Shown: positions 1-64,000, counted from the first letter of the stretch. The stretch: 64,000 nt of DNA from Isurus oxyrinchus (GCA_026770705.1 JANJGN010000014.1:93372001-93436000), one strand, 5' to 3'. Translations and numbers: made by a program. Notes: generated from the sequence alone by a model not told the origin.

Positions 1-602
1 CTCCTGGCCTCTTCCCCCTTCTAACCCTCCCTTCCTCCTCAGGGGACATGCCTCCATTAGAAAGTTCAACTCCCATTCCCAGGCTAAGGGGAGGCTTCCT
101 GAAACCTGCAGGCCCAAAAACAATTCTTCACTGCAGGCTGCCGACCTGAATGTTGTGAGTCCAGACCAAGCAGCTGGTATGCGTTTTGAAGTATTGCAGC
201 TCACACAGGCAAGTATCAGTAACTTTGCAAATTAAATATTTGACAGAGCACACTCGCGACCCCAGTAAGCCCTTTTATCCCTCCCGTGGATGAGGTTTGT
301 ACAAATGTGTCCCACCCACCTGCCTGTTGCGCACGTGCAATGACCCCACCTGCCTGTTGCGCACGTGCAATGACCCGAAGATAGCACAGGCACCAAAAAA
401 ACACTGTCAATTGGCACCTCAAGGGCCTTCAGTGGCCCATTAATTAATGGTGGGTGCGCATTGGATATCATCACGTGCCCGCCCAACAAAATATGGCGAT
501 GGCGTGTGGTAACGTCGGGACGCTCGCCCGATGTCACTGCGCGTCATTTTATGCGTCGGCGTGCGGGTCCTGCCCCCGCACACCAACCGGAAAATTCTGC
601 CC
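1..602 (-). mobile_element. End of a PIF/Harbinger element (family 2), cut by the window start
   Basis: Ends in GGAAAATTCTGCCC at 589-602. The reverse complement of about 300-602 matches the left end of the transposase-bearing element at 48805-49060. Confidence 0.75.
315..376. repeat. 30-bp tandem duplication
   Basis: CCCACCTGCCTGTTGCGCACGTGCAATGAC occurs twice, head to tail. Confidence 0.9.
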
Positions 603-974
603 ATTATGTACAGATTATCTGGAGATTTATTGAATGAACCCCTTTTCTGTTTAGTTAATTACTTAAATGGTGTGGCATATAATCATACTGGGATAAAATC
701 AGTGGCTTAGGAGACGTTGGTAAACCCTGTAATCACAACTTTTGTATTGTTCTCAATTGCTGTTGTGAGGTGAAGGGAAACAGATATAATAGTTCACATT
801 GCTAACTTGACAGCAAGGATCTGAGCAAACCACGTTTACACTGATGCTTGACTGTTGCTGAATTTATATGGCAGATGGTTGGGTTAGTGGTAAAATTCAA
901 TGCCATCCCTTGTGGCATGATCAAAGAGGGCTTCTGTACAGTACAGGGCATCCTGGAGCAAGTGAGAGAATCCT

Positions 975-1150
975 TTGGTGGGAGAATCCAGAACAAGAGG
1001 CAGAATTTTAATATTAAAGCCAGAGCGTTTAGAAGTGAAATTAGGAAGTATTTTTTCAGACAAGGACAACAGAAATCTAAGCCCTCTTCATGTAAGGCTG
1101 TGGATGATGGATCAATTGTAATTTTCAAGGTTGGGGCCCAGATTTTGCAG
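975..1150 (+). mobile_element. CR1 LINE ORF2 3' fragment
   Basis: Translates to a decayed GESRTRG..NIKARAFRSEIRKYFF..KAVDDGSI..FK, the CR1 ORF2 C-terminal motif. A matching CR1 3' tail lies at 3035-3160. Confidence 0.7.
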
Positions 1151-1179
1151 GTGTGCAGAGATAGGAGAATGCCTAGATA

Positions 1180-1382
1180 AAAGAAAAATACTGTGGATGC
1201 TGGAAATCTAAAATAAAAACAGAAAATGCTGGAAAAACTCAGCAGGTCTGATAGTATCTGTGGAGAGAGAAACAGAGTTAACGTTTTGAGTCTTACAGAC
1301 TTGAAATTTTAACTCTGTTTCTTTCTCCACAGATGCTCTCAGACCTGCTGAGCTTTTTCCAGCATTTTCTGTTTTTATTTTG
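1180..1382. mobile_element. Palindromic Penelope-type terminal-repeat element
   Basis: The arm AAATAAAAACAGAAAATGCTGGAAAAACTCAGCAGGTCTG..AACGTTTTGAGTC and its reverse complement flank a 5-nt loop (TTACA). Same family as 56749-56975. Confidence 0.75.
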
Positions 1383-1399
1383 GAAGAATTCCTAACTCC

Positions 1400-2333
1400 G
1401 TGAACCCAACCTTGAAACATGGCTGCCTGGAGGATGGATTTTAGGTCTGTGAGGGTGGGTGGGGCGAGGAGGGGGAGCGGGGGGGGGGGGGGGGGGGCTG
1501 CGTGGGGGGGATGGGGTGGGACGCAGGCTGGATTAGAAGTTGGGGCGAGCGACCCAGAAAGAACCGAAGAGGCTGCCAGTTGCAGAGGCGGAGTGGATGG
1601 GAGACCTGCCTCGGGGACCCTGGCACTGTGTCCAAAGTTTACAAATAAAGAATAAAGCAAGAAATATAGTCCTCTCATTCCCTTCATGCTGACCGATGCC
1701 CCTCCAACCATCCTCATGGCCTTTCAAAGCTCTCCAAGAACTGTCAAAGAACTGTCAACGGATACTAGGTGAGTAGGCATGGAGGGGGGTAAGGAAAAAG
1801 GGTGGTGGGTGGGGTCACAATTTGGCATGAGTTGGCATCAAGTTTTCATAGGTGCCACAAGGGACCATAGGAATGTGGGGGGCATAAGGGGTATGAGGGG
1901 ACATGGGGGGTGGGTAGAGGGGCATGGGTTAGCATAGGCAGCATGAGAGGCTATGGGGAGGTTAGAGGGGCATGGGTTAGCATGGGGGTATGAGAGGCCA
2001 TGGGGGTGGATAGAGGAGCATAGTTGGCATGGGGGCATGAGGGGCCATGGGGTTGGGTGGGAGGGGCATGAAGTGGCATAGATTGGAATGGATGTGGCAT
2101 GGAGATTGTGTATGGAGGAATGAGGGATGAGGGTTGAAGGGCTCTTTCTTGTTTCAATCTTTTTATTGAATCAGGCCTTCCGCCCATCCCACTTCTGCAC
2201 CCGGCAGCTTCTGGGCTCATTCCAGGGGTGGGTGGCCTGTCTTCTAATCCAGCCCACTTCCCGGAATGCAAATCAGAACTGCAGGAATTCTCCCGTCTCT
2301 GCGCAACAGACCCAGGAATGAAAATCTGGGCCT
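1400..2333. mobile_element. Non-autonomous Harbinger-like element with a G-rich (GGCATG/GGGG) low-complexity core
   Basis: Right end is GAAAATCTGGGCC. The degenerate GGCATGGG repeats at 1770-2130 resemble 30530-31130 and 42680-43070. Confidence 0.5.
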
Positions 2334-2888
2334 AAGTTTTTAATGCAGACTTCACTATATTGAAAAACACTTCCATTCATAAAAACCCATTTACTAGATT
2401 TACATGCCTTCAACCAAATAAGGGCTTATAACAATAAACATTTCATTCATGTGCACAATCCCATATGACAATGAGCATTGGAATTCATTGTCCCACGTTA
2501 AAGAGCCTATAACCACTTGTAGCTATCAATCAAACTGTGAAATGGCTGGCACCCTGGCAGGCACTATGATACTGGCTGGTTTTGAAATTAGTAATGCAGC
2601 ACTAATCCAGCAATGGAAGTCCATTATGTCATTGGTTTATGTCAACAGAATGAAATGGCAAGCAATCATTCTTTTAACACACCAGACATTCTTTCAAAGA
2701 TTTAAAGGACAGGACTTTGAAATGCCTTGACAGCCTGAAGCTCCCTTTGATCGGTGTTTTTGATAGGTTGGCTTGACAGGTGCTTCTGACAATTTTGAAT
2801 GTTGATTTTGACAGGTCTATTGACAATTCCAATGAGCTTGACAGTAATGAGTTTATGTTCTTTTTATGCACACTTAAGCCTACTTTTA

Positions 2889-3030
2889 ATAGTTCCCTCT
2901 CCCAAAGGGCGACTGACCTACTCCAAAAGGCACTTGACCTCCACCAAAGGGTACCTTATCTACTCCAAAGGACAGCTAACCTCCCCAGAAGGGGTCCTGG
3001 GACTTGATCCAAAGAGGGACCTTACCTCTC
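2889..3030. repeat. Degenerate tandem repeat, unit about 20-22 bp
   Basis: Recurring CTCC(C/A)AAAGG..ACT(G/T)ACC units. Confidence 0.55.
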
Positions 3031-3874
3031 CCTATTGTTGGATAAAGGTATCAAGGGAAATGGTTCAAAGGAGCTGATGCAGAGATCAGCTTTGGCCTGG
3101 TTGAATGGCAGAACAGGCTTGAGAAGCTGAATAATCTACAAAAGATCCTATGTTACTATGCAAGTGACACCCAGGAACCTTTGGAATTGGAATCAGAAAA
3201 TTCGGCCCCCTGTTTCAGGAACTTCCCTAAAATAGAAAGATTGTCATTGAGGCATAGGGTCATAGAGCAGGGATTTCTCTCGGTGGGGAGAAACAAAGGT
3301 TGGAACCATTTCCAGGCCCAGAGCACACCCTCAGTGGGAAACAGTCACCTGCCCAATTGTCATAAGAATGCCCTTTAATTGGCCTGATGATGGATTCACC
3401 ATCCAATGAAACTCGGCAGATGGGCTCTTGAAGCTGAAGGTCTAATCAGAGGCCTTCCAGCTTGAAAGGAACAGCAAGTTAAAATGGAGGATAAGAAAGA
3501 GAGAGGGCACTTCAAGATGGAGGCACTCTCTCTCCAACTTTAGACTCTTTGATGTGGGGCTATTATTTCCAGTGCTGTGCATATGATTGAAATGTTTGTT
3601 GCTATAAGAACTTATTTGGTTGAAGGCATGTAAATCTAGTAAATGGGTTTTTATGAATGAGAGTGTTCCACAGAACATAAAGGCCTTATGTCACATAGCT
3701 CCATGGGTATACTGAAAGATGATCTGGTGGCTTGGTTATTTGCAGGAGGAGCTGGTTCCCTCACGGTACCCATAAGTCTAGTTTTCCAAGTAGTCAATTA
3801 TTTCTCCTCCTCTTCCTCCTCTAACAAATAAGTGATAATGATGGAAACACCCATGGGAGAAGACTATTCAGCCA

Positions 3875-4242
3875 ATCTGGAGATTTGATTAAGGTGTACA
3901 AGATTATTTCAGGTTTAGATAAGGGAGACAGAAAAAATGGCCCCGATAAGTATTTGTACAAGAACTAGGGGACACAAATATAAGCTGTTGCACAAAAGTT
4001 GCGGGGGGGTGGGGTGGGTTTTGAGGAAGAACTTTTTAATGCAATGAGTGGCAATGACCTGGAACTCGCTGTTTATGAGACTGGTGGAAGCAGAGATGAT
4101 CAATTATTTCCAAAGGAAATTAGATAGATACTTACCTCGCAGGGCTACGGGATGGAGTAGAGGAATGATGCTGACTGTATTGCTCCACAGAAAGCTGACA
4201 TGAGCTCGATGGGCCAAATGGCTTTCTTCTCAGTGATAATGA
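3875..4242 (+). mobile_element. CR1 LINE 3' end
   Basis: GDLIKVYKII.GLD..RTRGHKYK motif followed by the CR1 3' hairpin region GATGGGCCAAATGGC. Confidence 0.75.
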
Positions 4243-4244
4243 TG

Positions 4245-4907
4245 GCAGGGTCAGATTCAAGGCAGGTAGGTTCTAAAAATAGCCCTGCCACTGGCATGTT
4301 GGTTCCCTGGCTCCATCCCACATCTGGGATATGTTCGTAGAAGTGGGATTGGGGTGTGGTAGGGCCAACCCTGACACCCTGACACAGCTCATTAAAAGCG
4401 TTTTGTGGCCAAATAAATGAAACCAATTGAAATCTTCCAGTCAGCGTCTGGGTCCCCACAGACAGTGGGGCCAATTTAGGTGCTTGGAGTTGGCTTCCCT
4501 GTGGCAGAATGGGGGGTGAGAGGCAGCCATTCAGGCAGATCTAGAGGCCCTCCAAGTCCATCTGGGTGCAGGAACAGCCACAGGTTTCCCTGTCAAAGGA
4601 AATTCCCCCAGCAGCAATGGCCAAACTGCAAGATCAATTTTTTATTTTAAAAACTTAAATAAAGTTGGAGAGAAAGTGCCTCCAATTTGAACTGCCCTCT
4701 CTCTTTCTTACCCTCCATTGCAGCTTGCTGCTCCTTTCAAGCTGAAAGGCCTCTGATTAGACTTACAGCTTCAAGAGCCCATCAGCAGAGTTTCATTAGA
4801 TGGTGAATCCATTTATTGGGCTGGTGACTGTTTCCCACTGAGGGTGTGTTTGGGGCCCGGAAATGATTCCGACCTTTGTTTCTTGCCACCAAGAGAAATT
4901 TCTGCCC
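4245..4907. mobile_element. Harbinger-type MITE (family 3)
   Basis: Right TIR AAATTTCTGCCC. Interior resembles 23625-24270, 39195-39961 and 61030-61722. Confidence 0.55.
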
Positions 4908-4962
4908 TGTGACCCTATGCCTCTATGTCAATCTTTCTATTTTAGGAAATCCCTGAAACAGG

Positions 4963-6228
4963 GGGTAGAATTTTCTGCCCCAATTGGTGTTGGACATCAT
5001 GGTGGGAAGGCCAAAAATTGGTTTCATTGTGTCATGAAACCAGTTTGTGATTGTCTGTCCCACCCATCAATGGCAGGCCATGTTTCCTGCCAACGCACAT
5101 CAGGAATGTCATTTCAATACATCTGCATATAATTATGAGCCCTGCTTGCCGGAAATATCCACCCACGTTGGATCATCTGGGCATGTCAGCGTGATTGCAC
5201 GCCAACAAATTTCATAACTGTACATAAGCGACCTGCACCTGCCGAGCTGCACTTCGCTCGGCACTTCAAGTCTCATTTACCAACCTCGTTTCGGGCAGCG
5301 CTTGTGGTCATCAGCGCCAGGCTTCATAGGCAGCACCATATCACTTTTAGGGGGGCTCACGGGCAGGTCTCTACCTACCAGACCAGCCATAAGGCCGGGG
5401 TGGCTTTTCAATGGCTGCATGGCTAGGGCTTGCTTGGGGAAGGGGGACAGATGGCTTTAGACAAGGGAAGAGGCTGCAGAGTGAGGGCTGTACTGAGGAA
5501 GGGGGCTATTCAAGGTTGTGTGCGGTGGCACATGTTGATCTGTGAAAGTGGCCTCAAGATGGTGAGGGCTGAGTAGGCAGACTCCAGAGGAGATGAGGCC
5601 AGGTGGAGATGTGAGTGTGTATGAGAGAGTGAGTGATGCTGTCCCTTGAGCTGGCAGTGAGTGAGATGCCCGTGAAAGTGTGATTGCTTTGTGAGTGTGT
5701 GAGCTTAGAGTGATAAGATGGTTGCCTTACCCTGGCAGCATGGATAAGATCATTCATCCTCTTTCTGAACTGTATGGCTAGCCTCTTCTGTGCTGTGTTG
5801 GCACTAGCCACCACTGCCACCACCTCCCAAGCTAGAGTGGTGAGATTATTGGACGTCCTGTGGCCAGAGAAGGGGTGGAGTACATCATGGCGGGCCCCTG
5901 AAAGACATTCCAGTGATAGGTCACGGAGCTTTCCTTGGCTTTCAGGGCCATGTCTTCACTGGAGCAGCCCTGGGTTGCAAGCATTGAGAAATGTGTGCGT
6001 GGCTACAGTTTAGATATTGCACCCAGAGTGAAGAAACAGTGAAGTAATAGCGTGGCGGATGATTCAGAGGCTGCCCGCCAGTGAGACGGCATGTATCCTA
6101 TAGCTGCTTAATTAATGAGGTGGGAAGTAGGCGATATGGCATGAAAACCTGCCATTGAGGCTAAAGGGTAAAATGCTCTTTTACGTGGTCACTACTGCAC
6201 TTAGTGCAAATCTGGGACGATTCCGCCA
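4963..6228 (-). mobile_element. Non-autonomous Harbinger family-1 deletion derivative (about 1.27 kb)
   Basis: Termini GGGTAGAATTTTC and GGGACGATTCCGCC. Colinear in reverse with 47845-50237 once that element's nested insert is removed. Confidence 0.8.
5731..5951 (-). pseudogene. Harbinger Myb/SANT-like ORF, exon 1 remnant
   Basis: WEVVAVVASANTAQKRLAIQFRKRMNDLIHAAR followed by a GTAAG donor. Confidence 0.75.
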
Positions 6229-6829
6229 AAGGAATGGTCTTGGGGAGCCTTTTAAGTCAAACCAGTTGACACCAAAATATAGGCAAAAATGTCTTCACAA
6301 AAGACCAATCCAAAGTAAAGTGATTAACTTTTTTTCTTTATTCTTCTATGGGATGCTGGCTTCACTGGCGTTTGTTGCCTAGGTAAAGCATGTGGGAAGA
6401 TTCTATTTCACTTGTTTAATAGGAAGTCAGGAACAGCAAGTTGAGCATGGCTTTTTTTTACCTCTTTCTCCCTGGTTTACATCTGGCACATTCCCTCTTC
6501 AGCACTTTAAACACTTTCTTCCTCCAAAACACATGCTTTTCCAACAGAAGCTTGGCAAACTGATGTAACTCATTCCACTCACCTAGTACTGCCACCCTTA
6601 CAAACAGACACTAACACTAACCTGTGTCTATCTGGTAGCAACTACTAAGCATTTCACTTCTCTGCTGACTGATTTCACATTTCATAGTAGAGCAATGTTC
6701 TTGCAGATGATCAACTCCCCATGCTACTCGCACTTGCTGCTTCTCCCTCTCAGCATGTACCATAAATGAACCTACTTCATGCAGTTGCTCAAACCTTTAC
6801 AACAACCATTTACTCACTCCCTCCCTTCT

Positions 6830-6965
6830 GCAGGAGAAGCTGGCTCACAAAAACCCAAGAGGTGACCAGAACCAGGAGAGAGCCAATCTCCATCCAGACT
6901 CTCACCCAGATGGAGGAGGAATCTGAATACATGATAAGGGACTGCTGGCAATGTCGAGGCTGAAG
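6830..6965 (+). pseudogene. Older Harbinger Myb/SANT exon 2 remnant
   Basis: CTGCAG|EKLAHK..RT..PISIQTLTQMEE matches exon 2 at 13685, 21482, 26229 and 41891. Confidence 0.55.
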
Positions 6966-7749
6966 GACTTGCTCAAAAGTATGTCTACCTATTAATGATA
7001 CCATTTTCTCAAAGAATAACATGTACAGGCAATGTGGCAGTCTGCTGCTGTAAAGTGCTGCCATCTCCTGCTACTGCCTAGCCTTTTCATGCCATGTTAA
7101 TCCTTGTTCCTTTCCTCTTTTTCTAGATTTATCTGAAAACCTGGACTCTGCGAGTTGGAGAGAGACAATTGTCCCAAGAAGCACAATCCTTTGCTGTATC
7201 CCTCCCAAGTTCCAGCATGCAAATAAGCAAGTCCTTGAAATCCTGGGATTGTATCAAAAGTGTATGTGACATAATGGGTTTCTTCCCTCATTTCATGCCT
7301 GGAAACAAACAATGCCCAGTCACCCCAGAGAGGGATATCAGGATCACTGTGTATTTCTAATTCTCCTTTCTGTTTCGGATTTTCAACATTTCCAGTGTTT
7401 TTTCTGTCACAACATGAATTAATTGTCTGGATGTTGAGGAAGACAGTGGTGACACAGCTGCTCTCCATCTCACAAATATTCAACAATTATTCTATACAGT
7501 GTTTGCTCACCCATAATACCTTGCTTTGTCTTTAAATCTACATTCAGCACACAGCAGCCAGGTGAGTTTATGCAATCAGACAAATCTTTTAACCACCATT
7601 CTCTTTAGGTATTAGCATAAGTACTGCCCGTGGCTCACAGCCACAGTGGGCAACAACCCTGGTTCAAAAATTTGCTTCAAATGGGGAAGTTTGGCCTCTC
7701 AGGAGATTATGCAAATGGTCACATTACTCTATAACAGCTGTGTTTTTAA

Positions 7750-7865
7750 TTATTAATTGATTTTCTGGGATTGGGCATCTCCCATAAGGCTGACATTTGT
7801 TGCAAATCCCTAGTTGTCCTAAGAAGGTGATGGTGAGTCTTCGTGTATCCAATTATCTCAATGGA
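7750..7865 (-). mobile_element. 3' tail fragment of a CR1/L2-superfamily LINE
   Basis: Reverse complement resembles the 3' end of the LINE at 57600-57707. Similar pieces lie at 6330-6385 and 25036-25125. Confidence 0.55.
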
Positions 7866-8426
7866 TTTATAAAAAACTGGGCGGAATTGTCCCAGTATTG
7901 CAATAAGTGCGGTAGCGGGCGTGAAAATGACATTTTGCCTGCTGGCCACGATGGGGGGTTTTTGTGCTCTGTTGTCCCTTTCCCGCCTCATAAATTATGC
8001 AGTCACAAGAAACACACCATCTCACTGGCTGGTGGCCTCTGATTTGCCCGTCACAACATTACCCCACTGCTTCCTCACTCTGGGTGCCGTATTTAGGACA
8101 GCAGCTGTGTCACCACTGTCTTCCTCAACATCCAGACAATTAATTCATGTTGGGACAGAAAAAACACTGGAAATGTTGAAAATCTGAAACAGAAAAGAGA
8201 ATTGGAAATACGCAGGGATCCTGATATCCCTCTCTGGGGTGACTGGGCATTGTTTGTTTCCAGGCATGAAAATGAGGGAAGGAATCCATTATGTCACATA
8301 CACCTTTGATACAATCCCAGGATTTCAAGGACTTGCTTATTTGTGTGCTGGAGTTTGGGAGGGATACAGCAAAGAATTGTGCAGCAGTGCACACAGTTCT
8401 CAATGCACAGCCCAGGACCACTCCAG

Positions 8427-8725
8427 TTTTATACTTTTGGGTATCAGGTTCCCTTTGTCTGGTGAATGCTAGCTGCCCCCTTGATATTAAAATATTAGTT
8501 GGTGCTTGAAACAATATAGGCAGAAAGACCAATTAACTGAACAAACACTGGCGGTTTATTGGAACTAAGAACAGAGCACTAACACCATGCGTGCTTCTTC
8601 AATCAGCTCCAGCTGTAGAACTACCATTACCCAAGAAGGCCACACTGTGTAGCGATTGATCAATACAGTCACATGGTCAACTAACTACATTCTCTTAATG
8701 GTACATAGTATTCCACTGTACCACA
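8427..8725 (-). repeat. 3' LTR of the Gypsy element
   Basis: Direct repeat of 12880-13166. Starts TGTGGT on the minus strand immediately after the PPT. Confidence 0.9.
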
Positions 8726-8738
8726 TCCCTCCTCCTTT
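8726..8738 (-). other. Polypurine tract
   Basis: AAAGGAGGAGGGA on the minus strand, abutting the 3' LTR. Confidence 0.85.
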
Positions 8739-8799
8739 ACTTGAAATTACAATTGACAAGCATCACAACATCCCAATTATTTACATGAGTAACTTATGA

Positions 8800-11700
8800 G
8801 TCAAGTCTCTCAGGAGGCTTCCTCAGAAGTGTTGAGTGTCGTAGCTCAATGGCCTTGGCTGATTTTTCCGAGACCCCATTCTCAGTGGTCAACTGTACAG
8901 CAGGCTCTTCGGTGGAAGTGGGCAACTTTGTGTCTTCGACCTGCTCGGGTCCAACAGGCCCCACCAGTACTTCCAAATCATGTGATATTTCTTCCACATG
9001 TGGTGCAGACTCAAACGTAAATGATGATGGCATTCCTTCTTGTGGGGCTGCCTCTCTTCTCCGGAGATAATCCATGTATCATCTAATTATTCTGCCATTT
9101 ACCGACCCATTAAGTCATGGCACTCACTTCACCTAACAGCCAATTGGGCCCATCTCCAAAGTTCTTCGCGAGAACTGTGTCTCCCACCATGAAATTTCTT
9201 TCATGATTATGGCCATAATGTCTAGCCTTCTGGGCCTCTTGACTTCTCTCTACCCTCCCCTCTATATTCGGCCTGATAAGAGTTAGGCAGGTGCAGAGAC
9301 GACCTTCATTAGTAATTCAGTGGGGGTGATACCGGTGGCTGTGTGTGGCATTGTCTGGTAGGTGAACAGGAACCAGGACAATCTGGTGCTAATGGAATAG
9401 CCATCCAGCTTTTTCATCCCGGACTTAAAAGTTTGGACTGCCCACTCAGCAAACCATTAGAGGCGGGGTGGTAAGGCAAGGTTTTGATATGAATTATTCT
9501 GTTGAAGGTTGTAAACCTGTGGAGCTCCCCACTGGTAAATGCAGTCTCGTTGTCTGATTGGAGCACTGCTGGTAACCCGTACACTACAAAACTCTGTTAC
9601 AAATGGCCTATGGGGGCAGGTGACTGGACTTTGTAGACATCCATCCACTTAGAGTGGGCATCCATTAGTAAAAGGAACATCGTGCACAAGAAGGGCCCCA
9701 CGTAATTGATGTGGAGGCACACCCATGCCTGCCCCGGCATTTCCTAGGAGTGCAATGGTGCTAAGGGGGGTAGTTTTTGAACCTGCTGGCATTGAAGACA
9801 ACTTTTGTCTAGGGTTTTGATGTCTGGATCTATCCCTAGCCCCCACAAGTAGCTGTGTGTGAGCATTTTCATCCTACTAATGCCAGGGTGAGCGCTATGT
9901 AACTCGGTCAGTAATGGCCTTCACTCTCTCGGGGGCACGATATCCCTTGCTTCCCAGAGCAACATGCTGTCCTGGCAGGTGAGTTCATATCTGCAATTGA
10001 AATAGGGCTTCATGTCATCAGACTTTGGCTCGCCTGACCATCCATTCAAGACCTATCTCGGATGTGAGATAAAAGTGGATTCAGCTTGCCACTCACAGAT
10101 TTGTTTGGCCTGGACAGAGAGGAATCCAAAGAATTTAGCACAAGACAAGTTCCTGGGGAATTGGAACCTACACGTTATCTAGCAGGAGGGAGCAGCTTAG
10201 CATGTCAGCATGTGCAATCTGGCTTCCCAATTGGTGAATAAAAGTATATTTGTAAGCAGCCAATATCAGTGCCCACCTCTGGATGTGAGCAGATGCGATG
10301 TGGGGTATCGCCTTATCCTCCCCAAATAACCCCAGCAGAGGCTTGTGGTTGGATACAATGTGAAAATGGCGACCGTGGAGGTATTGATGGAATTTCTGAA
10401 CACCAAACACAACAGACAAGTCCTCCTTCTCAATTGGAGAATATTGTCACTCTGCAGCACTGAGTATGTGAGGTGTATAACCAATGGATCATTTGGAGCC
10501 AGCCGCCATCTAATGTGAAAGTATAGCCCCTACTCCAGAAGGGCATGTGTCACAAGTTGAAATCAATTATTTTCTTTGGGTCAAAGTGGACTAGTAGGGC
10601 TGATGATCTTAAAAGTTGCTTTACATTCGGAAATGCATCCTAGTGCGGAGTTTGCCAAATCCAATTTTTGGTTTCTCCTAAGCAATGCGTATAATGGAAC
10701 CAGTACAGTTGATAGATTTTGGAGAAATCGCCCATAGTAGTTTATCATGCCTAAGAAGGCCTTTAGTTCTGTAGTGTTTCCTGGTGCAGGTACCTTGTGA
10801 TTAGCCTTGACCTTTCCTTCCACGGGAGGCAGGCCTTATGGCTCAAGTAGACTACCTCTGGCTTGGAAAACACATTTTCTCGCTGCAAGCACACCCCGGC
10901 TTATGAGAAGCATTTCAGCACCTCCTCCAAATTAGCTAAGTTTTCTTTGTCAGTCCATCCAGTGACTAAGACCTCATCCAAATAAACAATGACATGGGGC
11001 AGTCCCTGAAGCAGGTAATGTATGGTACGCTGGAAAATAGCACATGCTGATGAGACCCCAAAGGGTAGTCGAGTATATTGATACAATCCTTGATGTGTAT
11101 TAATGGTCACGAATTCCCTAGAGCCTTCTTCTAACTCTACCTGCTGGTAGGCATGGCTCATATCATGTTTTGAATATGTGATACCCCTGCCAATTTTGAG
11201 TATATTTCATCAATCTTTGGTATCGGGTGTCTATCAAGTTTGGCCACTTTGTTTACAGTTAACTTATAGTCACCGCATAAGCGAACACTTTGGTCTGGCT
11301 TCAGTATAATGGGTGCTGCCCACTCGGAAAATTGCACTGGTTGTGAGATACCCAACTTTTCCAGCCTGTTTATCTTGGCCTCACCCTTGTCTCATAGTGC
11401 ATAAGAGACTGGTCTGGCTCTGATAAATCTGGAGATTGTGTTAGGGCCCACATAGAATTTGGCTTATAGTCCACGAATCCTTTCTAGCTCATCACTGAAA
11501 ATGGAAGCGTACTTTTGTAACAATTCCTGTTAGCTTCTCATTCTGGTTTGAAAAATCTCGGCCCATTGCAATTTAATCTTTTTGAGCCAGTTGCGATCAA
11601 TTAAATTGGGGCTCACCTCAGCTACTACTATAAGGTGTAAATTTGTAGACTGATCCCCTACTGCACCAAGACTTGACATATCCATATCACCTATATTTCT

Positions 11701-12758
11701 TCGCCTGTATATGCTTTTAATTTAGTCTCTGATGCTTCCAAACCTAAAGGATGCACTCCTTTATTTAAGTATCTGAACGTATGTTCTCCTATGACAGACA
11801 TTGATGCCTCGGTATCGACCTCCAACTTGATGGGTTGTTCATTGGCTCTAATGACTACCTGGAATTGCTCAGTTTTACCCACTTACAGGTTGTATAATGA
11901 ATAGATGTCAGATTCTGCCTCCCCTGGTCCTTCAATGAGACAGATTTTGTGATTTCTACCTTTGTTTTTAAAATGCTGTCTCAGCCTATCCTGACGGTGC
12001 CACATTATGTGACCGTTGTGGTGGCAGAAAAAGCATTCGATATTTCTGAACTGTCGATTGGCTGCAGGCTGTCTAGATGCATTTCTCTCATTAATGTGTG
12101 GGTTTTCACTGCAGTACTGTTGCTCTTCAATGGTCTGTACATAGTGGGCATTCCCCATCTTTCTGCGGAGTCCAACATTTTTGCGCCTTTTGTTCCCGGT
12201 CCTTCCTGCCGTACAAGATGGACGGTGTCATTTTGTGTATCTTTTATTGCCTCCGAGTCTCTAACAGTGCTCTCCATGGCTTTTGCCAATTCTAATGCCT
12301 TACTGAAGTTTAGGTTAGTCTCAGATAGCAATCGCTTTTGAATAGCATCTCCCCTGATTCCACGTATCAATCGGTCTCTTAATATGTCCTTGATTGGAGT
12401 TCTGAACTCACAATATTCGTTCATTCCTTTAAAGCAGCTACATAGCCAGCGTTTGTCTCTCCTGGAAGCTTATTCCTTGAATTGAATTTAAAATGCTGCA
12501 TAGTGACTGAGGGCTTTGGCTTCAGGTAGTTTTTAACAATATTTACTAACTCGTTGAAAGTCTTTGTATCGTGGGTGTTAGGTGACGTGAGGCTGTGGAT
12601 CAGCCCATAAGGTTTGCTCCCGTGTGAGGACTAAAGAATCTCCCTCTTCTTGCCTTCCCCCACGATGTTAGCAGTAAAGAAGAACGCTAGGTATTCAACA
12701 TACTGAGACCAGTCATCGGAAACGGGTCAAATGGTTCAAGATGCTCAAACTACAGCAT
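8800..12758 (-). pseudogene. Gypsy gag-pol pseudogene (frameshifts and stops)
   Basis: gag CEF..LRDRLIRGI; zinc knuckle CFFCHHNGH; protease LEVDTEA; RT RLCGDYK/YTRLPFG/YLDE; RNase H NHKPLLGL..IQRWAL; integrase DAHSKW/SDNETAFTS/PYHPASNG. Confidence 0.9.
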
Positions 12759-12865
12759 TCTCAATGACTAAGGAGACTGCGTTTTCAAACAGCTTTCAAG
12801 GTAATGGCGAAGTAACATAGTCGGCTTACCACAGCTTTCTTGATTGCTGTTAATTGATTCAGTTT

Positions 12866-12878
12866 ATCCTTGTTGCCA
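12866..12878 (-). other. Primer-binding site, tRNA-Ser(GCT)-like
   Basis: TGGCAACAAGGAT equals TGGCGACGAGGAT (complement of the tRNA-Ser GCT 3' end) with two CpG-decay changes. Confidence 0.75.
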
Positions 12879-12879
12879 A

Positions 12880-13166
12880 TTTTATGTTTTGGGTTATCAG
12901 GTTCACTTTGTCTGGCAAACACTAGCCGCCTCCTTGATATTAGCACATTAGTTGGTGCTTGAAACAATGTAGGCAGAGAGACCAATAAACTGAATTTTAT
13001 TGGAACCAAGAACAGAGCACTAACACCATGTGTGCACCTTCAATCACCTCCAGCTCTAGACTTGTAGTTACCCAAGAAGTCTGCACTGTGTAGTGATTGG
13101 TCAATATAGTCACATGGTCAATTAACTACATTCTGTTGAAGGTACAAAGCACTCTACATTACCATA
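12880..13166 (-). repeat. 5' LTR of the Gypsy element
   Basis: Direct repeat of 8427-8725, followed by the PBS on the minus strand. Confidence 0.9.
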
Positions 13167-13178
13167 TCCAGTGAAGAT

Positions 13179-14908
13179 ATGGTCCCAAAAGCCAAGAAGA
13201 GTGCAGCCTCCGATTCAGTGATACATCCCTGGAGAGCTTTTTGGATGCCACGGAGGCCCACCACAATGTCCTGCGTCCCCACTCTGGCCGCTGGAGGCCC
13301 ATCAATCTCACTATTCCAGCTTGGGAGGTGGTGGCAGTGGTGGTCAGTGGCAATACTGCAGAAAAAAAGGTTGTCCACCCAGTGCAGAAAAGGATGAATG
13401 ATCTCATCCATGCTGCCAGGGTAAGTCAGCCATCTCATCAATCTCAACTCAAACACTCACAAGCCCATCACACATTCACTGGCATCTCACTCACTGCCAG
13501 CTAAAGAGGCATCACCACTTACTCTCTCACACATTCACTCGCATCACCACCTGGCCTGATCTCCTCTGGAGATCATCTTCTCATCCCACCCATGGCTCCA
13601 GTCAGCACTCACGCACGCCTGTCATCCTTCTCATTTGGCCTGACATGTGCCTTGCTCACACTCTCTCCATCTGTCTTTAAGCAGGACAAGTTTGCGTACA
13701 ATCAATGGGAGAGGTCCCAGACTGGGGGTGGAGTGCTGGACATCAAGGTCCTCACTCCATTCAAGCGTTGGAGCTGGCCGTAGAGGACATGGACCATTCC
13801 TGTAGCGAATGTAAGGTCAGCGGCAAGCATCCATGTGAGGATCCTGCACTGGATCATCCCCCTGTCGACACTACTCTGAGTCCATTATTCTGTGGGTAAC
13901 ATGGCACTAATAATCTCCACCTCCTTTACTAGGCACATCTGCAACGTCACTTTCAAACAACCTTGACCCTAACTCCAGTGCTGAGAGCACCTCAGATGAG
14001 GACCCTGAGGGTAGCACCATTGCAGACCCATCATGGTGCTCACTCACCACCTCACCAGTGCAGTGACACACACCTCGGTGGCATGTGGATGCAGAGCAGC
14101 CGTGGGATCACAATCTGGTGAGAACAGCACACAATCTGTCCCAGAGCAGATATAGTCAGGGACATTCTTGGTCACTGGCATTAGGGGGCCTGCTGGAGGC
14201 AAGGAATCTGCTGAGTCTGCGTTAGATGATGAACCTCTGGACTCGGTCCTCAATCAGTTGCTGGAGCTGCAAAGATAGCCATTGGAACATCTGGAAGGGA
14301 TGTCTGGTGCACGCCTCAGATTGCAAGGCACGATGGAGAAATCTGTCTACCTTCAGGCTGTGGTGATAGCACCAGCATGCTGATGCCCTGAGGTCAACAC
14401 TGGCAGGATGGTGGCTGCCATGGAGACCTTGGTCTAGGATATCGGTCTTGCACTGCTGCCTGGGCGGAACTCCATTGCTGACGCCATAGTTGGCCCCCAA
14501 CAGTGTCAACGTGAGAGGGATGTGGGGCAGCTCAATCTAACTCCAACTTCCCTTCTCCTCAAGGAGTCAGCCAGAGGCCATTGGGCACACGGAGGGAGGA
14601 GGACCAGCAGCTCGACACCCCGAGGTCATCCACCCAGGTGACTCTGGGAATGACCGGCTGATCCAACTCCCACCCCCTCTTCCTGTGGCCCCATCATCTC
14701 AAGTTCCACAGGCCGAGGAGGGTTCATCTGGCCCATAGATGGACCCTCAAAGCAGGCTAGGCCCCAACAGTTCTTGGCCCTCATGAAGATGTCCACCAAG
14801 ATCATCACAGACAGGGTGTAACAGTCAGCAGGCTGCCTCCATCTCTACTGTGGATGTCAGGGAAGCACCAAGACATAGCAGCAGGGTTAGGAAGGTTAAG
14901 AAGATGTA
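13179..14908 (+). pseudogene. Harbinger Myb/SANT-like gene, 3 exons (about 13179-13420, 13685-13834, 13933-14908)
   Basis: MVPKAKKSAASRFSD..WEVVAVVVS..QCRKRMNDLIHAAR|GTAAGT; AG|DKFAYNQWERSQTGGG. Read across frameshifts. Confidence 0.8.
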
Positions 14909-15121
14909 ACTCTTATGAGCACAAACACGTTTCCATCTGTTCCTATTCAGATGAAGTTACATTGTTTCATAGCTTACCATTGTGAGATTTGAACTCTTGA
15001 TCTTGGGGTTACAAACCCAGTACCATCTGTTTCAGATGAAGTTACATTGTTTCATAGTTTTGCCATTGTGAGATTTGAACTCTCAATCTTGGGGTTACAA
15101 ACCCAGTACCATAACCACTTA
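14909..15121 (-). mobile_element. tRNA-derived SINE with a duplicated head
   Basis: Minus strand CTAAGTGGTTATGGTACTGGGTTTGTAACCCCAAG..GAGTTCAAATC shows A/B boxes and a TGT anticodon loop. 14946-15026 is repeated at 15031-15112. Confidence 0.65.
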
Positions 15122-15592
15122 GTTGCACAGTCTGGACACAGGTGTTAATCATTTGTACATAATGTTCACTAATGTAAATAAAACCCCAAGAATGTCTCCC
15201 TGTTATGATGAGCAGTGTTCATGTCATTCAGATGTGAAACCTTAGCTCTTACACAAGATAAAGGCAGGTGTCTCAGTCCAGGGCCTCTTACCTGTGCAGA
15301 GCAAAGTGAGAGTCCGGCTTTACACTCACTGGACACATTTGTGATATCTGCACCTCGATAGTGCTTGTATTGCTGCCAGAATGTTGTGGGCAGGAGTCAC
15401 AGAATTCCATCATTCTCTTTGTGTGCTCCCAGCACCTTTGAGGTGAGGCTGGCCCCCATTTCTTCAACATCTGTGTCTGGTGACGGTGTGGTCCTGAAGG
15501 GTACAAGTGATGAAGGGTGCCAAAGGATCAGGTGCACTTAAAGTTTCACAGCTGTGTCTCCATGATATGACCCTGATCACAGACCTCAAGCA

Positions 15593-15870
15593 AGCTGCCC
15601 TCAGCCAGACAGGAGTCAGGCATTCACAGAGGCATTGTGAAGATCTATGGAGTGTCCTCTTTGCATGTCATCATCATCCTCCTGGAATCTAGCCACTATT
15701 AGGGCCTCTGCTGCGTCTTCATGACATGAGCCTGAGCACTGAGGGTATGTGCGCTGCCATCAGCCACACAGGAGTTAAATGTTCACAGATGCAAAGTGAG
15801 GATGTCAGGACTGTCCTCACTGCATCTCATCATCATCCTCCACAAATCTTGTGGCTATTAGGGCCTCATG
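15593..15870. repeat. Internal tandem duplication (about 160 bp) at the transposase 3' end
   Basis: GCTGCC.TCAGCCA.ACAGGAGT..TGTCCTC..CATCATCCTCC..CTATTAGGGCCTC occurs twice. Confidence 0.65.
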
Positions 15871-18234
15871 TGCGCAGCTGCCTCATCTGGCCTGTGCGAG
15901 GGCCTCATCGTCAGCAACCTCATCTTCAAGGACCTCACCACCCACATTCCCTTCAATGCCCTCCTCATCAGAGGAGACATGCAGCTCTTCCATCTCCGCC
16001 TCAGCCAGGTCCTCTCCCCGTTGCAGTGCCAGGTTGTAGAGCACAGCAATCAACAATGATATGTAACACCCTCTGGGAACTATATTGTAGTGCTCCACCA
16101 GGCCTGTCAAGTCACCGGAACCTCATTTTCAATATACCAATCGTTTGCTCCACCGGAATCTGGGTTGTGGGATGAGTATCATTATACCTTCGCTCTGCTG
16201 CAGTCTGAGGCCACTGCACGGACGTCATCAGCCACATCCCCTGTGGGTAGCCCTTGTTCTCGAGGAACCAACACTGCAGCTTCTCTGGACCCTGGACCAT
16301 GTCAGGGATCTGAGACCTGCTGAGGATGTAGGAGTCATGGGCCCTGGGAATTGTGCGCATACCTGCAGGATGAGTTTGTGGGGTCGCAGACAAGGTGAAC
16401 ATTCAGCAAGTGGAAGCCCTTGTGGTTCACTGTTTTAGGGATCACATCACTGCTTGTTGCCATGGAGATCTAAGCATCATGTGAGTGCAGTCAATGGCAC
16501 CCTGCACCTGTGGAAAACAAGAGACCTGCAGATATCCCAGTGCTCTTGCTTCCTGGCTTGCCCGATCCCAGTCGAAATGCACAAAGTTCTGTGCCTTCAC
16601 AAAGATGGTGTCGTGACTTCCTGGATGCACTTGTGGCTGGAGGCTTTTGAGATCCCGTACAGGTCACCTGTGGAGTTCTGGAAGGAGCCACTGGCATGAA
16701 AATTGGGCGCTGCCCAATTGGTCATTTTCACAGCCACAGGCATTGGATGTCCTTCAAGTCCAAAGTGGTGCCAAATCCTACAGCAGGTGGTATACATGAC
16801 CAACCAGTTCCCTAAACATGCGCAGTCTGTGGTGACACTGCTTCTCAGTCAAATGCCGACCCTGGGTTTAGTGAGCCACCTATGAGCAACAGCTCACTGT
16901 GGATTTTCAGCTGCGTGAGCAGGAGGCCCTGTTGCACCTTCAACTTAAGGATGGTGCTCCTCCCTTTGGTGAACCAGGCGCCTCCATCATAAGGACATAA
17001 GAACATAAGAAATAGGGACAGGAGTAGACCATTCGGCCCCTTGAGCCTGCTTCGCCATTCAATAAGATCATGGTTGATCTTCTTGTGTTTCGAGTTCCAC
17101 AAGCTCATCTAACCCTGATAACCTTTAATTCCTTTGCCTAACAAGAATCTATCTACCTCTGCCTTAAAAATATTCAATGACCCCGCCTCCACCACCTTCT
17201 GAGGCAGAGAATTCCAAAGTTTCACAACCCTCGGAGAGAAAAAATTCTCGTAATTTCTGTCCTAAAAGGGCGACCCCTAATTTTAAAACAGTGCCCCCTA
17301 GTTCTGGACTCGCCCACAAGAGGAAACATCCTTTCAACATACACCTTGTCATGGCTATTCAGGATCTTGTATACTTCAATCAAATCACCCCTCACTCTTC
17401 TAAACTCCAATGGAAACAAGCCCAGTCTGTCCAATCTTTCTCCATAAGACAACCCATTCATTCCAGGTATCAATCTAGTAAACCTCCTTTAATCTGCCTC
17501 CAATGCATTTACATCCTTCCTAAATAAGGAGACCAAATTGCGCACAGTATTCTAGGTGCAATCTCACCAATGCCCTGTATAACTGAAGCATAACATCTTT
17601 AGTTTTATGCTCAATCTCTCTCATAATAAAGGATAGCATTCCATTAGCCTTCTTAATTACTTGCTATACCTGCATTCTAATTTTTGTGACTCGTACTAGA
17701 AGACCTAGATCCCTCTGCACCTCCGAATTATGCAGCCGTTCTCCATTTAAATAGTACTCTGCTTTTTTGTCCTTCCTGCCAAAGTGAACAACTTCACATT
17801 TTCCCACATTAAACTCCATTTACCAGATCTTTGCCCACTCACTCAACCTATCCATATCCATCTGCAACCTCCTCATGTCCTCCTCAAAACATACTTTCCT
17901 ACCTCTCTTTGTGTCATCAGCAAATTTAGCAAACATGTCTTCACTCCCCTCATCTAAGTCATTGATGTAAATTGTAAAACGTTGAGGCCCCATTACAGGC
18001 CCCTATGGGAGATCACTTGTCACATCCTGCCAATCAGAAGAAGACCCATTTATGCATACTCTCTACTTTCTGCCAGCCAGCCAATCTTCTATCCATGCTA
18101 ATATGTTACCCACTACACTATGCACTTTTATTTTCTGTAATAATCTTTGATGTGGTACCTCATCATCACACTCTTCTCCTTCTTCTTTGCTCCTTGTATG
18201 CCATGAGGCATCCTGTTAAATCATCAGACCTCAT
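15817..18234 (-). pseudogene. HARBI1-type (DDE_Tnp_4) Harbinger transposase pseudogene, split by a CR1 insertion
   Basis: HPMPVAVK..NFHASGSFQ..GISKAS; FPQVQGAIDCTH; HDSYIL..WFLENKGYP..WLMT; VEQTIGILKMRFR. Confidence 0.9.
16988..18160 (-). mobile_element. CR1 LINE, 5'-truncated
   Basis: (TTCTTATG)n tail; MIPGMNGLSYGERLDRLGLFPLEFRRVRGDLIEVYKIL..GESRTRGH. Confidence 0.92.
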
Positions 18235-19014
18235 GATGCTGATGTTCTCCTCCTGCAGGATCAAAGACAGAGATGCATGGGTTAGCATATGTCTCCTAAG
18301 GACCTCTCTTGGTTAAGTCTCCAGCTCTGGCTGCGTCTCAAGGCCTCATCACACATGTGGGTGATTGTTGGCCACTGTTGGATGACCAGTGTGTACTGCC
18401 CTTCATGGCTGTCCTAAACCCCACCCACCTCCGCCCCACTCCACTTGATCGATTAGCGGCAGTTTCAGCTCACTTTTGATAAGCTTTCCCAAGTGGGTGG
18501 CCGCTTCCTTCACCCACCCCCACTCGCCCAAGGCTCCACCGACATGTGCTTGTGTACTTCCATCAGTCTGTGCTGCCTTACACATTAAAAGCATTCTGAA
18601 GGCACGTCAAATGTGAGAGGTAAATTTGACGTGGCGAGGGGGATGATTCCTGCGTGCAGGCATAATGATGAGATGCAAAAACATTTAAATTAAGTTTCCA
18701 ACATTGGATGGAGGGAAACGCAATCCACCATTGATGGGCAGAGCGGATATTCGCAAACTGGTTTCACAACGGCATAAAACCAATTTTTGGCCTTCTCGCC
18801 ATATTGTCGTTCATGCTGCCAAACATACCTGCCAGCAACGGGAGCAGAAAATTCCTCTGTGTAGAAAATAAAATTATTTGATAAAGTCTCATTTGTTAAC
18901 TGTTTATGCTTTTTTCCTCAGAGTTCCTCCTAAATGAGTGTTTTAGCTTTGACAGAAGAACAGAATAACTTGAGTTATGTATTATCTGATCAACTTAATC
19001 AACTTATTTTTAAA

Positions 19015-19300
19015 CAACAAAGGGCCTACAAGCAACTATGAGACCAATGACTAGATAATCAGTTTTTAGTGATGTTTATTGAGAGATAAATGCTGGTCAC
19101 TATACTGGAGGAACTTACTTCCTGGTCTTTGAATAATGCAATACAATCTTTTACATCCAGTTGAGTAAACAGTTGGAGTCTTAGTTTAACATCTCACCTG
19201 AAAAGTGGTTTTACTGACAATGCTGTACTCCTTTATTATTGCACTGCTGCACCTTTTGACTTAGAATGAAGAGTGTTCTTACGGAGCTAAGCTGACATTC
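19015..19300 (-). mobile_element. Deu-domain SINE (SacSINE1-like), degenerate
   Basis: Reverse complement resembles the Deu core ..GATGTTAAAC..GGATGTAAAAGAT.. with a tRNA-like head. Confidence 0.6.
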
Positions 19301-19721
19301 CAAGAGTAATGCTGCTACATTCTGGGCGTTGTAATCTGCTATAGTTTGCTATAGAGTTCTAGTTTGCCAAGGCAAACTCCAAAAACGTGGAAGAGCTCAA
19401 ATCCTAAAACACTGAGAGATGGCAAAGAAAGCATTGGTAAATTTTTTTGGAAGCATCTTAAGCATGCATTGGCCAACTTTATAGCTAGATTCTGTACAGC
19501 TTTTCAATGTCTTTATTCATTTTTATGTTATATTTCTAACCTTCAGTAGTTTAGGCAGTGAAACAACATGGCTGTTCAAAAAGCTGGAAAATTTGTTAGA
19601 GAAATTTTATCAATTAACATTGGGGCGATTGCTAAGAATTGATTGGTAGCTTTTTCGTAGCTTTTCAATGAATACAAATACTTATGAAGAGCCATAGGAG
19701 AAAGCTTTTTTGTTTTTTAAG

Positions 19722-21020
19722 TGGAAACTGCAGCACAGAAACAGGCCATTCAGCCCGAATGGTTGATGACTTTGTCTATACTCTAAGCCTCCACTTAGAG
19801 TTGTCTATACTCTAAGACTTCTTTCCACCTTACTCCAATATCCTATATTTCCTTCACCCTCATGCTTGTCTCAAGTGTTCCCTTAAATGCGTCAATGTTA
19901 TTTGTTTCAACCAATCAATGAGGCAATGCATTCCACATTCTCACTACTTTCTTTTATAACAAAATTGCTCTTAAATTCTTTATTTGACCTTTATCACTAC
20001 CTTATATTTATGTTGATTACTGTAAGCTCAACCACAAGAGAAAACAATTTCTCCACACCCACCTTATTGAGCACTTTCATAATATTGAAGACTTTAATTA
20101 GTTCTCCTCATAGTTTTCTTTTATCCAGAGAAAAGACCCTTATTCACTCAAAATTTCTTGACATTGTTTCAATCCTGGCAACATCCTTGTAAATCTTTAC
20201 TGCACTTACTCCAGTACTTCAATATCCTTTGCATAGTTTGGAGGCCAGAACTGCACACAGTGGGCAGAATTTTTCTCTCATCAGGCGGGCGTGTGCCTGA
20301 CCCAGATGAGAATTAATGAGTGCACAATGACATCGGGCAAGCATCCCGATGGCATCGTGCACTCTCGCAATATTTCACTCAGTGGGCGTGCTCGAGAGGT
20401 GGCAGTGCACCCGTCAACAAGTAAGAGGTCTATTAAGGCCCTTAATCAATTAATTAATTTGGATTTGTCATTGCCCTTCCAATCGCTTGGTTAGCGAGCA
20501 GGCAAAAAGTTTAAGCAGCCTTTGGATTTTTGAGGAAACCTCATCCACAGGTGGGATGAGGTTTCCGATGTGAATTAAAAATTAAATTAAAATGTTTAAA
20601 CCTCATTTATAACATGTTCCTGCTCATGTGACAGAGTCACACAAGGAGACATGTTCACCTTATTTTTTAAATCTTCATTTGTACTGTTTGAACTCCCTGA
20701 GGCAGCTCTGTGCCTTCAGGGAGTTTTCAGCGCGCACGTGTGCTGAGTGAGATATCACAAGAGTGCGCGATGCCGTTGGGATGCGTGTCCTCCTCCCGCC
20801 CTCATCCTGGCAGCAGTCAGCGTTGTAAATTGGCCAGCCAGCGCGAAATCGCGGTCGGGGCCTGATTGCGGGGGCGGTGGGTTTCGCAACCGGTCCCGGG
20901 TCCTCCTGCCATGCCCGCCCGAGGAGGGCAAAATTCAGCCCAGTAATCCAATTTTAGTCTAACCAGGGTTCTATGTAAGGTTAATAGTACCCTTCTGTTT
21001 TTGTGTTCTATTCCTCTCTG
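19722..21020 (-). mobile_element. Old CR1 3' fragment interrupted by a MITE
   Basis: ACAGGCCATTCAGCCC tail; CCAGAACTGCACACAGT|AATCCA..CTAACCAGGG rejoins across 20262-20941. Confidence 0.7.
20262..20941 (+). mobile_element. Harbinger family-2 MITE (680 bp)
   Basis: TIRs GGGCAGAATTTT and AAAATTCAGCCC; 3-bp TSD AGT. Confidence 0.88.
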
Positions 21021-22150
21021 ATACAGCACTGGAGGCCTTAGTGCAGAAGGTGGACAGAAGTAGAGAGGTGGTTCTTCCCTCAGGGGGCTCAAAGGCCTTC
21101 TGGGCAGGTAGTATGAAGGCAGTTTGCACAGGTAGCCATTATGCTAAATGGCAGCAGTCTAGCTCTGAGGACCTGGATGCAATGCCAAAAGAAATTCAAT
21201 AACCTCACAGGAATGGTCAAGGTCATTAAATGCGTCTTACAAATTAACAACTAGCCTCACATATTGCTCCATTCACTTCACACCTTTCACTCACCTATCA
21301 AAAGTCTGGCATGACTAATACGTCTCATTCATAGCTCCATCTCACCCTCACACAATGAGCACTGTTGCAAGCCTCACACTCACATCCTGGACATACTGCT
21401 AGCTATTCAAGCAAGGCAGGCAGGTCACCCAAGCACGTTGCACCACATACACTGACACAGTTCTCTCTCTCTCTCTTGCAGGACAATTTGGCCCATAATC
21501 AGAGGCAGCAGCACCTAAACTGCAGGGTCAGGCATGGCTGTGTGCCTTCACCCCCGTGAGGTAGTCTGTATTGGTCATCAGTGGAGTGGGCACAGCTAAG
21601 ACTGCTGAAAACGGTGGTATTAAATCTTTATAGGATGTCATTATGTTCCTGGTTAAGCCACCTTCTCACATTTGACTTCACCCTCTTTCCACAAACGCTT
21701 TTGAATTAGAAGCTGCAGATGGTGTAAGCATGGACGTCGTGCTTCCCTTGCCCCCTGCTACCTCAACTATACCCTTGTAACTTTATCTTTGCAGATGCAC
21801 AAGAAATGCCACCTGGTGCAGGAGCATGAAATGCCAGAAAAACAAGAGACTGGTGAAGAATATACACTGTCACTTGATCTCACACAGCCATCAGGACAGT
21901 AACCGGCACTCTGTGCGCTTTTGAGGGTAGCATAGAGACAAAATTTTTATGTGGTGATTCATTGGGCATGAGTGGCCTGCATTCAGGGCAGGGGGAAAGC
22001 ATTGCATAGATGCCAGCTCCCCAGAGGGCGAGGTTACACATGAGCCCTGCTGTATCTCCCTTTTTCTGTATGCTACTCCATCGAAGAACTCATCACAGAA
22101 CTCCAGGGGAGTACTGCTTGGCTCCTCCAAGGTGGTTCAGGCAGTGGAAT
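21020..22150 (+). pseudogene. Older Harbinger Myb/SANT gene remnant
   Basis: ALEALVQKVD..RTWMQCQKKFNNLTGMVK|GT; AG|DNLAHNQRQQ. Confidence 0.7.
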
Positions 22151-22266
22151 TGTTGCATCATCACTCAAATGAGCTTCTCTATTAAGTTTATCGTGGCTTC
22201 TTGTCTCTTCTTGTATGCATTTTGCCACATGTGGCTAGGATGCAGAGCTATGTCCTAAGCCAGCAG

Positions 22267-23505
22267 TTATGAGGACAGTCCTTGTCATTCAGCTAGTATC
22301 CTCTGGTTTGATATGGTTGTTTAAATACTGAGAAAATAGTGGGCTGGTACAGAATGAAAGCGCTGTAACTGCTGTCAGGATAGCAATGTCATGTCCAGTG
22401 AAGGCATGTCTTATATATAACTTTAAATGTGGGCTGTACTCAGTGTATAATTTTCTGGAACTGTCTTTTATTTTAAAAAAAGTGACATTGATAAGGTTGT
22501 TAAGATGGCTGCCAAGGGTCAGGTAACTTTTGTAATTTCTGCACAGACAAAAGATTAATTCTTGTCTGAAAATGCCTCTAGAAAATTCTCAAATGCAAAT
22601 GGGTTTCTCAGGTGCAAAGGGACAACCCTTTTACCAGCTCAATGAAGGGATCTAACAAGCAATGACTGCCAGATGTGTTGGAGCTATGAGGATGGAATAT
22701 CAAATAAGGTCTCCAGTGAGCTAATCATAGCTGTTATGTTGATGAGTTATGAATCATTCCCCCATTGTATATCAATCACCCTGTCTCCAACACATTGTGT
22801 AAAATGAAAGGCATTAGAACTTGCCATCATGTGACCAAAACCAGTTTCTGATACCAAATCCAATATTATTCCAAGAAACAGAGAGAAAATAGTCAGTCAG
22901 TCCACACAGACCACTAGCTACAAGACATCAGCAGCAGAAAAGGCAGTAGATCCATACCATTCTGAACCTGATGACTGTTACATCTAAAAAGACTCCCAGC
23001 CTGATTCCTATTCTAAGCCCACCTGTATAGAAAATCAATCTTCTTGTAAGAAAAAACTACAAGTGACTAACTTTGTGACATACTGAACATCCAGCTCTTT
23101 AAGGAAATCCTACAATAATCCCTGATAAATGACTACAGTTATTGAAACTGCCTAAACTACCCTTTCAGTGTGAAAACCAAGCCTGCAACAACAGTTTTCC
23201 TGTGACTAGCCAGACACATGAACTATGAACTATTATTTTGTTCACAACTTGTTAATAATCATTATTCTCTTAAACTATACCTTTCATGAGTGGCATAGCA
23301 TTTAAACTTTTGGGGAGAATGCATGAATAAATAATCCTCTTTATTTAAAACCACAAAATCTTGCTGCTATTACTTAAAATGACTGCACACTTCAGTAGCT
23401 AAGTAATGCTTAAGTTTTTTTTTTCAAAAACGACACTGATGGGATGATGGACAGTAAGGGAAAGGGTATAAGGGTTTCAGTTCTCTCCCAACCCAGTCCG
23501 TATCA
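22267..23505 (+). mobile_element. Probable solo LTR (about 1.2 kb), left boundary uncertain
   Basis: AATAAA near 23326 and a 3' end CCCAGTCCGTATCA resembling the CCGTAACA end of the LTR at 54497-55523. No clean TSD. Confidence 0.45.
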
Positions 23506-23624
23506 GCAAGCAGTCACCAGCATGATGTGCTAAGGACAGTCGCAAACTAACTATATATTCAATGAGTATTAACTTCTGTAGTTGTGGTAAATTTCAGCAT
23601 TGAGATACAACATTTGAAACTCTG

Positions 23625-24270
23625 AGGACAGAATTTGATGATTACCACATGGAGATTTGCAAGTGGTTGGGCCCATAAATTTTCCCAGGTGGCCTTCCCA
23701 CTGCCCTCCTGCCCACCCTGACCTGTCCACAATTTTATGTGAGGCCCAAGGCCTAGGGCGGCCCATTTACCCTTGTCCCAATTGAGATCCTTAAGTGGCC
23801 AATTATTGGATACTTAAGGGTTGCTTCGTGCCTGGCCTCGATTTTGAAACTAGCAGTAGAAGTTCAAGGGCAAGGGGGAAGCCTGGCAGACAACCCTGCT
23901 CAGACCTTAGTCAGGAGGGGTGGCGCCTCCCTCAAAGACCCCCTTTCACTTCAGACCCCAAGTCTTCCTCCATGGCCTCTACACCAAGACTCATCTCCCT
24001 CTCCACAGGCCCCATTCTCCTCCCTGCCATGAGAGCCCCCCTCCCCCCACTCCCAACCACACCCCACCCCCAACCCCCACCTCCGCGCTTACCTTGTCTT
24101 AGACCTCTAGACTTAGAGCCTGGGGATTGTTTGTAGTTCCAGTCCAGACCACTTCTACCCACTGGCATTTCTGGTGCTACAGAAATCAGATAGGCCGGCA
24201 GCTCACTGAAGTGCAATTTCTGCCTGAGTAAATGCAGAAGTCCTGTCTCCAGCCAAAAATGGCTGTGGGG
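23625..24270. mobile_element. Harbinger-type MITE (family 3)
   Basis: Starts GGACAGAATTT; interior resembles 39195-39961. Confidence 0.5.
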
Positions 24271-25630
24271 CTGTTGTGACCAGTCTCATACCTGGGCCAG
24301 ATGACATTTTGGTATCAAAACGGCAAAGTACTAAAACTGCAGGTACTACGAACCCCAGTTTTATGGCTTATGGACCGCATTTCCAGTATAACTACCAGAA
24401 TCACACCCATAGATGTTCTCTGGCACAGAATCCACTGGAGTTTGTGGGTCAGTGAGAGAGCATAATACTTGCATGAGGTTCACAAATCCAATGCTACAAA
24501 GGACATACCTCTAATGTCTACTATCTCCTCCCTGTTCACCATTAGGCAAGGGGGTTACTCTGACTTCAGCAATCACCCCCTTAGCCATACCTGCACAGGG
24601 CTGATAAAGTTTTGTTTCGGCCACCCCTGATATCATTGCCTTCAAGAAACTAGGAAATGTATTGAATTTTAAATGCAAATGAATGAAATATTTATAATAA
24701 TGGAAGTATAAATAAATCAGTGATGAGTTGAATTGTAAGTTTTAGACCTTTACCTGACTGGGCCAAATGTAGAGTCAGTGAACAAGAAACCCTCATCAGT
24801 CCATCAAGCCCATTTACTCTATGTGCCATGCATAATTTATCCGACCCTTCAATTCCCCAAAATAAGTAACTGACTACAGGTAAAACCTCTTATCAAAATG
24901 CTTTTCAGCAAATATTTATTCATCTCACTTTTAAAAGAGTTAATCATTGATTTCAATGGAAATGCTTTTTATATATCTAAACTCTTGGGGAGAAAAGTTT
25001 CTTCAAAGCACAAGTCTTGCTTGAGGCCTTTTTAAATATTCTTTCACGGGATGTGGGTGTCACTGGCTAGGCCAACATTTATTGTCCATCCCTAATTGCC
25101 CTTGAGAAAGTGGTGATGAGCTGAAACTTTCAATCCTCCAGTTCTATTACTTATCAATCTTCAATGAAAATATGGTTAATTTTTTGAGTGTTTCCTCATA
25201 AATAACGTTTAAGTTCATGTTTGGTCAGGAGTTACAAAATTGCCTTTAATAGTTTGATCTATAGTTTGTCCATCTTTGTCCAGCTGGGCTCTTTGCCTCA
25301 CTCGCCCTTCTGAACTGAAGGAGACCCCTCACAGCTCCTTTAATGCAAAAGCAATAGGTGGAATTGTGTCAGATTTGCACCAAATGCGGTAGCGGGCGGG
25401 GAAAGGATGCTCTACCCGCCGGCCGCAATGGCAGCTTCTCATGCTGTATTGTCCCAATCCCAACTCATTAATTATAAATTCCCAGGAAACATACCATTTC
25501 CATGGCAGGTGGGTTCTCATTTCCTGCCACACCATTGCCTCACTGCATCATTAAGCCAGGTACCATATTTAAAGTGCAGCCGCGCACACACCTCTCGGTG
25601 CTTCCAGCCCAGGACTGCTGCAAAGAAGAC

Positions 25631-27466
25631 ATGGCCCCGAAAGGCAAAAAGACTGCAGCTCCCAGGTTCAATGATGTATCCCTCGAGCACGTTTTGGATG
25701 TAGTGGAGGCATGTCTGCAGGATGGGCAGCAACTTCACTAATCCAGCATGATAGGCAGTGGCAGCGGCAATGCCTTGCAAAAGAGGACAGCCACCCAGCG
25801 CCACAACAGGATGAATGGTCTCATCTATTCTGCCAGGAAGGCACCAATGAGATGGGATTGGGACAATACAGCTTGAGAAGCCGCCATTGTGGCCAGCGGG
25901 TAAAGCGTCCTTTTCCCACCTGCTACCACATTCAGTGCAAATCTGGGATGATTCCACCTACTGCTTTTGAATTAAAGGTGCTGTGAGAGGGTAAGTCTCT
26001 CTCCTCATCACTCTCAACTCACACACTCACAAACCTATCACACATCTACAAGGATCTCACACCTCAAGGGACAACACCACTAACTTTCACACACACTCTC
26101 ACATCTCCATCAGGCTCATACCCTCTGGAGGTTGCGTCCTCATCCCATCCATGGCTCCGGTCACCACACAAACATTCAACACAGTGCCATGTGTCCTCCT
26201 CACACTGTCTCCATCTGTTTTCATGCAGGAGAAACTGGCTCACAGCAGTAGGGAGAGGTCCCAGCCTGGGGGTGGAGTGGCCCACATTAGGCCCCTCACT
26301 CACTTTGAGGAGTGTGCCTTCATGCTGACTGTTGAGGACGTGGACTGTGCCAGCGGTGACAGTGAGGTCAGCGACCAACATCCTTATGAGGATCCTGCAC
26401 CACATCATCCTTCTCTCAAAGCAATTGTGAGTGATCCCTCTCTTGCTTTTACCTCTGCTGCCATGCACTAATTATCTCTATTTTAGTTCACAGGGAGCTC
26501 TGCCAAATGGCTGACACCCTCAGCCAGCCAGTCCCTCAGCTCCATCCACAATCTTATCTCCAGACAAAAAGACTCCTCCTTCATTGAAGAACTGGAAAAA
26601 AGCAGCCTGGAAGACCCGTCATAGTGCTTACAAACCACTCTCCACCAGAGACACACACCTCGGTGGGACCTAGATCTAGAGCAGGCTCGAGTTCAAAATC
26701 TGGTGGTCATGTCTGCAGCAGGAGGAGGCAGGTTCAGCTAAGCTTCCCAGGACTTGGAGAACTGCTGGTAAAGAGGCATCTGTGAGGTCGGAGTCAGGTG
26801 ATGAGCCTCTAGATTCGGCCCTCCAACTCATCCTGGAGAGTCAGCAGAAGGAGGGAGAACATCGCGCAGAGCCATTGGAAGCCCTCAACAAAGTGGCACA
26901 TGGAGTGTGTCTGCCTTCTCTCTGATGAAGCTGGTGCCCACATGTGCATGTATGGAGGTCTCCATGGAGAGGATTGTGGATGCTATGGAGAACCTGGTCC
27001 AGCAGAGCGTGGAGATGCACGCAGGCCTGCACTCCATCACAGTAGCCACGGGTGAGTTCCTGCAGTGGTAATGTGAGAGGAAAACAGGGCACCTTGACAT
27101 CCCCCCAGGTGCTCCTTCCCCTCAAGGAGTCAGGCTGAGGCCCTTGGGCACCTGAAGGGAGGAGGAATGGTAGCTGAACACCCCCGGATCATGCACTCAG
27201 GAATCTCAGAGGCTGTCTTCATTTTCCAAGTCCCCTTTGCCTGTGACCCCCTCAACCTTGTCCTCTGTCACCGCTGAGAGAACAGCTGGCCCACAGGAGG
27301 ACAGCCAAAGCAAGCCAGGGCCTGCAAGGCCTGCCTCTCCAGAGGATGCACCCCAAAGTCATCAGAAGCAACAGGGCCAACCATTGCACAGGCTGTCTCC
27401 ACCCCTGCTGCAGATGTCAGGGCAACACCTAGAAGTCTAAAGCGTGCAAAATTTAAGAAATTATGA
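25631..27466 (+). pseudogene. Harbinger Myb/SANT-like gene, 3 exons
   Basis: MAPKGKKTAAPRFNDVSLEHVLDVVEA; AG|EKLAHSSRERSQPGGGVAHIRPLTHFEE; exon 3 from about 26494. Confidence 0.78.
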
Positions 27467-27899
27467 TCATAGTTGGTTGCACGGGTGACACACATTTTGT
27501 CATTTTATAACATGAAATTATATTCACTTTCACTGAATAATGTGTAATGGTGTCTTTCAGCTTCATTGACAGGCTTCACGAGTCCTCCCACTGCTTCCCA
27601 CCTCAATAGCAGTTCAGCTACACGCAGCCGGCCCATGAATGATTCTGGAGGGAAAAGCATGTGTGTGGCAGGGCCTCTCAGAGCCTTGTGCAAACACTTT
27701 CACACATGCCGATCCTTCCCATATCACATTCATCTCAATGTCCTGAGCATTTTCAATGCTGCCTGCTGGAGTTCACTTTCAGTTGTCCATCTGAGCTGAC
27801 CTGCATCTCCGCCCACCCACTGATCACCACTCCATGCAGCACCTGTTCTCACCCACCACATCTCTCGTTTCATTTTTGATTTAGCTAGCATGGTAGTGC

Positions 27900-28850
27900 T
27901 ACAGTTTTCCTTGCACTCCCCCATCCTTTCCCCTCCCCCAGTCACCAATTTCCTTCCCCCATCACAGTTGACGCCCCCTCCCCCCAGCATCACCTTCCAT
28001 CTCCCCACTGTGACCTGCCAACCACAGCCCTTTTCTCTCGGGGATGCCCAGCAGAATGTATACCTTCCCTTCCTTCCCAAAAATCAACCCACATCCACAT
28101 TAACCTCCCAGACCTCCTCCTTCCCATCCCCAGGGTCTGTGACTGCCTCCGAGTCCCAGCAACCACCCTCACCGTCCCTTCTACCGATACCGTCGCACCC
28201 TCACTCTCCCACACTGCCACCTCACTCTGCCCTCAGTCATTCTCACCATTCCCTCCTACCATGTCCACCCTCAGTTCACTCCCCAGGAGGCAGTCATGGA
28301 CTCAACAGAGCCCTCCCTTGCATGTTCACCTGGACATCCCCCGCTCCAGATTCCTTCCCCATCTTGGAACTCCTTCCCCTCTTGGAACTCCTTCCCCCCT
28401 TGGAACTCCTTCCCCCCTTGGAACTCCTTCTACCAGCCCCCCAGACTCCCCACCCAATTTGAACACCTTCACCCCCCCAGACTCCCCACCCGGACTTCCC
28501 CCACTGCTTACTCCTTCCCCTCTCTGACTCCTTCCTCCCCCTGGGCTCCTTCTCCTCTCTGGACTCCTTCCCCACTCCAAACTCCTTCCCTAACACGTCT
28601 TCCCACCTTACGCCTACCTCCCCAGTTGCTGTCTTCTCTCCCATTATCCCATCCCCCCTGTATCCCTTCCCCCGAACCTCACCCCCCCAACACCTTCTTT
28701 CTGCCCTCCCAACCTTTCCCCTCGACACCTTTGTTCACCCTCTCCCAACCTCACCACCTTCCTCTCCCAGTCCATCCTAAACCTTTCTCTCCCAACCCCT
28801 GGTACATCTTCATCTCCCAAACACAGCCGGACCTTCCTATCCACCCCTTT
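27900..28850. repeat. C-rich low-complexity tract containing an 18-bp minisatellite (28363-28430)
   Basis: CTTGGAACTCCTTCCCC(T/C) about 3.8 times within pyrimidine-rich sequence. Confidence 0.85.
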
Positions 28851-29917
28851 GATGATTATCCGTTGTGTGCAGATCCTCAACGGTGACTATCCACACTCCG
28901 TGAGCCGCTTTGTGGTAGAGCCATGTCCGTAAAACTCAACCCAGCATGCGATGGATGTTCCTCCAGGGCCCAGTTGCTGCCAGGCTCCAGCATCTTCTGC
29001 CCTTCGGATGTCTGTGATGCAAGCATGGCCCTGACAATCAGTCCCAGCTTCTGCACGTCACACTTGTCAAGGTGTGTTCTGCACTGGCGTGTTTTCCCGT
29101 CGAGGTAGGCAGATGATCCAACGTGGGGGGACGATTCCGGCGGGCTGGGCTTATAATGATAAGCAGATATATTACAATAAGGTTCCTGATATCTGATGTT
29201 GGGAAATGTGGCCTGCCATTGTTGGGTTGAGCGGATGATTGCAAACTGCTTTCACAATGTCATGAAACTGATTTTTGGCCTTCTCGCCATATTGTCCACT
29301 CATGCCACCGAACACACCCAACGCCAGCGGGCATGGAAAATTGCATCTTATTTCTGCAAAAGCTTTGCTTCCCTTTTTGTAGAAAACAGCTCTTTTCCCT
29401 TCAAAATTTCTTAACCACCTAAAGAAAAACTAAAACTGTTCAATATTGGAATATTTCCACTTAGCTGTCCATGCTCCTCCAACACTTTGTACTCCTATAT
29501 CAGAAACAATACCATTTTGGCCAGCTGATATGTAAATGGTCTTTCATCAATAGCCTTCAACCCCTCTCTCCAATACAACCTAAATTGCTTTTCTCTGTTT
29601 TATTAATATTACTACAATGAGTGTTCCTCCAAACTTTCCTGCTCCTCTTATACTTCAAATATGCCATTTATATTCTCTGTCCTAAATCAACAAGATACAT
29701 TGTAGTTTTCTACTCCAGCTAATCCAGGGCCACAAAATCCTGTCACTCAATAATTTCATTCACTCTTTCCTTACTTCTACTATCTTTAGGTTCTTAAAAT
29801 CCGAATTTATTATCGCCTAATTGCTGCTTCTTCATTTACCCTGTCATCTTTTAATCTTACTAATGTATTATGCAGTGTTGAAATAATCAATTAGTAAATT
29901 ATAATTCTATTAATTTC

Positions 29918-30451
29918 TAAGGTGTGCATTTTCACATAAGCGCTTCCATTGGGTAGGAAGCAGGTAGAGTGAACCTGCTGCCTGTCTGATGGAAGTGGTT
30001 TGAGGCCCAACCAATATTCATGGTCCTGCATCATTATCATTCTTTCAGCAAAGTATGTAAGCACACTGGCGATTGGAGAGTGCCAAAATGAAGTAGATTC
30101 AACAGAGAGTCAGTTGCTAAACATGAGTTAAGGAGGAAAGGCAATCCGGACGGACGCTGGAAGTCAGGCATGTAGCAGGTCTGTAACTGTCTGAATCCAG
30201 GAGGAACATTAAGACAAGGTGAAACGTTAATGCTCTGATTGACACTGACAAAATTATTTGTAAGCCTTTTCTCAAGCTTTCTGATTTGCCTGCATTGATC
30301 CTTTTAAGGACTGCTGGTTGGCCGGTCAAAGCCAAGAACCGATGGGGGGATGTTTTTACTGGTACTAAGGCTCTAAGGTTGGAGATTTGCACTTCTATTT
30401 CAATCATGTTGTTGCTCTGTTCTCAGACAGTCGGCAAACAAAAATTGACCC
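29918..30451. mobile_element. Degenerate MITE-like element
   Basis: GGTGTGCATTTT at the left and AAAATTGACCCC at the right. Confidence 0.3.
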
Positions 30452-30529
30452 CTGATTAACTCTAGATCCCAAATGTTCATACATTTCTGTGTTGGTGCTG
30501 TGGGGCTTTGTCTCAGTTACAGTGAAAAG

Positions 30530-31461
30530 TGTAAGACCCTCTAGCCCTCACCCCTCACACCCCCTCACCCTCCACATGCTCCCCATGCTCCATCCATGCC
30601 ACCCCATGCCCTCCCACCCACCCTCTATGGCCCCTCTAGCAATGTCTAACCTTGGGCTTGGCTGTTTCAATGGTATAATGGATGCCTGAGCTCTCAGCTG
30701 AACCTCGTTGTGCATCTTCCCTGAGACCCCAGACATCTATTAGAGTGGTGAAACACATGAGCCTCAGGGAAAACATTGACTGGCAGCTCTGGCTCTCTGA
30801 TCTTTTCTGCCAATTGCACAATGTTTATTTACACACGGTAAAGAAGTTTCAAGTGCTTGCAGCTTCAGCCTTTGATACTTTAAATGGTCTGGATGATTGA
30901 CCTTTTTATTGACCTGTAGTAAGAAAGTGCAAAAGTAATCAATGAATAACATTTTTAAAGCTTTTTTTTATATATCCCATTGTCACTATAGGGTTCATTG
31001 ATTCTATACAATGCATTGTGGTTGAAAGAGCATGGAAGTTCCATGGTTTGGCATAGAGGTGCATGAGGGGCCATAGGGGTGTGGGGGCATGCCTCGGCAT
31101 GTGGTGGGAAGGTGGGGGGCGGGGGTGCATGAGAAGGTCCTTTTGAACTTACCTTTCAAAAGGTTCCTTCACACAGGCTATGGCTCACGATACCTTTGAG
31201 GTGCCATGAAACACAGTTCTTTGAAAAGCTAGCCTAGCTCCATGAAAATTGCAGAGGACTACGAGATGCCTATCCCTGCATTGGAGCTGGCCAGATCAGG
31301 AGTGCAGGGTGCGGGCCCATCACTCAAAGCAGCCTGCACCATTAAAAGGCGCTGCTGATAATTGAAAACCCTGTGAATGGGGTCAGGAATCCCAGAATTG
31401 GATCCCAGTTATCATTTTCACTCCTCCACTGAGTCTTTCGGACTCCATGAAAATCCAGCCT
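30530..31461. mobile_element. Non-autonomous element with inverted C-rich and G-rich CATGCC/GGCATG tracts
   Basis: Right end GAAAATCCAGCC; architecture like 1400-2333. Confidence 0.4.
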
Positions 31462-31525
31462 GTTATTTCTGTTACATTATAGAAATAAAAACAGAAAATG
31501 CTGGAACTGTTCAGCAGGTCAGGGA

Positions 31526-31876
31526 GAGGCAGAGAAGCATTACTATAGGAGTCATGCCTCTACAAGGGCGGTGGTAGAGAGCACCATAGGTCTTCTCAAG
31601 ATGCGCTTCTGATGCCTGGACTGTTCTAGGGGAGTACTACAATACCCCCTAGAACGTGTGTCACTGATAGTGGTTGCATGTTGCGCTCTCCCCAATCTGG
31701 CACTGGCAAGGAGGTCTCACTGGAGGAAGGGGATCTTAATGCAGCTGCACAAGCCACAGAGAGTCAGGAGATGAGCACGGTGAGGAGAACGCTGAGGGCA
31801 TGGAGCCAGGCCTCAGTAACCTGCAGGGAGGCAGGGACACTAGGGATGCCTTGATCCAATGCTCCTTCAGCTTCTA
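31526..31876 (+). pseudogene. HARBI1-type transposase C-terminal fragment
   Basis: [49 protein letters not shown]. Confidence 0.88.
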
Positions 31877-32187
31877 ACATATGCCAGGTCTGTCTCCTCC
31901 ATCCTGGATGTCTGAAAGGACCTTTTCATTTGAACACAAAGAATACTCAGTGCCTGTGCAATAAAGCTCAGAGCCATTTACGTCCAGCATCACACACTGG
32001 TGTACCCTGCACCAATAAAATAAAAAGGTGAAGCATACTCAGGCCATTATAACACTATCTCATTTTGACAATTCCAAACCATTTACATAATCTTCACTGG
32101 TCTTTATTCCTAGACCAGTATAGGTAAAGTTAGCATAAATGAACATAAAATCACCTGTGACCTGTCCCTCTTGTGCTCATGGTGTCT

Positions 32188-33992
32188 TTAACTTGCATTT
32201 GCGAGTGTTACATCTAGGTGCTCTCCCCTCGCTGGCACCGCCATTGGAGTCAGCCTGCTGACTTGTTGGCCTTGATGATCTCGCTGGTCATCCTCCGGTC
32301 AGTGGAGCCTGTGCTGGCCCTGCCTGGGAGGGAGCGGCCAGTACCATGCCTGGCATCTCCGCAGTCATTGCAGCCTCATCAGATGCCACAGTCAATGAGT
32401 TACGGGCGGAGGAGCTGCTGCCATCATCCAGCGCACCCTGAAATGGGCCCACAGAGACGACAGGCAGCTTGTGCGCCAATGTGAGGTCATTCTCGACTTC
32501 CCTGCATACCATTGATGGACGGGCACCTAGCTGGGAAGCTGGGTGCCTCATCTATCTCCCATACTGACTGTGATCACCAGTGCCTGTGTGAGGACTGAGC
32601 ATAACCCCAGGAACTTTTCATTCTGTCCCTGGAGCTGCCTCTTCATGAGAGTCACCACTCTTCCAATAGAGGGGGCACTGCGCTCACCCATGATGGTCAA
32701 GGCAGTGCTCATGCTCCACATGGACTCTTCCACCATGGAAATGATGGCACGCGGACCCTTGTGGATCTCCCCCAGATCCTCCCACACATCTTGCTGGACA
32801 TCCAGCATCTGCCATCCATTGGACGACTCCAGAGGCTCATTATCAGCCTTCTACTGAGCACTGTCCTGAGCAGTCTTCCAACTGCCGGCCCCCTGGGCAC
32901 TCTCTGCCTCTGCCTGCACCTCAAGCGACTGTGAAGTGCTCTCACCGCTGTGCTGTACTAGCCGCTGCTCTAATGCCCACTGAGGCACTGGTGCCTGCTT
33001 CAGAGACCGGGTGTGACACAGGTGAAAATGACACCCTCTAGTGGGTGGTCCTCTAGTGTCAAGGAGGCCTTTTGGGGTCTGCAGATCGGGCACCTGCTGG
33101 CAAGCTTAAAAGGGAGAAGATGAACATGTCATGAGTTTAAGTCAACACACTGTCACTGTGCATGCCAGGCATCCTGGTGAGACAATGGAGACCTGCATCA
33201 CGGTGCCATCGTCTTTGAATAATCAATGGGGTCTCCAAATCTGAGGCTCCCATCAATGAGGAGATTACACTATAATGGTTGCACAATCAGAAAGTCTCAC
33301 TTCTGTGCATTGCGCCCTTACCTTCGTCTGGCAACCCGCCTCTCCACGCCAGTTTGCATGGCAAGCGTGTTGGCTCTCCAACTCCAGGGTCTCCTGCCCA
33401 AACTAGGAGAGCAGCAACAGGTTGGACGAGCCTCCGCCTGTACGTGCCCTCTCGGCTTGGTTATGGCTCGTCTTCCCCTGAAAGGACAGAGGAACACGGA
33501 TTAGTCCACACTCTACCTGTAGCACCATTGCAGCCTGGCTAACCCTAGCTGAGGAACACCTCATAAGGCATATCCGAATCATGACCCTTGAACCGCAAGG
33601 CACTCAGTTCAAGCAGCCAGGGCTCACCCATTTGGTCAGCTCCAGCATCGTTGACAGTTGGCACTCAGACTCTAGGCTGGGGGACGGCCACACCTTAACA
33701 CTTCACTGATCCATGCCAACACGGTACTCAACCTTCCTGAATGCAACAGGTCATTGAAGCGCTTCTGGGACTGCACCCGTGTGCAGCACACCACATCAAG
33801 GCGGCTACCTCCTCCCATGCCAGATTGGCGAGGTGTGGTGACCTCCTCCTCCCATCTCTGGGGACAAGGGTGTCCCTCCTGGCAGCCACCTCTTCCAGGA
33901 GAACAGCGGGGCACTCATCAGAAAAGCAGGGGGGTTGAGTGCCCACCCAAGCTGCCGTCCCGCTTGGCGTTTGCAGCCACACTTGTCTCCAT
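32188..33992 (-). pseudogene. Harbinger Myb/SANT-like gene remnant
   Basis: PCFSDECPAVLLEEVAARRDTLVPRDGRRR..AWEEVA..VQSQKRFNDLL; the last exon contains MLDVQQDVWEDL. Confidence 0.75.
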
Positions 33993-35699
33993 TGGCAGAC
34001 AGATGTCCTTCACTGACAGCCTTTCTGGGGCTGCCTGGGCCGTTTTCAAACCAGCTGCCAGGTTGGCATTGGACCCAGCGGCCGACAGACCCCTGCCCCG
34101 CTCAGCTCTTCCCAACCAGTGCGGGCCTTAATTGGCTCCCCCAGCGTGAAATTGCAGCCGGGGCGCGCCCACAGGTGGTGGTGGATTTCGCGGCCATTCC
34201 TGGGCCTGCCTGCCACGCCCACCTGAGGGGAAGGTCCTGTCCGTGGACTCAGGCCTTTGAATTTATTGCTTTGGAATGGCAGAAGTTTTTGAACATTATA
34301 TTTAGAATTTCTTTTTGTAGTTAGGTGAAAGGAGATAAAGATGCGTGATTCATCTAAATGATATTTGGAATATTATTAAGTTTAACAGCTCACAGAAATT
34401 AACAGGCAGTTAACATCTGTAGATTACATTTGAAGGTGCTACCTTGCAAAATCATAAAGGTGTAAGAAGCTAAATTGCTGCCTGGGAGGGAAGGCATGAT
34501 TTCTGCAGGTTCTTCATTCCAAGTTGGTGGGTAAAACAATGTTCTAAAACCACATTTTTTTGTGAAGGTGCCATGCTCCTCTAAGCAAATCTGATCATTA
34601 TCCAAATTGTTTCCAAATCTGTAATAATGGTTCAATTATGCAAGCACAAGTCATGATCAGCAGTAGCTGTAGGAAGTGACTTTGCCATTAAAATTAGTGA
34701 ACATCATTCACAGTAACCATTAAAGTCAACTTTTGCAAAGCAGGAGGGTCAAACTTTTCCTATCTAAATTGGCATTAATATTAAACTACAACATTGTTCT
34801 GAATAAGGTCACGTGTAAAAACAGTAAGAATCATTAAACACAAGGATAATGAGACCAGCACAATCAGATTGTGTTTCAGGCAGTTACACTTAATTTAACT
34901 TCCACATCAATATTCCTTACGTGCTTTTATTTCAGAAATGCACTTTTGCTCTATTATTTATATATTTTCACTGTGCTGATTGTGAAAGTGCCATCAGGTT
35001 ATCATGATTTCATTTTTCTTTCTCAGTGCATGCATGCCCCATCAGCACTATTCCCCAGCTAAGAAGGTAACTAAGCAACCTATCCCCACCCTGTTGGCAA
35101 CACTATTTTGAATCAGGCCATCTGGAGGGACAAAAAGGTGTACTGATTTAATTTGCCATATGATTTACTCCCTCCTTGTGGGGAACTGTGGGAACCTCCT
35201 GCAACATCTTGATCTTGGATAAACATTGGAATGAGTCCATGGTTGCTTATTAAATGCACTTGAAATAGCCAAAGCAAAGCTTCCCATGGCTTTGAAACAA
35301 TATTCCAAACACTGCTGTATGGGTCCCTATCCCCCTGTCCCCAGTACAATTGCAGGATGAACCATCACTTTCTGACTTTATATTGGCTTTGAGGTGTTTT
35401 ATGTTGCCATCGCCTGCCCAGATAAACTCATGAAGTACCTATCTTTGTCACATTCAAGTTTAAGCTCCTTCTGTTTCCTTTTGATGTTACCCAATATACC
35501 TGATGAAATGTCCTGCTATCAGGCTATTAAGCTGCATAAAAACAACCTACCTGGTGATTTTTTTAAGTACTTTAGCTTCTGAAAAATAAAGTATAATGTT
35601 TTTGCATTATATTTCATGAATGTAAGGCTACATATTCTACCTAAGCTTAGTCACTGGGTGGGAAACCTAGCACATACATATTAAACGTTAATTAAGGAA

Positions 35700-36150
35700 G
35701 GAAAGAAATAATTTCCTCTTTTATAATACCCTAATGCATCTTAAAAACATTTGAAATTGTTTTGCACTGCATGAATTTTGAAGTATAGTCAATGTTTTCA
35801 CAAATGCAAATGAGGCAGACAATCTTTATACACTGAAGGTCCAAAATAGCAAATGAGTTAAATAATTAATCACTTTGATTTTGCTTTTTTGCTGTTATAG
35901 CGAAATGTTTGTCAGGCCATCATGAGAATTCCCTGTTCTTTAAATAGCACCATGGGATCTCTGACATCTACTTGAAGAAGCTGAACAAGCAGATGAAGCC
36001 TCGTTGTAATGTATCATCAAAAGACAGCACTTCAAACATTCCCTCAGCACTGAATTGAAGTTTTGACCTAGGTTATACTCTGAAGCCTCAGAAGGAGCTT
36101 GAATACAGGCCTATTGTATTAAAACACAACAGTGAACCAAGCTAATGCTT
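35700..36150 (-). mobile_element. Deu-domain SINE (SacSINE1-like)
   Basis: AAATAGCACCATGGGATCT..GCCTCG..CATCAAAAGACAGCAC..CCCTCAGCACTG is the reversed Deu core, with an L2-like tail at the left. Confidence 0.65.
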
Positions 36151-38715
36151 TGATAGCTAATGCAATGACAACATATAAGCATACTTTTTTTTATATTTGT
36201 GGAAAACTTTAATGTTGTAACGTTCTGGAATTGGAACACCAATATGTAATTCTATAGTTATTCATGCCTTACACTATCTGCCCCAAATTCCATGAAATTT
36301 TAGTGCACTGATCTTGTACAGTTGTTATGCTATCATACCATTATCCCCTAAAATTAAGTATAGCATCCTGCATTATACATGTAGTATTCTGGGATGTTAG
36401 GTGAGAGACTTTTCACTATTCCAAGTATACTTAACTGTACTGGCAAGTTTACATGCAATTTAATGTCATATTCTCTATTATAATGCATACATACAACACT
36501 GTAAATAAGTATAATGAGAAATAGGTTGCACTGGTCTCCAGTAGGGGAGAGAAATATGCTAAAAGCAAACAATTAATCTTACAGAATTTTATCTTTGACA
36601 GGCCACTAATCATTGCAAAGTATTGATTCATAATTGTGAAAAAACAGTCATATTCCTTATGTTCCTCTCTATTTGAAAGATAATGGAAGGAACCAATGGA
36701 TTATATAATAATGTAATGTATTCAAATTAATGATATACAAATTATGAATGATTGGGAGTATTGTATCATTAAAATAGATGTATTCTTACTGTTATGCACA
36801 TAAAACAGAAACAAATGGGAGAATTTGAAATGAAGACGAATGCAAACTACATAAAGCACTAACTTGAGAAAAAAAATGTTGTTCACACTTCATAAAGAAA
36901 CAAGAAATGCAAGAATGAAATTACATGGTAAAAGGCTTTTGTATTTTACATTAAATCACTGCAAATATATTCACCAATTTTTATTGCTGACTTTAATAAT
37001 CCAAAATAAACAGAAAAACATTATAATCTTCATTTAAAGCACTGTAGAATTGAATTGACACTCCAGCAAAAGGACAAAATCTCCAAAAAAGCTATCTTAC
37101 AAATAGAATAGGTATGTTTAAAGTGGTCAGTGGTATATGATACTTTGATTAAATTACTGAAAATGGTAATTGACTCTTTTTGTTGTTTTGGTGAAACCTT
37201 GTGTCTTTAACACCTCTTTTTACAGTGACCAATGCATACCTTAAGAGACATGCATACTCACCTTAGGATTTTTTAAAAAACACAGTCAAAGTGGCCTTAG
37301 CAATCACATGAACAAATGAAATGTCAGTCTATGTGAGGAACAGCTTGGAAGCTAGCCATCCTTGCTGACATAGATGAATGAGATTATACATGTTTAATGA
37401 CATGAGGATCAAAAGGCAAGCACGCACAGACCAGACATGATGAGCCTTATTTTCTTTGATTTTGTGTGTTTATCTTTCATAGCAGTATAAATGTAGAATA
37501 AGATGTACTTATACCTCCCCCCATCAAATGAAACATTTGCTTATTAATGACAGCAGTGGAAGAATGCGGGGGGGGGTCCAAACATTATTAACAGACTGTA
37601 GAATATTAGAAAACTATAAGCATAAACAAACCCTCACTGTACACAAGGCTTATAATCTGCCTTCATTGGCTACTCTGACTGGAAGTAGTGTTTTACTTCT
37701 TAATCAAATAGAATGAATCAAACCCATTAGTTTAACTGACACTGCAATTAAAGGATCATCCTCTTTTTCCAGACACAATTGGAATGAATCTGAACTTTTG
37801 ATGAAGTACGAAAACGTTATTTTTTGGAGGCAGGATCTTCTATTCTGACACAGTAATATAAATCTCATAGCTTAAACAACATTGCAGTCTCAAAATAGAA
37901 CCCTGTTATTGCGAAAGAATGAACCAGAGTGTCAGTCATACTTATCCTTATGGTGTAGACAGGGTTTTGACTCAGGCCATGATGACTTTGATTATCTGTT
38001 CTTCTGTTAATCCTGACCCGGCTGGGTTGGAAGAACAGCATAACTTGGATCCGAGTTGGGAGAGCAGTATGAAACTGGGCTGGGACAGCAGTGGCATTTG
38101 TTTGGGAAACCATGTTGGAATAATAGATTGGTTAGAAATCAGTAAAAGTTAGTCATTGATGAAATGCAAGAGCTTTTATTGTAATAATTATTATAGAACT
38201 CCTTTCATTTTAAATAGTTGCAAATACTTTCTAAATCAATTTTCAAAATTCAGCAGTTCCTGTTACATAGCAAGTCTTTACAATCTTATCTAAACCACTT
38301 TGGCAAAATACAGTAAACCATTTAATGGACAGGTAACAATATTCTTTGGCATCTCAAGTTTAATAATGTAAAGCTTCCATTTTTTTTGAATTCTAGGTTG
38401 TGATGTGAAACTTTCAAGGTTTTGACATATCAAATGCAATATTTGCCTTGTCCTAATTTGCAAAAATATCATCCAGCACTCCACAGGGGCAATGCAACTT
38501 TCATTAGTTATAGTGGAAGAGAGACAAAATTGGGGCTCCCCTCTGTTCTTGCAAATACTTAATATTTCATAATTGAATCACTAAATAAAATATTGCAATA
38601 AAATATAAAACCCGTTCATATACTCATACATGCAAACTAATGCAATCTGTAAACAAAATTTTCTTTCAATGGTATGTGACCTCCACAAACAAATTTAAGC
38701 TCCACCTGTGACATT

Positions 38716-38907
38716 GGCCAGGACTCTCCGTGTCGGGTGTGTTTGGTGGTGTGAGCGGACAGTATGGCACGATTGGTTTCATGATGTCGTGAAACCAGTC
38801 CGCAATCGTCCGCTCATGGTCGGGCCTCAATTGCGGCTGGTGGTCCATTCCACGGCTGCTCCTGAGCCCGCCCACTGCACCCACCCAATGAAGGGAAAAT
38901 CCTGCCC
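38716..38907. mobile_element. Mini-MITE with ends from two Harbinger families
   Basis: The left 100 bp match the reverse complement of 50125-50237; the right 90 bp match 20850-20941. Confidence 0.6.
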
Positions 38908-38909
38908 AA

Positions 38910-40042
38910 GATCATGAACCGTTTTGATAGAGCGAATAAAGAGAAACTGTTTCCAATGGTAGGAGAGTCAGTTGCTAGAGGACACAGATGGAAGGTGATT
39001 GGCTAAAGTTCCATAAGTAATAAGTAATATGAGAAAACATTGTTTTGCAGGAGTTGTTGTGATGCAGGATATGCTATCTAAAATGTGGTGGAAGCAGAAT
39101 CAATAGTGTGTTTCAAAAGGAAATTGAATAAATACCTAAAGGGAAAAAAGTGCAGGACTATGAAAAGAGAGCAGGGACATGGAACTAATTGGATGGATGG
39201 AATTTAATTCAGCCTGTTGCAGCAGGAAACATGATGGCAGGGCCTACTTGCTCACAGGTGTGGCCACGTGTCAATCTGCCGCTGGTGGGAAATCCTCCTG
39301 CAATTAAGTTGGAGGCAGGAAGGTGCTCATGCAAGAAACTTGATCGCTCACCAATTGACACCAATTATCCCTGAGCCGACTGGAATTTAATGGTGGCTCG
39401 GGGATTAAATGGAAGTTGCATGGCTTTCCTGTCCCTCCTGAAGACCGCCCAGCAAACTCTGCTGAATTTTCCAGTGGCCTACACAGGGTTGGGGTGGTTC
39501 CCTTGTGATCAGGCACTCAATGCCCAATCGAGGGACCCAGCTGGTGAAAGGCACCCAGTGAAGGGAAGCTGCTGAAAGGCATCCATTGCCATTGTCTCCA
39601 ACCGCCTGCACCCCCTCTCCCACGACTCCCTCCCAATGACTCCAAGCTGCCCTCACTCATCCAAATCCAGGGATCCAGCAGCAATCCCTGGTAAGTCTCT
39701 GCAGCACTCCCAGCAGTAACCACTGCTTGTGGTGATGCTGCTGGCAACTGAGAGCTGCCAGCTTCTGATTGGCTAGCAATTCTTGGTGGGTGGGATTTCA
39801 ACCACTAGTGTCCTAAATCCCTGGGAAAGCCTATTACTGGTCAGTTAGGTGCCTGAGAGGCACTTAATTTGCTTGGGCCTCCCCCACAGAAATGACGCGT
39901 GTTTCCCACTGGTCCTCCAAATGGTGGGTGGGACCCACATTGGGAACAGTAAATTATGTCCAATAGTTCTACCTAGGAGCCAGCACAGGTACGATGAGCT
40001 TAATGGCCTTTGCCTGTGCTGCATCATTCTATAATTTTGTGA
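38910..40042 (+). mobile_element. CR1 3' fragment interrupted by a MITE
   Basis: EKLFPMVGESVARGH motif; resumes at 39962 with AATAGTTCT..GCCAGCACAGG..ATTCTATAATT. Confidence 0.72.
39195..39961. mobile_element. Harbinger-type MITE (family 3)
   Basis: Degenerate TIRs GGATGGAATTTA and TAAATTATGTCC; sits inside the CR1 fragment. Confidence 0.6.
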
Positions 40043-40059
40043 AATAATTAATTAACATG

Positions 40060-40613
40060 GGGCAGGATTTTTACCTTGTCGGGGGGGCGGGCACAGCAGA
40101 TGGGCCTGGGAAGAGATCATGAAGCCGATTGCCACCCACGATTGGGCCCCGACATTGATTTCACACTAGCTGGCCAATTAATGGCCAGACAGTGTGAAAA
40201 GCCTGCTGCCAGGGTGGTGGTGAGAGGAGGGCGAGCGTAGAAGTTTGCGCATGCGAGCGGGTACGCGCAATGAAAGCTCCCTGAGGCACAGGGCTGCCTC
40301 AGGGAGCTGAAGATTTTTAAAATCAAAAATAAAGAATTTACAAATGTTAAAAACGTGTCCCTTCACGTCACTCTGTCACATGAGCAGGGACATGTGGTAA
40401 ATGATTTTTAAAATTTTAATTTTATTCTTAATACGGTTGGACAGGCAGTGAAAAATTGCATTGAATTAATACTTTAACGGCCTTAATAGGCCTGTTAATT
40501 GTCGGTGGGCGCGCTGCCGATGCCTGCGCGTGCCTGCTGGCCAAAATACTGCACGTCATTTTAATCTCAAACGGGTTGGGCTTGGGCCTGCCGCTCAGTG
40601 AAAAATTCAGCCC
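40060..40613 (-). mobile_element. Harbinger family-2 MITE
   Basis: TIRs GGGCAGGATTTT and AAAATTCAGCCC; CATG on both flanks; reverse-colinear with 20262-20941. Confidence 0.85.
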
Positions 40614-40676
40614 CATGAAAACTAAGCATTTGCAAATGGGACAACCCTTCATCGAAGAAAGAACCTGAAAAACCAT

Positions 40677-42050
40677 GGACAGAATTTTCCGCCTGTCGGA
40701 TGAGCGGAGCGGGAGCAGGCGTGGGTTGGCGCAGATCCAACTGCCACCTGCGATCGGGTCCCATTTGACGCGGTCGGGCCAATTAAGGCCCGCCCAGTGT
40801 GAATCACAGCTCCCAAGGGCAACGGGAGTGGGTGGGCGGTGGTGGGACGGCAATAGCCGCCGGGCCCAATGGTGACCCAGTGGCCTGTTTTAAAAAGCCG
40901 CTGCAGCCTTTCCAAGGCTGCGAATCCATGGCCAGTGGAAGTGCACCCCCGAACCCTGCTGGTGAGCAGGCCAGGCAGGAGGGTAGTGGAGAGGGGGCAT
41001 TGTGCCCTTCATTTTTCGGATGATTGCCTTGCTGCCGTCCTCAAGGATCCCTCATTCCCAGGGATGGAGGAGGAGACCTCCCCACATGACCAAACGTGCC
41101 CGGGAGGAGGTGGCGGAGATCGTGAGCTCCTGCAACTTGGTGCAGCCCACCTGGGTCCAGTGTCGCAAGCGCTTCAACAACCTATTGCACTCAGGAAATG
41201 TGAGTATCATGTCGGCACTGGTCACTTAACCCAACAGGTAGCCTTTCCCCGCTGGCGCCCCCCCCCCACCCAACACACACACACCACCAACCCCCCACAC
41301 ACACACCCCACCACCCCCCCCCCCCCCCCTCCCCCCCCCCCCCCCACCCCCACCAAGTCTGAGTGGAGTAACTGCATTGAATCATTGACAGCATGTGTCC
41401 TTCGCTGGGTGGGCCAGCAGATTTTGGCCATGCCGCGGTCACCCTGAGAGGGTACTGAAGAGATGGGTTCTGCCCCCGCAGCATGTGGTACACTGAGACC
41501 CACATTACTGTTTCGGGGCAACCTGGAGGAGCTGCACCTAGGTGAAGTGCTGGAACTCCAGGACATGTCAAAGTCAGGGTGATGACATGCTGGGAGGGGA
41601 GCTTCAAGGTGGCATGGCACCGATCGATCTGCTGTCCTCTGTGCTCCACGTGCTTGTGCCTCCTTGGTATGGAAGGTTAGACCGTGTAGTGCCTCATGTG
41701 ATGTAGGCAACATTTGGCCAAGGGGATTGATGGGTGTGGGGACAGGCCTAGCATCTTTGTGTGAGTGTTCGGCAGCAGCGGGGTGAGGAGGCACTGGAGC
41801 CCTGCAATGTCCCACTCAGGTTGAGGTGAGCCGTCCACGAAGAGAGTCCAGGTACAAGTAGCACTAATCAATGTTCTTCTCTCCTTTTCAGGAGAAGAAT
41901 GCACATGATGTCGCTGAGTGGGTGAGGACTGGTGGAGGGCCGGCACAGTTGGTGATTCTCAGCCGCATTGAGCAGTAGGCCTTAGATTTGGAGAGGCGCT
42001 ATGCACCCAGGTCCACCGGTGTCATTGAGGCTGAAGTTAGTACGCTATTA
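40677..42050 (+). mobile_element. Truncated Harbinger family-2 element with Myb/SANT exons 1-2
   Basis: TIR GGACAGAATTTTCC; RRRPPHMTKRAREEVAEIVSS..TWVQCRKRFNNLL; AG|EKNAH..RTGGG; poly-C at 41258-41352. Confidence 0.8.
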
Positions 42051-42140
42051 ATAACCCACCTCATGCAACAAGGTCTAACTTTTTCAAGGGTATTTACAGT
42101 GAGACTAGCAATGTAGAAGTGAAGGTTTTTACCAAACTAT

Positions 42141-42300
42141 GGCCTGAATTTTTGTGGCGACTGAAGGGCTCCATGCATGGCCAAAATGGTGCTGGAGCCC
42201 CAAATAAGGAAGTCCCACCCCCAATCTGGCACGTACCATTTTCACTGGGAGTGGGTCAGGGGGGTGGGGGTGGGGGGGTGGGTAGAGAAATTTTAGTGCT
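42141..42300. mobile_element. Short MITE-like fragment
   Basis: Starts GGCCTGAATTTT; degenerate right end. Confidence 0.35.
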
Positions 42301-42679
42301 TGCTGTTTCACTCTTTGACAACATAAGGATTAGTGCTACTTGACTTTTTCTACAATCTGTCATCACTGTGGGGGGCCTATAACTTCACAGTTTGATTAAC
42401 AACTCTAACAATTCTGTGATTCTGTGAAGTGGTCATAAAGAGATTAGCTGTCTTTGTTGTGGGGCTATGAATACAAATGTATGTTTTTATAGGGGTCAAA
42501 GTACTTGAAGGATGTGTTTCATTTTATTATGGATTAAGTACTTGGAGGGAATTAAATGTGATTTATGAGATGTATTTTTTTAATATAGTGGCGTATGTAA
42601 TAGACACTTAGCACTTTATTTCATTTTATGTCACCATGGTTCCTGAGGTCTGCCCATAGTGAATACTTGGTGAGTTGAG

Positions 42680-43070
42680 GGTGTAAAGGCAAAGGGTGGA
42701 CGGCACGAGTTGGTATGAGTTGGCACTAAGTAAGCATAGGGGCTTAAAAAGACTATGGAGGCATTAGAGGTGGCATGGGTTGGCATGAGTTGGGACTAAG
42801 TCAGCATAGGGACAATAAAGGGCCATGGGGTTGAGTGGGGAGCATGGATTGGCATGGAGGGGCCACAGAGGGGTGGGTGGGTAGACGAGCATAGGTTGAC
42901 ATGGAGGGTATGAGGGACAATGGTGGTGGGTAGAGGGACATAAATTGCCATGAAAGGTATGAGGGGCTACAGGGGGTGGGGTGCATGAGGTGACATGAGT
43001 TGGCATGGGTGGGGCATGGGGAGTGTGTGGGGTAGTAAGGGGATGTGAAAGGTGTGGGCTAGTGGGTTGG
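42680..43070. repeat. G-rich GGCATG low-complexity tract
   Basis: Same repeat vocabulary as 1770-2130. Confidence 0.65.
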
Positions 43071-43359
43071 TTTTTTGTTTTTTTGTTTTTACTGTAACTG
43101 GGACAAGGTATCAGAGCACCGAGGTGGGGCTTTTCAAAATCTGAAGATTGGAGCACTTCCTCCCAAGTAGGTTTTGTGGACTTGGGAATTTTCCTGACTC
43201 TGTTCCAAAATTTAAATATGTTTGTTGCTAGTCTGAGTTCCTGTGGCACTTTTATCTGGCATTTTAGTTGTAATATGACAATGCATTAATAAATTATTTG
43301 TTCTTAATCCTTCTAGATGAGTGTAAATATCCCATGTCATCAGTGATAAGCAGAGAGTT

Positions 43360-43765
43360 AACCAACTACTCAATTTTAAATTTTTCACGATATTGCACAG
43401 CTCTGTCCATGGCCTTACCCCTCCTTTTGGGTCCAACCTCCTCTAGCCTGATGTCACTCTCAGAAGTCTGTGTTCCACCAGTTCTAGCCTCTTCACATCC
43501 ATCCTTCTTGTCGTTTACCCCACAGTTGGTGACTGTGCCTTCAGTTAGCTATATTCTAAATTCGGAATCCCCTCCCTGTCACCCTCTTCACCTCTCCCCT
43601 TATATTTATTCCTTATATCTTACCTCTTTGACCAAGCTTTGGATCACCTGTTCTAATGTCTCCTTCTTTAGCTCAGTTTAAGGGTTTAATCATATCACAC
43701 TCGAGTGCTTTGGGGTGTTTTACCAATTTGAAGGCATTACATGAATGCAAGGTGTTATATTAATG
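43360..43765 (+). mobile_element. L2-clade LINE 3' end
   Basis: TGTGCCTTCAG..TACCTCTTTGACCAAGCTTT..GCTTTGGGGTGTTTT..GAAGGCATTACATGAATGCAAG, an L2-type tail. Confidence 0.6.
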
Positions 43766-43868
43766 TGACGTTAAATATTAATATTGCAGTGGATATTAAT
43801 ACAAGATTGCTACTGCGTTCAGCTGGATACATACCAAGTGATAATAATAAGCATGTATGTGAAACATA

Positions 43869-44513
43869 GGACAGGGTTTTTGGTTCGGTGGGCGCCCATA
43901 ATCAACAGGCCTGGGAGCAACCGGGGAACGGACTGCCAACCGCGATTGTCCCCCGGCCGCAATTTCATGCTGGCTGGCCAATTAACGGACAGCCAGTGTG
44001 AAAGGTGTGCTGAAATGCTCGGCGCTGCTGGGGTGGGAGCGGAGGGAGGGTGAGCGCTGAAGTTAGCGTGGGTGCAGGGGAGTGCGAAGGGCTGCCTCAG
44101 AGAATCCAAAAGCAATAAGTAAATATTTTAAAATGCCGAAGAAAATGTCCACACTTCAGAATCAGTTACCTGCACTTTTGATATGTCCAAACATTTTTTT
44201 TTTTTTGTAAAATTAATATCAGAAACCTCATCCTGCCCTTGGATGAGGTTTCCTCAAAAAGGCAAAGGCCACCTGGCCGATTTACCCACCTGCCAACCAT
44301 AACATTGGATGGGCAATGAAAAATCTCCGTCAATTAAAACATTAAGTCTCTTAATGGTTGGAGGGCATGCTGCCGACCCGCACACATGCCCACCGACTGA
44401 AATATCTTGCGAGTGCACAATGACTTTGGGACGCTCGCCCAACATCAGCATACACTATTTCATGCTCGAGTGGATTGGGCGCACGCCCGCATGCCAAACG
44501 AAAAATTCTGCCC
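43869..44513 (-). mobile_element. Harbinger family-2 MITE
   Basis: GGACAGGGTTTT at the left, AAAATTCTGCCC at the right; internal GAAACCTCATCC hairpin. Confidence 0.8.
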
Positions 44514-44994
44514 ATGGTAGATATCGAATGCCTCTCATATAGACCACTAGAGGGTGCTTCTGCAGCACTGCATTGCATTTTACTGCATTGTGTGTTGCTG
44601 ACCTGTGGTTCAAAGGTCACTAGTCCTGTCATTTTAAACAAATTCATTAACAATTATTTTCTGTGAAGAGCACCATATCACAGATGTAACTTGTGCTCTT
44701 CCTACAAGTAATCCCAAGAATAGTCATATGCAGAGGACAAGATTGCTCATTATTAAGTCATGGTTGAAACTGTAGTGTAATAAGTAAATATTTCTTCAGG
44801 ATTGGAAGTACCTACAGACTGTGTTTTCCTCTTCGTTAGATAATTTATGTCGTTCTGACTCATCTGAAGGTATAATTAACCTTTCCTTTATGTGACTTGT
44901 TCTCTGAGGTAAGGAAGCGTGGCTTATTTTTAAGGGCTGAGTCCCCAGTATGGTGGGTTTAGTGGAAAGCATTGCAGCAAGCACATCTTGGAAA

Positions 44995-45608
44995 CATCAA
45001 CGTTTTCCCCCCGTTGGGGGGTGGGGGGGAATGTGGGAGCGGGTGCCGGCAGGCGGCCTTCCAATCGGCGCTCCCCCAAGTCGTGGGGGAGCGCAGCCAT
45101 TTTACGTGGGTGGGCCAAATAATTTTGCGTGCATGCGCGATAGAGCGCACAGATCCCCATGAGGCAATGTGCTGCCTCAGGAAGATCTGCTCCGGTTTAA
45201 AACTTTTAATAAACATGTTTAAAATTTTTCCCTGTCATATCCCCTCATGTGACACTGTCACGTGAGTTAGGACATGTCCATAAGTTTTATTTTAATACCC
45301 TTCTGAAACCTCATCCCGCCTGTGGATGAGGTTTCATGCTTTTTCCGAGGCCCGCTAGGGCTCCTGGCCTATCTGCCAACCTTAAGGTTGGACGGGCAGG
45401 TCCATCAATCAGATTAATTAGTTTTTTAATGGCCTTAACAGGCCGTTGACAGTTCGGCGGGTGCGCAGCCGAATCGCTACGTGCCTGCTGAACTGAAAAT
45501 ATAAATGACGCGGGGTGACGTCTCAGCACATGCCCGAAGTATCCCCGCATCATTTTATGTGTCAGCGAGCAGGCCCTGCCCCTGCTTGCTGACCAGAAAA
45601 GCCTGACC
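44995..45608 (-). mobile_element. Harbinger family-2 MITE
   Basis: Colinear with 40060-40613 and 43869-44513. Confidence 0.75.
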
Positions 45609-45611
45609 ATA

Positions 45612-46244
45612 GGCCTGAACCTTCTGGTTGGCGTGTGACGGTGGGCCTGTCCCAACAAGAAATGACACGCAGTGACGTTGGGCACGCATCACAAAGTCAT
45701 TGCGTGTCATTTGGGTCCTCAGTTTGGCGAGCGTGCAGCCGAATCGGCTGCTTGCCCAGTGAACTGTCAAAAGGCCTATTAAGGCCATTTAAAAACTAAC
45801 TGAGGTAATTAACAGGGCTGCCCATCCGACCTTAAGGTTTCATGAGGGCTTTATTAATTTAATAAATTGTTTCATGTGCATTGATGAACATGCCCCACCT
45901 CATGTGATAATGTCACATGAGGGGACATGTCTGAATAATTTAATTTTTTTACTTATTAATTTTTTATTACTTTCCTTAATTTCCCTGCGGCAGCTCCGTG
46001 CCTCAGGGAGATTTCTGTGTTCTATCACACACATGCGCCAAAGAGCGCAGGCCCTGATTCTGTCTCCTCTCTCCGCCCGCACAGGTAGTGCTGAGCGCTT
46101 CCGGATGTGCGTCACGCTGGGCAGGCCTTAATTGGCCCGCCCATGCAAAATGGCAGTGCCTAGCTGATCGCAGGCAGCGATTGGCTGCATGCCAGCCTGC
46201 TCCCGCTCCCGCCCAGCCCGCCCGACAGGGAAAAAATTCTCCCC
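45612..46244 (+). mobile_element. Harbinger family-2 MITE
   Basis: Colinear with 20262-20941; right TIR AAAATTCTCCCC. Confidence 0.78.
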
Positions 46245-47670
46245 AGAGATGAGTCTGTGATTTTCAGTCATTCATTTTAATGGACTGCAAATCAGTAACT
46301 GCTTACCAATAGTTTCCCAAGGTGCACTTACTAGGAGTGTCAGATCACAGGATCACCCCTGCAGTACTTACAAAGCTTTGTGAATATGCAAAGTAACAAA
46401 TTGTACTAAGTTGAATTACATAAAGCTGAAGTTTTCATCAATTATATGTAACCATATACAAGTCACATATCAATGATTTCAACTACATTTTAAAAATCTG
46501 ACTCTCGACTAACTGATATGGACAGGATGTGAAACTGTGGAATGCGGCGAAAGCCCTGAGTAACATTTATGTTATGGACCAAACGAACAAACGAACGTCC
46601 GTGATAATATTAGATGTTCCCCTTGGCTCCACAATAAAACTAGGAGCCACTGGCAGCCACTGCTCCCTATTCCTAGTCTCTCCTAAGGCCCTTGGCTTGT
46701 GTTTGTAAATCTAGTCTCATATTGTGTGGTTCATCCCCATTGAAATGGCCTATCAAGCCACTCACTTGTATAAAATTGCTGATGCAGTTCTCTGTTTTGA
46801 TTGTGTTGCCAGTATTGGTGGAGGTTCTGATATTTACTTTGGCACTGGAGATCTTGTCAGTGAATAATTGGACCTGATGGATGCTTTCTGAATTTTTGTT
46901 ATTGAATTGTTCTGAGTTGGTTTCTCAGCCATGGTTTATTTACGCTTGCAAGCTTTTATATTCCAGAGTTTTAACTTCTATGATTTTTCTGTTCTTTAAT
47001 TAGATTTTAAACGTTGAACTAAATGTTGCAAAACACAAATGATCCAGGGGAATAACATTTGCATAAAATCCACAGGGTTTACATTCATTTTATCATTGAT
47101 AGATTTTAAAAAGTATTGCCTAGGTTTAAAACCATTAAAGAAATGAAAGCTGACATTTAGACGTTTTATCCATACTTTTGGTGATTTATAATTAATATCC
47201 AACCTGCAGTTCACTCTTGATTCAGAGCTACTTGACAATTTAATAGTCTTCCTGAAGTATAAACTGGCATTTAGCAACTAATGCAAAATATCATCCAGAA
47301 GATTAGGGATTGCTGACAGATGTACAGGTCACATTACTCCTCCATGACTTCCAGGTAATTGTTGTAGGCTAAGTACATCCTTTTCTGGGAGTAAGACTTC
47401 TCGAGTGTTTATTCTCCTTTGATCTCAGAAAAATAGATGTACAGTGTTTTTGTTATTCTTTCATGTGGGTGTCTCTGGCTAGGCCAGTATTTATCGTCCA
47501 TCTCCAGCTGACCTTGATAGAAAGTGGTGATGAGCCACCTTCTTGAACCGCAGCAGTGCTTGTAGTGTACATACACCTAGAGTGCTGTTAGGTAGGGAGT
47601 TCCAGGATTTTGACCCAGCGACGATGAAGAAAATTCGATACATCTTCTAGTCAGAATGGTGTGTGATTTA

Positions 47671-47795
47671 GGCTAGGATTTTCCGGCCTCGCTTGTGGTG
47701 GAACTTATCCCTTGGGATGCAGCAGCTTGGCCAAAAGTCCACTGCCTTTCGGTGGGACTGGACGATCTGGACAGCAGGCGGGGCCAGAAAGTCCC
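47671..47795. mobile_element. 125-bp MITE
   Basis: GGCTAGGATTTTCC at the left, GAAAGTCCC at the right; TTA TSD on both sides. Confidence 0.7.
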
Positions 47796-48804
47796 TTAGA
47801 GGGGACCTTGCAAGTGGTGGTGTTCCTTTATGACTGCTGCCCTTGGGTGGAATTGACCCAGATTTGCACTAAGTGCGGTAGCGGGCAAGAAGAACAATGT
47901 TTTACCCATCAGCCACAATGGCGGCTTTTCACACAGCATCATCCCAAATGCACCACATTAATTGTACATTCCCAGGATACACTCCATTTCAAAGGCAGAC
48001 AGGCTCCGATTTGCCTGCCACACCGTCACTTTGCTGCTTCATCATGCCAGGCACCACATTTAAAGTCTAGCCGCGCTCAGTGCTTCCAGCCCAGGACTGC
48101 AGCAAAGAAGACATGTCTCCGAAAGACAAGAAGACTGCAGGCCTTGAGCACCTTTTCAACACTGTGGAGGCCCGCTGTGATGTCCTCCAGCCTGCTCTGG
48201 CTGCAGGAGGGGTAGCAATATTACTGCTCTGACTTGGTAGGTGGTGGCAGTGGTGATCAGTGCCAATGCAGCACAGAAGAAGTTGGCCATCCAATGCAGA
48301 TAGAGAATGAATGATCTCATCCATACAGCCAGGGTATGGCAACCATCTCATCACTGTAAACTCACACACTCAAGCCTGTCACACATTCATTGGCATCTCA
48401 TCACTGCCAGCTCAAGGCACATCACCAACCATTCTCACACACATACCCTCACATGTCCATCAGCTCTCATCTCCTCTGGAGACTGCCTCCTCAGCCCCCA
48501 TCATCTTGAGGCCACTTGTACAGATCAAAATGTGCCTCCACACACCCTGGGATACCCTCCTTCCCCAGTGCAACCCTCATCATGCAGCATTTTCCCTTGC
48601 CTTAGACAACAACTCCCCCTTCCCCAAGCAAGCCCTAGCCCTGCAGCCATTGAAAAGCCACCCACATGCCTGTGGGCCTCCCTAAAAGTGATATGGTTCT
48701 GTCTGTGAAGCCTGGCGCTGATGACTGCAAGTGCTGACCGAAGCAAGGTAGGCAAATAAACCTTGAAGTCCCGAGTGAAGTGCAGCCTGCCAAGTGCACA
48801 TCTT

Positions 48805-49958
48805 GGGCAGAATTTTCCTGTTGGCCCCACACGCTGATGTGTAAAATGATGCGCAGTGACATCAGGCAAGCGTCCAAATCTCATGGCATGCCATCACGAT
48901 ATTTCGGTGGGCGGGCGCACGATGATCTCTGATGTGCGCCCGCCATTAATTAACGGGCAAATTAAGGCCTTTGAGGCACCAACTGACAGCGATTTTTCGA
49001 GGCCTGTGCGATCTTCAGGTCATCGCACGGGCATTACAGGCAGGTGGGTAGGACACAAGAGGAAGTCCAAGGTGGAAGGGGTCGCAGAAGATGCCACTAT
49101 CCTGCTGCCAGGGTATACAGGTAGCAGAGTAGCTACCTCAATACGTCTGATGTGCAGTGCCTAAGGAGGCTCCGACTTTCAAGGGAGACTGTCAATTCTA
49201 CCTGTCAGATGATAGGCCCTGAGATCTCCGCTAACTGTGTACGTGGACACCCCATGCCAGTGGCTCTAAAGGTCACAACTGCCCTTAACTTCTCTGCTAG
49301 GCTCTTTCCAGGGATCGGTGGGTGATCTTTGCAGTTTCTCCCAATCAGCTGTCCACACTTGTGTCAAGCAAGTTACAGACGCTCTGTTCAGCCATGCATT
49401 GACGTTCATCCACTACCATTGAGGCCAGGCAAGCTAGGCACAGCGAGCCAGACGCTTTGCAGCCACTTTTGTCTTCCCCCACGTCCAGCAGGTGAGCCCG
49501 ATGCCTTCATCAACAGGAAGGGCTTCCACTCCATGAACGTGCAGATAGTGTGTGATCACAGGATGCTGATTCTACAAGTCTGTGCAAGGTACCCAGGCAG
49601 CTCCCATGACGCCTACGTCCTCAGACACTCCCAGGTGCCGGGGCTCTTCAATGCTCCAGCCTGATTGGATAGATGGCTGCTGGGTGACAAGGGCCTTCCC
49701 CTCAGAAGGTGGCTCATGATGCCTCTCTGTCTTCCAAGAACAGAAGCTGAGCAGTGGTACAATAGGAGCCATGCCTCCAGAAGGGCTGCAGTGGAGAGAG
49801 CCATCGGTCTTCTCAAGATGCGCTTCCGATGCCTGGACTGCTCAGGGGGCGCACTCCAGTAAAATGGCAGCGTGGAGCTGATCACAGGTGGCGATCGTGT
49901 CCATGCCAGCCCACACCCCCTCCCGCTCGGGCCGCACGACAGGCAGAAAATTCTGCCC
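48805..49958 (+). mobile_element. Harbinger family-2 element carrying the transposase core, nested in family 1
   Basis: Perfect 13-bp TIRs GGGCAGAATTTTC and GAAAATTCTGCCC; TSD CTT. Confidence 0.9.
49085..49862 (+). pseudogene. HARBI1-type transposase pseudogene
   Basis: HPMPVALKVTTALNF; FINRKGFHSMNVQIVCD..ARYPGSSHDAYVL; [33 protein letters not shown]. Confidence 0.92.
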
Positions 49959-50290
49959 CTTATATATGCTGTTGTGAAACACATTGGCGTGTTTTCGGGT
50001 GACCCAGTAGGGGGGAGGGGCAGTGGGGGAGATTCCAGTGGGCTAGCCTAATACTGATATGCAGATATATTACATTGAGGTTTCCGACGTCCAATGGCGG
50101 GAAACAGGGCCTTCCATCAGTGGGCTGAGCGGACGATCGCAAACTAGTTTCATGCTGTCGTGAAACCAATCACATCATATTGCTCGCTCATGCCACCGCA
50201 AATGCCCGACGCCAGCAGGCACGGGAAATCCTGGCCCTTCTAGGTGGTAGAGGTCACGAGTTTGGGAAGTGCTGCTGAAGAAGTCTTGGC

Positions 50291-50560
50291 TGTTTAAGGG
50301 TTTATTCAGTGGATCTCATTAAGAGGTTCAGAGGCTTGTACGGTTGAACAGTAGTGTTTATTAGTAACACATAACTGTATACATATGTACAAAGTATAGC
50401 CCAGACTAGGAGCTAACTTCACACTGACTTCTGCTCAAGTTTCTCCATACAACTCTGTCACCTGTCTACTGTCATATGTCTCTCTACATCATATTATGGG
50501 TGGTACTGTTCTCCACCCCCACATTAACCCCTTTGCTATGCCAAACACCTTTATACTACA
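50291..50560 (-). mobile_element. Solo LTR (270 bp)
   Basis: TG...CA termini; flanks TTGGC and TTGGT (5-bp TSD with one transition); AATAAA on the minus strand; interrupts the LINE. Confidence 0.75.
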
Positions 50561-50667
50561 TTGGTGGGTTGCTGCAGTGCATGTAATAGATGGTAAAAAC
50601 TGCAACCACTATATACCAGTGGTGAATGGGGTGCCAATCAATTTACCCAATGATGATGTTAAAGCAT

Positions 50668-50982
50668 GGACCAGAATATTGCCATTGGCATGCAGGGGGC
50701 AGGCCCGACACTCCGACATGTAAAATGATGTGAGATGATGTCAGGTGAGCAACTCTATGTCATCACACGTCATCTCGATTGCTGCTCTCTTTCGCACGCA
50801 TGTGTGAAAGACCACAGGCCCCAGCTCTCCCTCCTCCTTCCGCCTGCACAGGTAGTGCTAAGTGTTATGGAATACGTATTACGCTGGGCGGGTCTTAATT
50901 GGCCCTCCCACGTAAAATGGCGGCGTGCAGCCGATTCCGCTCACTCTCACCCAGCCCTCCCGACATAGGTAAGATTCAGCCC
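50668..50982 (+). mobile_element. Internally deleted Harbinger family-2 MITE
   Basis: Both subterminal segments match 20262-20941 and 45612-46244; right end AAGATTCAGCCC. Confidence 0.68.
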
Positions 50983-51691
50983 ATTGTTCCATTCAGATTT
51001 AAAGATGCTTTTACACATAGCACTTCTGAAGTTAAGGTCATGGTTCCTAATTACTGGATTCTCATGTTTCAATTGCTGAAACTGGCTTCTTCACCCTGAT
51101 GGATAATTGTAGGTTCAAAATTTGTTGATGACCCACTGCACAAATGCCATTCCCCCAGCAGCCTGAAGCGAAGAATGCTTAATGTTGAAGAATTGTTTTA
51201 TAATAAAGAAGTTGTTATATTATACATAGCTTAAATGGATTCACACCTAACAACTGGCACACCACAACTAATTAAAACTGATAAAGTGATTGATGCCAAG
51301 GATGCCTTGTTCTGTTTCAGTTTTCCTTCTATGATCAGTACCAAAAATCACAAAATATTTGTGGATGGCAAATTAATAAAATTGGAGTAGAATTTGCAGA
51401 TCTTCTGACAACCAGAAATTCCTGATAACAATAAACCTGTAAATTGGCAATAGACCCTTGGTCCACTGACATAGCATGTTGCAAACAATGGTTGTAGCTG
51501 TGACAAATTATTGTCTAGTTTACATAACTAATCCTGCCCCAGTATATTATGGGTTATGGAATTTGCTAGATTTCTCCACAATAATTATTCAGTTTGTCTG
51601 CAAATCAAGACTGAAATTGTCCTTTGGGATCCCACCCAAAATTAGCTAGCTTAACCAAATATTTTGCAGGTGGTTCTGAGGCCTACTCCTA

Positions 51692-52208
51692 ACCATGATT
51701 TTCCAGCAGCTGCTGGGAACACCACTAGCCACTCCTTCCCTATCTGCTACATGCATGTGGCAGCAGGGTGCAGACCCTAGACCACAGTGGAAGCTTCCTC
51801 TGAGCAGCCAGGCAAAATGCCGCTTCCCGGGTTTGATATGGAGAAGCAGGCATAAGCCGTGGTGATAAACCTGTGCTCTCCCAATGGAGTTAGAGGGCCT
51901 TGAGACAACCTCCCCTCCCTTCATTCCAGCACTTACTCACCCTTTCTGTTGAAGCCTACCATGAATCTGATCATCCCACCTTTGGGGCACATATAACCCC
52001 TTAACTGTGTAGCTGCCTCTTCTGTGCTGCTGTGACGACTTCTGCGGCCGAACGATGGCAGAATCCCTCTTGATGGTAGAACACCAACCTGAATCCATTG
52101 CCAGATGAACCACAACCACTTTTCTGGGTCAGGGTTCCAGCGATATTGGAAGGGTGTTTAGAAGTCCCACTTGATGAGAACACATCACTGGGAGGATAAT
52201 CCAGGCCC
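51692..52208. mobile_element. Degenerate MITE-like element
   Basis: CATGATTTTCC at the left, GGATAATCCAGGCCC at the right; a GC-richer block in AT-rich context. Confidence 0.35.
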
Positions 52209-54496
52209 TTGTTGTTGACAGGCCAAGCCGTTTAATTCAAAATGCACTTTCTGTGCGGAATGTAGAAATATGCATTTGATTGACCACTCCTTTTGAATTG
52301 AACAGGCCTCAGTCACCTTTTGAGGTATTAATCAACCAACATTTTGGGCCACTACCCCAGTCCCCTCGTTGTAGTCCCCACACCGTGTCCCAAATTATGA
52401 GCATAGGATACTTTGTGTACTCACGAAGAGCAACAGGGCCCCACATGGCTACATCAGTGGTGCCCACCCTGAACTGCTACCAGCCAAATCAGAATTGTGC
52501 CATGCCACTTCAACAGAGGAAAGGAGTCCTGGAATAGAATTAAAAAGTGTTTGTAATCACCAACCCCAAATAGGACACTTTTTAAAGGTAGTCAGTTCCT
52601 TTTAGGGTCAACTACATTTGACTACAAAAGTTTTAGGACCTCAGTAAGAGAAATGTCAGCTCTCAGGCAAGAATTCATGGTGCAGCCTGGGGCTTTCCAT
52701 TAACAGAAGGCTACAAGTTGAAGAAATGAATAATTTCCCTCCACTGAAATTTTTCATCACTGTAAATGGGGCAGAATCATAGTGGAACTAGTCAACTGCT
52801 CAGCAATGTGCTGTGCTTCCACACAATTTCTGATTTGAAGTTCAGATCCCTACAACAAAAAGGGTAAAATTAAAGAAAACCAAAATAAAGGTGGTCTCTT
52901 GAGAGATTATAAATAATCCTGTTTCAAATTGAACAGCTAGTTAAAACAGTCAAATAAATTGTGTAAAATAGTTATAATGAGGGAATCCCGTATTTACTTT
53001 AATAATTAATTCATAAGAGTTATGTTCATGAACTATATCCGAAATTATTTGGTTTAATTCAGTAAAGCCATGGGAGGAACTTTTCTCTTTTTGCAAAAGG
53101 AAAATCCCTCACGTATCCAAAACCACTCAAATGGTAATTATCAGCTAGAACATTGATAGAGGCTTTGTACTGCTTCCAGTTCTCGTGCAGATAAACCCTT
53201 CAGTGTCACTCTCTGGTGAAATTATCTTAGGGGGCTATTTCTGTCAGAAATCAGTACAGAGTCTCATGGTGTGTGCATGTGCAGGCTGAGATAGCAAAGC
53301 TTGTCATGACCAGATAGTCTGAATTCTGGTGTATACTGATAGGTTTGCTTTTTATCACTGTCAAAAGCAACATAACAAGCTGCAACTTCACTACTCATCG
53401 CAGTGAGAGCTGTCATTTTGTGACATACTGACTAGGATGGGTTTTATCATTTGCATTAATAGGTCTTGTTGTTTAGAGCTGGATAAAAATGCAGGTTCCG
53501 GCTAAGTAAAATAATGAAGCATCTTAACAGTAAAGAATTCAACTGACTGACCATTAAGTTTCACAGTATAGATTGGGCCATCCAAACATTACATTTAAAA
53601 TTTGATAGAATCCAACAAACCATTAAATTGATGGCAGTTACTGAGTGTAATTAATTTTATTCCAGTTGTAGATAGCATGTGATTTTTCTTAAGGTTCTCA
53701 TGTTAATTTGATTATAAGTATTATGTGACTAATGGAATTCTTCAATCTTCCCTGTCTGTAAAACATGTTATGGCAATGCAGACAGCAATGGGAATGCAGG
53801 AGTTTAAACAGGAGGCTTTACATTGGCCTTTAATTTTCAGCACTGCAGATAGGTCTGGTCTGGCAGATACATATGTTTAGGTTTAAGAAGCTTATGTGAA
53901 GTCAGAGTTGAAGATCCATCGATAAACATGATTCTTAGACTGCTAAATAACATAGATGAATCTCTCGCCATACTCTGGGGAATACCATCACATAGCCATC
54001 TCTGCATCAGCAGCAATCAGATGGTACTGACATCATTAGACAGATTCTATGGTTCATTCAGCCCACTAACAATATAAAAATCTCCTCGCCTATTAAGTTG
54101 TCAAAGTAAAGGAAGGCATGGAGAACACTGTCAAACAGGGTAAGAGTGGTGATGATGAAATGTGTATATCAGCAAATTTTAAAAGAAGAAAATGCTGGCA
54201 GTTAGGTCAGTAAGTAATATGTGTTGTTGTGTGTGTGTCAGGGTTCCCAAGCCTACTACCAGTTGCGGTAGATAGATGGTATAATTGAATTTATTACTGG
54301 CTAGGCTGCAAAACTGCACAGATCCACTCATACACTGCAACCTCTCCAGTCTGGAAATCTATTATTGAAAACAGCAGTTGTCCAGAAATTTTTTGAGGAG
54401 ACCCAAGCATTCCTGTAACCTCATCAATATCATGTCAGTGCAGCGCTTTAAGAGCAGAAACACGAAAGATACAATGCTTCGATAGCAAAACAATTG

Positions 54497-55523
54497 TGTT
54501 ACGGAGAGGAGGGGGGGCTAATTTAAACAGCACCAATTCCTCCTCTCACCACCCATCCATGTATTATGATTTCCTACCCCCTTTATAAGCATTGGTGTAT
54601 TTCCAAATCCCTCAGTTTTGGTGTGATCCAATTTTCAATTAATAACTCCACAGCAAACAGGATGAACTCAAAGGATTAGTTTATTTGCAGACATTCAAAA
54701 TGCGGGAGAAAGGTCACAACGTTGCCTCCTTTGCATTTATACAGGGAAAGAGAGGGTTAGAGAAAAGAAAAATGTACAATACAGAAACTACAGAGAAAAG
54801 AAATATTGTTTCCAGTATCCAGAATCAAAGTCCAATGGGGTATTCCTTCACAGAGGTTGGTGACCTGAAAACCGATGCTGGAGAATTCAATTTTCTGGTG
54901 AAGTTGGCTTCACATGATGAGATAGGCACGCAGAGATGAATCAGTCTTGCAAGTGATGGTACAGAGTTTTCTGCAGCAGTAGTGTAGATGGATGTCCAAC
55001 CTGTGCCAAAGCTCTTTGTCTGTGATGCTGCTAGTCAAATGGTAAAAAAGTTAGACTGAGACTTTTCAGTTCAGCAAGGCAATATTACTGGTTTCACAGC
55101 TGGAGGCCCATGTCACATGACTCCCACCTCTCCACACTGTCTTTGACAAAGGACATATATTCAGGATTGCTGAATGCCTCAACCATTAGGAAGTGAAAAG
55201 AAGTTTGCAGGGCCCTTTGTCTTAGCAAATGAGTCGACTCCTATTGCCCAGCCTGGGTTATGAAATGCAGATGGCCTTGTATAGCTCTCTTTGAATTTGT
55301 TCTGTGCAGCCCACAGTGGGTAGTTAGTAGCTCTTCAGAGATTATGATGTGCAAGCTTCCACGATGCTGCCAGGTAGCTCCCTTTGTTCAAGGTCACAGA
55401 CAGACATAGATCCAATCATTGTAGGTCTTTGTCCCATTTGAAACTTTTAGTGATAGCAATGAACACATCTCTATATATATTTTATTAAAAAAATGATACA
55501 AGGTGAGTTCTTTGTCCCTCACA
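54497..55523 (-). mobile_element. Solo LTR (1027 bp)
   Basis: TGT...ACA termini; perfect 4-bp TSD ATTG (54493-54496 and 55524-55527); AATAAA on the minus strand near 54680. Confidence 0.75.
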
Positions 55524-55777
55524 ATTGTCATTACTGCTTTATTTTGGTTTATGACCATTTTATGTTTCAGCCAAATATTTATAATTGCAGGCTTTTCTGG
55601 TTCAGACATTTCTGGTTAGGCATCCTTATGTCATTTTATAATCCAGAAAATACCAAAATCCAGAAATGACAAGCATTCAGGACTGAAGAGATTGCGGTAT
55701 ACCTCGAACTTTCACAAATTCTTCCTCTTTGCCTTCCTCATTACTTTTACCTGCTCTTCAAAAATGCAGAAAAAACT

Positions 55778-56273
55778 GGCATGAGAATTTCTGGCTTGGC
55801 GAGCGGGGGTGGGCCCAACATGACAAACTGTAAACTGAAGTGGGGTCCTGAAGTCACTGCGTTCCATTTAGCTTTTCAGTTCGGCGGGCTTTTACGAAGG
55901 GTTTATAAATTAAATAAATGTTTTCAATAAAGTTCATTGACATGTCCCAGCTCATGAGGGGACGTCTTAATTTTTTTTTTCTTTAGTAAAATTTTTCAAA
56001 CTTAAAACTTATCTCCCTGAGGCAGCTCTGTGCCTCAGGGAGATTTCTGCACTCTTTTGCGCACATGTGCAAAACAGCACACTCCCGACTCAGGTAACCA
56101 CCACCCGCACAGGGACCGCACAGCGCTTCTGAGTGCACATCACGCTGGATGGGCTTTAATTTGCTCGCCCATGTAAATTGGCGGCACAGACCCAGTCACG
56201 GGGCGCCGATCGGATCCATATCCACCCATGCCCGCCCCTGCACAACACCCCCAACCGGGGGAAAATTCTCCCC
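55778..56273 (+). mobile_element. Harbinger family-2 MITE
   Basis: Right TIR GAAAATTCTCCCC; CCCTGAGGCAGCTCTGTGCCTCAGGG hairpin. Confidence 0.75.
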
Positions 56274-56748
56274 TTGCAGTTATATATTGCCTTTAATATT
56301 TCAAAATATTCCAAAGCGTTTCATGGAAAAGGTGGTGGAGTAATGAATCATCAAACAGACAATATAATGGCCCAGATCTCCTGTTGTCCGGAGGGTCGTA
56401 CCCCAGAACTACCCCAGAAATGCGCTGGAAATCCCCACACAAAGACTGCACAGGAATTGCCCAGCGGGTTTTATTTGCCATTGAGCAATTTCCCAGCGTC
56501 TGGAACCCTCTGAAGCTCCGATTTCAAGTTGGAGACTTCAGATGGTTTGAACTTACTTAGCAGAATAGTTACCAAGAAAATAAAATAGCTACCAAAAGAA
56601 AAGAAAACTCCTCAGATACTGAAGCAGTCCCTGACCAAATGCAGCAAGGCCTGGACAATATTCAGGCTTAGGCTGACAACGGCAAGTAACATTTGCGCCA
56701 CACCTAGTGGCAGGCAATGATGATCTTCAACAAGAAAGAATCTAACCA

Positions 56749-56975
56749 AAACAGAAAATGCTGGAAAAACTCAGCAGGTCTAACAGCATCTGTGGAGAGA
56801 AAAAAAAAACAGTTAAAGTTTCGAGTCCATATGACTCTTCTTCAGAATCATATGGACTCGAAACTTTAAGTTTTTTTTCTCTCCAAGATGCTGTTAGGCC
56901 TGCTGAGTATTTCCAGCATTTTCTGGTTTTTGTTTCAGATTTTCAGCATCTGGAGTATTTTGCTATTATCTTAGC
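56749..56975. mobile_element. Penelope-type palindromic element with a 13-bp TSD
   Basis: Inverted arms; AAGAATCTAACCA at 56736-56748 and 56976-56988. Confidence 0.85.
56811..56850 (-). ncRNA. Minimal hammerhead-ribozyme-like core, probably inactive in this copy
   Basis: Minus strand CTGAAGA-A-GAGTC-ATATG-GACTC-GAAAC-TTTAACT gives CUGANGA, a 5-bp stem II and GAAA. Confidence 0.55.
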
Positions 56976-58429
56976 AAGAATCTAACCATCTCCCCTTTAC
57001 ATTCAATGGCATTACCATCACTGAATCCCCCACTATCAACATCCTGGGGATGACCATTGATCTGAAACTGAACTGGACTAGCCATATAAATACTGTGGCT
57101 ACAAGAGCAGGTCAGAGGCTAGGAAGCCTGCGATGAGTAACTCACCTCCTGACTCCCCAAAGCATGTCCACCATCTTCAATGCACAAGTCAGGAGTGCGA
57201 TGGAATACTCCCCACTTGTCTGAATGAGTGCAGCTCCCACAATACTCAATAAGCTTGACAGCATTCAGGACAAAACAGCCCACTTGATTACCACCCCATC
57301 CACAAACATTCACTCCCTCCACCACCGATCCACTTTGGCAGCAGTGTGTACCATCTACAAGATGCACTACAGGAATTCACCAAGCCTCCTTAGACAGCAC
57401 CTTCCAAACCCACGACCACTAGCATCTAGAAGGACAAGAGCAGCAGACACATGGGGACACCAACACCTGGAAGTTCTCCTCTAAGCCACTCACCATCCTG
57501 ACTTGGAAATATATCACTGTTCCTTCACTGTTGCTGGGTCAAAATCCTGGAACTCCCTCCCTAACAGCACTGTGGGTGCATCTACACCACATGGACTGCA
57601 GTGGTTCAATAAGGAAGCTCATCACCATCTTCTCAAGGGCAATTAGGGATGAGCAATAAATTCTGGCCTAGCTCGCGATGCTCACATTCCATGAATGAAG
57701 AAAAAAGTTAAAACCAGTTCTAATTCCTGGGTGACAATACTACTGACCCCCTCCCAACTCCCTACTGGACTCTTTGACTACCACTCTCTGACCACCTAAC
57801 ACAGCCCCGACCACCTGACACTCCCCTGACCACCCCGGCAGCCCCCGATGCATCCTACTCTCTCACCCACTTACTTTACACACTTACAGCTAGTGTTGTT
57901 AAAAGGGGGTGTGGCTTCATTCCCCCAATGCTCCTACAGTACACTGAAGGAGTCCAGGAGCAGCTACATTCCACATTTTTCAGCAGGCCTGGGTCGGAAG
58001 TCTGTGTGAGGAACGTAGACCTCCAACCTAAGGCAGAAAAATCCAATGGTGATTGCCACTCCACGAAAGATACAGCCCAATGTTAAGTTTTATATTATCC
58101 ATTCAATCAAGAGCATTCATATGGCCGCATACTCGTATAATCTTTATTCAGCATAAACAATTCTGCAAACTGCTTTTCCTTTTCAGAAAAAATACTTGAA
58201 TAGGTGAAATTTTGCCACTGCTTTTATCAATTGCACCTCAGCATTAGCAATCAATTTACTTCAAAAGAAACTATATTGAAGTCATGCAGGAAAGAGAAAG
58301 AACTGTCCATTTCTTGTTTTTAATGGTTATTCCATTACATCATCAGGAGCCAAAAGCAAGGCATTGTTAACAAAGCGCAGAAAATTTTCAGGCTGACTTC
58401 AGAAGAAAAGAAGACAAATATAATAATAA

Positions 58430-58830
58430 AACAATGCTTGTATTTATATAGCAGCTTAACACATCAAAGTATCTCTTGCAAAGTATCTACATGCAATGAA
58501 TTAGTTTTTGGGAAGTGTTTTTTGTCACACAGGCAGATGTGGCAGCTATTGTGTGTCAAAAAAGTCCCATATATAACAATGAGATAAAGTGATCTGTTAA
58601 TCTGTTTTTGGTGGTACTTGCTGGCCAGGAGAGTAGTTCTTCAAATAGTGCCGGGAGATCATTAATATACATTTGAAAAGGTTGGCTTGGTCTTGGTTTA
58701 AAGTCAGATCTAAAGTATAGAATACATCAATTCTTCAGTAGAGCACTGAAGTGTCAGCTTAGATTGTGTATGCATGTCCTGTTCTTGTGTTGAAACCCTT
58801 CAGAGTGACAAATCCTACCAGTGAAGAAGT
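58430..58830 (-). mobile_element. Deu-domain SINE (SacSINE1-like)
   Basis: CTTGTATTTATATAGC tail, CTTCAAATAGTGCCGGGAGATC, GCACTGAAGTGTCAGC. Confidence 0.65.
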
Positions 58831-61029
58831 TACTACTTCAGTTTTCACTGAATCTGTATAAAGGTTGATTACATTTACAATCTTTGCTATCAGTGCTTAT
58901 TGATTATCCATTGCCAGACAATCCTTACTTCTCGTAGGGATAATCTGCTTTTGTTTTCCTGTAAAACTTATTCAGCTTTTACAGCATTTCTCAAACCGGG
59001 CAGCTTGGGCTTGAGGGCTAATTTTATACAAGACCTGTTCAATCTAATTCTGCACATCACATTCATCTCTCCATATTATTCTTTTTTTGGAGCACTTCGC
59101 CAAACAGTGTCTCAGCTCTCAGGCCAAAGAATTTGCCTATCTGAGATCCTGTACTCAAAATGTTAATCATAACCTTTCAGTTGCTAATCCCAGTGTGCAT
59201 TTCTAGAATTGCATTTAATTTCAGATTTTCAACAGTTTTGTTTCTAAGACTGTTTTTACACAGTCCTAAACTTTTCTGTGATCCAGTCTATGCTGGACAA
59301 GATCCTTGAGGATGCCACACAAAACTCTGTCCTTTGGTTGTCTGCTCTAGGCGCTGAGCATTAAACTGCTACAAGAATGGTGTGGAGATAGACCTACCAC
59401 ATGGATAGTTTTCATGTTAAAACCTTTGATTAGGTAACTATATTTTGGAACATTTACGCCCATGTGTAGAATTATAGAAAATGGTTTTCTCCTCTGTCTG
59501 TTAGCTACATTTGATATGACCTACAGCACTAAATTGCCTCTAATTTGCAGTTGCACTTGGAGGCAACAGAATAGCAGGCATATGACATGAAGAAATGTCA
59601 TACTGACACTATTGTGGATGCTCTACTAAGCCAGGTTATTGGAGCAAATTGGGAGGGAAATTTTTTCTGCATGTAGCTGTGCTAAGTCTGACCCAGGAGG
59701 GCTGAAATACAAAAAATTCAATTCTACAGCAAAAACCATTCTTACCTAAATAGTCCACAAGAAAAATGGTATAATTGGGAATGGCATGCCATCAAATTAT
59801 TCAATTCAGTAAAATGGAAAATCATTTCTTACTGTTCTTTCTTTCACTCCACAATGTGCCTGTAACTTATTCAGCAAGCTATATCTTTAATTCAGAGTGT
59901 GAACAATTTCCAATCATAAGAATCTTCTGACACTTTCCTTGGAGATTTAAACTCCCGCCAATATCTTGGAACAGTTAACCTTTAATTCTCTTTCATATGC
60001 TGTGCACTTCCAACATGTTTTTTTACATGATTTAATGTTCCAGCATTCTTTCCCAGATCTCGCCTATATTTTCCCACCCTTTCCAGGGGTAACCAAGCTC
60101 CATGAAAATGCTGCACAATAATCCAACTTTTTCGTGCCTTGCCTCCTAGGTCCACTCTAGTTGCTAAGTTGGGTTTTAGCTCTAGTTGACAAAATGATCG
60201 ATGCATAATTCTGGTAATTTTCCAGGCTACATTATTAATTGATGTTCTTAATTCTCAATTGGTTAATTTTCACATTTTTATAATTCAAGCTGTTCAGTAG
60301 ATTGTGTGCCAATATGCGGATATCCTTTCCTTCTCAACTCATAATTGATACCTCCTTTATGATTGTCATCTCATGATATTATTCTTACTGAGTGATTTTT
60401 ATATTGAGCAGGCTATTTCCATTTTTCTCCTTGTTAAACACAGTACATGCTGGTAAAGAAATACATTTACTTTTGAAAGTAATTCTACACTATTGGAAAA
60501 AAATAGCCAATTTTAATGCCATATCACCCTCCTTAACATGATTATTAACTGTTTTTGTTGTAAATTATTTTCTATTCTGTTAACCATTGTGCAGTGTCAC
60601 ACTAATTAATCCTTGGAAATAAAAAAGGGATCCCAGACAGAATAATCAGGAATTGCTAATTTGATGTTTGCTGCAGGCTACTTTGGGTAAAAAGAGTTAA
60701 TCTTGCAAGCATTTAGTTTTTAAATTTTAAATAGTGCTGTATCATGGTTCATTGTGTCCTGAGGCAAGTAGGAGTCTTGGCATCTCTGGTGGAAGCATGA
60801 TGTCAGCTTGATTTTGTTACCTATGACATTTTTTTTGTGCAAACTGGAAAATGTTCTGTGCAAAGTAAAAACATTATAAATGATAAATAATTAATGATAA
60901 ATGCTATTGTTGCACGCAATGCCTTAATAAACAAAGTGTATTAAATACAATCTCAGTGAAATATCCTCACTGGTGAATCATTTTATTCAATGGTGTTTAA
61001 GCATTTCAGCAGATGCTTTGGGAATCATC

Positions 61030-61722
61030 GGGGTGAATTTTATGGGGAACGGTGTGTTCCTCCCCCACCAGTATAAAAGTCAGTTGGCAGCTCACTGACT
61101 TGAAAAGGGACTGCCCCATAGCAGGCAGACTTAATAAGCTGACAGTGGGACTTCTGCCAATCTGATTGACCAGCAGCTGAGTAACCCCAGCAGCATAGTA
61201 GTGGCCACTGCTGGGACTACAAAGGAGTTCCGAGAAGGAAGAACTTGGACTCCAGATTTTTACGTTAAGTTCAGGGATTTTATTTGGGAGGAATCAAGTA
61301 CCTTAGAGAGGGGATGGGGGGCCATGTTCTAGAGGCCATAGGGGAGGAACAAAGAGGGGGGCACCATCTTGGAGGGTGCCCCCAATGGGCACAGGAGACC
61401 CCCTAAACGAGATAATTCCCTTCCTCCCCGCCTTTTGCTTGAGATGGCAAACCTGGCAGGCTGGCCTCCATTGTTGCACCTTCCCCAAACGCATATATTA
61501 TTGCAGCAGAGGCAGAAACAAGCCATACACTGGCCATTATTTGGCTAGTTAAGGACCTCGATAGGCCTAATGGCAGGCAGGCTGCTTGATGCTGTACCCA
61601 ACCACTGTAATATAAGGAGCAGTGCAGGGGTGGGCAGGAAGATGGTGGGCTGTGCACCCATTTTATTTTACGTGTTCCCCTGCCTTCAAATACGCCAGCA
61701 GGGAGGCTATAAAATTCACCCC
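61030..61722. mobile_element. Harbinger-type MITE (family 3)
   Basis: Perfect 14-bp TIRs GGGGTGAATTTTAT and ATAAAATTCACCCC. Confidence 0.78.
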
Positions 61723-63119
61723 TTAGACTGTTTGATCTGAGAGAGGTTTCACTGTTTGAGCAAATGCCAATGTCAGTAAGGTTAAGAGGAATTTTAGACA
61801 AGGTATGCAGAAAAATGGACCTGCGCAGGGTTTTTTTTTGAAAAGATGACTAAGAATTATTTGACTCTCAAAAGATGATGAATCCATTCAAATTAGAAAT
61901 TCGTAAATGATAAATTAATATCAGAATATAAATCTACTTTAGATGGACACAGCGGCGTAGATTTCCAATTGAGTGTCTCATAATTGAGCAGTATTGTATT
62001 AGCCACAGTTAATGTACTCTTCGACTTGTTTGGTGGAAGTCAGCTCCACTTACATAGAAGCTTGTCATGGTTGCATATGAAGATAGAAATGTTGGCATGC
62101 TTTATTACAATCCCCATAGAGACCAATAACTTTAAAAGAAAGATTTGAATTTCCAGTGACCAACTTAAAAGAATTACATAAGCTTGCAAGACTTAAGACT
62201 TTTACTACAACAATCAAACTAAAATCGACATTGACTAAACATCACGTAGTAGGCAACTAACACTCTAATCTGCAGAACAGATAACCCTTATTAAAATGAC
62301 TGATAACCTCACGCCGCATTGATATGTTACAACATGCTGTCCGCAGAATTGCTGTCTTTACAGAACATGAACAAGCAAGAACAGCTGCCTCAGAGTCTGT
62401 AAGTCTACCCATGGCAAAGCCAGATGCTCTGTCCTTTGTTTTCAGGTGTTAAAACTGGGTAAGTAGATTTCAGTAACATTTGACCTTCAACCTTGTCTCC
62501 ATGTTAACCAGGCCACATCGTTATATTGCCAGGCAGAACTAGTAGGAGGCCACATGTCCCTTTTCATTACGTCATTTTGCTTTGAATCAAAGAGACAGCC
62601 CAAAACGTACTAATTTTAGAAAATCTTGCATTTGTGACACTTCACAAAATCTGCTATTATTAATGTATAAAGAGTTTCTGAGCCCTTAATTGTTAGGACA
62701 GGTTTAGGACATTGGAGCTATTTATTCTGGAAATGGACAGGGAAAATGATTTGTGACTCTTAAATTAGCTATGTCCAAGTGAACTGTTATTTGAGCTTGC
62801 TGAGCTGCAGGGAGACAGGAACTTCAGTATGATGTTACAACATAGAGTTAGGTTAGACTTTTGCTTTTGCAAAGGCTGTTTGAATAACAAAAATGGCTTG
62901 TAAAACTCAGTGGCTGCGGTTAAAAAAAATGTAGAGACAAGAAGTCAATGTTACAGCCTAGAAATGAGGCTACACAACTTTCCAACTCCCTGTTTGACTG
63001 CTATTTGAATAGAGTTAGTATAGAATGAGGTGATAGTGAGGAAGATGTATATCATTTAAAATGCCTTGGAGAAAGCAAAGAAAAAGGACTTGAAGGTACA
63101 GCTGACCAATACTGCCAGT

Positions 63120-63544
63120 TGTAGGGATCATCAACTCAGTAAAAGATGTTCTTTGGTCTGCCCGTAACTTGCTGGTCTTCCAGCGCAAAGAGTTGTCCCC
63201 GACCGAGTGTTGCAGACTGGCACATTCCAAGGTTCAGGACTACGTGCTGAGGGACGCACTAAAGGTTGGGGCAGCTGCCGCAAAGGTGCAATGGGGAAGG
63301 GTTGTTGCCTAAGTCCTTTTTGCCACAGTGCACTGAAGGGCTGGGAACTGTAAAGAGCCCCTCGGGATGTACAGCTCAAAATGAATGTCTGCCAATGATT
63401 GTAATATTCATTGTTTGTACTGATACACCTTGTGATTCATGTTGTAAAAGTTGAACCTGATTGTTTTTTGGTGATGGTGATTTTGAAATGGTTTGAAATG
63501 TTGTTGAAGATTTATGAATAAAGTATATTTTTGTAAAAGAAAAA
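63120..63544 (+). mobile_element. Tx1/L1-clade LINE 3' end
   Basis: IINSVKDVLWSARNLLVFQRKELSPTECCRLAHSKVQDYVLRDALK followed by a T-rich UTR, AATAAA and an A tail. Confidence 0.72.
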
Positions 63545-64000
63545 GCCAAACTTAAAGTGGGTGTTAGCTATGAATATCTGTGAAACAAATGACTAACTGC
63601 TGTGCCTTACTAGCCAATCCTGTACAATCATTGCCAAGTGAATGAGTCACTGCTGGTTACTGTGGATGGATGGATTGGTACAGTCCACCATTTTGCAGTG
63701 TGATCTGCCTGGTATTCACCATCGCTCTTTCTCTTCCAAAAAATAGTTAAGGGAAATTCCCATTATGAAACACAATGCCCCAATATTGTGGACAAATCAA
63801 AACCTGGCAGTGCTAGCATACATGGCATGAAGATTCTTGGCCAACTAAGTGGAATAAGGAGCAATAAAAGCTTTAAAAATTCAGATACAACCTCAAAATA
63901 CTATAAGTATTAGAGCTCGTTAAATGTATTTCATTAAATGTCACAGGCAAACAATCCTAGTGGCCTATTTTATATGGATGGGCATATGACTGAATGTTAT

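Follow-up and report, generated by a model that had tools for sequence, protein, structure and literature searches.

Four short segments in a 64-kb stretch of the Isurus oxyrinchus genome (all 64,000 nt of it are referred to here as the window) recur nearby in reverse orientation, in a region crowded with Harbinger DNA transposons. Did the transposons make these copies, or were they passive targets? A preliminary description of the window had proposed the former, with Harbinger activity or break repair near the termini repeatedly capturing inverted flanking DNA. Our analysis indicates that the pairs were most probably left by unremarkable repair of DNA breaks, as scars of a kind already catalogued in vertebrates. 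The features are listed in Table 1.

Table 1. Donors, copies, hosts and neighboring elements in the window
Positions	Strand	Feature	Remarks
1135..2332	.	Non-autonomous element with Harbinger-type terminal inverted repeats (TIRs), GGCCCAGATTTT	Harbinger label reflects TIR likeness only
2333..3031	.	Older high-copy repeat, native context of donor 1	3231 first-look candidates; region L171 aligns with 2334-3031
2366..2507	+	Donor 1	Local source shown for 2366-2457
3185..3542	-	Copy of donor 2, left part of two-donor insert	Self-BLASTN; left junction bridged by contigs
3541..3667	-	Copy of donor 1, right part of two-donor insert	Abuts the donor-2 copy
4660..4986	+	Donor 2, comprising the right-hand portion of a repeat (~4280-4962) and 14-23 bp from the start of the adjoining Harbinger TIR
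4963..6228	.	Harbinger with an internal deletion; TIR-like termini at 4963 and 6228	73% to the copy at 47841-48798
7181..7466	+	Donor 3, single-copy DNA	Genome search
7879..18857	.	Decayed autonomous Harbinger, host of copy 3	Broken DDE_Tnp_4 transposase, minus strand, near 16040-16350
8096..8382	-	Donor-3 copy, inserted in reverse orientation	217 bp inside host
8423..13169	-	Decayed Gypsy-type LTR retrotransposon inside the 7879 host, age marker	RVT_1, RT_RNaseH, integrase
16995..18165	-	LINE fragment with reverse transcriptase inside the 7879 host, presumably CR1-like	Pfam
25325..25469	+	Donor 4: 31 bp of flank plus first 114 bp of Harbinger including TIR
25356..29346	.	Decayed Harbinger of the same family as the 7879 host; host of copy 4
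25838..25990	-	Donor-4 copy in reverse orientation, preceded by an 8-nt filler (25838-25845)	482 bp inside host

Local origin of the inverted pairs

All four inverted pairs were recovered at the same positions by self-BLASTN and a repeat search of the window: pair 1 (2366-2457/3576-3667; 92 bp, 91% identity), pair 2 (3194-3542/4660-4977; 81% with a 30-bp gap, 35 of 318 aligned sites differing), pair 3 (7181-7466/8096-8382; 94%), and pair 4 (25325-25469/25846-25990; 86%). The gaps between arms are 376-1118 bp, every donor lies at a distance between 50 bp and 5 kb from its copy, and all four copies are inverted. The preliminary view that the arms are not independent insertions of one repeat was borne out, each pair being a local copy. 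The arm of pair 3 has two matches in the 4.98-Gb genome, in a search that may skip common words, and only this pair has a single-copy donor; for pairs 1, 2, and 4, the local origin follows from other evidence. Pairs 1 and 2 have arms that consist of high-copy repeats (662 and 1236 first-look candidates, respectively), and among the 40 candidates scored for each, the top non-self match was the local partner. Donor and copy of pair 1 also have five substitutions in common relative to the majority of 22 distant copies of the repeat, which themselves have 0-1 of these in common with the copy. Among the 39 non-self matches listed for pair 4, the local copy alone reaches 31 bp into the flank, and the runner-up reaches 13 bp. 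Full-length high-copy arms had been named as grounds for rejecting the initial idea; pairs 1 and 2 are indeed entirely repeat-derived, and non-repeat DNA is confined to pair 3 and to 31 bp of pair 4.

The pairs are not an assembly artefact: divergence between donor and copy is 5-15%, and short contigs of two species span the left junction of the two-donor insert described below. A related species (~2% divergent) already has copies 2 and 3. In the span 8123-8339 of copy 3, that species shows two differences, whereas copy 3 and its donor are separated by nine mismatches and a gap. No contig bridging the pair-3 junctions was found among the 24 pieces listed.

Insertion into decayed Harbingers

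Copies 3 and 4 interrupt two decayed Harbingers of one family, and both hosts are collinear across the insert. Other members of the family join position 8095 to 8380 with three letters between, and across copy 4 five sister-copy pairs overlap by 3 nt. At the junctions of copy 3, two to three host bases were lost, and the motif GTGC is common to donor and host at the right junction. Copy 4 is transposon DNA for 114 of its 145 bp, and AGG is present on both sides of it. At the junctions of copies 3 and 4, we thus observed 2-3 bases lost or repeated, putative microhomology of 3-4 nt, and the 8-nt filler; none of the copy ends printed carries an A/T tail.

PIF/Harbinger elements have short TIRs that start with G and a 3-bp target duplication. 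The Harbinger TIR consensus is GGGCAGAATTTT. A clean 3-bp duplication (AGT) flanks only the element at 20262-20941, and at the 7879 and 25356 hosts it has decayed. The transposase domain DDE_Tnp_4 (PF13359) was detected with Pfam in the 7879 host (E = 1.2e-10) and in the Harbinger copy at 47845. PIF/Harbinger elements carry a second, Myb/SANT-like gene; no Pfam match was obtained in six frames at 13170-14900 and 25600-26500, and a Pfam search of 15 open frames of at least 120 aa gave nothing useful.

K2P distances for the four pairs are 0.055, 0.09-0.14, 0.12, and 0.165, and those between sister Harbingers are 0.26-0.37. The LTRs of the Gypsy-type element in the 7879 host (8423-8728 and 12876-13169) differ by 0.187; by this measure, copy 3, at 0.055 from its donor, is younger than that nested element. 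For pair 4 (0.165 +/- 0.038), the nearest relatives of the host are 78-83% identical, and the pair does not appear clearly younger than these relatives.

A two-donor insert

Copies 1 and 2 lie directly against each other, and both donors are about 1 kb away. The pair-1 copy extends beyond its first 92 bp, after a 17-bp skip, by 35 further homologous bases to position 3541; of these, 27/35 match the donor and 19-31 match distant copies. Positions 2458-2507 of donor 1 are likewise homologous to the copy, without shared derived changes. Because the extended pair-1 copy reaches 3541 and adjoins the pair-2 copy, the four pairs that had been described as four duplications stand as pairs but amount to three insertion events. 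Both donors of the insert at 3185-3667 are local, and its left end holds the right-hand donor, its right end the left-hand donor. The left junction (3105-3473) is bridged by short contigs from this species and from the related one; among the 24 pieces listed, none bridges the donor-donor junction. The flanks of the insert contain no recognised repeat. The element at 1135..2332, whose right end lies 34 bp from donor 1, belongs to another family than the Harbinger elements originally considered.

An inversion by staggered cuts was considered as the origin of pairs 1 and 2 and rejected, since it would place each donor beside the copy of the other. The equal gaps of the two pairs (1118 and 1117 bp) are a coincidence that vanishes once copy 1 is extended to 3541.

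Harbinger termini in an outside sample

For comparison, 1.25 Mb of the genome beyond the window was sampled, yielding 25 similar pairs (12 inverted and 13 direct). From 104 local candidates, 35 passed the local-best filter and six with gaps >2 kb, some of them LTR-like, were dropped; the remaining 29 comprise the 25 outside pairs and the four window pairs, with a median arm of 144 bp and a median gap of 633 bp. The 25 outside pairs retain possible long-TIR elements or transposon pieces (three inverted pairs with gaps of 110-290 bp and two direct pairs), two of them represent one event, and one is cut by the start of its region. Among the sampled stretches, one (C6) is 94% tandem repeat and holds no termini, and two others (C12 and C1) are 40% and 29% masked. 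A mask of Harbinger bodies for an "inside element" comparison covered 29-37% of the DNA and leaked into LINE and SINE sequence, and was left unused. Given the outside rate, three inverted events per 64 kb have a probability of 0.025.

The lack of enrichment near Harbinger termini, which the preliminary description had itself named as evidence against its proposal, is what these independent pairs display. Within 40 bp of a Harbinger-type terminus lay 0/25 outside pairs (1.65 expected), and within 1 kb 7/25 (10.5 expected), including 4 of the 12 inverted pairs (5.0 expected). None of the 317 outside termini had an event end within 40 bp (upper 95% bound ~0.9% per terminus), although a weak enrichment may be compatible with a sample of 1.25 Mb. 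Six outside inserts interrupt a recognisable repeat: one host is Harbinger-type, one resembles the LINE of the window, one is SINE/LINE-like, and three are unclassified. A relative at >=90% identity was found for 3/223 sampled termini versus 16/29 pairs. In the window itself, a Harbinger-type terminus lies 14, 31, and 34 bp from the end of three of the four donors, where 0.41 would be expected (P = 0.003, or 0.013 under a less strict motif), a statistic that is post hoc on the discovery set, with two of the three donors from one event, and the proximity was not replicated in the outside sample.

The sample also contained a second two-donor insert (region L119:6929-7292), more than 99% identical to its two donors, one direct and one inverted, with a 3-nt overlap. 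It is absent from the related species, in which contigs of two studies join 6928 to 7293 with three letters between, and the nearest called terminus is 1.6 kb away.

Origin of the copies

What was observed directly is the local origin of the copies, their insertion into collinear hosts, the junction scars, the ages, and the lack of Harbinger-end enrichment outside the window. We consider it probable (about 0.65) that three insertions of locally copied DNA arose through synthesis-dependent break repair, with the Harbingers as passive targets whose involvement reflects their abundance in the window (~24 termini per 100 kb). The initial double-strand break, independent of transposase, would have been followed by invasion of a 3' end into DNA 0.4-1.8 kb away and the copying of 90-350 nt; the released strand would then have annealed through 3-4 nt of microhomology, with a few bases lost or added. 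At 3185-3667, two templates, one per side, would have been copied and joined, as if both break ends had been extended. The junctions may reflect synthesis-dependent strand annealing (SDSA), a pathway that Pace et al. (2009; PMC2671141) likewise infer from junctions.

Template switching at a stalled or collapsed fork (FoSTeS/MMBIR or Pol-theta-type synthesis), involving neither a two-ended break nor transposase, is a conceivable but distinctly less probable source. Serial switches would suit the short microhomology, the filler, the reverse orientation, and the 17-bp skip in copy 1, and the upstream donors and far-junction microhomology of pairs 3 and 4 could also reflect fold-back of one end. 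The donors of the two-donor insert, however, appear to be arranged opposite to what simple fold-back would give, such inserts are a stated prediction of two-ended repair, and direct and inverted copies are equally common (13:12). Break repair is probably to be preferred to fork switching. Inserts made by Pol-theta are usually much shorter than the copies here. It is extremely unlikely that the pairs are chance neighbours, through independent insertions of abundant repeats or assembly errors: the high-copy arms of pairs 1, 2, and most of 4 would allow it, as would the last 35 bases of copy 1, no nearer to the donor than to distant copies, but pair 3 is two-copy in the genome, the pair-1 donor and copy share derived changes, the arms of pairs 2 and 4 span junctions, and the structures occur in contigs of two species. 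Local-best pairs, moreover, pile up below 1.5 kb (14 inverted, 8 direct) and nearly vanish at 1.5-5 kb (1 inverted, 4 direct). This explanation is refuted for pairs 2-4 and for 92 bp of pair 1.

The idea originally put forward, that Harbinger transposase made the breaks (by excision with abortive gap repair or by alternative transposition) and flanking DNA was captured, is unlikely, and transposase very probably had no part. The donor ends near termini speak for it, as do donor 4, which consists of the end of the host itself plus flank, the AGG repeated around copy 4 like a 3-bp target duplication, and an age of pair 4 that overlaps that of the youngest relatives of its host family. Genome-wide, many of the 150 best transposase matches lack a stop in the domain, with frames of up to 461 aa; because such long stop-free frames exist, later activity of other Harbinger families is possible. 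In contrast, no end in the 29 pairs lies within 10 bp of a terminus, the hosts lost only 0-3 bp, against the larger deletions, skewed toward the termini, that repair after excision would be expected to produce, no outside event ends within 40 bp of a terminus, copy 3 postdates the LTR insertion in its host, and termini with close relatives are rare among those sampled. A target-site duplication beside a transposed terminus is absent at copy 3, and the AGG at copy 4 flanks ends that are not termini. A subset of events would still be Harbinger-driven if Harbinger ends, even of dead copies, influenced the points at which a repairing end begins or breaks off synthesis, whether by transposase of younger families bound there or by nicks close to the TIR, a reading that the three donor ends 14-34 bp from termini might suggest and that we regard as more unlikely still. 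If true, it would give dead DNA transposons a novel means of remodelling the adjacent DNA, but the sample speaks against it. Of the mechanism first proposed, break repair or template switching of nearby DNA thus fits, and a recurrent Harbinger-specific process is unsupported, because enrichment is lacking, breakpoints lie off the termini, direct copies are as common, and other hosts are of LINE/SINE type.

Relation to known systems

The copies would be further examples of the class of repair-mediated duplications (RDs) known since 2009. As Pace et al. (PMC2671141) describe them, RDs are inserts of 50-620 bp (mean, 162 bp) from within 5 kb (mean distance, 1.2 kb), recognised because they interrupt transposable elements, whichever the class; microhomology, filler, or a small deletion accompanied 39/39 proximal cases, and empty orthologous sites were shown. 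Size, spacing, junction scars, and two-donor chimeras are alike here. All four window pairs have inserts of at least 50 bp and donors within 5 kb, repeat halves contiguous within 30 bp and RD-type junctions free of poly-A/T tails occur at copies 3 and 4, and the L119 event has an empty site. The pipeline described in that article retained only single-copy donors; pairs 1, 2, and 4 would fail this filter, as its authors say of such cases. Two-donor inserts were predicted there and 20 were reported, 5/20 with both donors local, as in the chimera at 3185-3667. The I. oxyrinchus lineage is probably absent from the species set given in that article.

The capture of nearby DNA had been thought undescribed for vertebrate Harbingers, but the compilation of Tan et al. 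(2021; PMC8277862), whose table has no column for orientation, includes 21 PIF-Harbinger Pack-TIRs from frogs and alligator, with a source within ~5 kb for 14/21. These resemble the window copies in the presence of nearby DNA inside a dead TIR transposon, internal breakpoints, a tiny gap, microhomology, and independence from transposition. Copy 3 is non-TE DNA within a two-ended TIR element with the parental copy nearby, and has internal breakpoints, a 2-3 bp gap, and capture after transposition. The Harbinger hosts reported there are short and non-autonomous (260-497 bp), whereas those in the window are decayed autonomous elements, and copy 4 consists mostly of the end of its own host rather than the non-TE cargo of Pack-TIRs. 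In the titles and abstract openings listed, with subscription journals thinly covered, we found no vertebrate Harbinger that makes inverted copies of its flank. Reversed-ends transposition of Ac/Ds (PMC3744419) likewise yields duplications near DNA-transposon ends, with endpoints reported precisely at the termini, an 8-bp target duplication, and spans of 8 kb to 5.3 Mb; here the nearest ends are 14, 31, 34, and 217 bp from a terminus and the copies are 90-350 bp, which does not bear out the comparison first drawn with alternative transposition. Microhomology-primed copying of nearby DNA into a junction is also reported for templated insertions by MMBIR and Pol-theta (PMC8421209, PMC7165422).

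No function of the copies is evident. The window adds clean examples to the class, including a two-donor insert with both donors local, and a tempting link to Harbinger activity is removed as unsupported. Outside the window, three two-copy inserts interrupt repeats in ~0.65-1.25 Mb, or 2.4-4.6 per Mb (95% range, 0.5-13.5), beside 0.62 (human) and 0.19 (zebrafish) per Mb of TE DNA given by Pace et al., figures from differing pipelines and tiny numbers.

Origin and anatomy of the inverted pairs

The inserts in the window represent three real events, most likely independent of transposase. All four inverted pairs of the preliminary description were recovered, at the coordinates given there, by self-BLASTN of the window and a repeat search. 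The window is part of contig C14, and its repeats may be of a cartilaginous-fish type. Inserts and donor arms were told apart by aligning the host elements with sister copies. The four pairs are real, but they do not correspond to four duplications: copies 1 and 2 adjoin at 3541–3542 as a single insert of ~480 bp, with one donor ~1 kb to the left and the other ~1.1 kb to the right, both in reverse, and the window therefore contains three events.

Arms, hosts and an outside comparison insert (window positions, except for L119, a sampled region of the same genome)
Feature	Donor arm	Copy or interval	Identity (%)	K2P	Structure
Pair 1	2366–2457	3576–3667	91	0.093 (92 bp), 0.142 (whole)
Pair 2	4660–4977	3194–3542	81	0.120 ± 0.021
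Pair 3	7181–7466	8096–8382	94	0.055 ± 0.014	Copy splits Harbinger 217 bp in from the left terminus (sister-copy alignment)
Pair 4	25325–25469	25846–25990	86	0.165 ± 0.038	Copy splits sister Harbinger 482 bp inside, behind 8-nt filler (sister-copy alignment)
Host of copy 3		7879–18857			Broken DDE_Tnp_4 transposase, nested Gypsy-type LTR element, LINE fragment
Host of copy 4		25356–29346
L119 insert	Two, upstream	6929–7292	99.6 (direct), 99.2 (inverted)		3-nt overlap at join

The proposal that local DNA had been copied was borne out in each pair. The pair 3 arm had two matches in the 4.98-Gb genome, namely itself and its local partner. Pairs 1 and 2 are made up of abundant repeats, and among 40 scored matches each, the local partner ranked first after self (131 bits versus ≤118 for the others in pair 1, and 347 versus ≤149 in pair 2). 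Because the pair 1 query had itself been set by the local match, its donor and copy were also aligned with 22 distant copies (2 loci from one search and 20 from another); five changes relative to the majority were common to donor and copy, and none or one to the copy and each distant copy. In the same alignment, the terminal 35 bases of copy 1 (3541–3575), which lie beyond a 17-bp skip, had no such change in common with the donor and were as near to distant family copies as to the donor, possibly reflecting a third template or later decay. In pair 4, a 31-bp reach into the flank was seen, among the matches listed, in the local copy only.

At the junctions of copy 3, 2–3 host bases are missing and GTGC is common to donor and host on the right; in short-read contigs, other family copies have three letters separating 8095 from 8380. 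Copy 4 is flanked by AGG on both sides, with a 3-nt overlap there in five sister-copy pairs. It was inserted exactly at a GG|GTAAG site (25838–25996) that resembles a splice donor, namely that of the first host gene; this is probably chance.

Contigs of two species bridged the interval 3105–3473: those of the same species, from a run that may stem from the assembly's own sample, and those of a related one, which showed 24 differences over 1105 bases and 18 over 1051. The related species also carries the pair 3 copy. At the other junctions, none of the 24 listed pieces, out of about 126,000, reached 31 letters on each side (30 at 3667). The LTR pair nested in the copy 3 host has a K2P of 0.187 ± 0.029, above that of pair 3, so copy 3 came into a host already split by the LTR element. 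Sister Harbinger ends have a K2P of 0.26–0.37. Compared with the nearest relatives of its host (78–83% identity), copy 4 does not stand out as clearly younger.

Local duplicates and Harbinger termini

The sample comprised 1.6 Mb from seven places; together with the window, 1,312,754 bases were left after tandem repeats were masked. One 200-kb stretch (120.0–120.2 Mb of contig C6, regions L089–L108) is 94% tandem repeat. Local-best pairs of ≥80% identity numbered 14 inverted and 8 direct at <1.5 kb, and 1 inverted and 4 direct at 1.5–5 kb. Stricter realignment retained 35 of 104 candidates, 29 of them with a gap of ≤2 kb, made up of four from the window and 25 from outside it (12 inverted, 13 direct).

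Termini were called with a TIR matrix and homology (243), and exact motif matches brought these to 353 (17 for a reversed-motif control), in a list that is incomplete for rare families. Expected counts came from shifting every pair within the region in which it lies. The suggested enrichment near Harbinger termini did not appear in the outside pairs, which were flat or slightly under expectation: at distances of up to 40 bp, 100 bp, 500 bp, and 1 kb there were 0, 1, 4, and 7 pairs, against 1.65, 3.4, 7.7, and 10.5 expected, and with a looser motif (605 sites) there were 0, 4, 12, and 15, against 2.8, 5.5, 12.1, and 15.8, a test that can detect a twofold enrichment but not a weak one. Three of the window's four pairs lie within 40 bp of a terminus (0.41 expected, P = 0.003; P = 0.013 with the loose motif), a count from the very set that prompted the idea, in which two of the three belong to one event. 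Three inverted events per 64 kb gave P = 0.025 at the outside rate and P = 0.14 when both orientations were counted; this excess is modest, as the window was chosen for this feature. That Harbinger elements drive a share of local captures, as the window donor ends near termini might hint, is very improbable.

Mechanism and comparison with known systems

One outside case, the two-donor event at L119:6068–7295, is very young and offers clean, datable material for the analysis of junctions. The related species lacks the insert: its contigs from two studies show an empty site, in which three other letters separate 6928 from 7293. The closest called terminus is 1.6 kb off. Three more outside inserts interrupting repeats each had two full-length genome matches, and their hosts were a Harbinger-type MITE, a LINE matching that of the window, and an unclassified non-TIR repeat. 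The inserts use local templates in both orientations, enter any host, leave few-base scars, include two-donor chimeras, and were still forming after the split from the related species.

Such inserts would arise when a broken DNA end copies neighboring DNA and then rejoins via microhomology. Template switching at a replication fork is a possible source, and the two-donor inserts favor two-ended repair. Transposase is an unlikely driver of the inserts, although pair 4 leaves the most room for it. The Harbinger-type transposase domain had 73,240 first-look candidates in the genome, and among the 150 best, many lacked internal stops, with open frames of ≤461 aa; some Harbinger families may therefore have stayed active. 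In the parts of PMC3744419 consulted, Ac duplications stop precisely at the termini, whereas the ends of the window pairs lie off them. The consulted parts of Pace et al. 2009 (PMC2671141) report 824 human repair-mediated duplications (RDs) that average 162 bp, have their donor at a distance of up to 5 kb, and occur in every TE class, roughly proportionally; 20 are two-donor cases, and RDs are also reported in zebrafish and chicken. Those of Tan et al. 2021 (PMC8277862) describe single-copy Pack-TIRs (DNA captured inside TIR transposons) as arising by transposition-independent gap filling; the main text as consulted lacks the word Harbinger, but 21 rows of Supplementary Data 1 are PIF-Harbinger cases (two frogs and the alligator), 14 of which have their source on the same sequence at up to ~5 kb. 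The inspected parts of Pace Table S1 and Tan Supplementary Data 1 have no entry for orientation. Judged by these portions, the window inserts, for which the preliminary description knew of no precedent in vertebrate Harbingers, are a further case of a described kind (Pace RDs and Tan PIF-Harbinger rows). With our own filter, the seven sampled regions held ~20 local duplicate pairs per Mb, and under a stricter Pace-like rule 2.4–4.6 per Mb (3 events), which may exceed the human density severalfold.

Other repeat features

An abundant near-palindromic repeat of ~200 bp, presumably a Penelope-type end, occurs at 1175–1384 and 56739–56971, with ~100 distant matches in the sample. Two different TIR elements, at window position 2332 and at L170:1925 in another sampled region, begin at the identical position of one older repeat, which suggests a preferred insertion site of Harbinger-type elements. 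Genome-wide, copies of the Harbinger family with loose ends at 6224–6240 of the window continue past the TIR into a common flank consensus (AATGTCTTT-like), which points to a strong target-site preference; PMC3016246 gives a palindromic target for Harbinger3_DR, and the flank resembles its right half.
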